Assembly (NCBI GenBank): GCA_963805085.1
Contig: CAWDTA010000002.1
Coordinates: 640,001 to 704,000 of the forward strand
Source: an uncultured Veillonellaceae bacterium
GTDB taxonomy: Bacteria; Bacillota; Negativicutes; JARBTT01
Reading direction: 5' to 3'
Length of the DNA stretch: 64,000 bases
How positions within the stretch are numbered: position 1 is the first letter of the stretch; every line of letters starts with the position of its first letter. Of this stretch, positions 1 through 64,000 are shown one piece after another. The position numbers were made by a program, and so were the translations under genes. Under the pieces are notes generated by a model. That model had not been told where the DNA came from. It was given only the letters and a program-made list of their open reading frames with translations, and ran no database searches.

Positions 1-111
1 TACTTCTAAACTTTTTGCTTAGGCGAACCGTTTCCAGTACGTCTTTATTTATATTATAACCACAATATCAATAAATATCAATGTAAAAACTATCAATTTT
101 GTCAGACCCTT

Positions 112-585
112 GGGGTCAGGCTTGATTTATATGTAAAATTGACTTATCTTCTTTAATCTTTAATTGTTAGTTAACTCTTGATAAATTCTTGTAATATTGG
201 CTGGATCAATCTGTAGTACTTTTGCTAACTGCGTCCTTGTCATTAGATCTCTCTCAATCACTTCATAAATCAATCGTTTTCTAGCTGCTACTACCTGCCG
301 TATCCGGCACTTCCCTACCAACTTCTCTTGACTTATTTCTTCCTCTACAGTAATCTTCTCTACTAGCTGTTCCCATGTTAACTTCGTTCGGCTTTGTTCC
401 ATTTCTGCTTGTAATAGAGTTTTTTGAGTTTCTTTCCCTTGTTCGTTTTCAACGCTATATTCCAGCTTATCAACGGCGGCCCCTACTAAAATCAGATACT
501 GTGCCCTTGCCTGCTCAGTATTAGTACTTAATGTATTTAATATAAATTCTACATTTACTAATCCCGATGTTCTTTTAACATATGA
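112..585 (-). mobile_element. TIR-bounded RAYT/Y1 element copy 1, 5'-truncated
   Basis: TIR ggggtcaggcttgatttatatgtaaaattgactta at 112-146 followed by sequence near-identical to the 3' half of the intact copies; similarity stops at ~585. Confidence 0.9.
160..585 (-). pseudogene. C-terminal half of RAYT-like transposase
   Basis: SYVKRTSGLVNVEFIL...ELTNN matches intact copies; HUH motif and catalytic Tyr region missing. Confidence 0.9.
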
Positions 586-612
586 AAACGCGGGGACAGG
601 AAAACGCGGGGG
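584..612. repeat. Junction micro-duplication containing a GGGGACAG motif
   Basis: gaaaacgcgggg-acag-gaaaacgcgggg. Confidence 0.75.
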
Positions 613-1631
613 TAAGTAGCCCGAGGGAATTTCACCCTCAGGCTCTCTCAGAACCGGACTTGAACCTCTCAATTCATCCGGCTCCCATCATCTAACCGTT
701 GGAATAATTTCCATTCGCCAATGAACAAATAATTTCTGTTTGCTCTGTGCTATTTCCCTTAGCTTGTTTTGAGCGCGTCTTTTACTAGATTTTAACCTCT
801 TATACTTCTTTACCATCCATCTAATCAGCGTCCAATTTAGTTTGTGTAATATTACTTTCATTGCTGATTTGTAAAAACAGCCGTAATAGTTTATCCAACC
901 TCTAACTACAGGATTGACCATCTGGGCTATATCCACCAGTTCCTTCTCTGTCATCCGATGGATTTTCCATTGTCTTATGGTTTGCCCCATTGCTTTTACA
1001 GCTTTATTGCTTACTGCTGGTAGGAAGTTGAAAGTTCGTATGCTTCCATTACTACTTTCTTGGAAATTTCAAACGATTTTGTTTTGTTCATCGGCTCCTC
1101 CCTTTTGGTTGACCAGTGTTCAAAACTAGATAACACAGTCCCTTTGCTCCATTCCCATTACGGAATTTCATCACTATTACAGACTGTTCCGCCCCTATAC
1201 CCTGCATCTGTACTTTCGTCCTTGCGGGTTCTCCGCTTGAGACTTTTCCTTTATCATCAGGGTCGTAGGTTCCCACGTTCCTAACTAAAGCCTGTGCCAC
1301 GTTCACGCCGCCTCTATACCGGTCGCCATCTGGACAGTAATCAGGTTTCCTCCAGATTCATCCCGGACTACCTGTCAGAACCCGGTTTTGACGACATTTG
1401 CAAGTTTCGATACTTCTACAGCGGTTCAATTTTGTTCGTCTCCATTGGCACTTACCTAACGAAATCTTGTTTCACCTTTTTCCCGTAACGCTCACCACCA
1501 CGGCTTTTGACCGCAGCAGCTTACGGTGGTTTGAAGTCTCCACCTGTATGGCGACTTCGGAGGGCCTTCCTCCATCTCTAGTTAAGCGTAGAGTGTGGAC
1601 GCTAAAGCTTTCACACTCTTTCGTGGCACAC
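612..1631 (-). mobile_element. Group II intron with internally deleted RT/maturase ORF (class D-like)
   Basis: 5' end GTGTGCCACGAA at 1631; 34-nt domain V GAGCCGGATGAATTGAGAGGTTCAAGTCCGGTTC at 684-651; domain VI ending ...CTACTTAC at 612. Confidence 0.85.
688..1091 (-). pseudogene. Intron-encoded protein remnant (N-terminus fused out of frame to maturase domain X)
   Basis: RBS GAGGAG + MNKTKSFEISKKVVMEAYE, joined at ~1034 to FNFLPAVSNKA...NPVVRGWINYYG...LFVHW; RT domains absent. Confidence 0.85.
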
Positions 1632-1827
1632 ACGCGTCAACTTGTCTATTGATTGGGATTTCGAGGCTCAATCTCTTCAACTTATGCTTACGTCCTACTA
1701 TCTTGCTGTCTACGCTTAACCACATGAGTTACCCCATGCCGTCCAAGACTCGCTATGAAGGGTCTGCTAAACCTTGTTCATCGGGGTTCCCACCCGCTAT
1801 ATGATGTACCCCCTTACCTTGGCGCAC
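1632..1827 (-). mobile_element. 5' fragment (domain I) of a second group II intron
   Basis: Begins GTGCGCC at 1827; contains group II DI-like segments CATAGCGAGTCTTGG...GGTAAC...TAAGCGTAGACAG; interrupted by the inner intron at 1631/1632. Confidence 0.7.
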
Positions 1828-1878
1828 GGAACGCCCCCTCTATCCTCGAGGAAACAGTAGAACCGTCCCGTTGTATCC
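1828..1878. repeat. REP-like GGGACGGTTC/GGGGGCGTTC repeat pair
   Basis: Minus strand GGATACAACGGGACGGTTCTACTGTTTCC followed by GGATAGAGGGGGCGTTCC abutting the intron 5' end. Confidence 0.5.
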
Positions 1879-3254
1879 TACGATCCAATAAGCCCTGATT
1901 CCTGTTGCTCAATTTCCTCCAGTGTGCGTCCGCGAGTTTCTGGCACACGAGTCAATACAAACAAAACACCCAGCATACAAATGGCACCGAAGATGGCGAA
2001 CACTGCCGCCTGCGACATAGCACCCGTCATAATAGGGAACAGCAATCCGACCAGCCAGGAACCGATCCAATTGAAGGATGATGCCAATCCTGCCGCTCGA
2101 CCGCGAATAGCCAACGGAAATATTTCTCCCACCAGAACCCACGTAATTGGTGCCCATGTAGCTGAATAGAAGGCAACATAAATAGACAGAAAAAATACAA
2201 TCATCATCGGACTTGTACCCGGTATAAGCCAGTTAATGACCTCTGGCAGAACGAAGGATAACCCCATGATGAAGCCCCCAACCATTAAAAGCGTACGCCG
2301 GTTGAATTTTTCCGCAATCCAAATATATACCAACGACCCAAAAACAAGTATGATCCCTTGAATAATCGGCCACATTAATTCGTTGGTCGCGGCACTGCTG
2401 GTTGCCGTTTCCACAATGAGAGGAATGTAATAAAAGATAGCATTTGCTCCCTGGAATTGCTGGAAAGCGGCGACACCGACACCAGCAATAAGCAGATAAC
2501 GATATCTTTGGCTAAGTAGAGTCCCCCAGCTAATTTGATTCTCCGACTGATTTGCTTGTGCCGCGGTCTCTTTAATTTCTCTAAATTCGTTGTCAATTTC
2601 ATTTTCAGGGCGAACATAACTCAATACCCGCCGCGCCTCATCATAATGACCGTTTTTAATCAAATAGCGCGGAGATTCAGGCAAGCGCAGGACGCCAAAA
2701 AACAAGGCAACAGCGGGCAGGCAGGCAAAGCCCAGCATCAACCGCCAGGACATTTCGCCCGGCAAATCCTTCATTAAAAAATCGACAATATATGAAATCA
2801 ACATACCTGAAACGATCATGGTCTGATTAATTCCAGAAAGACGTCCGCGCATACGGGCCGGCGCCAACTCGGAAATATAGGCTGGTACTAAGGCTGAAGC
2901 TGCGCCAACACCCAGCCCCAAAAGCACACGGGCTATGATCAAATAAGTTTGTCCATTATTGGGAACTATCCCCGACACCAGTGCGAAAATCGCAAATATT
3001 ACGGCTGAAATCAAAATCATTTTACGCCGCCCTAATTTATCCGCAAGCTGACCGGCCAAAGCACCGCCAAAAATTGCCCCGAACATAACCGAAGATGTGA
3101 TCCAACCAATCTTTGAGGCATCAGTAAGATGCCAGTCGTGCGTCAAAAAGGGCAGCGCCCCAGTCATAACACCGATATCATAACCAAAAAGAATGCCACC
3201 AAATGCTCCGAAAAAATAAATATAATACCTTGATATTTTCTTTGTCTCTTCCAT
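1878..3254 (-). CDS. araE: Sugar porter family MFS transporter (arabinose-proton symporter-like)
   Basis: GGILFGYDIG, DKLGRR, PAYISELAP, PESPRYL, QQFQGANA, PETRGRTLEEI motifs; next to araA. Confidence 0.85.
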   Translation of the reverse strand: MEETKKISRYYIYFFGAFGGILFGYDIGVMTGALPFLTHDWHLTDASKIGWITSSVMFGAIFGGALAGQLADKLGRRKMILISAVIFAIFALVSGIVPNNGQTYLIIARVLLGLGVGAASALVPAYISELAPARMRGRLSGINQTMIVSGMLISYIVDFLMKDLPGEMSWRLMLGFACLPAVALFFGVLRLPESPRYLIKNGHYDEARRVLSYVRPENEIDNEFREIKETAAQANQSENQISWGTLLSQRYRYLLIAGVGVAAFQQFQGANAIFYYIPLIVETATSSAATNELMWPIIQGIILVFGSLVYIWIAEKFNRRTLLMVGGFIMGLSFVLPEVINWLIPGTSPMMIVFFLSIYVAFYSATWAPITWVLVGEIFPLAIRGRAAGLASSFNWIGSWLVGLLFPIMTGAMSQAAVFAIFGAICMLGVLFVLTRVPETRGRTLEEIEQQESGLIGS

Positions 3255-3436
3255 TTTTGCACCTCTCCATTATTATAAGAAGATACTGGAATTTATTCCG
3301 GGATTCTCCCAAAACCAATATTCTTAATGCGATTTCTAATCCGAAAACAGCTCTGTTTCAGGTTCTTTGTATCTATAATCGATGATATAATTCCCCTACG
3401 GACACGAAAATCGGTTGAATTTCATCTATGGTTATG

Positions 3437-3478
3437 TTTGCATTTCAGGCGTAATACAAATTTCGCCCGAAATGCAAA
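3437..3478 (-). terminator. Hairpin downstream of araA
   Basis: tttgcatttcaggcg...cgcccgaaatgcaaa inverted repeat. Confidence 0.5.
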
Positions 3479-3496
3479 CTTTATTTGTCGGCAGTC

Positions 3497-4921
3497 TTAA
3501 TCAATCACAATCGATTCAATACCGAACATCCCAGCCAGATCATTGATTTGTTCTTCTGTTAATACAAAAGAAAAAACAGAATGATGTCCGCCGCCATTTT
3601 GAATCCATCTAATCGCTCCTTCCTTAAGACCAACTTTCGGCGTCCATAATTGCTTAGCCACTGGCAAATGAGGCGTATCTTCTTCTGGTTTGTTGCCAGT
3701 TACCGGATAGCTAAGCAATTTAAAACCGTCAGAAAAATGCGAAAGGGTCACATCAATGGCATCTCCTTCAGAGCCTGTAAACACAAGGCGTGCCGGATCT
3801 CCCTTGCCACCGATATCGAGCGGATGAACTTCAACACGTGGTTTTTCACTAGCAATCGACGGATCCACTTCCAACATGTGAGCCCCTAAGATGGCTTCAT
3901 GCCCTTTTCGCAAATCAAGAGTATAATCTTCCATGAAAGCAGTCCGCTCATTATGCGCCATAATTTTCAGCAATCTGCTTAACCCGGCGGATTTGCCGTC
4001 GCCCTCAGCACCAAAACCATATCCATCACGCATCAACAATTGGCTTGCAAGACCGGGCAACTGTTCCAGACCGTGCAGATCTTCAAAATTTGTAGTAAAG
4101 GCCGTATATCCACCGCGTTCCAAAAATCTTTTAATACCGAGATATTCTTTCAGTTGAACCCGTACTGAATGTTCAAATTTATCGGTGCTGTTGTTACCTT
4201 GAACCAAAGTATACTGTGCCTGCAAAGCTTTGTATTCCTTATCTATGTCGCTACCGCTGACTTTAGTGATTTCTTCTACCAGATCGCCAACACCGTAATA
4301 GTCGATCGTCCAGCCAAGTGTTATCTGGGCTTCAACTTTATCAAGCTCAGTAACGGCAACATTGCGCATTGTATCACCGAAACGGCATATTTTGATTTTA
4401 AAGCTTTCGTTATAAGCCACAGCTACATCTTCCCAACAGGCAATTTCTTTCTGAACCTCTTCATCCCCCCAGTAGCCATAAACAATTTTATTGTTTTTGC
4501 GCAAACGGGCATTGATGTACCCATATTCACGATCACCATGCGCACTTTGATTCAGATTCATATAATCAAAGTCAATTGTACTATAGGGAATTTTATCTAA
4601 ATACTGAGTTGCCAAATGCAATAAAGGCTTCTGTAGCAGCTTCGTGCCTCGAATCCAATTCTTTGCCGGTGAAAAAGTATGCATCCATGTGATAACACCA
4701 GCAACATTGTCGTTATAATTTGCTTCTTTCATAAATTTAGTAATCCCGTCGGCAGTCGTCATAACATCTTTAAATACAATTTTGTAAGGCAACTTACCGC
4801 TCGTATTCAATTTTTTCACAACATCCTGTGCATCATCGGCAACCTGTTTTAATTGTTCCTCCCCATAAAGAAATTGACTTCCGGTGACAAACCAAAATTC
4901 ATACGCTGGAACTGATAACAT
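3497..4921 (-). CDS. araA: L-arabinose isomerase
   Basis: [52 protein letters not shown]. Confidence 0.97.
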
Positions 4922-5032
4922 TTTTCATTACTCCTTTGTCTAAAATATGGATATAATACGATATTAATTAAATTTAAAATTTTCAGTTTATTAAGACCTA
5001 AAACAATGTTTTGAATTTTTGCATAAAACTCC

Positions 5033-6643
5033 TCATTTTTCCTCATGAAGCTTATCAATCGCATTTTGTTCAACAGACAAACCTGCCTGATAAATCCTGA
5101 TGAATTTTTCATATCCGATGACGCCTATTGGCTCTGGATTCAACGTCATTGCTTCGGGATTTGCAAAAACTTTTTGGTCCAGAAAATCCTCAAGACTCTT
5201 AGTTTTGTCACCTTCTCTTACGTAGGATGCCAGTACCGCCATGCCCCAAGGCCCCCCCTGGCTTGCAGTTTTCATAACCGTAATGGGCGTGTCAAGCGCA
5301 TTGGCTAAAATTTGTTGGGCAATCACCGGTGTTTTGAAGAGTCCGCCCTGTGCAATAAGAACTTCGGTTTTTATCTGTTCTTCATTTTTCAAGATATCCA
5401 TACCGATTTTCAACGGAGCAAACGCGGAATAAAGCTGCGTTAAAATAAAGTTCGCCAAAGAAAATTCACAATTCGGCGTTCTGACAAATAGAGGCCGCCC
5501 GGCAGACATTTTGGTGATATTCTCACCTGACAAATAGCTGTAATTGACAAGTCCGCCTGCATCAGGCTTAGCCTTTGCAGTCACAAGGAACAATGCTTCA
5601 TACAATTTATCCGGCTTTAAATCAACGCCAAGCCGACTAGCAAACTGTCTGAAAATTTCCGCCCATGCATTGATATCTGACGAGCAGTTATTAATATGTA
5701 CCATCGCCACCGGAAAACCGTCCGGCGTCATTACGATGTCGATGTCGCGGTGCACTTTTGCTAACGGCTTATCCAGAACCACCATCGAAAAAGCAGAAGT
5801 TCCCACCGAGATATTACCCGTTCTTTTCCGAACGCTATTTGTCGCTACCATTCCGGTACCGGCATCGCCTTCCGGAGGCGCCATTATGCTGCCACTGACA
5901 AGATTCCCATTAACATCAAGCAATTTGGCTCCTTCTTCACTCAACATTCCGGCTGCTTGCCCCGCTTTAAGCACCTTAGGCAGAATACCATGAATATCCC
6001 ATGGATATTTCTTTACCTCCGCCAATTGACTAAAGCATTTTAAAAATTCTTCATTGTACGTACCTGTTTGTTCATCAATCGGAAAAGCTCCCGACGCATC
6101 CCCGATGCCAAGAATTTTCTGCCCAGAAAGTTTCCAATGTACATAACCTGCCAGAGTGGTGATGAATACTATTTTTCTGACATGCTCCTCTTCATTCAAA
6201 ACAGCCTGATATAAGTGCGCAATACACCAACGCTGTGGAATATTGAAACCAAATAGCTTTGTCAGCCTGTCTGTAGCCGGGCTAGTTGTATTGTTCCGCC
6301 AGGTTCTGAAAGGAGTTAGTAACTCATCTTCTTCTGAAAAAGCAAGATAGCCATGCATCATAGCACTGATACCAATCGAGCCGATATGAATCAAAGACTG
6401 ATGATACTTGCTCTTAACATCTGCCGTCAACTGTCTGTAACTTTCCCTGATTCCTTCCCATACCTGATCCAAAGGATAAGTCCATATGCCCTCCTTGTAC
6501 TGATTCTCCCAAACATAACAACCTGACGCTACAGTCTTAAAATCATCGGTGACCAGCACCGATTTGATTTGCGTCGATCCTAGCTCAATTCCAAGGGAAA
6601 TACGTCCTTCTTTTATTGCTTGAGAAATTTCTACTAAATTCAT
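5033..6643 (-). CDS. araB: FGGY-family L-ribulokinase (AraB/AraK type)
   Basis: LGIELGSTQIK, SAMMHGY, FNIPQRW, PEGDAGTGM; RBS GGAGG before ATG 6643. Confidence 0.85.
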   Translation of the reverse strand: MNLVEISQAIKEGRISLGIELGSTQIKSVLVTDDFKTVASGCYVWENQYKEGIWTYPLDQVWEGIRESYRQLTADVKSKYHQSLIHIGSIGISAMMHGYLAFSEEDELLTPFRTWRNNTTSPATDRLTKLFGFNIPQRWCIAHLYQAVLNEEEHVRKIVFITTLAGYVHWKLSGQKILGIGDASGAFPIDEQTGTYNEEFLKCFSQLAEVKKYPWDIHGILPKVLKAGQAAGMLSEEGAKLLDVNGNLVSGSIMAPPEGDAGTGMVATNSVRKRTGNISVGTSAFSMVVLDKPLAKVHRDIDIVMTPDGFPVAMVHINNCSSDINAWAEIFRQFASRLGVDLKPDKLYEALFLVTAKAKPDAGGLVNYSYLSGENITKMSAGRPLFVRTPNCEFSLANFILTQLYSAFAPLKIGMDILKNEEQIKTEVLIAQGGLFKTPVIAQQILANALDTPITVMKTASQGGPWGMAVLASYVREGDKTKSLEDFLDQKVFANPEAMTLNPEPIGVIGYEKFIRIYQAGLSVEQNAIDKLHEEK

Positions 6644-6954
6644 TAAAAACAGTACACCTCCCAAAATCCAAATAATATCACTTTGGCTTCATTCTTATAT
6701 ACAATACAAGCGTTGAATAAAGCATGACTTTCTATTATGTAGAAAGTTGTGATTTTTCAGACTAATTATAAATAACACCTACTCTGACCTAATGTCACGC
6801 CAAGAACCCGCTTCATCATATATGCAAGCATCCTGAAGCAATGCGGCGTATATTGCTTTTGGTCAAGTGAAAATTTACAGTCTGCCATAAAAAACTGATT
6901 CCATCGACTATACGTTTAATACCAAACTATCTTCTTTAAATTTATCCTCCTTTT

Positions 6955-7008
6955 AAACATCATACAACTTTATATATTCATCATACAACTTTTCTTTTTT
7001 ACTGTAAA
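6955..7008 (-). promoter_or_regulatory. Sigma70 promoter overlapped by tandem operator AAGTTGTATGATG
   Basis: TTTACA(7008-7003)-17-TATGAT(6985-6980); catcatacaactt at 6958-6970 and 6979-6991. Confidence 0.65.
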
Positions 7009-7190
7009 TATTTATTTAAAATATTATGAATAAAATTTTTATGAATGGACAATTCTTTAATTTTTTTGGCTGAAATTTGAACAAATCATTATTTCAAATT
7101 TTTTATTGATGTTCTTTCAACAAGGTTCGGTAGGAACCATTGGGGTCAGGCTTGAGTTATATGTAAAATTGACTTATTCTTCTTTACTCT

Positions 7191-8039
7191 TTAATTGCTG
7201 GTTAACTCTTGACAAATTCTTGTAATATTGGCTGGATCAATCTGCAGTACATTGGCTAACTGCGTCCTTGTCATTAGCTCCCTCTCAAGCGCTTCATAAA
7301 TCAATCTTTTTCTAGCTGCTACTACCTGCCGTATCCGGCACTTCCCTACCAACTTCTCTTGACTTATTTCTTCCTCTACAGTAATCTTCTCTACGAGCTG
7401 TTCCCATGTTAACTTCGTTCGGCTTTGTTCCATTTCTGCTTGTAATAGAGTTTTTTGAGTCTCTTTCCCTTGTTCATTTTCAACGCTACATTCCAGCTTA
7501 TCAACGACAGCTCCAACTAAAATCAGATACTGTGCCCTTGCCTTCTCAGTATTAGTACTCAATGTATTTAATATAAATTCTACATTTACTAATCCCGATG
7601 CTCTTCTAACATATAACAGATGACTGCTCCACCTATAGTCCACTCCCTCCAGCATGCTTGCCCGTACTGGATTTTGATGAATATAACATATAAGAGCCAT
7701 TAGATAACTTTCTTTCTCACAGATAAAGGCCTTGTAGCGTTGTTCAAATACATGTCCGCTATGTTTCTGATGCCAATTATAATGTTGCGTATACCTCTGT
7801 TGAATGCCTTGCATAATTTTTGCCAATGGATCTTTTCCTACTTGAAGTAGTAAGTGGACATGATTGTCCATAATCACATAAGCGTACAATTGAAAGTCAT
7901 ATCGCTTTTTATAGTCGGCTAAAATCTCTAGATATTTACCCTTTTTTTCCTCTGCTTCAAATACACGTTCCCTATTATTTCCTCTGGCTATTACGTGATA
8001 GATTGCACCTTCATAGTGTACCCTTGGTCTTCTTGCCAT
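7191..8039 (-). CDS. RAYT-like HUH/Y1 tyrosine transposase with C-terminal HTH
   Basis: MARRPR, YHVIARGNNR, MDNHVHLL (HUH), GHVFEQRY, YIHQNPVRA, YRWSS. Confidence 0.92.
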   Translation of the reverse strand: MARRPRVHYEGAIYHVIARGNNRERVFEAEEKKGKYLEILADYKKRYDFQLYAYVIMDNHVHLLLQVGKDPLAKIMQGIQQRYTQHYNWHQKHSGHVFEQRYKAFICEKESYLMALICYIHQNPVRASMLEGVDYRWSSHLLYVRRASGLVNVEFILNTLSTNTEKARAQYLILVGAVVDKLECSVENEQGKETQKTLLQAEMEQSRTKLTWEQLVEKITVEEEISQEKLVGKCRIRQVVAARKRLIYEALERELMTRTQLANVLQIDPANITRICQELTSN

Positions 8040-8070
8040 CCTTCTCACCCACCAATTTTTCTTGATTTCA

Positions 8071-8099
8071 AGCTTAGCAGGTCTTTTAATATAAGTCAA
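8071..8099 (-). promoter_or_regulatory. Transposase promoter with -35 inside the TIR
   Basis: TTGACT-17-TAAGCT with TG extension; conserved in copies 3 and 5. Confidence 0.55.
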
Positions 8100-8152
8100 T
8101 TTTTCATATAACTCAAGCCTGACCCCAATAGTTTTTATTTTATACTAGTATA

Positions 8153-9184
8153 TTATTTATTTACTACTCCTATATTTACTTGTGGCGTAAGACGAAAATA
8201 GTAATCATCCTGTATGGGATAATATTTAGGAGAACATTTATCCAGAATCGGAAAATCATATCCATTATGTAAATCCTTTAGAGAATCCAGATATACATCA
8301 GACAGTTGAAAATCGAGGTATACTTTATCACCATATTCAGGCTCTTTAAAGGTACCGCTTTCTCTGCGTTTTTTTAATTCAATCGTATCTCTTTTTTCTA
8401 CATTTCCGTGCTTTTCAATACAAAATGTTTCCCAATGTATTGAACCCATGCCTTCCGCGTTCATCCATTCATGAGCCATATCTGTTTGCGCTAATAAATT
8501 GCCTCCTGTACTCAAATTAAGATCAGGGAAATGTGCCATTTCAAACAGTTGGTTTTCTAATCGTTGATATCCAGGCAACATAATGCATCTATCATTACCA
8601 TAAAATAAAATAATTTTACCAGTAGGTTTTGTTACTCTCACAAATTCTTTGAAAATCAATCGTGGATCAGTAAAAATTCCGGGACATAGTGTATCACAGC
8701 ACCATATCCAATCAAAGGTGTTATCTGGAATCGTACATAATTTACCTTCTTCGTCAACATATTGCAAAGGCTTTTGATTAAAATCAGATGTTGCTACTTT
8801 AACACTCAGTTCAGGATAAGTACTATTTAAATATTTCGCTTTAACATTTCTTGCATATTCAACATGCTCTGGTGTGTAGTCAAGACAAAGAATTTCTCCA
8901 TTGTTCTTTATTCCTGAAGATAATAAAGGAAGAATTCCTCCTGGGCCACATCCTGCATCCAGACCATAGCTTCCTTTAGGCAAATTCGCCAATTCAATAG
9001 CTTTACTATATCCCTTCCACATCATACTGTTAAAAGAAAGCATTTGTTTTACATAGGGAGATAAAGTTACTTTCTCGTTATAAATTGTATTTTGAACAAC
9101 GTTTGCCGTCTTTGTAAAGCCTTGATTCTGCATAACCTTTTTATCAGAAAAATAATAATTTGTCCTTCTTATATTTGTTAACAT
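8153..9184 (-). CDS. Class I SAM-dependent methyltransferase
   Basis: LDAGCGPG motif I, IPDNTFDWIWC, EFVRVTKPTG. Confidence 0.85.
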   Translation of the reverse strand: MLTNIRRTNYYFSDKKVMQNQGFTKTANVVQNTIYNEKVTLSPYVKQMLSFNSMMWKGYSKAIELANLPKGSYGLDAGCGPGGILPLLSSGIKNNGEILCLDYTPEHVEYARNVKAKYLNSTYPELSVKVATSDFNQKPLQYVDEEGKLCTIPDNTFDWIWCCDTLCPGIFTDPRLIFKEFVRVTKPTGKIILFYGNDRCIMLPGYQRLENQLFEMAHFPDLNLSTGGNLLAQTDMAHEWMNAEGMGSIHWETFCIEKHGNVEKRDTIELKKRRESGTFKEPEYGDKVYLDFQLSDVYLDSLKDLHNGYDFPILDKCSPKYYPIQDDYYFRLTPQVNIGVVNK

Positions 9185-9568
9185 TTTTCCACCTCATATA
9201 CTCTAGAGTACAAGCTCTATTTTTTTAGAAACCCATTTCCTAACCAGAAAAACCTTACTTATGTTCGAAATCACAAATTTTTAGGGCATGTTTACCGAGA
9301 GACTACTTCTATACAATAGGCTTTGTATTACTTCAATGTATCACACACCTCCAATGCCATTTTTTTATTTTACCTCCCCTTTCTTTATCCGTACAAAATC
9401 TCTAATTTTTAGCTAATTGTCCATATCATTTTGGGATTACTAGCAAGCGATATCGCTTAACATCAGCCGAAAGCTCTCCCGAATAACCGAGTGTTTTCAT
9501 ATTTTTCATTTCTGATTTCTAAAAAATAAGCTTTAAAGCCAGTTTTTGCACTACAAAAGTTAATTTGA

Positions 9569-10684
9569 TTAAAATAAATTTATATACTTCATATCTATCT
9601 TTAAATTTTTAAAGAGAAAAGGAAAACAGGTATTGATTATAAACTTTATTTTATAGTTTTCATATTCATACCAAATAGATTTAATGTAAAAATATAACGC
9701 TTTGAATCTATGTAATTTTTTACACACAAAACCTAATGTAAAATACTTTTTAGCAATTTGTTTTTGATAAGCCTTGATGCATGCATCTTTATTTGCTTTC
9801 ATAGTAGCATTTGTGATATATTTAATTCTATTTTTCCTGAATTTAACATGATAATATCCGCAAAAAACCAACTTATTAACAATAGATTTATCATTTATCA
9901 TTTTATCGAAATCAATATTTCTTCGATCAACAAAAAAGTACAGGTTGTCATTATTTCCCTGATTATAAATAAAATGACAGTCTCGTATTAAACAAATTTT
10001 ATGATTCATTATAACTCTTGTTGCAAAATCAATGTCCTCGCTTCCCCAGAATTCCTCATTAAATAGACCTACTTCCTTAATGAGTTTACTATTAAATACC
10101 ATAGTACATATGTGATAGCAGTATAATTCATTTATGACTGCATATTCATAAAAGTCTTCATCGAAAAATATCACATTATCTATTACTTTAGCGTTCAAAT
10201 CGTTAATTGCTTTTACTAATTTATTTGATTCATCAGGCTGATCAAAAGTGCGGTATAACTTGTCTGCTTTTCTTTCCATTACTAAAGAAAAGCAGACATT
10301 TAAATTATACTTTTTTAAGGTTTCAACACTTTTACTTAAATGATGTTCTACCCATTCATCATCTGAGTCTAAAAATGCTAGATAATCTCCTGATGAATTA
10401 ATAATTCCATGATTTCTCGCCCCTGAAACTCCCTTACACCGCTGATTAAGAAAATATCGTATTCTCTTATCAGTTTTAATATAATTATCAACCAAATCTT
10501 TAGTTTCATCAGTGCTATTATCATCTACTATTATTAATTCCCAATTGGTGTATTTTTGTTTAATAACCGAATTAATAGCTTTTGTTAGAGTATATGCTCT
10601 GTTATAAGTTGGTATAATTATACTAACAAGTGGGTCTTTGATATTTTGTTCCATACTAAAATTATTCTCTTGACTTGCATTCAT
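9569..10684 (-). CDS. Glycosyltransferase family 2
   Basis: VSIIIPTYNRA, IVDDNSTD, GVSGARNHG, FLDSDD, EDIDF. Confidence 0.92.
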   Translation of the reverse strand: MNASQENNFSMEQNIKDPLVSIIIPTYNRAYTLTKAINSVIKQKYTNWELIIVDDNSTDETKDLVDNYIKTDKRIRYFLNQRCKGVSGARNHGIINSSGDYLAFLDSDDEWVEHHLSKSVETLKKYNLNVCFSLVMERKADKLYRTFDQPDESNKLVKAINDLNAKVIDNVIFFDEDFYEYAVINELYCYHICTMVFNSKLIKEVGLFNEEFWGSEDIDFATRVIMNHKICLIRDCHFIYNQGNNDNLYFFVDRRNIDFDKMINDKSIVNKLVFCGYYHVKFRKNRIKYITNATMKANKDACIKAYQKQIAKKYFTLGFVCKKLHRFKALYFYIKSIWYEYENYKIKFIINTCFPFLFKNLKIDMKYINLF

Positions 10685-10749
10685 TTTATCGCTCTCCTTT
10701 GATAACACTACAAACTCCCACTCATGCTTTAGTTCTGAAAAAATTCCAA

Positions 10750-11818
<1,069 letters not shown>

Positions 11819-11856
11819 ATCATTTATCCTCCATTCACTCTCTATCTCAATTGAAC

Positions 11857-13473
11857 TTATGCCTTAAGTGTTAATCCTTCTTGTCGCGGATCACTGACTC
11901 CAACCCATGTATTGCCTTCTTTAACTGCTAACTGTGCTCCACCACCAGCCTTATATAGCGGTACTTTCCTTACAGGATGTCCCTTCTTTAAAAGTTCGTC
12001 TATCGTGCTGGCAGGACATGTCTCTTCAATTTTAAGTTGTATTTTATCACTAGGTTCGCTTGGATCATTACCAGGAATAAACGTCCATCGCGATTCATTA
12101 TTTAACAGTTTTTTTATATTAGCATTATATACTAAAATTTTATATAGATTCTGGCTATTCCATTGTATCTGCCCGTCTCCACCAGGTGTACCGCCTACAC
12201 ATATACATTCTTTAGCTTCATTTAGCACTACAAAGGATCCTAATGTATTGATTGGCCTTTTTCCGCCTTGAATACAATTAGGATGAGATGGATGCATGGT
12301 AAAGCCTCGCCCAACGCGATTGTTTAAAATAATACCTGTATCTCCTATAGTAATGCCAGCTCCAAAACCTAAAGATAGACTTGCTATGCAACTACAAACA
12401 TTGCCATCCTTATCTATAGCATAAAAATAGGTCGTATCTCCATAGAAATAGTTACTATTGCTCTTTTTTATATTTTTAGCTTTGTCATAAGATATCTGAT
12501 TTCTAATATATTGAATCATACTATCTGAAAACATATAATCTAAATCTACAGAAACAAATTTAGGATCACCAATATAATTTCCTCTAATCTCATTGATGCA
12601 TTTTACAGTCTCAACCATATAATGTATCAAATCAGCTTCATTGCGTATGTTTATATTTTCTAAAACTTTTAGTGTTAATAACATCATAAAACCTTGCGAG
12701 GGCAATGAGTTCTGATAAATATAATTTCCTTTAAATTTTATTTCTAAAGGTTCTTCAAATTGCACTGAAAAATTTGACAGATCTTCTTTCGTAAAAAATC
12801 CATTATTAGCTTTAGATGTAGCAATGAGCTTGTCTGCAATTTCACCTTGATAAAAAAAGTTTCTTCCTTGATTCGCCACTTTTTCAAGAGTCACACCAAG
12901 TTTTTTTTGCTGTAATGTTTCTCCACTATTATAAAACTCGCCATTTTTATAATATATGTCCAATAAGTTTCTATCATTTAATGCTGTCTTATGGCAATTC
13001 TTCAACCAGTGGCTTAATTGAGGAGTAACCTCAAATCCATCAATGGCATATTGTATTGCGGGCTGCCATATTTTTTTTAATGGCATACTGCCAAATTTAT
13101 TCAAAAGTTCAAAATAAGCAGCAGGTGCACTTGGAACTGCTGAGGACGTTATCCCTAACAGAGGCAGGGATGAATATCCATTATTAATAAAATACTCTGC
13201 ATTAATTTTGGATGGAGCAGTTCCAGCTCCATTTAATGAATATACTTTCTTTTCTGCAGCGCAATAATATAATAAAAACAAGTCTCCACCCAAACCACAA
13301 GACATTGGTAAGGTTACATTCAAAACCCCTGCCATAGCTAGGCAAGCATCTGCTGCGTTTCCTCCATTTTTTAAGATATCCACTCCTGTTTTTGTAGCCA
13401 ACTGACTTCCGCTTGCAACCATTCCAAACGTCTTACTGTTATTATACGCTAACTCTTCCTGATTTAAGTTCAC
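11857..13473 (-). CDS. Gamma-glutamyltransferase-family Ntn hydrolase
   Basis: GGNAADA, GLGGDLF, GDTTY (Thr nucleophile), GTPGGDGQ, DPRQEG; no signal peptide. Confidence 0.9.
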   Translation of the reverse strand: MNLNQEELAYNNSKTFGMVASGSQLATKTGVDILKNGGNAADACLAMAGVLNVTLPMSCGLGGDLFLLYYCAAEKKVYSLNGAGTAPSKINAEYFINNGYSSLPLLGITSSAVPSAPAAYFELLNKFGSMPLKKIWQPAIQYAIDGFEVTPQLSHWLKNCHKTALNDRNLLDIYYKNGEFYNSGETLQQKKLGVTLEKVANQGRNFFYQGEIADKLIATSKANNGFFTKEDLSNFSVQFEEPLEIKFKGNYIYQNSLPSQGFMMLLTLKVLENINIRNEADLIHYMVETVKCINEIRGNYIGDPKFVSVDLDYMFSDSMIQYIRNQISYDKAKNIKKSNSNYFYGDTTYFYAIDKDGNVCSCIASLSLGFGAGITIGDTGIILNNRVGRGFTMHPSHPNCIQGGKRPINTLGSFVVLNEAKECICVGGTPGGDGQIQWNSQNLYKILVYNANIKKLLNNESRWTFIPGNDPSEPSDKIQLKIEETCPASTIDELLKKGHPVRKVPLYKAGGGAQLAVKEGNTWVGVSDPRQEGLTLKA

Positions 13474-14287
13474 ATATAGCCCCTCCTTTCTTCTTAGCTA
13501 TACAAAAGGCACTGGCATGATATGTCGAATATTGTTCATTGTTATTGTCCAATTTAAGCTTTTCTATAAAATAACTACAGACAGCATCCTGCTGTTTTTT
13601 ATCTAGAGGATGAAGCCACATACTTCCTGATGCTTTTAACCAAGAAAAGTATTCTTCAAAATTGGAAAAATATACTTTTCTTAATACCAGTCCATAATCA
13701 CTTACTACTAAATCTTTTTCAACAAACGACCTCATTAATTCCACAGGTGTAATCCTTCTTTTACTAAATGAATCAAACTTCTTATAATAATCCACAAGAC
13801 CTAGCTGGTTTATAGACAACAGAAATTCTCTTTCTTCTTCATCTAGTACTGCTTCGATTTCATTATCAATTCCTGCAGTATATATTGCCAAAATCCCATC
13901 ATTCCTCAAAGAAGATACCAATTTTTCTAAAACACGCTCTTTATTAAACCAATGAAATGCAGCATTACTTATTATGACATCATAAAGATCTATATCTAAC
14001 TCCTCAATATTGCCTTGAATAAATTTTATATTATGAATATTTAACAAATCAGCTTGTTTCTTCCCAACATCAAGCATGTCAGAAGATAAATCTATACCAG
14101 CGAAATTACAGTTAGGATGTTGTTGTGTCAAATGTAGTAAAATATTCCCCGTTCCACAACCAACATCAAGAACATGATCTCCCTCCTTTAACTGAATATT
14201 CCTGACTAGTTCTAAACCGTTTAAGAATTGTGCTTTTGTGTTTAAATCTTTATAGATATCCCCGTCAACCCAATAGTTTTTACTCAT
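13442..14287 (-). CDS. Class I SAM-dependent methyltransferase
   Basis: VLDVGCGTG, GIDLSSDML, SNAAFHW. Confidence 0.9.
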   Translation of the reverse strand: MSKNYWVDGDIYKDLNTKAQFLNGLELVRNIQLKEGDHVLDVGCGTGNILLHLTQQHPNCNFAGIDLSSDMLDVGKKQADLLNIHNIKFIQGNIEELDIDLYDVIISNAAFHWFNKERVLEKLVSSLRNDGILAIYTAGIDNEIEAVLDEEEREFLLSINQLGLVDYYKKFDSFSKRRITPVELMRSFVEKDLVVSDYGLVLRKVYFSNFEEYFSWLKASGSMWLHPLDKKQQDAVCSYFIEKLKLDNNNEQYSTYHASAFCIAKKKGGAICELKSGRVSV

Positions 14288-14345
14288 GATTTTCCCCACA
14301 ATCGCTATTGCATTACTCTTACTTATTTTAAACCTATAAGTTTCC

Positions 14346-14948
14346 CTACACCATCTTAAGTAAGTGATGACATCGCTCTTTCTTAGTTTTTAAATACTGT
14401 CTATTATGAAGATTAGGTGAAATTTCGATTTGCTCTACTTTGATTTCAAAGCCACTATCGACTAACGCTTTTATTTTATCTGGATTATTCGTCATTAATC
14501 GTAATGATCGCATTCCTAATTCTTTTAATATGTATACAGCAAAACTATAGTCTCTTGAATCATTGGCAAATCCAAGTTTTATATTTGCTTCAACAGTATC
14601 TAAGTTAAATTTTTGTTGAAGATAATAAGCATTTGCTTTATTAAATAACCCGATTCCTCTCCCTTCTTGTCTAAGATAAATTAAGACACCTAATTTTTCA
14701 TCAGCAATTCTTTTCATTGCTTCTCTTAATTGGTTCATACAATCACATCTCAAGGAAGTAAATACCTCACCAGTAATACATTCAGAGTGAATTCTTACTA
14801 ATGCACCTTTTTTTAATGTTTTTATATTACCCATTGATAATACAATCGGATTACTCCCATCAAACAATTCAAATACTTGGGTCTTAAACTCCCCAAACTC
14901 CGTAGGCAGTGTAAATTTTTCTGAAGACCTCATAACCAATTTTTCCAT
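14346..14948 (-). CDS. ribA: GTP cyclohydrolase II (monofunctional)
   Basis: RIHSECITG...RCDC, RQEGRGIGL, DTVEAN, LMTNNPDK, YLKTK. Confidence 0.95.
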   Translation of the reverse strand: MEKLVMRSSEKFTLPTEFGEFKTQVFELFDGSNPIVLSMGNIKTLKKGALVRIHSECITGEVFTSLRCDCMNQLREAMKRIADEKLGVLIYLRQEGRGIGLFNKANAYYLQQKFNLDTVEANIKLGFANDSRDYSFAVYILKELGMRSLRLMTNNPDKIKALVDSGFEIKVEQIEISPNLHNRQYLKTKKERCHHLLKMV

Positions 14949-15000
14949 TTTTATTAATCTCCTCAACATAGGTTTTCATCTCTAAAAAATTCATCCTTAG

Positions 15001-15813
15001 TCATATATTTAATATTTGTCTTGCTTCTATTGGTGTCGCAATCTCCCTCCCCATCTCCACAGAGTATTTCGTAATACGTTCTACTAATTGTGCATTACTT
15101 GATGCTAATTCATGATATTTATAATAAACATTATCCTCAAAACCCGTTCTTACATGTCCCCCCGCTAAGATACCAGCCAAATTCATAGGCAATTGACTAC
15201 TCCCTACCGCAGCAACAAACCAGTTGCTGTCTTTAGGAATACTTTCAATTAAAAACAATAGATTTTTTACACTAGCTGGTATACCACCATTAACCCCCAG
15301 AACAAATTGAAAATTTAAAGGTCCTTTCACTATGCCTTTTCGTGCAAATTCAACAACATGTCCTATCATTCCAAAATCGAATATCTCAAATTCGGGTCTA
15401 ATTTGGTGCTTGCCAATTTCTTCAGCCAATTTTAAAATAAAGCTTGGTGTGTTAATGAATACCTTACCATTTCTATTAAAAGACCCTGGTGTAAAAGATG
15501 CTATTTCTGGCATACATGTTAATGGTTTTAAACGGCTTGAATCATCTCCGTCCACATTAAAACCTGTGGTTGTTAGACAGATTAATATATCAGTTTTTTC
15601 TCTAATTCGTTCTAATATTTCTCGATATACCTCTACACGCTGACTTGGTGTTCCATCGCACTCTCTTGCATGAATATGGACAATAGATGCTCCTGCATTC
15701 CGGCAGTCATACACAGATTGAGCTATTTCTTTGGGTGTTATCGGTAAATTAGGATTATTCTTCTTTGTTGTAATGCCTCCATTAATTGCGGCGGTAACAA
15801 TCAACTTATTCAA
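15001..15813 (-). CDS. Beta-keto acid cleavage enzyme (BKACE/Kce, DUF849)
   Basis: PITPKEIA, AGASIVHIHAR, PEFEIFD, GGHVRTGFEDN, SNAQLVER; start codon uncertain (15813 or 15822). Confidence 0.92.
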   Translation of the reverse strand: MNKLIVTAAINGGITTKKNNPNLPITPKEIAQSVYDCRNAGASIVHIHARECDGTPSQRVEVYREILERIREKTDILICLTTTGFNVDGDDSSRLKPLTCMPEIASFTPGSFNRNGKVFINTPSFILKLAEEIGKHQIRPEFEIFDFGMIGHVVEFARKGIVKGPLNFQFVLGVNGGIPASVKNLLFLIESIPKDSNWFVAAVGSSQLPMNLAGILAGGHVRTGFEDNVYYKYHELASSNAQLVERITKYSVEMGREIATPIEARQILNI

Positions 15814-15953
15814 CCTTATCACCTTCTATACTTTTTTTATTTTTCTTACACTAATGTAGAAAATTGCCCATTAATAATTCAATATGAACATCGCCTTAAT
15901 ATTAATTTACCATATTTACTAATTAATGCAAATAATTATATAACTTGACCCTC

Positions 15954-16930
15954 GGGGTCAGGCTTGAGTTATATGTAAAATTGACTTATTCTTCTTTAAT
16001 TGTTAGTTAACTCTTGACAAATTCTTGTAATATTGGCTGGATCAATCTGTAGTACTTTGGCTAACTGCGTCCTTGTCATTAAATCTCTCTCAAGCACTTC
16101 ATAAATCAATCGCTTTCTAGCTGCTACTACCTTCCGTATCCGGCACTTCCCTACCAATTTCTCTTGACTTATTTCTTCCTCTACACTAATCTTCTCTACG
16201 AGCTGTTCCCATGTTAACTTCGTTCGGCTTTGTTCCATTTTTGCTTGTAATAGAGTTTTTTGAGTCTCTTTCCCTTGTTCGTTTTCAACGCTATATTCCA
16301 GCTTATCAACGGCAGCCCCTACTAAAATCAGATACTGTGCCCTTGCCTGCTCAGTATTCGTACTCAATGTATTTAATATAAATTCTACATTTACTAATCC
16401 CGGTGCTCTTCTAACATATGACAGATGGCTGCTCCACCTATAGTCCACCCCTTCCAGCATGCTTGCCCGTACTGGATTTTGATGAATATAACATATAAGA
16501 GCCATTAGATAACTCTCTTTCTCACAGATAAAGGCCTTGTAGCGTTGTTCAAATACATGTCCGCTATGTTTCTGATGCCAATTATAATGTTGCGTGTACC
16601 TCTGTTGAATGCCTTGCATAATTTTTGCCAATGGATCTTTTCCTACTTGAAGTAGTAAGTGGACATGATTGTCCATAATCACATAAACGTACAATTGAAA
16701 GTCATATCGCTTTTTATAGTCGGCTAAGATCTCTAGATATTTACCTTTTTCTTCCTCTATTTCAAATACATGTTCCCTATTATTTCCTCTGGCTATTACG
16801 TGATAGATTGCACCTTCATAGTGTACCCTTGGTCTTCTTGCCATCCTTCTCACCCACCAATCTTTCTTGATTTCAAGCTTAGCAGGTCTTTACTATAAGT
16901 CAATTTTTCATATAACTCAAGCCTGACCCC
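15954..16930 (-). mobile_element. TIR-bounded RAYT/Y1 element copy 3 (intact)
   Basis: Same TIR pair as copy 2. Confidence 0.92.
15996..16844 (-). CDS. RAYT-like HUH/Y1 tyrosine transposase
   Basis: Near-identical to 7191-8039. Confidence 0.92.
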   Translation of the reverse strand: MARRPRVHYEGAIYHVIARGNNREHVFEIEEEKGKYLEILADYKKRYDFQLYVYVIMDNHVHLLLQVGKDPLAKIMQGIQQRYTQHYNWHQKHSGHVFEQRYKAFICEKESYLMALICYIHQNPVRASMLEGVDYRWSSHLSYVRRAPGLVNVEFILNTLSTNTEQARAQYLILVGAAVDKLEYSVENEQGKETQKTLLQAKMEQSRTKLTWEQLVEKISVEEEISQEKLVGKCRIRKVVAARKRLIYEVLERDLMTRTQLAKVLQIDPANITRICQELTNN

Positions 16931-16931
16931 A

Positions 16932-17207
16932 AAACACCCCACTCTTAATAATATAGCTGATTTTTTTGGGGTATCAATTGATTACCTCCTCGGTAGAGAA
17001 AACCTATCTACAACCAGTGTTGCCCCCGCCTCGCAAATAACAGAATTATCACAAGAAGACCTTGCTCTTCTTGAAGTAGCCCGCCAATTAAAAAACCTCC
17101 CGGACACTGACCGGAAGGAGATCGAATCGTATATTCAATATAAAAAACACAGCAACAAAAATAACGTTCAAGCCGATGCAAAAAAAAATAAGAAATCTAC
17201 CGTGTAA
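16932..17207 (+). pseudogene. N-terminally truncated XRE/phage repressor-like HTH protein
   Basis: Hand translation: ..TLNNIADFFGVSIDYLLGRE...DRKEIESYIQY..STV*; no start codon, begins at the TIR. Confidence 0.75.
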
Positions 17208-17279
17208 TGTCTTCATGAAAATGATTTAATAACGAATACATACTTTCCAAAATTAATAGCAGAAAAGCCACTACACGTC

Positions 17280-17313
17280 AAAAAATCCTTCCAGCAAAAC
17301 GCTAGAAGGATTA
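17280..17313. terminator. Hairpin terminator
   Basis: aatccttccagc-aaaac-gctagaaggatt with flanking A-run. Confidence 0.5.
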
Positions 17314-17331
17314 AAATTATTAGATTAGAAC

Positions 17332-17354
17332 TTTGAACCCTCGACCCACGGCTT
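17332..17354 (-). other. tRNA 3'-half fragment, possible att-site scar
   Basis: Minus strand AAGCCGTGGGTCGAGGGTTCAAA resembles the anticodon stem 3' side, variable loop and T-arm of a tRNA-Arg. Confidence 0.4.
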
Positions 17355-17526
17355 GGGAATGAATTATGTAAATTTTATATTATAATTTTATTTTTACATA
17401 ATCTATAAAATCAATAATTCAAGGGTTTACTTTTTTATAAATTCCACTAATTATTTTATTTCTAGTGTTTATTGTCCACCTTTTAACCACCTATCATAAT
17501 GATTAACAAAAGATGTAATATTATCC

Positions 17527-19372
17527 TTAATCACCAAAATCAATTTTTTCTTCTGCAGCATTGAAAATATCAATTCTATTTTCAACATCAATTTTATTAA
17601 CAAGCCATCCTCTGAGTAAACAATTTTTTATAAAATCATCAATTCGATTGACACCATCTATCTCTTTTAACGTTACTACAATACCAAACTTTATCCCTAC
17701 TCCATATTTTTCATCTAAACGTTCTTTTGTTTTTAAACTTACTCCCCAAATTTCTTTATCATAGCGCTTTTTCGCACGATTAACTTTTTTTGACACTTCC
17801 CTAATGTGCTTCACATTATCCCATTTTCTAAAATACTTTCTTGCATCTTCCTCCCACGTAAAATATTCAACTTCCGCACTTTGATAATTATTATCTATGG
17901 GCTTTATTCCCTTATCAGTTAACCTACCAAGTTGTATTTCAAGTTCCGTATTTGTATAATCAACCCCTTGGCTTCGAGAACAACAGGGGAAATAACATAA
18001 AGTTGCTTTTACAATAAAGGGATGTTTTTCCTTACTTATGGGCACAGGAATATTATAATTGTATGTATCATATTTTTCCGAAACACCCGATAAAACAAAT
18101 TGTATCTCATCATCTGGACAACGAACGATATCATCAATTTTCATTGGAACTATTCCGTGCCCAATAAGAGAAGAGTCAACTACTTGCTTATCCCAACCAG
18201 TTGCCGCATTTATTATTAGAGCTTTTGCCACTTCTCTGCTTAATCCTAGAATATTAATTAAATAAGACATTTTCCTTGCTATCCAGGGGGCTGCAAAAGA
18301 GGTTCCTCCTACAAACGCTTCACCAGTTGAAGTGCATACTCGCATAAGATTTGCTCCATCACCACCGTAATAACTGATATCAGGTTTTGTAAAAAATGAT
18401 AACACCGGACCTTTCCGAGTATAAGAGGCAGGGCGGTTATCAAAATTAACAGAATTAACAACCAGCGAATTTATAGAGTCAGCAGGTGCCCCTATAGCCT
18501 TAACTTGTTTTTCAGTAGAAACTTTATTAGTTCCGGCAATAATAAATGTTACATCACTTTCATACTGTATTCTATCCAATATTGCTGCTTCAGGCGAAAT
18601 GAAGTTTGGATTTATTTCAAGCTTAGATCCGAGAGATAAATTCCAAACTTTAATATCTTTGTTTGACGATATTATTTCATTAATATTTCTTAAAATTGTA
18701 AATGAACTAAACTGATTTCCGGCAGCAACACCAAAATGTCGTACGCGAAACCTACCACAACCATCATCCATATGAGGATTAGATGAAGGACCGTCTACTA
18801 TAATAGAGGATACCGCGGTTCCATGATTATAGTCGTTTGTTGATAACGAAATATCTTCGGGCAACATATTTTTAAATTCAACCCACTCAGAAAAGTATAC
18901 CTTTTCATCAAACATAGTATCAATTACACCGATTATAGGTTCATTCTTAGGGGAAGGAATAGCTATTACAGTATGATCACAAAAATCAAAATCAACTTTT
19001 GTTAGTTTTGTTATGTCACTAACTGCCATAGATATTAAATATGGAGCTTTTTGTTTTAAAAGAGCTAATTCATCAGGTCTTAATAAAATTGTCGTATCAT
19101 CCATTACTCTAGTAAACTGCAAACTGATACCTAACTTTTCCATGAGCTTTGTTGCCTTAACATCTGTTTTATATATAGTAATAATAGCTTCATCTTTTAA
19201 ATCTATATCATCAACTAATACATCAAATTTTTCAACATAAAAAGCATCTACTATTACCTTAAGAAAATTAGTTTTTGCAATCTTTGATGGGGTAAAGGCA
19301 ATTTGTTTTGAATTAATTTTCTCGATTATGTCATGGGTGATTGCCCCATTGAATTTTTTATTTAAGACTCTT
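17527..19372 (-). pseudogene. S8 subtilisin-like protease (Y4bN/IetS type), N-terminally truncated
   Basis: GVIDT, HGTAVSS, WNLSLG, GTSFAAP triad motifs; the predicted start lies in the GGGGTCA junction duplication. Confidence 0.8.
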
Positions 19373-19388
19373 GGGGTCAAAGACTCTT

Positions 19389-19527
19389 AGGGTCAGGCTT
19401 GAGTTATATATAAAATTGACTTATTTTTCTTTAATTGTTGGTTAACTCTTGACAAACTCTTGTAATATTGGCTGGATCAATCTGTAGTACTTTGGCCAAC
19501 TGCGTCCTTGTCATTAGCTCTCTCTCA
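19389..19527 (-). mobile_element. TIR plus 3' tip of RAYT (copy 4, fragment)
   Basis: agggtcaggcttgagttata... followed by sequence coding ERELMTRTQLAKVLQIDPANITRVCQELTNN. Confidence 0.85.
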
Positions 19528-19743
19528 TGAACGCCTCTCCAGTTCCTTAATTATCTTGTCAAAATCCGACTCAAACTGTTGGTCCTGTATAACCCTATAT
19601 TTATTGTATTCACCTTCCGCCAGAGCTGCAGCTACCTGATGCGATATCTTTCCTGCATACTGCAAAACCTCATACTCGTTGAATTGAAGAAAGGCATCCA
19701 GATTATAATATTCGAGCTTACGCGACACTTCCCGTTTCCCTTC

Positions 19744-20490
19744 AATCAAAACCACCCGTCCAACGGGTGGTTTGAACTGAGGCTGTAAGCCTCTATTACT
19801 AGCCAGCGTCTAAAGGCGCTGGCTTTCACTTTGTTCAAGCCACTGTGGTTTTGTCATTTTTACTATCCCTCAAGGGATATTTGTACTATTTTACTTTTTA
19901 CCCTTAAAAGGGTCTTCATATTCTCTAACACTTAATTTATCTAGTGCCTGATCATGTTTTTCTTGCTCTTGTATATATTTTTTTATAGTGGCTTCATTCA
20001 ATCCTACTGTACTTACATAATATCCTTCTGCCCAAAAATGTCTGTTCCCATATTTATACTTTAGGTTACTATGCTTTTCGAATATCATCAGTGCACTTTT
20101 TCCTTTTAAGTATCCCATAAATGCAGATACACTAATTTTCGGTGGTATTGACACTAACATATGCACATGGTCTACCATCAAATGCCCCTCTAATATTTCT
20201 ACCCCCTTGTAACTACATAATCTCCTTAATATTTCCCCTATACTTTCTCTGTATTGCCCATATATTATTTTTCTTCTATACTTCGGCGTAAATACTATAT
20301 GATACTTGCACATCCATTTGGTATGTGCTAAACTTTGAGCCATAAACTCACCGATCCTTTCTTGTAATAGTGGCCTGAACACCCTCTATTATAAGAATCC
20401 GGTGAGTTTTTGTATAACTTCTGTCGCGCACCTGCATAGCAGGTGGTTTTTTGTTTCGTTCGCTTCGCTACCTCAACAGACTAAAGTCTA
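19744..20490 (-). mobile_element. IS200-family insertion sequence
   Basis: tnpA only; subterminal hairpins (19750-19773, 19801-19824, 20345-20408); interrupts the RhuM reading frame; ends approximate. Confidence 0.85.
19891..20343 (-). CDS. tnpA: IS200/IS605 family transposase
   Basis: CKYHIVFTPKYRR, DHVHML, LKGKS, FWAEGYYVSTVG, YIQEQ. Confidence 0.95.
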   Translation of the reverse strand: MAQSLAHTKWMCKYHIVFTPKYRRKIIYGQYRESIGEILRRLCSYKGVEILEGHLMVDHVHMLVSIPPKISVSAFMGYLKGKSALMIFEKHSNLKYKYGNRHFWAEGYYVSTVGLNEATIKKYIQEQEKHDQALDKLSVREYEDPFKGKK

Positions 20491-20658
20491 AATTTGAACT
20501 GTCAAAATTTCTTTGACAGTTGCTTCTCGATCCAATTCATTCTCTTTATAAATGTTCTGTAAATGATAGCTGATACTTTGTTTGCTCGTACCAAACAGTT
20601 CTGCCATGCGATTCATAGCCCATGGTAGCCTATGGGGTCATAGCCTATGGTAGCCCTC

Positions 20659-21643
20659 GGGGTCAGGCTTGAGTTATATGTAAAGTTGACTTATTCTTCT
20701 TTACTCTTTAATTGCTGGTTAACTCTTGACAAATTCTTGTAATATTGGCTGGATCAATCTGCAGTACATTGGCTAACTGCGTCCTTGTCATTAGCTCCCT
20801 CTCAAGCGCTTCATAAATCAATCGTTTTCTAGCTGCTACTACCTTCCGTATCCGGCACTTCCCTACCAACTTCTCTTGACTTATTTCTTCCTCTACAGTA
20901 ATCTTCTCTACGAGCTGTTCCCATGTTAACTTCGTTCGGCTTTGTTCCATTTCTGCTTGTAATAGAGTATTTTGAGTCTCTTTCCCTTGTTCGTTTTCAA
21001 CGCTATATTCAAGCTTATCAATGGCAGCCCCTACTAAAATCAGATACTGTACCCTTGCCTCCTCAGGATTAGTACTCAATGTATTTAATATAAATTCTAC
21101 ATTTACTAATCCCGGCGTTCTTCTAACATACGACAGATGACTGCTCCACCTATAGTCCACTCCCTCCAGCATGCTTGCCCGTACTGGATTTTGATGAATA
21201 TAACATATAAGAGCCATTAGATAACTCTCTTTCTCACAGATAAAGGCCTTGTAGCGTTGTTCAAATACATGTCCGCTATGTTTCTGATGCCAATTATAAT
21301 GTTGCGTGTACCTCTGTTGAATGCCTTGCATAATTTTTGCCAATGGATCTTTTCCTACTTGAAGTAGTAAGTGGACATGATTGTCCATAATCACATAAGC
21401 GTACAATTGAAAGTCATATCGCTTTTTATAGTCGGCTAAGATCTCTAGATATTTGCCTTTTTCTTCCTCTGTTTCAAATACACATTCCCTATTATTTCCT
21501 CTGGCTATTACGTGATAGATTGCACCTTCATAGTGTACCCTTGGTCTTCTTGCCATCCTTCTCACCTACCAATCTTACTTGATTTCAAGCTTAGCAGGTC
21601 TTTTACCATAAGTCAATTTTTCATATAACTCAAGCCTGACCCC
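20659..21643 (-). mobile_element. TIR-bounded RAYT/Y1 element copy 5 (intact, next to core genes)
   Basis: Same TIR pair as copy 2. Confidence 0.92.
20708..21556 (-). CDS. RAYT-like HUH/Y1 tyrosine transposase
   Basis: Near-identical to the other copies. Confidence 0.92.
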   Translation of the reverse strand: MARRPRVHYEGAIYHVIARGNNRECVFETEEEKGKYLEILADYKKRYDFQLYAYVIMDNHVHLLLQVGKDPLAKIMQGIQQRYTQHYNWHQKHSGHVFEQRYKAFICEKESYLMALICYIHQNPVRASMLEGVDYRWSSHLSYVRRTPGLVNVEFILNTLSTNPEEARVQYLILVGAAIDKLEYSVENEQGKETQNTLLQAEMEQSRTKLTWEQLVEKITVEEEISQEKLVGKCRIRKVVAARKRLIYEALERELMTRTQLANVLQIDPANITRICQELTSN

Positions 21644-21651
21644 AATAGTTT

Positions 21652-22122
21652 TTATTTTATCTCAATCGCAAGTATAGGGCCCATATTGTCTACCAAGTTT
21701 TTTTTGATTATTTTGACCTTTTCATCCATATTTGTAATAACCATCATCGTCGTAAGTGGTTTTTCTTGAGCTACAATATAATCTCGATCAAAGGTAATCA
21801 ATGGATCTCCCTTTTTCACCATATCATTTTCCTTAACATGTGCTGTAAAACCTTGACCTTGGAGGTCTACTGTATCAAGTCCAATGTGAATTAGAATCTG
21901 AACTCCTTGGCTTTCTATAGCTACAGCATGTTTTGTTGCTGCCACTAATGCCACAGTTCCATCACAAGGAGCAACTACAACATCCGTTTCTGGTTCAATA
22001 GCAAATCCATCTCCCATCATCTTAGAGGAAAAGACTTGATCAGGAACTTCGGTGATATCAATAATTTTTCCAGCAATCGGTGCATAGGTTTCTAGCTCTT
22101 TCTTATTAAAAAATCCAAACAT
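21652..22122 (-). CDS. crr: PTS glucose-family EIIA component
   Basis: VPDQVFSSKMMGDGFAIEP, TKHAV, LIHIGLDTV. Confidence 0.92.
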   Translation of the reverse strand: MFGFFNKKELETYAPIAGKIIDITEVPDQVFSSKMMGDGFAIEPETDVVVAPCDGTVALVAATKHAVAIESQGVQILIHIGLDTVDLQGQGFTAHVKENDMVKKGDPLITFDRDYIVAQEKPLTTMMVITNMDEKVKIIKKNLVDNMGPILAIEIK

Positions 22123-22162
22123 GCTCTACACTCACTTTCTTCTTTACCTATTCATTTATATT

Positions 22163-23308
22163 CTAACTTGGTCTTCTTTGATAGACTTTCTTCCCTTTTA
22201 CTATAGTAGTGAAAATTTCGATTGTATCATCAAACAAAACAAGATCGGCTTGTTTACCACTTTCAATACTTCCTTTAAGATCGTAAATACCTAACTCCTT
22301 AGCTGGATTTACGGTTACGAGTTTAATGACTTCGGGCAAAGGAGCTCCCGTATTATATTGAAACTTGCGAATAGCTTCATTCATCGTAAGTACACTCCCC
22401 GCAATCGTACCATCACGAAGTTTTGCTACTTGATCTTTAACGATGACCACCTGTCCGCCCAGTTCAGATTCACCATCTGGCAACATACAAGCACGCATAG
22501 AATCCGTAATTAAAATCAGATGGTCACTCCCTTTTATTTTATAAACAAGTCGCTGCATTGCCGGATGAACATGTACATTATCAGCAATGAGCTCACAATT
22601 CACGTCTGTATCAAGCGCCGCGCCAACAACACTCGGTTTACGATGGTGAAATGGCTGCATTCCGTTAAAAAGATGCGTAATCTGGGCAGCGCCAGCAGAA
22701 ATAGCCTGCATAGCTTCATCATAGGTTGCTGAACTATGACCTATTGAAACCACGATATTACGTTTTTTACATTCTTCTACAAAGTCATGATTACTCATTA
22801 ACTCTGGAGCAATCGTCACTATTTTTATAATATCCTGATAGGGTTCTAACCACGAAAAATCTGGCGCAATAATGTGCTTCGGACTCTGCGCCCCTTTATA
22901 TTCTTCACTAATAAAAGGTCCTTCGACATGACAACCGATAATCTGAGCGCCACCCTCGATCTTCATTGCTGCCCGAATCTGCTCGAAGCTACGATAAATC
23001 GTCGGAAAATCATACGTCATTGTCGTCGGTAAAAACGAAGTAACACCGGACTTTGCCATACTTTGCCGAATAACGGCCAATGCTTCAGGAGTATCATCCA
23101 TCGTATCGTAACCACTGCACCCATGAATATGAAGATTAATAAAGCCCGCTGCAACATATTTTCCTTGCGCATCCAAAATGATATCTCCATCCTTGGCTTG
23201 AAAAATAGCTCTGGGTATGATTTGTTCGATAGTTTCATCATATAAAATAACCTGATCGGTTAAAATTGTATCTTTTAAAATAATCTTGCCATTAATAATT
23301 GCCTTCAT
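22163..23308 (-). CDS. nagA: N-acetylglucosamine-6-phosphate deacetylase
   Basis: LHIHG, HVEGPF, GHS, THLFNGM, LITDSM, IAGS. Confidence 0.95.
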   Translation of the reverse strand: MKAIINGKIILKDTILTDQVILYDETIEQIIPRAIFQAKDGDIILDAQGKYVAAGFINLHIHGCSGYDTMDDTPEALAVIRQSMAKSGVTSFLPTTMTYDFPTIYRSFEQIRAAMKIEGGAQIIGCHVEGPFISEEYKGAQSPKHIIAPDFSWLEPYQDIIKIVTIAPELMSNHDFVEECKKRNIVVSIGHSSATYDEAMQAISAGAAQITHLFNGMQPFHHRKPSVVGAALDTDVNCELIADNVHVHPAMQRLVYKIKGSDHLILITDSMRACMLPDGESELGGQVVIVKDQVAKLRDGTIAGSVLTMNEAIRKFQYNTGAPLPEVIKLVTVNPAKELGIYDLKGSIESGKQADLVLFDDTIEIFTTIVKGKKVYQRRPS

Positions 23309-23478
23309 CGCTCTCACCTCCCTAACATTATTTTACCATACAAGTAAAGGAATGGCGCCCTGACAAATTTTTGTCGCCGCCCATTCCCTTATTGTAATGT
23401 AGATACATTGGTAGTTTAATATCATAAAAACGATTGTATAAGATTCCGGCTTCAATACCACTGATGATACGACTTTGT

Positions 23479-24222
23479 TTAGTGGAAGTTTTTTTCAGGT
23501 AATAACGCCGCGGCTTCTTTATCGACAATGATAAGCACATCTTGATGCAATTGCAGAATAGATGCCGGAGCATCAGGTCGAACACCGCCATAAATTGCCT
23601 TATAAATTGCTTCCGCTTTATTTTTCCCATTTGCCAATAAAATCACTTTTTTAGCAAGCATAATTGTTTTAATTCCCATACTGATTGCATATCTCGGTAC
23701 ATCTTTACGGTCGGAAAAAAACCTTGCATTTGCCTCAATGGTTTCCTCATCTAGTTTTACCTTATGTGTCGTCGCTTCAAATTTAATATCCGGCTCATTA
23801 AAACCGATATGAGCATTTTGTCCAACTCCTAATATTTGTAAGTCAATACCACCCTTTGACTCAATAAGTTTATCATAATGTTTGCATTCTTTGTCCAAGT
23901 TATCTGGTTTACCGTTTGGAATAAAAATATTTTCTGGCTTAATATTGATCTTATCAAAGAAATTTTCATGCATAAAATAATGATAACTTTGTGGATTCTC
24001 TGGTTCTAATCCCAAATATTCATCCAGATTAAAACTGATCGCCTCTGAAAAATCCAAACCAATTTGTTCATGCACCTGAACAAGTTTTTGATACATCAAA
24101 AGAGGTGTACTCCCGGTAGCTAAACCAAGTACACTATTTGGTTTTAAATACAATTGCCCAGCAACGATTCTGGCAGCAGCAGTACTCATTTCTTCATAAG
24201 ATTCTGTCACAATAATACGCAT
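23479..24222 (-). CDS. nagB: Glucosamine-6-phosphate deaminase
   Basis: LGLATGSTP, NLDEY, HIGFNEP, PASILQLH. Confidence 0.97.
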   Translation of the reverse strand: MRIIVTESYEEMSTAAARIVAGQLYLKPNSVLGLATGSTPLLMYQKLVQVHEQIGLDFSEAISFNLDEYLGLEPENPQSYHYFMHENFFDKINIKPENIFIPNGKPDNLDKECKHYDKLIESKGGIDLQILGVGQNAHIGFNEPDIKFEATTHKVKLDEETIEANARFFSDRKDVPRYAISMGIKTIMLAKKVILLANGKNKAEAIYKAIYGGVRPDAPASILQLHQDVLIIVDKEAAALLPEKNFH

Positions 24223-24235
24223 TTTTTAACCCCCA

Positions 24236-25078
24236 TTAACGTAATAATTCAATAGCCTGTGTGGTAAGACATTTCTTTTGTTCAGCACGCTTGGGCATTT
24301 GCTTTACCACTTGTGTATAGACCAAATCCATAATAAAAAGTTGCGCTAACTTCGCCGAAATTGATCCTGTTTCAAGCAAAGTTTCTCGTGCCGCATAGGC
24401 AAGATGTAAATCAGATATAACTTTTAAACGTGAATTTTGATTTGATGTAATGGAAATAATTTTTGCTCCATTTCTTTTTGCTAACTCTACCGTTTTAAGA
24501 ATTTCTATCGTATCCCCTGAATGAGAAATAGCCACAATTACATCTTCTTTCTGGACAAGCGATGCCATCATAATCATGCGATGACTATTATCAAAACTGT
24601 TGCAATCGAGTCCGATCCGACAAAATTTATATGCCGAATCCTGTGCCATAAAACCAGAGTTACCAATACCAATAAAATAAATGCGCCTTGCTGCCATTAA
24701 GACATTAGCACTGTCTTGAATATCCTCATTTTTTAAAGAATCCAAAGTCTTTTCGAGTGTACCAATATTCGCATCTAAAAGCTTTCGTGCCGTAACAAGT
24801 GCGGTCTCGTCACTTTCAATATTGCGATTAATAATATAACGCCGACTAGCATTCATCGAATCTTGTGCTAAGGCCACTTTAAAATCCGGTAAATTTGCAA
24901 ATCCCATTTTTTTTACAAAGCGTGTAATCGTCGATTCACCAATCCCACTTTCTTTTGCTAGCTGTGAAATGGGTGTATGAGATACTTTTTCTATATTTTG
25001 TTTAATATATTCCATTAAAATTCTATCTGATTTGGATGCCTTAAAATCAGGAAGTTCTAACTTTTCCACTATACTCAT
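24236..25078 (-). CDS. MurR/RpiR family transcriptional regulator
   Basis: HTH STITRFVKKMGF plus SIS domain ISHSGDT. Confidence 0.9.
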   Translation of the reverse strand: MSIVEKLELPDFKASKSDRILMEYIKQNIEKVSHTPISQLAKESGIGESTITRFVKKMGFANLPDFKVALAQDSMNASRRYIINRNIESDETALVTARKLLDANIGTLEKTLDSLKNEDIQDSANVLMAARRIYFIGIGNSGFMAQDSAYKFCRIGLDCNSFDNSHRMIMMASLVQKEDVIVAISHSGDTIEILKTVELAKRNGAKIISITSNQNSRLKVISDLHLAYAARETLLETGSISAKLAQLFIMDLVYTQVVKQMPKRAEQKKCLTTQAIELLR

Positions 25079-25126
25079 ACCAAAATCCTCTTATTACATA
25101 AAAGCTCCATCCAAGCAGCTATTTAT

Positions 25127-25329
25127 TTAATCTTCTCTAAAAAATCTCTTCAATTTCATTTTTTATAATCGTAACCTACGTTCCATAAGTAACTTGAACC
25201 CCACTACCACTTTGCAAAACACCACGTGCGCCACTTTCTTTTAGAATATTTCCTTTGACTTTAACACTTGCCAAAACGTTGTGCTTTTTCAAAAAAAGTA
25301 CTATTGCCCGCTGACTCAAAAATACTCAT
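25127..25329 (-). pseudogene. PTS EIICB remnant (both ends kept, interior deleted)
   Basis: RBS GAGG + MSIFESAGNSTFFEKAQRFGK, then LKESGARGVLQSGSGVQVTYGT*VTIIKNEIEE. Confidence 0.75.
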
Positions 25330-25392
25330 TCTGCCTACCTCACTTTTTATATTTAGAATGCACGACTTATATACTAAATTATTAAAAGCCAC

Positions 25393-26061
25393 TTAAAATT
25401 TTAATACAGCAGCAAATTTTCGAGTTATCAATTGCGGTCTAGTGATAGCCGAACCCACAATCGCTGCATAAGCCCCTGCCTCATAGACTTTTTTTAAATC
25501 TTCCGGTGTATTGATTTTGCCTTCACCCACTACTGGTATACGTAAGTCCCTTACCAATTTCTGAATTAAAATAAAATCGGGTCCCAACAACTGCTGCGAA
25601 TAATCCGTATAACCAGCCATAGTAGTTGATACCGCATCAGCACCATATTTTTCCGCCTGCACAGCTTCCTTATAGGTAGAAATATCCGCTAAAACCTCAA
25701 CGTGATGCGCCTTGATTCGCTCAATTAAAGTTTGGATATGTTCTCCCTGTGGACGTGTACGGTCGGTCATATCCAACGCAATCATTTCACAGCCTGTCGT
25801 TAAAAGTTCGTCTACTTCACGTAACGTCGGTGTAATATAAATCGCCGAATCTGGATAATTTCGTTTAATTAAGCCAATCACTGGTAGTCCTGTCACTTTT
25901 TTAATCTCAATAATATCCTCAACACCCTGCGCTCTAATACCAGCGGCCCCACCTTCTTGAGCCGCTTTTGCCATACGCCCCATAATAAAAGAGCTATGTA
26001 AAGGCTCATCCGGCAATGCTTGACACGATACAATTAATTTCCCCTTCATCTGTGCTAACAA
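25393..26061 (-). CDS. nanE: N-acetylmannosamine-6-phosphate 2-epimerase
   Basis: LIVSCQAL, GIRA, IGLIKR, YITPT, STTMAGYT, VGSAITRP; TTG start. Confidence 0.95.
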   Translation of the reverse strand: MLAQMKGKLIVSCQALPDEPLHSSFIMGRMAKAAQEGGAAGIRAQGVEDIIEIKKVTGLPVIGLIKRNYPDSAIYITPTLREVDELLTTGCEMIALDMTDRTRPQGEHIQTLIERIKAHHVEVLADISTYKEAVQAEKYGADAVSTTMAGYTDYSQQLLGPDFILIQKLVRDLRIPVVGEGKINTPEDLKKVYEAGAYAAIVGSAITRPQLITRKFAAVLKF

Positions 26062-26406
26062 ATAACCACCCCTTTCCTTTATAAACTTTATTTCAATGAT
26101 ACCATTATATAATATTATTTGCAATATTTTTTCATTTTCATTGTTTTTATTTAGTAAAAATCGTTAAAAAATTTATTTATGGTACTTTATTTCATTTATA
26201 AGATATTCAATGTAATGATTTTTCAAAGTTATAAGCTACTAATACCGTCCAATTTAATTGAAGATTAAAAAACACTGTAGAGATGTGAGGATCACCGTGC
26301 CTGTTAAGATTGGCACCGATAGCGTCATTGTCCAAGATTGATCGATCAATCATATAATTTTTTGCACACGAAAAAAGCACCCACAAATGTGAGTGCCTTT
26401 CATCTA

Positions 26407-26522
26407 ACCAGCAACTACCTACTTTCCCAGGGCGTTTCCACCCAAGTATCATCGGCGTGTATAGGCTTAACTACTGTGTTCGGTATGGGAACAGGTGGTA
26501 CCCTATAGCTATCATCACTGGA
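26407..26522 (-). rRNA. rrf: 5S rRNA (operon A)
   Basis: CCCATACCGAACAC conserved loop; position downstream of 23S. Confidence 0.95.
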
Positions 26523-26629
26523 TCTTTCAGAGATATTCTCTGAAAACTAAACAGAAGTTTTATTATTGTATTCTTTGCATTTTAGTTATCTTTTATTTAT
26601 CTAGACATGCTTGCATGTCTGGCTTTTTT

Positions 26630-29565
<2,936 letters not shown>

Positions 29566-29567
29566 TC

Positions 29568-29710
29568 GTACTCTTCGAACACGTCTATAAACGCACATTT
29601 GCTTCGTTGCTCCTCGGTAAAATCACTCGACGTAATTTTCATTACGACTCGCGCTTTTCCCTGCGGTGCGCCTTGCAACTGTACATTTCTAGTCTGTTCT
29701 AGTTTTGTAC
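29568..29710. repeat. ~140-nt imperfect palindrome in the 16S-23S spacer (also at ~37987-38129)
   Basis: Nested arms gtac/gtac, gaaca/tgttc, ttgc/gcaa, cgtaa/ttacg. Confidence 0.55.
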
Positions 29711-29987
29711 TAAAATCAAATAGCCATTAAGTTATACTTAAATGCTTAATTTAATCTTTTTGAATCCTAAAATGCTCGTTAATTTACTCTCACTTCTGAG
29801 AGGTACTTTAAAACTTAAAATACATTTTATTTTCTTCTGTGTAGTTTTCAAAGAACATAAGCAGAGAACTAAAAGCTTCTGCTTTTTGAGTTCATACTTT
29901 CGTATTCCCTCAAAACTAAACAATGTAAATGAATTAATTAGATGTGTCGACCTCGGATTACGAAAGTACATTTAAACCTTCATATCT

Positions 29988-31549
<1,562 letters not shown>

Positions 31550-31704
31550 ATTTATTAGAAAGCCTAAAAGGCTCTTTAAATTCTTTGTTTCTTTATAATA
31601 AAGAAATTGACTCGCGATTCAAGAACCGCGACGCAGCATCTCTGCTGCTAGTACTGACAGTTCACGAAGAACTGTGCAGTGCACATCTGGCATTAATTTT
31701 TTCT

Positions 31705-31890
31705 ACATTGTTTAGTTTTCAGAGAACACTTGCTAACGTCTTGCGTTGTCAGCTCATTTATATTAACACAACGTTCAAGTTGTTGTCAACACATTTTTTA
31801 AATTCTTTTTTAAGAAGAGTTTCATTTGTCGTCCGCATATCTCGTTGGCGACTTGTATTATATTACACTGTTTCTTTTGTTATGTCAACA
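31705..31890 (-). promoter_or_regulatory. Tandem rrn promoters and boxA-like leader
   Basis: TTGACA at 31888-31883 (17-TAATAT) and at 31789-31784; GTTCTCTGAAAACT leader motif. Confidence 0.7.
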
Positions 31891-32070
31891 CTTTTTATAA
31901 AAAACTTAAACAGTTTGAATCATACTTACTTTCTCCACTTACAAACTTCACTATTAGCATGTTAAACTTCCTCTTAAAAAGAGCAAGTAGCTGTTACACC
32001 TTCATAACCGCTACTTGTTTTTTCATTGTATATAACTTTGTATATAACTTTAATCTGTAGTTTTAATAAT

Positions 32071-33807
32071 CTAAATAGAAAGAAGTTTCTCTCCTTTAAT
32101 TTCACGATCCTGCCAAGCGATCAACGCAAAGTTACCATTCGTATGTGCATCTACTTTATTGATCCATGCAATCTCATTGCTAGCCTTAGCTGAAAGCAGT
32201 TGATTGCTAGTTCCCGTATAATAAAGCGATGCATTAATTACCCACCATTTTGTCGCGATGTTTGCACGTTTTAAATCTTCCTCAAGGCGCATTGCTTCAT
32301 ATATAGGTGTAGGTTCAGCAAGCGCTACAATGATAACTTCCGTTTCTTCACGATTCCGGAGCCGTGGCAACAATTTTTTTATTTCTTCTGGAATATCCCC
32401 TTGGGTCCGTTCAATTTCCTTATGATAACTTTGTGTAGAATCTAAAAGCAAAAGTGTATGCCCTGTCGGTGCAGTATCAATAACAACAACTTGATCTTCT
32501 GCTTTTTCTACAATCTTTGCAAAAGCACGAAAAACTGCAATCTCCTGTGTGCATGGCGAACGTAAATCTTCCTCAACATAAGCCACATCTTCATCTGACA
32601 TGACTTCTCTTGCTTTCGCGAGCACTTCGTCCTGATATTTTTTCAGTTCTACCTGTTCATCAATCTGGCTCATGGTAATACCACAGCTCTCATTAATAAC
32701 AAATTTTAGATGTGCTGCAGGATCAGTAGTTGCAAGATGTACTTTTTTACCTTTTGCCGACAACTTCATAGCAATCGCTGCAGCTATTGTCGTTTTTCCG
32801 ACCCCACCTTTCCCCATGGTAAAAATAACTTTTTTATTAGATCTATCTAAATCATCAATTACATCTTTAAGCTGTAGAATATTTTTTGCCTTGATCTTAT
32901 CGTTGCTGACAATAATATTATCTTGCGTAAGGAATGCACGCACATTAGTAAGGCCTGTGATATTATAGGCACGAAGTGGAATGAAATAGCTTGTCATCGT
33001 TTGTAAGCATTGCGGAACTTCATCAAGAGCTTTTCTTTGCTGGTGATACAAAGCTTCTGAAATAACATCATCATAAGAGGTTAGTACCCCATTGATGATC
33101 ATAGCCTGATTGTCAATTCCAAGCCCAGCAAGTTCTTTTGATGCTCTTGCCGCTTCTTTTAATGGCGCAGCTTCAGGCCGCGATACAAGAATTAGTGTTG
33201 TTAAATCAGCATCCGCTAGAGTTTCTACCGCTTTTTTATAAATTTCTTTTTTACTTTCTAACCCAGAAAGCTGTCCAAGACAAGATGCTCCATGTGTATT
33301 TTTGCTAATAAAATTACTCCAAGCTGATGGGAGCTGTAACATACGCAAGGTATGCCCGGTTGGTGCCGTATCAAATATAATATGATCATATTCTACTTGT
33401 GTTGTTTCATCTGTAATAAAATTAGAAAACTCATTAAATGCGGCAATTTCAACTGTACAGGATCCAGAAAGCTGTTCTTCCATATTCTTTATTACCACTT
33501 CCGGCAGCTTTCCTTTATATGGTGCAATAACACTTTCTTTATATTCTTCCGCTGCTTGAATAGGATCAAGATTAGCTACAATGAGATTCGCTACACCTTC
33601 GATTGCCACGGCCTTATTCGTCAATTTCATAGCAAATACATCTTGCAGATTGGAGGCTGGATCTGTACTAACAAGTAATACACGTTTACCACGATCGGCA
33701 AGTGCTACAGCCGTTGCACAAGCAGTAGAAGTCTTACCCACCCCGCCTTTACCAGTATAAAAAAGATATTTTGTCAAAGAGAGCTGCTGCGGATTAAAAG
33801 GTTTCAT
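32071..33807 (-). CDS. arsA: Arsenical pump-driving ATPase
   Basis: Two GKGGVGKT P-loops, two DTAPTGHT motifs, SGSCT and GASCLG cysteines. Confidence 0.97.
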   Translation of the reverse strand: MKPFNPQQLSLTKYLFYTGKGGVGKTSTACATAVALADRGKRVLLVSTDPASNLQDVFAMKLTNKAVAIEGVANLIVANLDPIQAAEEYKESVIAPYKGKLPEVVIKNMEEQLSGSCTVEIAAFNEFSNFITDETTQVEYDHIIFDTAPTGHTLRMLQLPSAWSNFISKNTHGASCLGQLSGLESKKEIYKKAVETLADADLTTLILVSRPEAAPLKEAARASKELAGLGIDNQAMIINGVLTSYDDVISEALYHQQRKALDEVPQCLQTMTSYFIPLRAYNITGLTNVRAFLTQDNIIVSNDKIKAKNILQLKDVIDDLDRSNKKVIFTMGKGGVGKTTIAAAIAMKLSAKGKKVHLATTDPAAHLKFVINESCGITMSQIDEQVELKKYQDEVLAKAREVMSDEDVAYVEEDLRSPCTQEIAVFRAFAKIVEKAEDQVVVIDTAPTGHTLLLLDSTQSYHKEIERTQGDIPEEIKKLLPRLRNREETEVIIVALAEPTPIYEAMRLEEDLKRANIATKWWVINASLYYTGTSNQLLSAKASNEIAWINKVDAHTNGNFALIAWQDREIKGEKLLSI

Positions 33808-34190
33808 TCGCAGCAACCTCCTTTGCACTGACATTTACTGAATTTTTTTAATTTTACTTTTGTCTCTTGTTTTAGAAGCAACTCATTCGGCAACTCTAAT
33901 AGATTTATAAACTCCTCGTTTGTTGGATATCTCCCTGATATTATAATTGTGCCATCTAAAACAACGATAGGTAATTGATCAACTCCATTTATATTAATAA
34001 AGTCATTTACGATTTTGTTATTTACAAATTCCATTGGTGCACTCGTAAGGTTAAATCGTTCAACTAATATTTCATTCTTCTTCAACGTATTAAGAACCGC
34101 AGAAATACGAAGTAGTTCTGGGTCAACTCCTACGCCACAAATTCCTGTCGAACAGCACATTGCAGGTTCAAATATTTGCATTTTTTTCAC
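33804..34190 (-). CDS. arsD: Arsenite metallochaperone
   Basis: FEPAMCCSTGICG, GRYPT, C-terminal GGCC. Confidence 0.95.
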   Translation of the reverse strand: MKKMQIFEPAMCCSTGICGVGVDPELLRISAVLNTLKKNEILVERFNLTSAPMEFVNNKIVNDFININGVDQLPIVVLDGTIIISGRYPTNEEFINLLELPNELLLKQETKVKLKKFSKCQCKGGCCE

Positions 34191-34266
34191 AATAAACATC
34201 CCCATTCTAAAATATTAAATTTTTCCATCAATCTAAAAATCCTTATTATATAACACTTTTGCAAAA

Positions 34267-34306
34267 TTTAGATCATATATAGATTTTGTTCTATATATGA
34301 TCTAAA
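34267..34306. promoter_or_regulatory. Probable ArsR operator (17-6-17 perfect inverted repeat)
   Basis: tttagatcatatataga-ttttgt-tctatatatgatctaaa; the core ATAGA-N6-TCTAT recurs at 34705-34720 upstream of arsR. Confidence 0.7.
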
Positions 34307-34382
34307 ATTTTTTTATCAATTCTATCCTAGTATTAAACGGGAAACTAACATTTATAACGATACTACACTTTTTATTAAAAAA

Positions 34383-34691
34383 TTACTCACTTTTATGACA
34401 AATACAATCTTCTTTGTTGTTTACAATTTGAGCAAATTCCTGATAAAATTTTTGCAAAGTCTCTTTGTTCAGCGAATAATACATCCATTTTCCTTCACGA
34501 CGTACCAACACAATTCCAGCATTGCTTAACACTTTCATATCATGCGAAAGCGTGGGCTGAGTAATATGAAATTTTTCTAATATCTTGCAGGCGCACAATT
34601 CCCCACAAGAAAGCATATCAACAATACGAAGCCGCTTAGGATCAGCAAGTGCTTTTAAAATTATAGAGTTTTTAACATACTTAGTGTCCAT
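34383..34691 (-). CDS. arsR: ArsR/SmtB family repressor
   Basis: KALADPKRL, ELCAC, QPTLSHDM, REGKWMYY. Confidence 0.92.
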   Translation of the reverse strand: MDTKYVKNSIILKALADPKRLRIVDMLSCGELCACKILEKFHITQPTLSHDMKVLSNAGIVLVRREGKWMYYSLNKETLQKFYQEFAQIVNNKEDCICHKSE

Positions 34692-34824
34692 TGAATCTCC
34701 TCATATAGAATTTTTTCTATCTATTTTGTATTATATGCTATTGTATAGAAAAGTGTCAATTCATTAAAAAATAATTTTTTGCATACGAAAAAAGCACCCA
34801 CAAATGTGAGTGCCTTTCATCTTA

Positions 34825-34940
34825 ACCAGCAACTACCTACTTTCCCAGGGCGTTTCCACCCAAGTATCATTGGCCTCTAAGCGCTTAACTACTGTGTTCG
34901 GTATGGGAACAGGTGGAACCACTTAGGTATCGTCACTGGA
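34825..34940 (-). rRNA. rrf: 5S rRNA (operon B)
   Basis: As operon A but with a divergent helix II. Confidence 0.95.
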
Positions 34941-35048
34941 TCTTTCAGAGATATTCTCTGAAAACTAAACAGAAGTTTTATTATTGTATTCTTTGCATTT
35001 TAGTTATCTTTTATTTATCTAGACATGCTTGCATGTCTGGCTTTTTTT

Positions 35049-37984
<2,936 letters not shown>

Positions 37985-38461
37985 TCGTACTCTTCGAACA
38001 CGTCTATAAACGCACATTTGCTTCGTTGCTCCTCGGTAAAATCACTCGACGTAATTTTCATTACGACTCGCGCTTTTCCCTGCGGTGCGCCTTGCAACTG
38101 TACATTTCTAGTCTGTTCTAGTTTTGTACTAAAATCAAATAGCCATTAAGTTATACTTAAATGCTTAATTTAATCTTTTTGAATCCTAAAATGCTCGTTA
38201 ATTTACTCTCACTTCTGAGAGGTACTTTAAAACTTAAAATACATTTTATTTTCTTCTGTGTAGTTTTCAAAGAACATAAGCAGAGAACAAAAAGCTTCTG
38301 CTTTTTCGTGAATCGCTTAGTTCCGCACGTTAGTAAGGAACCTCTACTTTTCACTTTTTTTGAGTTCATACTTTCGTATTCCCTCAAAACTAAACAATGT
38401 AAATGAATTAATTAGATGTGTCGACCTCGGATTACGAAAGTACATTTAAACTTTCATATCT

Positions 38462-40024
<1,563 letters not shown>

Positions 40025-40406
40025 ATTTATTAGAAAGCCTAAAAGGCTCTTTAAATTCTTTGTTTCTTTATAATAAAGAAATTGACTCGCGATTCAAGAA
40101 CCGCGACGCAGCATCTCTGCTGCTAGTACTGACAGTTCACGAAGAACTGTGCAGTGCACATCTGGCATTAATTTTTTCTACATTGTTTAGTTTTCAGAGA
40201 ACACTTGCTAACGTCTTGCGTTGTCAGCTCATTTATATTAACACAACGTTCAAGTTGTTGTCAACACATTTTTTAAATTCTTTTTTAAGAAGAGTTTCAT
40301 TTGTCGTCCGCATATCTCGTTGGCGACTTGTATTATATTACACTGTTTGTTTTCTTATGTCAATAGTTTTTTTTAAGTTATTTAAGTACGCACTTTTAAA
40401 AACTCA

Positions 40407-40449
40407 GAAAGGATTGTTTCTAATTCTTTTATTAGAAACAATCCTTTTT
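40407..40449 (-). terminator. Terminator after aroF
   Basis: aaaggattgtttctaa...ttagaaacaatccttt. Confidence 0.7.
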
Positions 40450-40495
40450 GTTTATCATCTTCTAATTACTGCAAATGATGATTCAATTTTTACGC

Positions 40496-41512
40496 TTATA
40501 GATTTTCCGCTTTGATGAATTCAGCTAATTTAAATACGCTATTCATCACTTCTTGATAGTTTTCTGGTGTCAAAGATTGTGGACCATCTGACAATGCTTT
40601 GGATGGATCTGGATGCACTTCAATCATTAATCCGTCTGCACCAGCTGCTACAGCTGCCATCGCCATAGGTTTTACCATTCTCCATTTACCTGTACCATGA
40701 CTTGGATCGACAATGATCGGCAAATGACTCAAATGTTTCATTGCTGCAACCGCACTTAAATCCAATGTATTACGCGTATATTCTTCATAAGTCCTGATTC
40801 CACGTTCGCATAATACAACATTATGATTGCCTTCGCTAAGGATATATTCAGCAGCATGTAACCATTCATTAATTGTCGCAGCAAGACCACGTTTTAATAA
40901 GACTGGTTTATTTCCACGACCAGCTTCTTTCAATAAGCTGAAATTCTGCATGTTACGAGCCCCAATTTGAAGCATATCCGCATATTTAGAAACTGTTTCT
41001 ACCGCTTCCACTTCTGTTACTTCCGTTACGATTTTAAGTCCTGTCAATTCTCTAGCTTCTGCTAAAAATTTCAAACCTTCTGTTTCAAGACCTTGGAAAG
41101 CATACGGAGATGTACGCGGCTTATAGGCACCACCTCTTAAGAATTGCGCTCCACCAGCTTTTACAATTTTCGCTGATTCTAAAAGCTGTTCTCTATTTTC
41201 TACCGCGCATGGTCCTGCCATTACAACAAAATTACCGCCGCCAATTTTTACGCCATCAACATCAACAATACTCGGTGTTGGATGGAATTCTTTACTTACT
41301 AATTTATAGCTTTTCGAAATAGCAACGCTTTTTTCAACGCCATTCATGGCATCGATTGCAAGTGTTGCCATGATATTTTTATCGCCAATTACACCAATGA
41401 TAGTTTTCGACTCCCCTTCAACAATATGCGTTTGTAAACCAACGCTTTGTACTCTTTCAATAACCTCTTTAATTTCTTTTGCCGTTGCATCTGTGTTCAT
41501 AATAATTACCAT
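40496..41512 (-). CDS. aroF: DAHP synthase, type I-beta with N-terminal regulatory domain
   Basis: [38 protein letters not shown]. Confidence 0.95.
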
Positions 41513-41546
41513 TTTATTTTACCACCTTTTATTATTATTATCTATT

Positions 41547-42422
41547 TTATAATCTAGGTTTATAATCAATTTTTATTACATTAAAGGAACCTAGATTCTT
41601 TAGCCATAAAATTTTTTGCGCGACCGCCTTAATGGCTGCTTTTACATTAACTTTATCGATTGAGTCTTCCAAGTCCAAAAAGAAAATATATTTTCCCAGT
41701 CCAGTGCGCGCCGGCCTAGATTCTATTCGCGTCAAATTAACATCACGTTTAGCAAATTCCAATAATACTTCACATAAGCTACCAGCCTTCGTACCATTTA
41801 TTTGGCAAATAATCGAGGTCTTGTCTTTTCCATTGACACTTGTTTCTTTCGGCTTGGTAAGAATTAAGAAACGCGTGCAATTTGTATTATTATCTTGAAT
41901 TTCCGTAGCTATCGTTGTGAGCGAATATAATGTACCGGCCCTATGACAGCCAATGACAGCATATCCTTTATGCTTCCCTTCAGCAACGATTTTAGCCGCC
42001 CGTGCCGTACTAGAAACAGGTCTAATTTCTGCCTGAGGATAATGCTCCTTTATAAAGCTGCGGCATTGCGCCAAGGGCTGTGGATGTGAAATAATCGTCG
42101 TAATTTCATCATCAGTGTTTTTGACCATCAGCTGGTTGTGTACTGCCCAGATAATCTCGCGCTCTATCTGCAGATCTACATCATGGGCTAATGTATCTAA
42201 TGTAATATTGATAGAACCTTCTATTGAATTTTCCACTGGCACCACGCAGCGGTCAATCTTCCCTTGCTCCACCGCACAAATCGCATCATAAATACTTGTA
42301 TAGGGTATCAGCTTCCATTCCTTGCCGGTATTATCTTGTTCGCCGTTTAAATAAAGTGCTACTTCTTCACTATGCGTACCTTTAGGACCAAGAAACCCTA
42401 AAGTTTCAACTACTTTTGTCAC
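41547..42422 (-). CDS. pheA: Prephenate dehydratase
   Basis: FLGPKGTHS, PVENSIEG, SHPQPLAQC, NCTRF, NLTRIESRP. Confidence 0.95.
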   Translation of the reverse strand: MTKVVETLGFLGPKGTHSEEVALYLNGEQDNTGKEWKLIPYTSIYDAICAVEQGKIDRCVVPVENSIEGSINITLDTLAHDVDLQIEREIIWAVHNQLMVKNTDDEITTIISHPQPLAQCRSFIKEHYPQAEIRPVSSTARAAKIVAEGKHKGYAVIGCHRAGTLYSLTTIATEIQDNNTNCTRFLILTKPKETSVNGKDKTSIICQINGTKAGSLCEVLLEFAKRDVNLTRIESRPARTGLGKYIFFLDLEDSIDKVNVKAAIKAVAQKILWLKNLGSFNVIKIDYKPRL

Positions 42423-42451
42423 GTTTACACTACCTCCCTCCTTGAAAATAA

Positions 42452-42715
42452 AATAAACCCTCATCCTAATAAAAGGACGAGGGTTTTACTCGCGGTACCA
42501 CCTTAATTATTTGCTAGAAGCAAATATCTCAAAAGTACGGGCTCTTAGCCGATACTTACCTTTATGATAACGGAAAGGTTCCGACACCACCTACCTAAAA
42601 TTCAGTGGGTAACTCCAAGGTGAACTTCAACACATTTTCTTATATCAGGCTTCCAGCACAACCCGACTCTCTGTAATAATAGAATATGCTTACTTTTCCT
42701 CTTCATCGTCTTTAT
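42452..42715 (-). promoter_or_regulatory. T-box riboswitch, Phe specifier
   Basis: AGAGAG..GCTGGAA stem I, GAAGTTCACC (UUC), T-box AAGGTGGTACCGCG, terminator; promoter TTGCAT-17-TATACT at 42763-42735. Confidence 0.9.
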
Positions 42716-42841
42716 TAAGAATTAAATTACTAACAGTATAACAGATACCGCTAATCGATGCAACAATATTTTTTATATTGTGTACACCTGTGTTTTCTGT
42801 AAACACTTTTGTCTGTTATCAGCGTTTTCCCTTACACGACA

Positions 42842-44341
42842 TCAATCTTTATCGACCCAACGCATAACATGAGAAACTGCATTTTGCCAGCCACTATAAT
42901 AGTCTTCTCGTTCTATTTCTGATATCTGTGGTTTAAAACAGGCATCTTCCTGCCATTTGCTTTTCAATTCCTCGATATCTTTCCAGACACCAACCGCCAG
43001 GCCAGCAAGATAGGCAGCCCCGAGTGCAGTGGTCTCCCTGATCCGCGATCTTTTGATCGGGACCCCCAAAATATCTGCTTGAAATTGCACTAACAAGTTA
43101 TTATTACTTGCCCCGCCGTCAACTTTCAAATCTTGAATCTGCATTTTGGTATCCGATTCAATCGCTTCGACAACATCACGTACTTGATACGCCATCGCTG
43201 CCAATGCCGCCCTAACAATATGTGATTTTGTCGTATCGTTTTTTAACCCGATAATCATACCACTTGTCTGCATATCCCAATACGGTGCACTAAGCCCACG
43301 AAAGGCTGGGACGAAATAAACACCGCCGGTATCGCCGACCTTTTTAGCCAACCATTCAGACTCTGCTAAGGTATCTAAGATACCAAGACCGCTTTTCAGC
43401 CATTGAATCGCTGCACCTGCAACAAAAACACTGCCCTCAAGTGCATACGTGATTTTCCCATTAATCCCCCAGGCAATTGTAGTAATCAAGCCATTATTAG
43501 AATTACAGAATTTATGTCCCGTATTCATAAGGAAAAATGACCCTTCACCATATGTGTTTTTCGCCATACCGGGCTCAAAACAACCTTGCCCAAACAAATC
43601 TGCCTGTTGATTGCCGGCATCACCAGCAATGGGTGTCTTCATTCCAAAAATAGACGGATCTGTATAGCCATAAATTTCACTGGAAGAGCAAACTTTTGGT
43701 AACATACACTGCGGAATGTTTAAATACTGCAATAAATCTTCATCCCACTTTAATTCACGCAGATTATAAAGCAGTGTTCGTGATGCATTAGAATAATCTG
43801 TCGCAAAAATTTTTCCACCACTCAGTTTCCACATAATCCATGTATCAATTGTTCCAAAAAGCAACTGCCCTGCTTCGGCTTTTTCTTTCGCACCTGCCAC
43901 ATGATCTAAAATCCAACGTATTTTACTGCCGGAAAAATATGAATTGATAATCAGCGAAGTCTTCTGCCGAAATTCCTCTTCTAAGCCCAGCTTGCGTAAA
44001 TTACGACAAATATCTTCCGTCTGCCGCGACTGCCAGCTAATCGCGTTATAAATTGGTCTACCAGTCGTTTTATCCCATACCACGGTTGTCTCACGCTGAT
44101 TTGTTATGCCAATAGCTGCGATATCTTCTTTCTTCAGTCCCGATTTTTCTATCGCTTCTTGTGCCACAAGAAGCTGTGTGCTCCAAATTTCCTCAGCATC
44201 CTGTTCCACCCACCCCGGTTTTGGATGAAATGATAAAATCCCCTTTTTTGCCACTGATACAATATTTGAATCGTTATCAAAAATGACCGCCCTATTTCTG
44301 ATTGTGCCCGCGTCCAAAGCCAATACATACCCTTTTTTCAT
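42842..44341 (-). CDS. Glycerol kinase paralog with altered catalytic motifs
   Basis: Full-length GlpK alignment, but DAGTIRNR, GNQQADL and TYGEG replace the canonical motifs. Confidence 0.85.
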   Translation of the reverse strand: MKKGYVLALDAGTIRNRAVIFDNDSNIVSVAKKGILSFHPKPGWVEQDAEEIWSTQLLVAQEAIEKSGLKKEDIAAIGITNQRETTVVWDKTTGRPIYNAISWQSRQTEDICRNLRKLGLEEEFRQKTSLIINSYFSGSKIRWILDHVAGAKEKAEAGQLLFGTIDTWIMWKLSGGKIFATDYSNASRTLLYNLRELKWDEDLLQYLNIPQCMLPKVCSSSEIYGYTDPSIFGMKTPIAGDAGNQQADLFGQGCFEPGMAKNTYGEGSFFLMNTGHKFCNSNNGLITTIAWGINGKITYALEGSVFVAGAAIQWLKSGLGILDTLAESEWLAKKVGDTGGVYFVPAFRGLSAPYWDMQTSGMIIGLKNDTTKSHIVRAALAAMAYQVRDVVEAIESDTKMQIQDLKVDGGASNNNLLVQFQADILGVPIKRSRIRETTALGAAYLAGLAVGVWKDIEELKSKWQEDACFKPQISEIEREDYYSGWQNAVSHVMRWVDKD

Positions 44342-44539
44342 GCCAAATTCTCCTTCGTCATGACTGCAAAATTCTCTACTTCTCTTTGAGTTTTTGGGGT
44401 ACCAAAAATAAGATGAATTTTTGTTTCATCTTATTTTATCGTATTTATAGTCTTATGGAATATTATAACATGCTTTTATCAATAATATCAAAATAATTTA
44501 TATTCCTGTTTGCAGTTAGAACTTAAGATATTTATGGCC

Positions 44540-45754
44540 TTAAGCATGATAAGCTGCACTCAGCACCTCAATCGGATGAATTGCCTTAACGTCTGTCCCA
44601 TGCTCTATCTGTAGGCGACAAGTGCCACAGTCGGAAATAACCTTACTTGCAGAAGATTCCTTAATGCGGCGGAAAAGTTCTTTTCCCACCTGCATTGATA
44701 TCTCGTATTTGTCTTCTTTAAATCCATAGTTGCCTGAAATACCACAACAACCTGCGTCCGCATTTTCAACAACTACATTGGGAACAAGCGATAACAATTC
44801 TAATGCTGGCGTCCCGATGCCTTGGACTCGTAGATGACATGGTGCATGATAGATATAGTTGCCACCTTGCCCACTAAACTCCTGGTCAAAACGATTTTTT
44901 TCATGTAAATCCAGCAAAAATTCACAAGCATCATACACAAATTTTGCGTTTTCATGTAAGTCTGGCAAATCAAATAGCTCCGCATATTCTTGTTTGAGCA
45001 TCAAGGAACAACTTGTGCAGCAAGTAAGAATTGGATAACCTTGATCAGTCCATTTACGAATCAATGCCGTGTTTTTACGCGCATTTGCCTCTGCTTCATC
45101 TAAATATCCAGTTACCACCAGTGGCGACCCACAGCAAACAAAATTCTCATCGACAATAACTTCATAATGATTCTGTTGCATGACTTTTACAAAAGCAATG
45201 CCTACATCTGGATCATTTTCATTGATAAAACAGCCTGGGAAAAATACGACTTTATCTGGATAGGAGGTTTGCTTGATTGAGCGAAACTGCTCTAAAAATG
45301 ATTTGCTTGCGTATTGAGGCATAGGACGCTTGGAGGCAATGCCTATCATTTTAAACATACCTGTTTTACGTCCAATATTCGCACCTAAGTTTGCAAAAAA
45401 ACTACCAAATGGCAACTTACGCGCCAAGTTTATCATCTGTTCCCCATGTGCCAAGATATGATCTCTTAGTGGATGTGGATGACTTCTATAGTACTCGCCA
45501 CGCTGCAACATATTTAATGTTGAAACAGCCACCCCAGATGGACAGGAAATATCACAATTCTTGCAATTTGAGCAATATTCAAGTGACGCTTCTGCATCTG
45601 GCTCAGCGAAATTCAGGCGACTTTGCGCCGGTCCAACAAGTTTAGGACCGCGAAACTTGCTTGTTGCAGCTGTCACAGGGCAAGTTGTAATACAAGATGT
45701 ACAAGCTGTGCAGTAATCTGCTGTTCCTTTAGGATTTTCCTCTAATGTTCCCAT
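44540..45754 (-). CDS. glpC: Anaerobic glycerol-3-phosphate dehydrogenase subunit C
   Basis: Two CxxCxxCxxxCP motifs plus CCG domains. Confidence 0.93.
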   Translation of the reverse strand: MGTLEENPKGTADYCTACTSCITTCPVTAATSKFRGPKLVGPAQSRLNFAEPDAEASLEYCSNCKNCDISCPSGVAVSTLNMLQRGEYYRSHPHPLRDHILAHGEQMINLARKLPFGSFFANLGANIGRKTGMFKMIGIASKRPMPQYASKSFLEQFRSIKQTSYPDKVVFFPGCFINENDPDVGIAFVKVMQQNHYEVIVDENFVCCGSPLVVTGYLDEAEANARKNTALIRKWTDQGYPILTCCTSCSLMLKQEYAELFDLPDLHENAKFVYDACEFLLDLHEKNRFDQEFSGQGGNYIYHAPCHLRVQGIGTPALELLSLVPNVVVENADAGCCGISGNYGFKEDKYEISMQVGKELFRRIKESSASKVISDCGTCRLQIEHGTDVKAIHPIEVLSAAYHA

Positions 45755-45765
45755 ATTAACCCCTC

Positions 45766-47013
45766 CTACAATGACATAGCTGCCTGATAAGCAGATACCA
45801 ATGCCACACCATTTCCTGATTGTTCAAAACAAAAATCATAACCACTCAAGTTACGTCCAACGACAAAAACGTTTTTAAGGAAGCAATTTCCTTCCACATC
45901 AAGCGGACGCATCTGCTGATCTGTATGAATACCAACCTGAGCAAACGGTTGTTTTTGATTAGAAAAAAGTTTTTCATTTGCCCACGCTTCAGCTTTTCCC
46001 TCAAATTGTACTGGAATATTGAAAATCGTTTCCTTTATCTCAGGAAAATTCTCCATCTGTAGTCCACCACCATAAAAACCACCAGTTGCTAAAATAAAAT
46101 GATCTGCTTGATAAGTGCGTTCTCTTGCGGCAGCTTGGGTAGTGATAGCTGTGCAGGTATGATTCCGTACAGTAGAATGCGTCACCTTAGCATTTTCCAC
46201 CATCGTTACCTTGTGCTTCTTTAAATAATTTAAAAGCAAATTGCGAAGCCTTAACCCATTGGCTGATGGCGGTAGTCCTGTAGTCTCCATAACATCACAC
46301 TGTAAATCTTTTTTCATGGCTTCCCAAATACTATAATCGTGCTTTAATCCTAAAACCTGTGGCAAAATGACCACACTATTTGCCTTAACAACCGAGTGCA
46401 GTTGCTGCAAACATATTTCATAACCATGCGGTGTGCTAAGCCACCGGGCAACATCAAGGGCCGTTATATCTCTGCCATCTTCTATGTCTGTATCAATCAT
46501 CACCGTAGTATACTTTTTCTTATTTCCTAGGCTATGTTGAAGATTTTCTTCCATTATATTTATATAATGATCTTTTAAGCCGTTAAACCCAACAAGTACA
46601 ATCTCTTGTTTCTCTAAGCAAAGATCTCCTAGCATCGTTTTTGGTACAAGGCAAGATGGCTTCATCGTGCCTAAAGCGGTCACTGCCCATTGATGTTTGT
46701 CTATGCTACCACTGTATGGATACTTTTCTTCTTCACATAACTCCATAAAAAATGTGACTGCATCTTCCAGTGTTTTTGTACCTATTCTTTTATAAGGATG
46801 CTCTGCTGGCAATTCCTTTATCCCTTCAGCTGGCGTAGTACAAACGGCATCATTAGTTGGTCTTGCCATAATATCAATCAAACCACTATTTAAAGGGAAG
46901 GACCCCGAACCATAGGTGAGCAGCGTTACTTTTTTGCCGCGTTTGGCACTGACAGCAGCTGCCATCAATCCGGCAAAGCCACCGCCAATTACGATTACAT
47001 CAGACTTTATCAT
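45766..47013 (-). CDS. glpB: Anaerobic glycerol-3-phosphate dehydrogenase subunit B
   Basis: IGGGFAG, LPPSANGLRL, LATGGF, SGNGVAL. Confidence 0.93.
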   Translation of the reverse strand: MIKSDVIVIGGGFAGLMAAAVSAKRGKKVTLLTYGSGSFPLNSGLIDIMARPTNDAVCTTPAEGIKELPAEHPYKRIGTKTLEDAVTFFMELCEEEKYPYSGSIDKHQWAVTALGTMKPSCLVPKTMLGDLCLEKQEIVLVGFNGLKDHYINIMEENLQHSLGNKKKYTTVMIDTDIEDGRDITALDVARWLSTPHGYEICLQQLHSVVKANSVVILPQVLGLKHDYSIWEAMKKDLQCDVMETTGLPPSANGLRLRNLLLNYLKKHKVTMVENAKVTHSTVRNHTCTAITTQAAARERTYQADHFILATGGFYGGGLQMENFPEIKETIFNIPVQFEGKAEAWANEKLFSNQKQPFAQVGIHTDQQMRPLDVEGNCFLKNVFVVGRNLSGYDFCFEQSGNGVALVSAYQAAMSL

Positions 47014-48617
47014 TCCGGACTCCCCCCATTCACATTTAATCCAACGCCATATATGCCGCGTGCCATTTCAGTTTCACGCAATGCATTGCCCCAAAGCACT
47101 GGGCGAATGCCTTTCCAACGAGCCTGCAAAAACTCTTGTAGTTGCTTTAACGATTCTTGCTTATCGGCAGCGACATCAGAACGTGACAGAACCCCAACAC
47201 TACGGAGTGAACAGAAATTCCCCTGACAGGTTCCCATGCCCATGCGCGTTTTCCGACGGATATCACTCACGGTAAAACTCGTACCTTCTTTTACAACTTC
47301 TTCGATTTCTGCCAATGTTACATTTTCACATTCACAGATTAATTGACGCTCTTCTGGATTCTTCTCTAGTCTCTCTACGACACGCTGAAAACGCTCTGCA
47401 CCTAAACGGGTAGCCGCTAGCTCCGTTCCGTATGCCGGGAAATATTTGCGTGCTTTCGTCTTTACCTCTTCTGTTACCTCTTGCACCAAAGGTTCTTCAG
47501 CCGTCCGACATGGCATAGTCACGTGAAGTCTTTGACAAACAATATCAGTTATCTTTTCTGCCATAAGCCTATAGGTTGTAAACTTACCACCGGTAATCGT
47601 CATAAAACCATGTAGGCCATCTTCAGCATGATCTAAAATCACAAAACCACGCGAAGCGCCGCGGCCTTTTCCTCCAGACGCACTGTACAATGGTCTTGAT
47701 CCTGCAAAGGCTCTTAAAACACGATATTTACGAAGATTTTCAAAGGTTTTCTCACCAATTTTTAGCAAGCTTTCTATTTCAGTAAAGGAAGAGCTTGTAT
47801 CTTCGGGATCTTTCACTGACATCGAGGTTGTTCCTAAAATCGTAATTGAACCATGTGGTACAAAAATATCGCCATCGGACGGTACATGCAAACGATTTAC
47901 AATCCGGCTTGAAATCCTCTGATTAAAGGCAATCAATGTCCCCTTATCCGGTTGCACATTTACGTCAAGTCCTGCAAGCGCTGCAATTTGTCCAGACCAT
48001 GGACCAGCCGCATTGATCACAAATTCGCAGGCAACAAAATAGGTTTGTTTTGTAAAATAATTGCGAACATCTACCCCGATTACTTTGCCATTTTCCGAAA
48101 CAATCCGAATAACCTCCGTATAGGTTTTAACACGTCCACCATAACGTGCTGCTGAATCTATATTTTGCCAAGCCATACGAAAACCGTCGATTGCCGCATC
48201 AGGAACTCTATAAGCTGATATGATCTGATGAGATAGATTTGGTTCCAATTGCCAAGCTTCCTCTGCTGTAATCGGAATAGCCGATATGCCACTTTTTTTG
48301 CAACCTTCTATCCATTTCCCCTCAAACTCTGCATCATCTTCCGGCAAACGAATAAACAATCCTTCAGTTGCTTCTACGCAAGATTTTCCGATTTTACGTA
48401 AAATAAGATTTTCTTCTATGCACTCTCTAGCAGCTTCTTGATCCTTTACTGCATAACGAGCTCCACTATGAAGCAAACCATGATAACGAGAACTTGTCCC
48501 ATTTACCATGTCCAGCTTTTCTAAAAGCAGTACATCAACGCCGCGCATAGCTAGATCGCGTAGTATTCCAACACCAGTTGCTCCACCGCCAATAACGACC
48601 ACTGTTGCTTTTTCCAT
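47010..48617 (-). CDS. glpA: Anaerobic glycerol-3-phosphate dehydrogenase subunit A
   Basis: IGGGATG, HGLLHSGARY, GGKFTTYR, CECE, GMGTCQG. Confidence 0.95.
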   Translation of the reverse strand: MEKATVVVIGGGATGVGILRDLAMRGVDVLLLEKLDMVNGTSSRYHGLLHSGARYAVKDQEAARECIEENLILRKIGKSCVEATEGLFIRLPEDDAEFEGKWIEGCKKSGISAIPITAEEAWQLEPNLSHQIISAYRVPDAAIDGFRMAWQNIDSAARYGGRVKTYTEVIRIVSENGKVIGVDVRNYFTKQTYFVACEFVINAAGPWSGQIAALAGLDVNVQPDKGTLIAFNQRISSRIVNRLHVPSDGDIFVPHGSITILGTTSMSVKDPEDTSSSFTEIESLLKIGEKTFENLRKYRVLRAFAGSRPLYSASGGKGRGASRGFVILDHAEDGLHGFMTITGGKFTTYRLMAEKITDIVCQRLHVTMPCRTAEEPLVQEVTEEVKTKARKYFPAYGTELAATRLGAERFQRVVERLEKNPEERQLICECENVTLAEIEEVVKEGTSFTVSDIRRKTRMGMGTCQGNFCSLRSVGVLSRSDVAADKQESLKQLQEFLQARWKGIRPVLWGNALRETEMARGIYGVGLNVNGGSPE

Positions 48618-48737
48618 GTTTTTGTCCCCTTTACCGACATTCTCGATTCTATTGTGTAATAGGAAAGGACTCTCTTATAAACTCAATATAAGAGAATCCT
48701 CCCTGCCCATTATTCTAATAATAATTTGTAATCAAAA

Positions 48738-50255
<1,518 letters not shown>

Positions 50256-50329
50256 TTATCATATTGATTTATTGATAAAACTATATTTTTTAAAATATTT
50301 TATGAATTCCAATAAAATAAAATTTGTTT

Positions 50330-51070
50330 TTAAATGATAGCACAAATCTTAGCTAGAACAACCGCTGCAACAGCACCAGCCATAGGGGCAACAACAGGTA
50401 CCCAAGAATAACTCCAATCAGAACTTCCTTTGCCTGCAATCGGTAAAATCGCATGAGCGATACGAGGGCCAAGGTCACGAGCAGGGTTTACAGCATATCC
50501 AGTAGGACCACAGAAGGATAAACCAACTGCCCACACTGCGAGTCCAGCCATATACGTGCCCATTCCAGGTGTGAAACCTGTAGGACCAGAAACAAATTTA
50601 CTGCCAAAAGATATGAAAATAAAGAACAAGAATGTACTAGCGATAAACTCGCAAAGTGCATTGGCACCATAACTACGAATCGCCGGAATCGTGGAGAAAA
50701 CCCCTAATTTAGTAGTTTTATCTTCAGTAACTTTCCAATGTGGCAAATATGCAAGCCACACTAAAGCAGCACCAACGATTCCACCGAGAAGTTGTGCAAT
50801 CATAATATTGATTGCAACTGGTACAGAATAAACGCCCATTAACAATTTAAAAAAAGTAACCGCAGTATTTAAATCACCAGTATTACCAACAGCAAGTCCA
50901 CAACTAACTCCCATGACAACCGCCATCGCCCAACCTGTATAAACAACGATTGCTCCACCGCCAAGACCTTTTGATTCCTTTAATGATACATTGGCTACAA
51001 CGCCACAACCAAAAGCGATTAATACCGCAGTTCCTATAAATTCACCTAAAAAAACATTATCCATTTTCAT
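50330..51070 (-). CDS. glpF: Glycerol uptake facilitator (MIP family)
   Basis: GEFIGT, LNTAVT, GYAVNPARDLGPR. Confidence 0.92.
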   Translation of the reverse strand: MKMDNVFLGEFIGTAVLIAFGCGVVANVSLKESKGLGGGAIVVYTGWAMAVVMGVSCGLAVGNTGDLNTAVTFFKLLMGVYSVPVAINIMIAQLLGGIVGAALVWLAYLPHWKVTEDKTTKLGVFSTIPAIRSYGANALCEFIASTFLFFIFISFGSKFVSGPTGFTPGMGTYMAGLAVWAVGLSFCGPTGYAVNPARDLGPRIAHAILPIAGKGSSDWSYSWVPVVAPMAGAVAAVVLAKICAII

Positions 51071-51317
51071 TGCTCCTCATATTAAATTTGCCGAATTCTC
51101 CAATATAGCGCAATACTCGTTTAGATAGTTTGCAATATTCAGAATATTACAAACTATATCTATGGTTACTTCTCCCCCTCCTTCGCTCTAATCCTTAGAT
51201 TTTTTTGTTTTAGCATCACTTATGCAACTTTAATACTTTTTATTGTAGTTATCGCTTATAAAATACGTTTTCTCGTTTCACGATCGCATACGATACTAAA
51301 TTTCATCTCTGACTCAT

Positions 51318-51360
51318 ACATTATCACAATATTTCGTACCGGTCAATACGTAATATTGTG
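51318..51360 (-). promoter_or_regulatory. glp promoter overlapped by an inverted-repeat operator
   Basis: TTGACC-17-TAATGT; cacaatatttcgta-N8-tacgtaatattgtg. Confidence 0.6.
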
Positions 51361-51613
51361 AATATTCTCTGTATAAAAATATTTTTTCGTGTTTTTTGTT
51401 ATTTGACTGCTTAAATATACATATTATGCTATACTATAAGTAATTTACTTATCTAATTGTCACCGGGAAAAAATGTAATCATAAGTCCAATAAACTATGA
51501 TTGCATTTTTACTTTATTTAAGTTGCAGATTTCTCTTGAAATCTATTGAAAACTCTGTATAATTTCGTATTAAGGATATACAGTTACTTACAAACAAGGA
51601 GGTGTACGCTATT

Positions 51614-51940
51614 TTGACACGAGAAGACTATATTAAATCTCTGATAAAATCCCACGGTTATAATTTGAAAGAATTTTCAACGCAAATTCACATGCCATAT
51701 ACCACTTTACTATCTATATTAAACGGGTCTATTGGCGGTGCAGCTGTTGATAATGTGTTGAAAATCTGCCACGCACTGCATATAAAAATAGAAGATTTGA
51801 ACCAACTAGAAACTGAGGCTGAGGTTCTGCCTAAAGAACACGGCGTTGAACCAGACCTAGACACGTATCTGCTAAAACTCATTAACGAACTTTCCCCCGA
51901 AAAAAAGATTGCGCTTAAAATCCTTTTAACGAATATGTAA
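51614..51940 (+). CDS. XRE-family HTH regulator
   Basis: LKEFSTQIHMPYTTLLSIL...VLKICHALHI; divergent from glpF; start 51602 or 51614. Confidence 0.8.
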   Translation: MTREDYIKSLIKSHGYNLKEFSTQIHMPYTTLLSILNGSIGGAAVDNVLKICHALHIKIEDLNQLETEAEVLPKEHGVEPDLDTYLLKLINELSPEKKIALKILLTNM

Positions 51941-52219
51941 TCGGTAAATAAATATGAAATGAAACCACCAAGGTTGAATTAGTATAAAAACTAGCCCAAC
52001 CATTTTTTTATTTCTAGCGGTATTATTTCCATCATATTCCTTTTAATGTGATTTTATCAGCCTTTTCATTATCAAAGTCGCACTAGATAGTCTCGAATTT
52101 CTTTGCAATTTTGTGACAAATCTTTCTTGGTATAAAATATAAGAAAGATTTGCTTTCGTACCCACAATACGATATTCTATCAATAAATAATAAATTAAAT
52201 TATAGATAGGTGGCTGTAA

Positions 52220-53776
52220 ATGAGCGTATTAAATGTCGAAAATGTCTCCCATGATTTCGGGGGAAGAACGATTCTTGAAGATGCTTCCTTCCGATTATTA
52301 AAAGGAGAGCATGTTGGTCTGATCGGTGCAAACGGTGAAGGTAAATCAACATTTCTCAACATCATCACAGGACAATTGCAACCTGACCAAGGAAAAGTAA
52401 CCTGGTCAAATCGTGTAAATGTCGGCTATTTAGACCAACATTCCGTTCTAAAAAAAGGCATGACCATTCGTGAAGTCCTTCGGACTGCGTTTGATGAAAT
52501 GTATAAATTAGAAGCTGAAATGATTGAAATTTACGATAAAATGGGCGATGCGGCTCCTGATGTACTCGATAAAATGATGGTTGATGTTGGTGAAATTCAA
52601 GATATTCTTGATCATAATAGTTTTTATATGATTGATGCGAAAATCGAAGAAATCTCCAATGGCCTTGGTTTACGTGATATCGGACTAGACAAAGAAGTTA
52701 CTGACCTTAGCGGTGGTCAACGTACCAAAGTGCTATTAACCAAACTATTATTACAAAATCCTACGATTCTTATCTTAGATGAACCGACAAATTATTTAGA
52801 CGTGGAACATATTCAATGGTTAACCAACTACTTGAAAAATTACGAAAATGCCTTTATTCTCGTATCGCATGATATTTCCTTCTTAAATGATGTCATCAAC
52901 GTGATTTACCATGTTGAAAATGCTACACTGACTCGTTATACTGGCGACTACAATCAGTTCCAAAGCATGCATGAAATGCGTAAAAAGCAAGAAAATGCTG
53001 CTTTTGACCGCCAACAGCAAGAAATCGATCGTTTAGAAGATTTCATCGCTCGTAACAAGGCTCGTGTTGCCACTCGTGGGATGGCAAATAGCCGTCAAAA
53101 ACGTTTAGATAAAATGGAAATCCTCGAAAAACCGAAAGAAAAACCAAAGCCACACTTTAAATTCAACGAAGCAAGAACCCCTAGTCGTTTCATAATCGAA
53201 GCAAAACAACTTGTGCTTGGCTATGACGAACCACTTACTAAACCAGTAGATATCGTTTTAGAACGTGGGCAAAAAATCGCGATTCGCGGTGTAAATGGTC
53301 TTGGTAAAACAACGCTATTAAAAACATTACTCGGTAAAATACCAGCCATTTCTGGCAAGGTTGAGCTTGGTGAATTCTTAGAACCTGGATACTTTGAACA
53401 AGAATCTAGTCGTGATAACGACAATACTGCCCTTGAAGAACTCTGGGCAGAATATCCCGGTATGAGCAATTATGAAGTACGTGCTGCTCTAGCCAATTGC
53501 GGTTTAACCAATGAACATATCACCAGTAAAATGATGGTGCTAAGCGGTGGGGAAGCGGCTAAAGTTCGCCTTTGTAAAGTAATGCAAAATAAGATCAACC
53601 TACTCGTACTAGATGAACCGACAAATCACTTAGATGTTGAAGCAAAAGAAGAGTTAAAATCTGCTTTAATCAACTTTAAAGGTACCATCCTCCTCGTATC
53701 TCATGAACCACAATTCTATGAAGACTGGGTAACCGATGTATGGAACGTCGAAGGCTGGACAACCAAAATCGTATAA
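52220..53776 (+). CDS. ABC-F ATPase (YfmM-like)
   Basis: Two NBDs (GANGEGKST, GVNGLGKTT, LSGG, LDEPTN), no TM segments. Confidence 0.92.
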   Translation: MSVLNVENVSHDFGGRTILEDASFRLLKGEHVGLIGANGEGKSTFLNIITGQLQPDQGKVTWSNRVNVGYLDQHSVLKKGMTIREVLRTAFDEMYKLEAEMIEIYDKMGDAAPDVLDKMMVDVGEIQDILDHNSFYMIDAKIEEISNGLGLRDIGLDKEVTDLSGGQRTKVLLTKLLLQNPTILILDEPTNYLDVEHIQWLTNYLKNYENAFILVSHDISFLNDVINVIYHVENATLTRYTGDYNQFQSMHEMRKKQENAAFDRQQQEIDRLEDFIARNKARVATRGMANSRQKRLDKMEILEKPKEKPKPHFKFNEARTPSRFIIEAKQLVLGYDEPLTKPVDIVLERGQKIAIRGVNGLGKTTLLKTLLGKIPAISGKVELGEFLEPGYFEQESSRDNDNTALEELWAEYPGMSNYEVRAALANCGLTNEHITSKMMVLSGGEAAKVRLCKVMQNKINLLVLDEPTNHLDVEAKEELKSALINFKGTILLVSHEPQFYEDWVTDVWNVEGWTTKIV

Positions 53777-53812
53777 AAAATTGAGACACCCTTTAGGTGT
53801 CTCAATTTTTTT
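53775..53812. terminator. Bidirectional terminator
   Basis: aaaaaattgagacacc-cttta-ggtgtctcaatttttt between convergent genes. Confidence 0.85.
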
Positions 53813-53815
53813 ATT

Positions 53816-54742
53816 TTAAATTTCTTCAACCGTAATTTTATGGAATAGATCATCTACTATGCTTTTCGTAACAAAACCACTTTCTTTTTCCAATGCATTT
53901 GCCGTCCCACACGCTGACGCCAATTTAATTGCATTGATGATAGAATCATTTTTTTGCGTAGCAATTGCCATTCCTGCTACATAAGCATCACCTGATCCTA
54001 CAGGATTTACTGCTTTCACCTTTGGTATATTCACTTTATATATTTTATCTTTATAGCCAATGATAGAGCCATCTGCCCCTAATGATATTGCAACAATTTG
54101 GATGCCAAGATTAATAAAATTCTTTATTTCATCAATTGCATCGTTGATATTCTTAATTTTTCGTCCAGTAACTGCTTCAACTTCATCTTTATTCGGTTTT
54201 ATAAAATACGGTTTTGCTTGAATCCCATTTTTTAAAAGTTCACCACTGGCATCTAAAAATACTTTTTTCTCATAATCATTCGCAATTCCCGTCAAAAGCT
54301 CATAAAAATCATTTGGCATATTTTTAGGAGCACTTCCGGAAATAACAACGATTTCAACCTCATGAATAAGTTCATTGTATTTGTCAATAAAATACTGCTG
54401 ATCAAATGCACCGACTTCAGGCCCTGGTTCTAAGATTTCTGTTTGTATTCCATCGTCCGAAATTAAAGCCAAACAAGACCGTGTTTCTCCTTGGATTTTT
54501 ACAAAGTCTTGGTTTATTCTGTATTCTTTTAATTTTTCTTCAATAAACGCTCCCGTTTTACCGCCAATAAATCCTGTTACAATACATTTTTCATCTAAAA
54601 TGGTCATGACATTTGCTACATGAATTCCCTTTCCTCCAGGTGTATTTTCAACTTGCCTCGCTCTTATCACTTTACCTTTCGAGATGTCGGCGATTTCATA
54701 ACGTTTATCCATAGAAGCATTTAAATTTACCACTAGAATCAT
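53816..54742 (-). CDS. lacC: Tagatose-6-phosphate kinase (PfkB/LacC family)
   Basis: PGGKGIHVA, IKPNKDE, VGSGDAY. Confidence 0.85.
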   Translation of the reverse strand: MILVVNLNASMDKRYEIADISKGKVIRARQVENTPGGKGIHVANVMTILDEKCIVTGFIGGKTGAFIEEKLKEYRINQDFVKIQGETRSCLALISDDGIQTEILEPGPEVGAFDQQYFIDKYNELIHEVEIVVISGSAPKNMPNDFYELLTGIANDYEKKVFLDASGELLKNGIQAKPYFIKPNKDEVEAVTGRKIKNINDAIDEIKNFINLGIQIVAISLGADGSIIGYKDKIYKVNIPKVKAVNPVGSGDAYVAGMAIATQKNDSIINAIKLASACGTANALEKESGFVTKSIVDDLFHKITVEEI

Positions 54743-54773
54743 TTACGTATCCTCCTATTATGTCTAAAACTAT

Positions 54774-55643
<870 letters not shown>

Positions 55644-55729
55644 CTAAATTTTAAAGAACAAAGGCTCTCCTCTGCTAGGTTAGTGGATTGTCACTTAGCC
55701 TATTGGGTGAGCCTTTAGTTTCTGCTATT

Positions 55730-56770
55730 TTAAAAAACGTACATTACTTTTAAAGATTTTTCATCCTTACTTAACATTGTTTCAAATGCTTGATACCCAT
55801 CGTCTAGTTTAAATTTATGCGTTATAATGTCATCCACTCTGATTTTCCCAGAATCTAGATACTCAACGGCTGCTGTCCATTCCGCACCAGGAAATGGTGA
55901 AGAATAGCTCATCCAGGAACCAGTTACATTCAGTTCACCACGTAAAATCAATTCGAAATTTTTTGCTTCAATGTTTACATCTTTGTGCGCTGTACCAACG
56001 TAAACAATCGTTCCTAATTTATTCACTAGCGTTAGCACTTCATTTTGAATAAAGTTAATACCAGCGGTTTCAAAAACATAATCCACTTTTCCATGCTCAG
56101 AAAAATATTCTTTTACGTTCGTGTTTAGTGAATTAATTGTTTCATAGGCACCCAATCTTTTAGCTAAGTTTAATTTGTAATCATCAATGTCTACGACATA
56201 TATTTTTTCTATACCCTTTGCTAATAAACATTGCATGACCAAGATCCCAATCGTGCCACAGCCATAAACAATTGCTTTTTTACCGCCTTGAATAGTTGCT
56301 CTTTCCACTCCATGAATGGCAACAGTGATTGGTTCTATACATGCAGCTTGCTCATAGCTTACTTTTTCTGATATTTTTACAACATTTTTACTTGGAACAA
56401 CAACGTATTCTGCCATTGCGCCATTTTCTCGGGACCCAATAAAGGAATAATGCGTACACATTGCCGGTTTACCTTTTTGGCAATTTTCACACTTTTCACA
56501 AGGAATCAACGGTGCGGCCGTCACTCTATCCCCAACCTTACAGCTAGTTACATTTTCTCCGACTTGAGCAATATCTCCAGAAAACTCATGTCCAATAACA
56601 ATAGGATAATTATGCACACCACCATCTTTTGCTCTTGGTACATCAGAACCGCAAATACCACATGCTCTTACTTTAATCAACACTTTATCGGCTGTTACCT
56701 CAGGTTTTGGAATATCTTGATAAACAAGTTTCTTTATTCCTTCTACAACCAGTGCTTTCATTGTTGCCAT
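55730..56770 (-). CDS. gatD: Galactitol-1-phosphate 5-dehydrogenase (Zn-MDR)
   Basis: CGICGSD, GHEFSG, CxxCxxC, GSWMSYSSPFPG. Confidence 0.88.
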   Translation of the reverse strand: MATMKALVVEGIKKLVYQDIPKPEVTADKVLIKVRACGICGSDVPRAKDGGVHNYPIVIGHEFSGDIAQVGENVTSCKVGDRVTAAPLIPCEKCENCQKGKPAMCTHYSFIGSRENGAMAEYVVVPSKNVVKISEKVSYEQAACIEPITVAIHGVERATIQGGKKAIVYGCGTIGILVMQCLLAKGIEKIYVVDIDDYKLNLAKRLGAYETINSLNTNVKEYFSEHGKVDYVFETAGINFIQNEVLTLVNKLGTIVYVGTAHKDVNIEAKNFELILRGELNVTGSWMSYSSPFPGAEWTAAVEYLDSGKIRVDDIITHKFKLDDGYQAFETMLSKDEKSLKVMYVF

Positions 56771-58153
56771 TTATTCAGCCATCTCCTTTTGCCCTTCCCT
56801 CGATTCAGCAACTATCCTATTTTGTCCTTTTTTATACCAAAAATAGGTGAATATCACACAAGCAATATAGAAGCCACCAACGCAAATGAGACCAGTTGCA
56901 TTTGTTGTATTAAATACTTGCGTTAAGATATAAGTGATTGGGCTTCCACCTTGGTCAAGAGACGCAATTTTCGCACTCGCATCCGTCAATTGTCCTGCAT
57001 TTTTTGCTAATATTGTATGCAATCCAATCGTTTGGTTTGATATCCAAATCGTTAAGCTCATTACCACCGAACCCGTGATGATTGTTCTAAACAAGTTCCC
57101 ACCATGAACACCAACTGCCATTGCAACAAAGAAGCCAATGGTTGCTAAATCACCAAAAGGAAGAATTTGATTTCCTGGAATAATTGCTGCTAAAAATATA
57201 GTAATTGGAATAAACAGTAACGAGGCTGTTACTACTACTGGATCTCCAAGTAACAATGCACAATCAAGACCAATGTAGAATTTACTATTTTTGAAGCGTT
57301 TTTGTAACATTGCTTTCGCTGCTTCTGAAACAGGAAGTAACCCACCCATAATATGTTTTACTACCTGCGGCATAAGAATGATAACAGATGCCATTTGAAT
57401 TCCTAATGTTAAAATTCCACGTATATCGTACCCTGCAAGCACACCAATCATAACTCCCATAATTGCACCCATAATTGCAGGGTCACCGATAACCCCGAAA
57501 CGTTTTTCAATTTGTCCTGGATTAATATTAATATCCTTAATAACCGGAATTTTATCTATTAGACAATTGATTGGTACTGAAATTGGGGCAAGATAACCAG
57601 TCGTACCATGCGGTAATGCGATGCCTTCTAATCCAAAATACTCTTCTGCAACTGGTGCAAACCAATCCCCTAGCTTATAAGCAAATGCCGCATGTATGAT
57701 AACTCCGACGATACCAAGTGTGTAACTACCGGTTGCAATATGAACCAATGCACCTGTAAAAGCAAAATGCCAGATATTCCAAATATCAAGATTAACGACC
57801 CTAGTCATTCTTAATGCCAGCATTACTAGGTTAACTGCAATTGCAATTGGAATTGCAACCAATGCGATATCACTTGCCCATGTCATAGGTGAAGAACCAG
57901 GCCAACCAATATCAATGATATTCATACTAATGCCAAAATTTTCTGACATGGCAACTGCAGCCTTTGCCAAATTATTTAGCATCAAACTAATAACTAAACC
58001 AATACCAACAAAACCAATACCAATTGAAATACCAGATTTTAATGATTTACCAATTGATTGTCCTAGGCATAACGCCACAATAAAAATAACAATCGGCAAC
58101 ATAACTGCTGGGCCTAAATCTACAAAATACTGTACAAAAGATAATACTCCCAT
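56771..58153 (-). CDS. gatC: PTS galactitol EIIC
   Basis: DIGWPG, DIWNIWH, IGLD, LPFGDLA. Confidence 0.93.
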   Translation of the reverse strand: MGVLSFVQYFVDLGPAVMLPIVIFIVALCLGQSIGKSLKSGISIGIGFVGIGLVISLMLNNLAKAAVAMSENFGISMNIIDIGWPGSSPMTWASDIALVAIPIAIAVNLVMLALRMTRVVNLDIWNIWHFAFTGALVHIATGSYTLGIVGVIIHAAFAYKLGDWFAPVAEEYFGLEGIALPHGTTGYLAPISVPINCLIDKIPVIKDININPGQIEKRFGVIGDPAIMGAIMGVMIGVLAGYDIRGILTLGIQMASVIILMPQVVKHIMGGLLPVSEAAKAMLQKRFKNSKFYIGLDCALLLGDPVVVTASLLFIPITIFLAAIIPGNQILPFGDLATIGFFVAMAVGVHGGNLFRTIITGSVVMSLTIWISNQTIGLHTILAKNAGQLTDASAKIASLDQGGSPITYILTQVFNTTNATGLICVGGFYIACVIFTYFWYKKGQNRIVAESREGQKEMAE

Positions 58154-58194
58154 TATAAATACACCCTCCCATAAGCTTTATTAATATTTAAAAA

Positions 58195-58470
58195 TTATTT
58201 CAAATATCCTAATATTTTCTTTTCGGTTTCTTCTTTGTTAATACCCGTTAAAAAAGCCATACCATTTACATAAGGCAAACCATAGTCTCTTTTGATTCTC
58301 ATCGTAGTTACAATTAAATCGATGCCTTGTAAACTACTTTCAATTTCAGACATACGAATTTGTAAGATTTCCACATCAACCCCATTGGCTTTACAAAGCT
58401 CTTTGATACCATTTGCCGCAACGGTCGATGTTGCTACGGCTCCACCACAAGCTACAATTACTTTTTTCAT
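58195..58470 (-). CDS. gatB: PTS galactitol EIIB
   Basis: VACGGAVATST. Confidence 0.93.
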   Translation of the reverse strand: MKKVIVACGGAVATSTVAANGIKELCKANGVDVEILQIRMSEIESSLQGIDLIVTTMRIKRDYGLPYVNGMAFLTGINKEETEKKILGYLK

Positions 58471-58487
58471 TTTTTCTCCTCCTCAAA

Positions 58488-58958
58488 TTAGTTTTTCAAT
58501 TTACTTACAAGCATGTTTCTAACTTCTTCTTTATCTCTGGAATTTAGTAATAGTTCTATACAACTCGCTTCTTGAAACATCGCAAATAATTTTTGCAACA
58601 TATCTAAATGCTGATTACTATCTTTTAATGCCAACATAAACACTAAATTGACCTCCACAGTCTCATCACAATTTTCCATGCTATGAAATACGATAGGATT
58701 CGCTAACTGTACTACAGCAATCCCATTTTCTAATACATTGTCCACTGGACTTGCATGCGGTATTGCAATCCCATTTTCCACCAACGCAATACCTGTGGGG
58801 AACCGCTCTTCTCTTTTTAATACGCTATCTATATAAGCTTTCTTGATATAGCCTTTTTCTAATAAAAATTTACCTGTTTTTTCAATTGCCGCTTTTGCAT
58901 CCTTGGCGTCTATTTTAAGTCCAATTAAATCCGTTGTAATTAACTGTTCCATATTCAT
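58488..58958 (-). CDS. gatA: PTS galactitol EIIA
   Basis: REERFPTG, IAIPHA. Confidence 0.9.
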   Translation of the reverse strand: MNMEQLITTDLIGLKIDAKDAKAAIEKTGKFLLEKGYIKKAYIDSVLKREERFPTGIALVENGIAIPHASPVDNVLENGIAVVQLANPIVFHSMENCDETVEVNLVFMLALKDSNQHLDMLQKLFAMFQEASCIELLLNSRDKEEVRNMLVSKLKN

Positions 58959-58963
58959 AAAAT

Positions 58964-60904
58964 TCACCTTCTACTAAAACTTTTGATAAAATTCTGATAA
59001 GATTTATCTTTAATCAGAGCTTTAACCCCATTTTCTTTTACTAAATATTCAAACAATTTTAAGAAAACATTTTCCCATAGATTAAACTTTTCTTTTACGA
59101 TATTGATTAGAAAGATAACTTGCACATGGTGGTCATCCCACACAATCGGCTTCTCTAGAATCAAAATCGCAATTGAAGAAGTATCCATATCGTTATACAT
59201 TGGATGCGGTATCGCTACCAAATTACCAATCTCAGTTGACGATGCTTCTTCCCTTTCAAGCACTGATATCTTTGTTTTCTCACTCATATATCCTTTTTCT
59301 ATCATTTTCGTTGTTAAAAATTCTAAAACTTCTTGTTTATTCTTCAAGGCTTTATCTTTATAGAAACAATCTTCACGAAAAAACTCTTCGTAAGCTAGTT
59401 CACTATCCATGACTTGACCAAAAATACGACTTTCAATGGTATCCATTTCATTTTTATTTAATAAATGAGTTACATGAATGATTTTTTCAGACTGCATATG
59501 TTGAATTGGTATCGTTGTTAAAATCATATCAACACTAGCTACTGTGCTTTCATCAATTTCATAACCAGGCATTGTTTTAATGACTTTAATCCGATTCTTA
59601 AAATGTTCCTCTATCTTTGTTTTAATTAAAATCGCAGTTCCAATCCCTGTTGCACACACAATAATTGCTCGTTTAAAATTGACGTCATTTTTTATACCTT
59701 TGCGGCTTAAAGCAGCTCCGAAATGAATTGCAATATAGCCAATTTCATTTTCATCAACATCAACAGCTTCGATTTTTTCAATTACACGACTTGCAATAAC
59801 CGCAATTTGAAAGGCTAATGGATATTCATTTTTGATAACTTCTAAAACCTCATTGCGAATATTCATATTAAATTTGATTCTTGTAAGCGCGATTTTAAGG
59901 TGGAGAGTAAGCCCTTTGATTAAATTTTTGTCATTGGAAAAGTCAATTTTAGCGACTTCATTTACCTTCATCATGATTTGCTTCATCATATCTTCGATAT
60001 TATCCGCTACCTGATCTTGATTTACATCTAAATACTTTTTACTTGCAATCAAATGTTGCGCAATATAATAGATTTCACTCATTGCAACATCAATGCTTAA
60101 CTTCATATAAATTTGATCAATGATATCCCTTGCAACCTGAAATTCTATCGTTTTTTCAATTTTTTTCGTTTGACTAATGGTATAAACAATTTGATTTTCA
60201 TGATTTGCTCGTTTGATAGCAATTGCTATATGAATCAACAAATTTTTAATTGCCATATCGGTTAACTTTATTGCTCGTTTTGCAGTTACCGTAAGAATAA
60301 TTTCCTCAATTTTATATAAGTCAACTTTGTCAAATAAATTTTGATAAAATTCATTTGTATAAACATCTTCTTTTGGATTACGATTAAATATATATTCAGA
60401 AATACAATATCTAATTTGCGCTTCATTGCCAGCAATCTGCATACCTCTCGTTTTATAGCTGACAATTTTAAGTGAGTATTTTACTATTTTTTTCTCAACT
60501 TCTTTGAGACTCAGTTTCAACGTTGATAAACTGATAAACATCTCATCTGCCAAATCCATTTGCGTAATTTGTTTATTTTGCAATGCATTGAATAATAATT
60601 TTTTGATGATGTAATATACCCGTGCTTCAGCTGATACCAAGCTATTTCTTTCTGGTGATTGATTTGCTAATCCTAGTCCTTCAAAAACCTCTCTATTGAT
60701 AATTTCTAGAATATATCCAGTTCTAGTTGCTGAATTGATCATAGCCCCTTTATCTTTCAAATAACTATTGAGACTTTTAATATCACTACGGATAGTCCTT
60801 GAAGATACCCCGACTAGTTTCGACAACTCCTCACCAGTAATTCCTTTATCATGCTTTAGCAACAACTTAAATATTTTAAAAACGCGCTCATTTGGTATAT
60901 TCAT
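58964..60904 (-). CDS. PRD-containing MtlR/LicR-type regulator
   Basis: HTH VSSRTIRSDI, two PRDs, EIIB CATGIGT, EIIA AIPH. Confidence 0.9.
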   Translation of the reverse strand: MNIPNERVFKIFKLLLKHDKGITGEELSKLVGVSSRTIRSDIKSLNSYLKDKGAMINSATRTGYILEIINREVFEGLGLANQSPERNSLVSAEARVYYIIKKLLFNALQNKQITQMDLADEMFISLSTLKLSLKEVEKKIVKYSLKIVSYKTRGMQIAGNEAQIRYCISEYIFNRNPKEDVYTNEFYQNLFDKVDLYKIEEIILTVTAKRAIKLTDMAIKNLLIHIAIAIKRANHENQIVYTISQTKKIEKTIEFQVARDIIDQIYMKLSIDVAMSEIYYIAQHLIASKKYLDVNQDQVADNIEDMMKQIMMKVNEVAKIDFSNDKNLIKGLTLHLKIALTRIKFNMNIRNEVLEVIKNEYPLAFQIAVIASRVIEKIEAVDVDENEIGYIAIHFGAALSRKGIKNDVNFKRAIIVCATGIGTAILIKTKIEEHFKNRIKVIKTMPGYEIDESTVASVDMILTTIPIQHMQSEKIIHVTHLLNKNEMDTIESRIFGQVMDSELAYEEFFREDCFYKDKALKNKQEVLEFLTTKMIEKGYMSEKTKISVLEREEASSTEIGNLVAIPHPMYNDMDTSSIAILILEKPIVWDDHHVQVIFLINIVKEKFNLWENVFLKLFEYLVKENGVKALIKDKSYQNFIKSFSRR

Positions 60905-61149
60905 TACATCACCCCTTCGGCCTGATTTAAGCTTAACAATAATCTTATCTATAGCATAGTTCGTCTATTTCCTGCTATCAAGGAAATAGGCAAACTATTA
61001 TATTAATATCTTTACGACTGAAAGTTGGATAGCGGAAATTTATCATATCATTTTTATCGTAACAAATACCATAACTAGTTCTTCCAATCTCAATGCTAAA
61101 TTTATTTTCTGTCTTCTCCCTTCAGATTCGCCCATGCTGGGTGCACAGA

Positions 61150-61198
61150 AAAAAGAGAGTCATTAAAAGCCCTCTAACTTTTAATGACTCTCTTTTTT
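61150..61198 (-). terminator. Intrinsic terminator
   Basis: aaaaaagagagtcattaaaag...cttttaatgactctctttttt. Confidence 0.8.
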
Positions 61199-61213
61199 CT
61201 GTTATTTTTATAA

Positions 61214-62464
61214 TTACTGTTTTTCTGCCACGCCTAGCTCATATACTAACTCTATGTCTTTTTTGTCGCTTTTCAACGTAAAAATACTAATTATTGTAAT
61301 AATTAGCACGACTATTCCTAGAAATAAATATGTATTTTGGAAACCAAGTATAGCATACATTCCCCCAGCAATCGAAGAAAAAAGCACAACTGCTCCTTGT
61401 TTCGCTAAATTGAATCCCAGTAAATAAACCGTAGCCGATAAGCGCACATCGAAAACCCCCGTGATATATTTCATAACCGAAACCAACATGAGTGGCATTT
61501 CAAATGCAGCGATTAAGCGTATAACAGATAGCATGACTGGTGTAGTAAAAATAGCGCTACCGATAATACGAACGAATGTTAATATCCCAAACAACAACAG
61601 CCCCTTTTTAGCTCCAATTTTATTCACTAACGCCGGAGCGAATATCATTAAAATAGCCTCTAGAGCAGTCTGCCCTGCGCATAATTTACTAAATACATCA
61701 ATGCCTGTCATTTTATCATCAAAAAAAGTTACATAATAGTTCGGAAACTGCTGATCGAACACATCATAAATAGAAGCTGTACCGACAATAATAAACGCAA
61801 AATACCAAAAATCTTTCATTTTTAGAATAGCTAAAACATCTTTCTTACTTATCTCTATTACCGCGGCTTTCTCTTTTTCTGGTACCTGTTCTTGTTTTAC
61901 ACGAGCTGTATACAAAAGCACACATAGTAATACTGCTGAACCTGAACCAAACCAGAAAATATTATCGGGGTTCTGCACATAAAGGATACCACCAACAAAC
62001 GTAGCCGTTGCGCCCGCAATCGAGCCAAAAAGTCTAACATGCCCATATTCGAAGCCATTTTTCCTACTTACTTTTTCGATATAGGATTCAACGACACCTA
62101 CCCCACCAAAAAAACATAGGCTTAAGTAGCAACTACCTAAAAGAGCGCCTGCCATTACATTAAATTGCAATAATTTTATAAAAATAAAATTAAAAAACGG
62201 CCCCATAAACAGCAAGGCAATTGCAATTAAAGCAAACAAATTTTTGCGATACCGCAACTTATCTTGAATATAACCAAAAAAAGGATGGTAGCAAAGCGCC
62301 ATCAATGACATAGCTGAGAAAACAATACCAGACTGCGCTTCATCCAAATGTGCAATATCCTTTAACCATAACGGTAGAAATGCTAAAACTACCGCCCAAA
62401 TCATGAAATAAAAATAAAATAATCCACCAAAATTCATAAAATCCCTGTTCAGTATTTTATTCAT
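61214..62464 (-). CDS. Oligosaccharide:H+ symporter (LacY/RafB family)
   Basis: FGYIQDKL, ESYIEKVSR, FEYGHVRLFGS, YDVFDQQF, FEMP. Confidence 0.9.
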   Translation of the reverse strand: MNKILNRDFMNFGGLFYFYFMIWAVVLAFLPLWLKDIAHLDEAQSGIVFSAMSLMALCYHPFFGYIQDKLRYRKNLFALIAIALLFMGPFFNFIFIKLLQFNVMAGALLGSCYLSLCFFGGVGVVESYIEKVSRKNGFEYGHVRLFGSIAGATATFVGGILYVQNPDNIFWFGSGSAVLLCVLLYTARVKQEQVPEKEKAAVIEISKKDVLAILKMKDFWYFAFIIVGTASIYDVFDQQFPNYYVTFFDDKMTGIDVFSKLCAGQTALEAILMIFAPALVNKIGAKKGLLLFGILTFVRIIGSAIFTTPVMLSVIRLIAAFEMPLMLVSVMKYITGVFDVRLSATVYLLGFNLAKQGAVVLFSSIAGGMYAILGFQNTYLFLGIVVLIITIISIFTLKSDKKDIELVYELGVAEKQ

Positions 62465-62477
62465 CTGTTTTATCCTC

Positions 62478-63464
62478 CTATTTTATCTGATTCATTACTT
62501 TGTTTTCAGCATCCCGCTCCGGTACTCCAAAATCTGGGGTTCCATCTTGATTCCAATGAATCACCTGCACTCTTGTGTGTCGGTTAGGATCATATAATGG
62601 ATCTCCTTCAATTTTCGTATAATTTCTAGCATGATATACTAACAAATCATCTTTGCCATCCTCTGATACGGTAAAACTATTATGGCCTGGCCCATATTGA
62701 TGATTTTCGTAAGAAGTTTTGAATATCGGCTGTAACGATTTTTTCCAAGTTTGTTGATTTAATAAATCATCGTTCTCATCTGCCGTCAGCATTCCAATGC
62801 AATAGTTTTCATCAGTAGCACTAGCTGAATAAGTCAAAAATATTCTGCCATTTTTCTTCAGAATTGCCGGTCCTTCATTCACGAAAAAAATCTGCGTTTC
62901 CCAATCTAGTTCCGGTTGCGTTAACATAACTGTTTCACCTGATAATGTCCATGGATCCTGCATCTTTGAAATATAAATATTCGAATGGGACTTTTCATTC
63001 ACTTTTTTATCTTCCTGTGCCCAGACATAATAAAGCTCTTCTTTATGTTCAAAAACAGTTGCATCCAATGCAAAAGATTCCCACCCAGCCTTCAACTGGC
63101 CTTTTTCCTGCCAACATGGTGTACATGGATCAGCTGATTGATTTTCAATTACATACATTCTGTGATTAAATGTATCTCCGGTGACTTCTTTATTGGGCGC
63201 AGCCGCAAAATAAATGTACCATTTATTACAAACGAAATGTATCTCCGGTGCCCATACCAACTCACTCATTTCACCTTTCTTATGCTTCTCCCAAACAACG
63301 ACCCCATCTGCATTTCCAAGTTCCTGTATACTTTTTGCCCTACGAATTTCTATCCTATCGTATTCTGGAACAGATGCTGTAAAATAATAATATCCATCTG
63401 TATGCTTATAAATAAAAGGATCTGCTCGCTGAGGTACAACCGGATTTTTATATACATTCTTCAT
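62478..63464 (-). CDS. GH43 alpha-L-arabinofuranosidase-like hydrolase (cytoplasmic)
   Basis: QRADP, WAPEIH, FALDAT, VNEGP, YSASAT, GPGHNSF. Confidence 0.9.
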   Translation of the reverse strand: MKNVYKNPVVPQRADPFIYKHTDGYYYFTASVPEYDRIEIRRAKSIQELGNADGVVVWEKHKKGEMSELVWAPEIHFVCNKWYIYFAAAPNKEVTGDTFNHRMYVIENQSADPCTPCWQEKGQLKAGWESFALDATVFEHKEELYYVWAQEDKKVNEKSHSNIYISKMQDPWTLSGETVMLTQPELDWETQIFFVNEGPAILKKNGRIFLTYSASATDENYCIGMLTADENDDLLNQQTWKKSLQPIFKTSYENHQYGPGHNSFTVSEDGKDDLLVYHARNYTKIEGDPLYDPNRHTRVQVIHWNQDGTPDFGVPERDAENKVMNQIK

Positions 63465-63675
63465 TTAAACCTTCTCCTTACACATCTTGAATTTATAATG
63501 TTTTTAATATATTGAATTTTCTGTTTAATATAGCTACATTCTTTTTAAATTTTTTTCACTATCTTCGCCTATGAGTTTACCCTTCATATATTTCTCAAAA
63601 ATTATTTTTAAATTTTTATTTTTTATTTTTACATCGAAACTCCCCTTCCTACTAAAATCGCCTTACAATTGCACA

Positions 63676-63730
63676 AAACATCATACAACTTTATACTTAA
63701 TAAGATACAACTTCTTACTTTTCCTGTCAA
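63676..63730 (-). promoter_or_regulatory. Sigma70 promoter with the same tandem operator as the ara cluster
   Basis: TTGACA(63730-63725)-17-TATCTT; atacaactt at 63683-63691 and 63705-63713. Confidence 0.7.
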
Positions 63731-64000
63731 CATAAATAACTTAATAGTTTATATTTTTATAAATTATATATTTTACCTATAAAATTTATTCAATAAATTT
63801 TCAATAGAATTTTTCCACTTATATTATTTAATTATCATCAATCACTTTTTTACCTATATTTTTCATTTTTTTGCACATCTTTATCTATTATGACTATTTT
63901 TCTTTTGATCTACTGGCTTTTTATGTTTATTTTCATTATTTTATATGAATTTATATATAATTAAGTTTTATATTAACTATATATAAATTCATTTCACGAT

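Follow-up and report, generated by a model that had tools for sequence, protein, structure and literature searches.

What assembled the stretch beside crr in which copies of one transposase gene, all in the same direction, alternate with unrelated genes, several of them broken? The window, 64,000 nucleotides of an uncultured Veillonellaceae bacterium, holds all but one of these copies, which form an old cluster within a variable island of ~29 kb that splits the amino-sugar locus mupG-murP ... crr-nagA. An earlier note on this DNA had described co-oriented Y1 units bounded by terminal inverted repeats (TIRs) of the GGGGWSAS type, and had proposed that the enzyme joins foreign DNA at its ends and re-duplicates locally, building an integron-like array. 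The units are real, as repeat finding and alignment, Pfam and the tips confirm: all derive from a single insertion sequence that belongs to the TIRYT/TIRtron kind. For the island as a whole we favor, at a probability of roughly 55%, the reading that an old cluster of insertion sequences has provided the breakpoints for recombination and deletion.

The element is ~1,001 bp long, has inverted ends of 44 bp with the tip GGGGTCAG, and carries a single gene for a Y1/HUH transposase of 282 aa. In the alignment, the inverted ends span 36 bp, starting GGGGTCAGG, and reach 44 bp with the outer 8 nt; complementarity between the ends is 92-97%. The true ends, ~8 nt further out, were fixed for two of the copies (named c0 to c5 along the contig) by strain comparison and by contig joints at 21651/21652, giving 7134-8134 for c2 and 20651-21651 for c5. 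GGGGTCAG stands at eight of the nine array ends (AGGGTCAG at c4) and likewise in relatives from other genera, and it fits the GGGGWSAS motif defined in PMC3733652. The island element is of a known kind, TIRtron/TIRYT (Di Nocera 2013, PMC3733652), which is the TnpA-Y1 subclass 2.1 of Quentin 2018 (PMC6006769); as far as these sources describe it, this kind likewise has a RAYT-like Y1/HUH gene bracketed by TIRs, a GGGGWSAS tip and no REP hairpins. Folded as single strands, the ends of c2 were no better than shuffles (z 0.2-0.5), and no direct repeats were found flanking c2, c3 and c5. The inverted ends, the lack of significant hairpins and the 282-aa protein rule out IS200/IS605, in which TnpA has ~130-160 aa and subterminal hairpins take the place of inverted ends.

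The proteins of c2, c3 and c5 match PF01797 (Pfam, E 4e-16 to 1.5e-14), the only transposase domain that Pfam found in the units, and all three full ORFs keep the HUH motif (HVHLL) and the tyrosine motif (YIHQNP) intact. The AlphaFold2 model (pLDDT 83) finds its best PDB match in 4ER8, the E. coli RAYT structure (TM 0.74), and has a disordered linker that leads into a helical bundle at 212-281. In the protein itself, the C-terminal tail matches PF08299 at E 0.025, which does not reach the cut-off; many homologues at 40-50% identity have PF08299 plus PF01797, and a Bac_DnaA_C-like tail is part of subclass 2.1 as PMC6006769 outlines it. The transposase is a RAYT-like Y1/HUH enzyme with a candidate C-terminal helix-turn-helix tail. 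It scores 73 bits against NF047646 (cut-off 80) and has 913 relatives at E <= 1e-20. Synonymous/nonsynonymous codon differences among c2, c3 and c5 are 18/16, 10/14 and 13/15, which we count as mobile-element behavior.

In the whole assembly (4.21 Mb) there are six copies in one orientation, three full and three truncated, all within C2:638,962-661,651. Repeat finding and alignment place five of them in the window, at 112-583 (element positions 1-473), 7142-8126, 15954-16930, 19389-19527 (1-146) and 20659-21643. The sixth, c0, is truncated (positions 1-611) and lies just left of the window (C2:638970-639580), as revealed by blastn (17 HSPs) and a scan for the 14-mer of the ends. The same searches confirm the earlier claim that the units are confined to one locus beside crr, with the exception of one miniature inverted-repeat copy of ~100 bp at C1:354819-354914; six further 14-mer matches with two mismatches, found assembly-wide, lack the remainder of the end. 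The odds of finding all six within 23 kb of a 4.2-Mb assembly are ~(23/4200)^5, far beyond chance. The assembly is 83% complete, so that dispersed copies could be missing, which weighs against our best reading. The shared orientation of the copies matches the general leading-strand bias of this genome. A second Y1 family occurs in the same genome, dispersed over six sites.

The element copies, the intron remnant, the arabinose block, the operon, the S8 and RhuM genes and crr-nagA lie on the minus strand, the XRE gene on the plus strand. The truncated c1 (104-583; element 1-473 plus the 8-nt outer tip) has kept its left end and lost the 5' part of the transposase gene. It is followed by half of a GGGGACAG-type palindrome and an internally deleted group II intron (584-1650; domain V/VI 611-686, maturase GIIM ORF 688-990, D1-D4 1454-1573), and then by an arabinose block (1878-6664) with a sugar MFS transporter (1878-3254), L-arabinose isomerase (3497-4921) and an FGGY kinase (5033-6664). 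Between the full copies c2 (7134-8134; ORF 7191-8039, 282 aa with M21 of the listed ORF as start) and c3 (15946-16940; ORF 15996-16844) lies an intact eight-gene operon (8153-15822) for two methyltransferases, a GT2, two lumazine-synthase-like proteins, a gamma-glutamyltranspeptidase, GTP cyclohydrolase II and a BKACE. The cargo blocks between units, which Pfam confirms, have a foreign composition: GC is 33% in the operon and S8 gene, 43% in the arabinose block and 37% in the genome, and the operon's lumazine-synthase-like protein was found in none of 400 other genomes of the class. At the left flank of c3, an inverted piece of the end makes a palindrome (z -3.75), where a right-end fragment abuts the left end of c3. 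IS256, IS200, remnants of group II introns, an sce7725/7726 pair and a gene with a RES domain are also found in the island.

To the right of c3, whose right boundary is taken from a second strain and a sequencing run (L032 and X7, see below), the "cargo" amounts to three broken genes rather than captured cassettes. Of an XRE-type regulator only the 3' part is present (16941-17207); its homology begins at 16941, starting at ...TLNNIADFFGVSIDYLLG. The S8 peptidase gene (17527-19368) lacks its first 126 codons of 739 (relatives have 737-742 aa) and is cut at about 19368, beside the remnant c4 (19366-19527; element 1-146), which bears a reiterated 16-nt left tip (19366-19388). A RhuM-family gene (19528-20637) is split by an IS200 (19744-20490; tnpA 19891-20382, 163 aa, NF033573) that the earlier note had overlooked, and its N-terminus stops at about 20637, beside c5. 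Tip-like decamer repeats precede c5 at about 20613-20650, and c5 itself (20651-21651; ORF 20708-21556) abuts the stop codon of crr (PTS EIIA-Glc, 21652-22122), which with nagA (22163-23317) forms the conserved right flank of the island (21652-23317). Homology and strain or joint data thus bear out the observation that XRE, S8 and RhuM are cut at element ends. A search of the assembly for the missing halves of two of these genes, XRE and S8, found neither: the S8 part gave no match better than E 4.6, and the XRE part gave no DNA match and only paralogues at <=46% identity.

Cargo varies between strains at the element units. The metagenome contig L032, 96-99% identical to the studied locus, has the order c1'-intron-ara, 160 nt of another gene, one element, crr-nagA. 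Between ara and crr it thus has a single element copy, and it lacks the eight-gene operon, c3, S8', c4' and RhuM; common to both are the truncated c1 and the arabinose block (98.9% identity). In L032 one element copy is nested inside another, and the XRE gene keeps its N-half intact, with the left end of c1 cutting it at window position 17129. Contig joints from sequencing runs add to this picture. The XRE gene is intact in run X7, RhuM is free of IS200 in all four runs (joint 19743>20491), and runs X1 and X2 join window position 17316 to 21652, with a short side of 30 letters. In X7, loose ends read the same interior as the C1 miniature copy, and a joint 21593>7140 (short side 37 letters) is a possible head-to-tail junction. 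The prediction of variable cargo in related DNA is therefore borne out at the crr/nagA locus, with strain breakpoints that coincide with element tips at c1, c2, c3 and c5. All strain breakpoints seen are at tips, where crossovers inside the element and end-specific action of the transposase would look alike, a point against the favored reading.

The copies have exchanged sequence. Compared with its L032 orthologue, c1 has about 20 substitutions in 480 nt of element (~4%) and none in the next 600 nt, which indicates gene conversion among copies. Copies c2 and c5 have their left ~150 nt in common and differ elsewhere; c0 and c3 are 99% alike, the other copies 90-97%, and neighbors are not each other's closest relatives. 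With these relations, the gene conversion in c1 and a shared orientation that matches the leading-strand bias, the proposal that the enzyme joins foreign DNA at its ends and re-duplicates locally finds no support. The integron-like array is likewise unsupported, given the broken genes between c3 and c5 and the lack of any recombinase domain among the ORFs scanned. An integron (IntI, attI, attC cassettes) was rejected since no recombinase family was found in 20 window ORFs (Pfam) or in 12 upstream ORFs, of which eight were scanned by NCBIfam and five by Pfam, one by both.

According to the favored reading, new TIRYT copies may tend to land near or inside resident copies, a habit that, to our knowledge, is undocumented for the TIRYT family. 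The resulting same-direction repeats would be substrates for host homologous recombination, which could remove the stretch between two copies, cause gene conversion, or integrate foreign DNA carrying a copy. Deletions starting at element ends could contribute further. Such turnover between nearby co-oriented copies would leave genes that stop exactly at an element end and whose other halves are gone, and inter-copy blocks that differ between strains. As no donor or intermediate was seen, we infer homologous recombination rather than observe it. Two further features weigh against this reading. Reiterated left tips at many loci (c4, c5, two L032 copies, and genomes G082, G222 and G018) show that the ends themselves are processed, and the left end is kept in all five independently truncated copies of the lineage (c0, c1, c4 and two in L032), which simple recombination does not predict.

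Similar groups exist elsewhere. Of eight genomes that have at least two matches on a single contig, six contain a same-strand pair no more than 10 kb apart. G018 has three copies plus a solo right end within 11.4 kb, and this whole array is missing from the same locus in its congener G038. The G018 array also contains IS3- and IS1182-like genes.

A sharpened form of the idea in the earlier note would let the transposase build the array itself, in the style of IS26 translocatable units: an excised element with adjacent DNA is inserted by the Y1 enzyme next to a resident copy, whose inverted ends are recognized, giving a same-direction array at a single locus. We regard this as possible yet doubtful. 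It would fit the presence of every full or truncated gene copy at one locus, the 3-7% difference between adjacent copies (as if separately imported), the intact foreign operon bordered exactly by a right end on one side and a left end on the other, and the strain differences at tips, as well as the reiterated left tips, the nested copy, the right-end fragment at c3 and the close pairs in other genomes. However, no circle or junction was seen apart from the short-sided X7 joint as sole candidate, half of the "cargo" is broken genes, gene conversion shows that host recombination is active at the locus, and known Y1 "peel and paste" transposition moves the element alone. Just as tentative is self-homing, by which the helix-turn-helix tail would bind two conserved 9-mers per inverted end and the Y1 domain would insert element-bearing DNA beside or into a resident copy, so that a founder grows into an array that traps, swaps and erodes foreign blocks. 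That the island simply tolerates insertions, with the element arriving repeatedly or hopping locally and having no part in cargo turnover, is improbable. The IS256, IS200, intron remnants and other genes listed above for the island and the IS3- and IS1182-like genes in G018 would suit it, but with as much as 5% of the genome permissive, the chance of six copies within 23 kb would still be ~1e-5; moreover, strain breakpoints match element tips, and the second Y1 family shows that dispersal is possible in this genome.

One-ended or rolling-circle read-through, in which replication initiated at one end would run past the other and take flanking DNA with it, as in IS91/ISCR and Helitrons, seems more improbable still. 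These HUH rolling-circle transposons are known for gene capture, and have larger proteins and asymmetric ends without inverted repeats. The likeness lies in the HUH chemistry, in adjacent DNA mobilized from one constant end, and in truncated copies that keep one end, here the left in all five; the X1/X2 block 17317-21651 also ends exactly at the right tip of c5, with another border that is not an intact end. Against this, the 282-aa enzyme is RAYT-like with a single tyrosine, and symmetrical inverted repeats stand in place of distinct ori and ter ends, which rules out an IS91/ISCR identity. Furthermore, the truncation points of c0 and c1 are occupied by another palindromic element or an intron and are no capture junctions, a solo right end exists in G018, and a possible end relic at 17334-17396 is weak, as five of 896 control windows score as high. 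No read-through derivative was identified at the locus.

IS26 has an IS6-family DDE transposase and a demonstrated conservative, copy-targeted reaction. Its pseudo-compound transposons and translocatable units resemble the island in that direct copies alternate with unrelated blocks at one locus, target duplications are not visible, and gain or loss occurs at the boundaries. An IS26-type (IS6) array as such is ruled out, since the only transposase domain in the units, PF01797, belongs to a Y1/HUH protein. RAYT/REPIN systems share the enzyme clade, as the match to 4ER8 reflects. According to PMC5581495 (Bertels et al. 2017), no RAYT group resembles insertion sequences more than Group 1, in which 6.3% are duplicates and some copies are on plasmids. 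Where RAYT/REPIN systems are portrayed with dispersed REP/REPIN populations, the gene here is multi-copy and has one miniature copy only. A classical RAYT/REPtron, with a single-copy gene and many dispersed REPs, is ruled out by the six gene copies and the one gene-less end pair elsewhere. The accounts in PMC3733652 and PMC6006769 describe TIRYT-type genes as mostly single genes, and PMC6006769 describes Y1 subclasses other than IS200 as lacking typical insertion-sequence features. In contrast to the TIRYTs so described, the element here is multi-copy and strain-polymorphic and has given rise to a miniature; its copies stand in a same-direction array, separated by cargo.

TIRYT genes are widespread and were hitherto described by sequence analysis only. 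At this locus, TIRYT behaves as a true insertion sequence, with strain-defined ends, a miniature derivative, a nested copy and strain differences. It has a marked habit here of forming close same-direction groups, the ends of which are breakpoints of gene gain and loss. Should this grouping result from self-targeted insertion, a single-strand transposase would have a novel means of building variable islands; if self-homing is true, TIRYT would match IS26 translocatable units with a single-strand transposase, and would build small variable islands in general. Without such self-targeting, the locus would still suit a first biochemical study of the TIRYT family, as a clean natural system in which three copies are intact.

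The region as a whole forms a ~29-kb island in an amino-sugar locus. On contig C2, left of the window (C2:640001-704000), mupG and the genes of a MurNAc-type PTS and of an SLH porin are followed by a DUF2971 gene, an IS256 transposase, a RES-domain gene and an sce7725/sce7726 pair (L001 13349-18822, i.e., C2:633349-638822), and then by c0, the leftmost of six element copies (c0 to c5). Inside the window, c1 is followed by half of a palindromic element with a gutted group II intron and by an arabinose (ara) block. Next come c2 and an intact 8-gene operon, then c3, an XRE regulator reduced to its 3' part, and a gene for an S8 peptidase. Further right lie c4, a RhuM-family gene interrupted by an IS200, c5, crr and nagA. 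GC content is 43% in the ara block and 33% in the operon and S8 gene, with 37% for the genome. Functional-looking cargo is limited to the ara block and the operon; from c3 to c5, the genes are broken. The operon (8153-15822) encodes a BKACE protein, a GTP cyclohydrolase II, two SAM methyltransferases, a gamma-glutamyltranspeptidase, two lumazine-synthase-like proteins and a GT2 glycosyltransferase; the product may be pterin- or flavin-like. Its lumazine-synthase-like protein was found in none of the 400 other genomes of the class. Elsewhere, the window carries two complete rRNA operons (5S-23S-16S, minus strand; 26406-31549 and 34824-40024), and thus 100% identical repeats spaced 8.4 kb, as well as a T-box leader (42470-42715).

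Repeat finding and alignment reproduced the five units described in the earlier note, all in a single orientation: c1 (112-583, partial, element positions 1-473), c2 (7142-8126, full), c3 (15954-16930, full), c4 (19389-19527, partial, positions 1-146) and c5 (20659-21643, full). The aligned inverted-repeat ends are 36 bp long and open with GGGGTCAGGCTTGAGTTAT...AAATTGACTTAT. Judging from a related strain and from contig joints, the real ends lie ~8 nt further out, so that c2 (7134-8134) and c5 (20651-21651) each measure 1,001 bp. Folding of the c2 ends revealed no hairpins. Genome-wide blastn with the element in this assembly (4.21 Mb, five contigs, 83% complete) gave 17 HSPs and added the sixth copy, c0, which is truncated and lies immediately outside the window on its left (C2:638970-639580, element positions 1-611). 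A ~100-bp gene-less pair of inverted ends, a miniature element, was recovered as well, at C1:354819-354914; relatives carry it too, since a loose end in the public sequencing run X7 reads the same interior. A genome scan with the 14-nt tip, allowing up to two mismatches, recovered nine ends in the array and two on C1, plus six tip matches without the remainder of the end. From both searches, all gene-bearing copies are confined to 22.7 kb, rather than scattered through the genome. An assembly artefact could be ruled out, as the copies are 3-10% apart and their junctions are common to independent contigs. A possible seventh left-end relic (17334-17396) was too weak to retain, its score of 31 being equalled by 5 of 896 control windows. 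There was no sign of a plasmid vehicle, a relative (44% identity, Sporomusa termitida) occurring in one of 72,556 plasmid records.

Each full copy contains one 282-aa ORF matching PF01797 (Y1_Tnp; E 4e-16 to 1.5e-14), with intact HUH (HVHLL) and tyrosine (YIHQNP) motifs in all three. The NCBIfam RAYT model scored 73 bits, under its cut-off of 80. In an AlphaFold2 model (52 sequences, mean pLDDT 83), a catalytic domain is joined through a disordered linker (183-207) to a helical bundle (212-281). Among PDB structures, the model best fits the E. coli REP-associated tyrosine transposase 4ER8 (TM 0.74 on target), ahead of the ISDra2 and IS608 TnpA. The C-terminal tail itself matches Bac_DnaA_C weakly (E 0.025), and PF08299 accompanies PF01797 in many of its 913 relatives (E <= 1e-20). 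Transposases 94-95% identical are encoded on contigs of 47.9 kb (P0004), 15.9 kb (P0002) and 9.3 kb (P0006). Relatives 70-78% identical are present in Sporomusa, Pelosinus and Lucifera, where the ends share the tip and both conserved 9-mers, TTGAGTTAT and TTGACTTAT. RAYT-like genes flanked by inverted repeats have been named TIRtrons and their enzymes TIRYTs, and many TIRtron ends fit GGGGWSAS (Di Nocera et al. 2013, PMC3733652), to which the tip GGGGTCAG conforms. Subclass 2.1, with DnaA-like or HTH tails, takes 20 of 26 TIRYTs (Quentin et al. 2018, PMC6006769), and most RAYTs occur as single copies, Group 1 being the group that most resembles insertion sequences (Bertels et al. 2017, PMC5581495). 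This literature bears out the statement in the earlier note that TIR-flanked relatives with GGGGWSAS ends have been reported. The element is therefore a TIRYT insertion sequence, of a kind that is known but has been little studied.

Comparison with close strains, a check proposed in the earlier note, shows that the DNA between the units is variable. DNA searches with the crr-nagA side and the left flank found no syntenic locus in the same-genus genome G001 (280 contigs, 84% complete). A homologous locus is supplied by the metagenome contig L032, 96-99% identical in shared DNA. It begins with a partial copy (positions 1-537) with a second partial copy (1-143) inserted directly inside, followed by ~400 nt and by an XRE gene whose N-half is intact and which the c1 left end cuts at window position 17129. 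The c1-intron-ara block comes next (98.9% identity), then 160 nt of a gene absent from the genome studied here, one full element, and crr-nagA. The operon, c3, S8, c4 and RhuM are all absent from this locus. Among contigs from four public runs (X1, X2, X3, X7), the XRE N-half is intact in X7, X3 has 176 extra letters between RhuM and an element left end, and in X1 and X2 position 17316 is joined to 21652, the shorter side of the joint covering 30 letters. Hence, inter-unit blocks vary among close strains, with differences starting at the element tips. Other short-sided joints (8178>17398, 13576>17373, 16063>21651, 17270>21406, 21650>17272, 20613>7140, 21593>7140) were given no weight; 21593>7140 could be a head-to-tail junction, yet one of its sides has 37 letters only. 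Operon stretches without coverage in the four runs likewise carry no evidential weight. Two copies of a 36-nt direct repeat (94% identical), at C2:632795-632830 and window 17235-17270, are separated by 24.4 kb. Beyond the second copy, a loose end in X3 reads on into the sequence that follows the first copy in the genome, which hints at some past rearrangement.

Homology boundaries confirm that genes are cut at element ends. XRE homology begins at 16941, the S8 gene (17527-19368) is missing 126 of 739 residues at its N-terminus, its start at ~19368 lying against the reiterated tip of c4, and RhuM has lost its N-terminus ~13 nt from the c5 left boundary (20651). The missing halves of XRE and S8, both searched for, are absent from the rest of the assembly. 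The IS200 in the RhuM-family gene (19744-20490; tnpA of 163 aa, NF033573), overlooked in the earlier note, is a recent insertion, because RhuM is uninterrupted in all four public runs (contig joint 19743>20491). The S8 family is very uniform in length (737-742 aa), and members 70-91% identical occur in Lachnospiraceae, Sedimentibacter, Alkaliphilus and Erysipelotrichales records, a distribution which suggests a widely transferred gene.

Close grouping is a habit of the family. Matches at E <= 1e-40 occur in 26 of 401 genomes of the class. Eight of these have at least two on one contig, and six of the eight (G000, the present genome, and G018, G082, G162, G182, G218) have a same-strand pair at most 10 kb apart, where the chance expectation is ~0.4% per pair. 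In each grouped case the repeated part is the ~1-kb unit alone, without its flanks. G018 holds three 99% identical copies and a solo right end within 11.4 kb, separated by IS3-like, IS1182-like and EndoU/CdiI genes. In its congener G038, the corresponding locus is free of the entire array, and pieces of it surround a single copy elsewhere. Reshuffling of the same kind is seen in Pelosinus-like genomes. The present genome also contains three further RAYT-like Y1 families (250-257 aa), one dispersed over six sites (C2:248493, 548493, 553714, 712911, 801623; C3:14513), the others at C2:1948648, 1951296 and 2044201, and at C2:537953, 545934 and C4:178534. In each family, one pair of same-strand copies lies close together (2.6-8 kb) and is separated by unique DNA.

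Co-orientation was rejected as evidence for a special mechanism. With the origin near C2:810 kb by cumulative GC skew, 17 of 18 Y1 loci are co-directional with replication, and so are 83% of 1,700 long ORFs, which amounts to the general strand bias of the genome (p = 0.17). The divergence of the copies (3-10%), together with the fact that nearest neighbours are not the closest pairs, argues against a recent local burst; c0 and c3 are 99% alike at 17 kb distance. Simple local hopping was ruled out, as neighbours are not the most similar copies, either here or in another Y1 family. Within its element portion, c1 differs from L032 by ~20 substitutions in 480 nt, with none in the adjoining 600 nt, and c2 and c5 share only their left ~150 nt. 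Both patterns point to gene conversion among the copies. A crossover between nearby same-direction copies would lose the intervening DNA, and such a deletion would leave a gene cut at an element end with its other half gone. No recombinase gene was found among the ORFs scanned in the island, so the proposed integron-like mechanism is unsupported.

The element ends may nevertheless play an active role. An outer tip of 8-16 nt, often with GGGGTC, is tandemly reiterated at the left ends of c4 and c5 (19366-19388 and 20613-20650), of two L032 copies, and in G082, G222 and G018, and looks like a stutter of end processing. In the c3 left flank, an inverted piece of the end forms a palindrome with a 14-bp stem (z -3.75). 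All five independently truncated copies in this lineage keep the left end, and an intact foreign operon is placed exactly between a right and a left end. A separate ~62-nt palindromic element, with GGGGACAG arms and another GGGGWSAS-type tip, adjoins the truncation points of c0 (C2:639581-639642) and c1 (584-600, where the group II intron lies inside it), and is also located at C2:249519 and C2:1455698-1455728. Its 16-mer has six genome-wide matches, one beside a copy of a different Y1 family.

The gene-capture platform proposed in the earlier note finds partial support: the variable cargo between conserved units stands, and capture by the Y1 enzyme itself is hypothetical, with several of the points above favouring ordinary processes. 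The best reading (probability about 0.55) is an old cluster that was reshaped by host recombination and deletion together with insertion biased towards nearby sites. An IS26-like accretion driven by the transposase is less likely; passive accumulation is improbable, and one-ended capture slightly more so. In the passages covered, the TIRYT papers do not mention arrays with cargo; TIRYTs that are clustered or multi-copy may be among those in Figure 9 and Additional file 5 of PMC3733652 or in the PMC6006769 supplements. Multi-copy, mobile, same-direction arrays, whose ends are the breakpoints of gene gain and loss, thus appear to be undescribed for TIRYTs in that literature.
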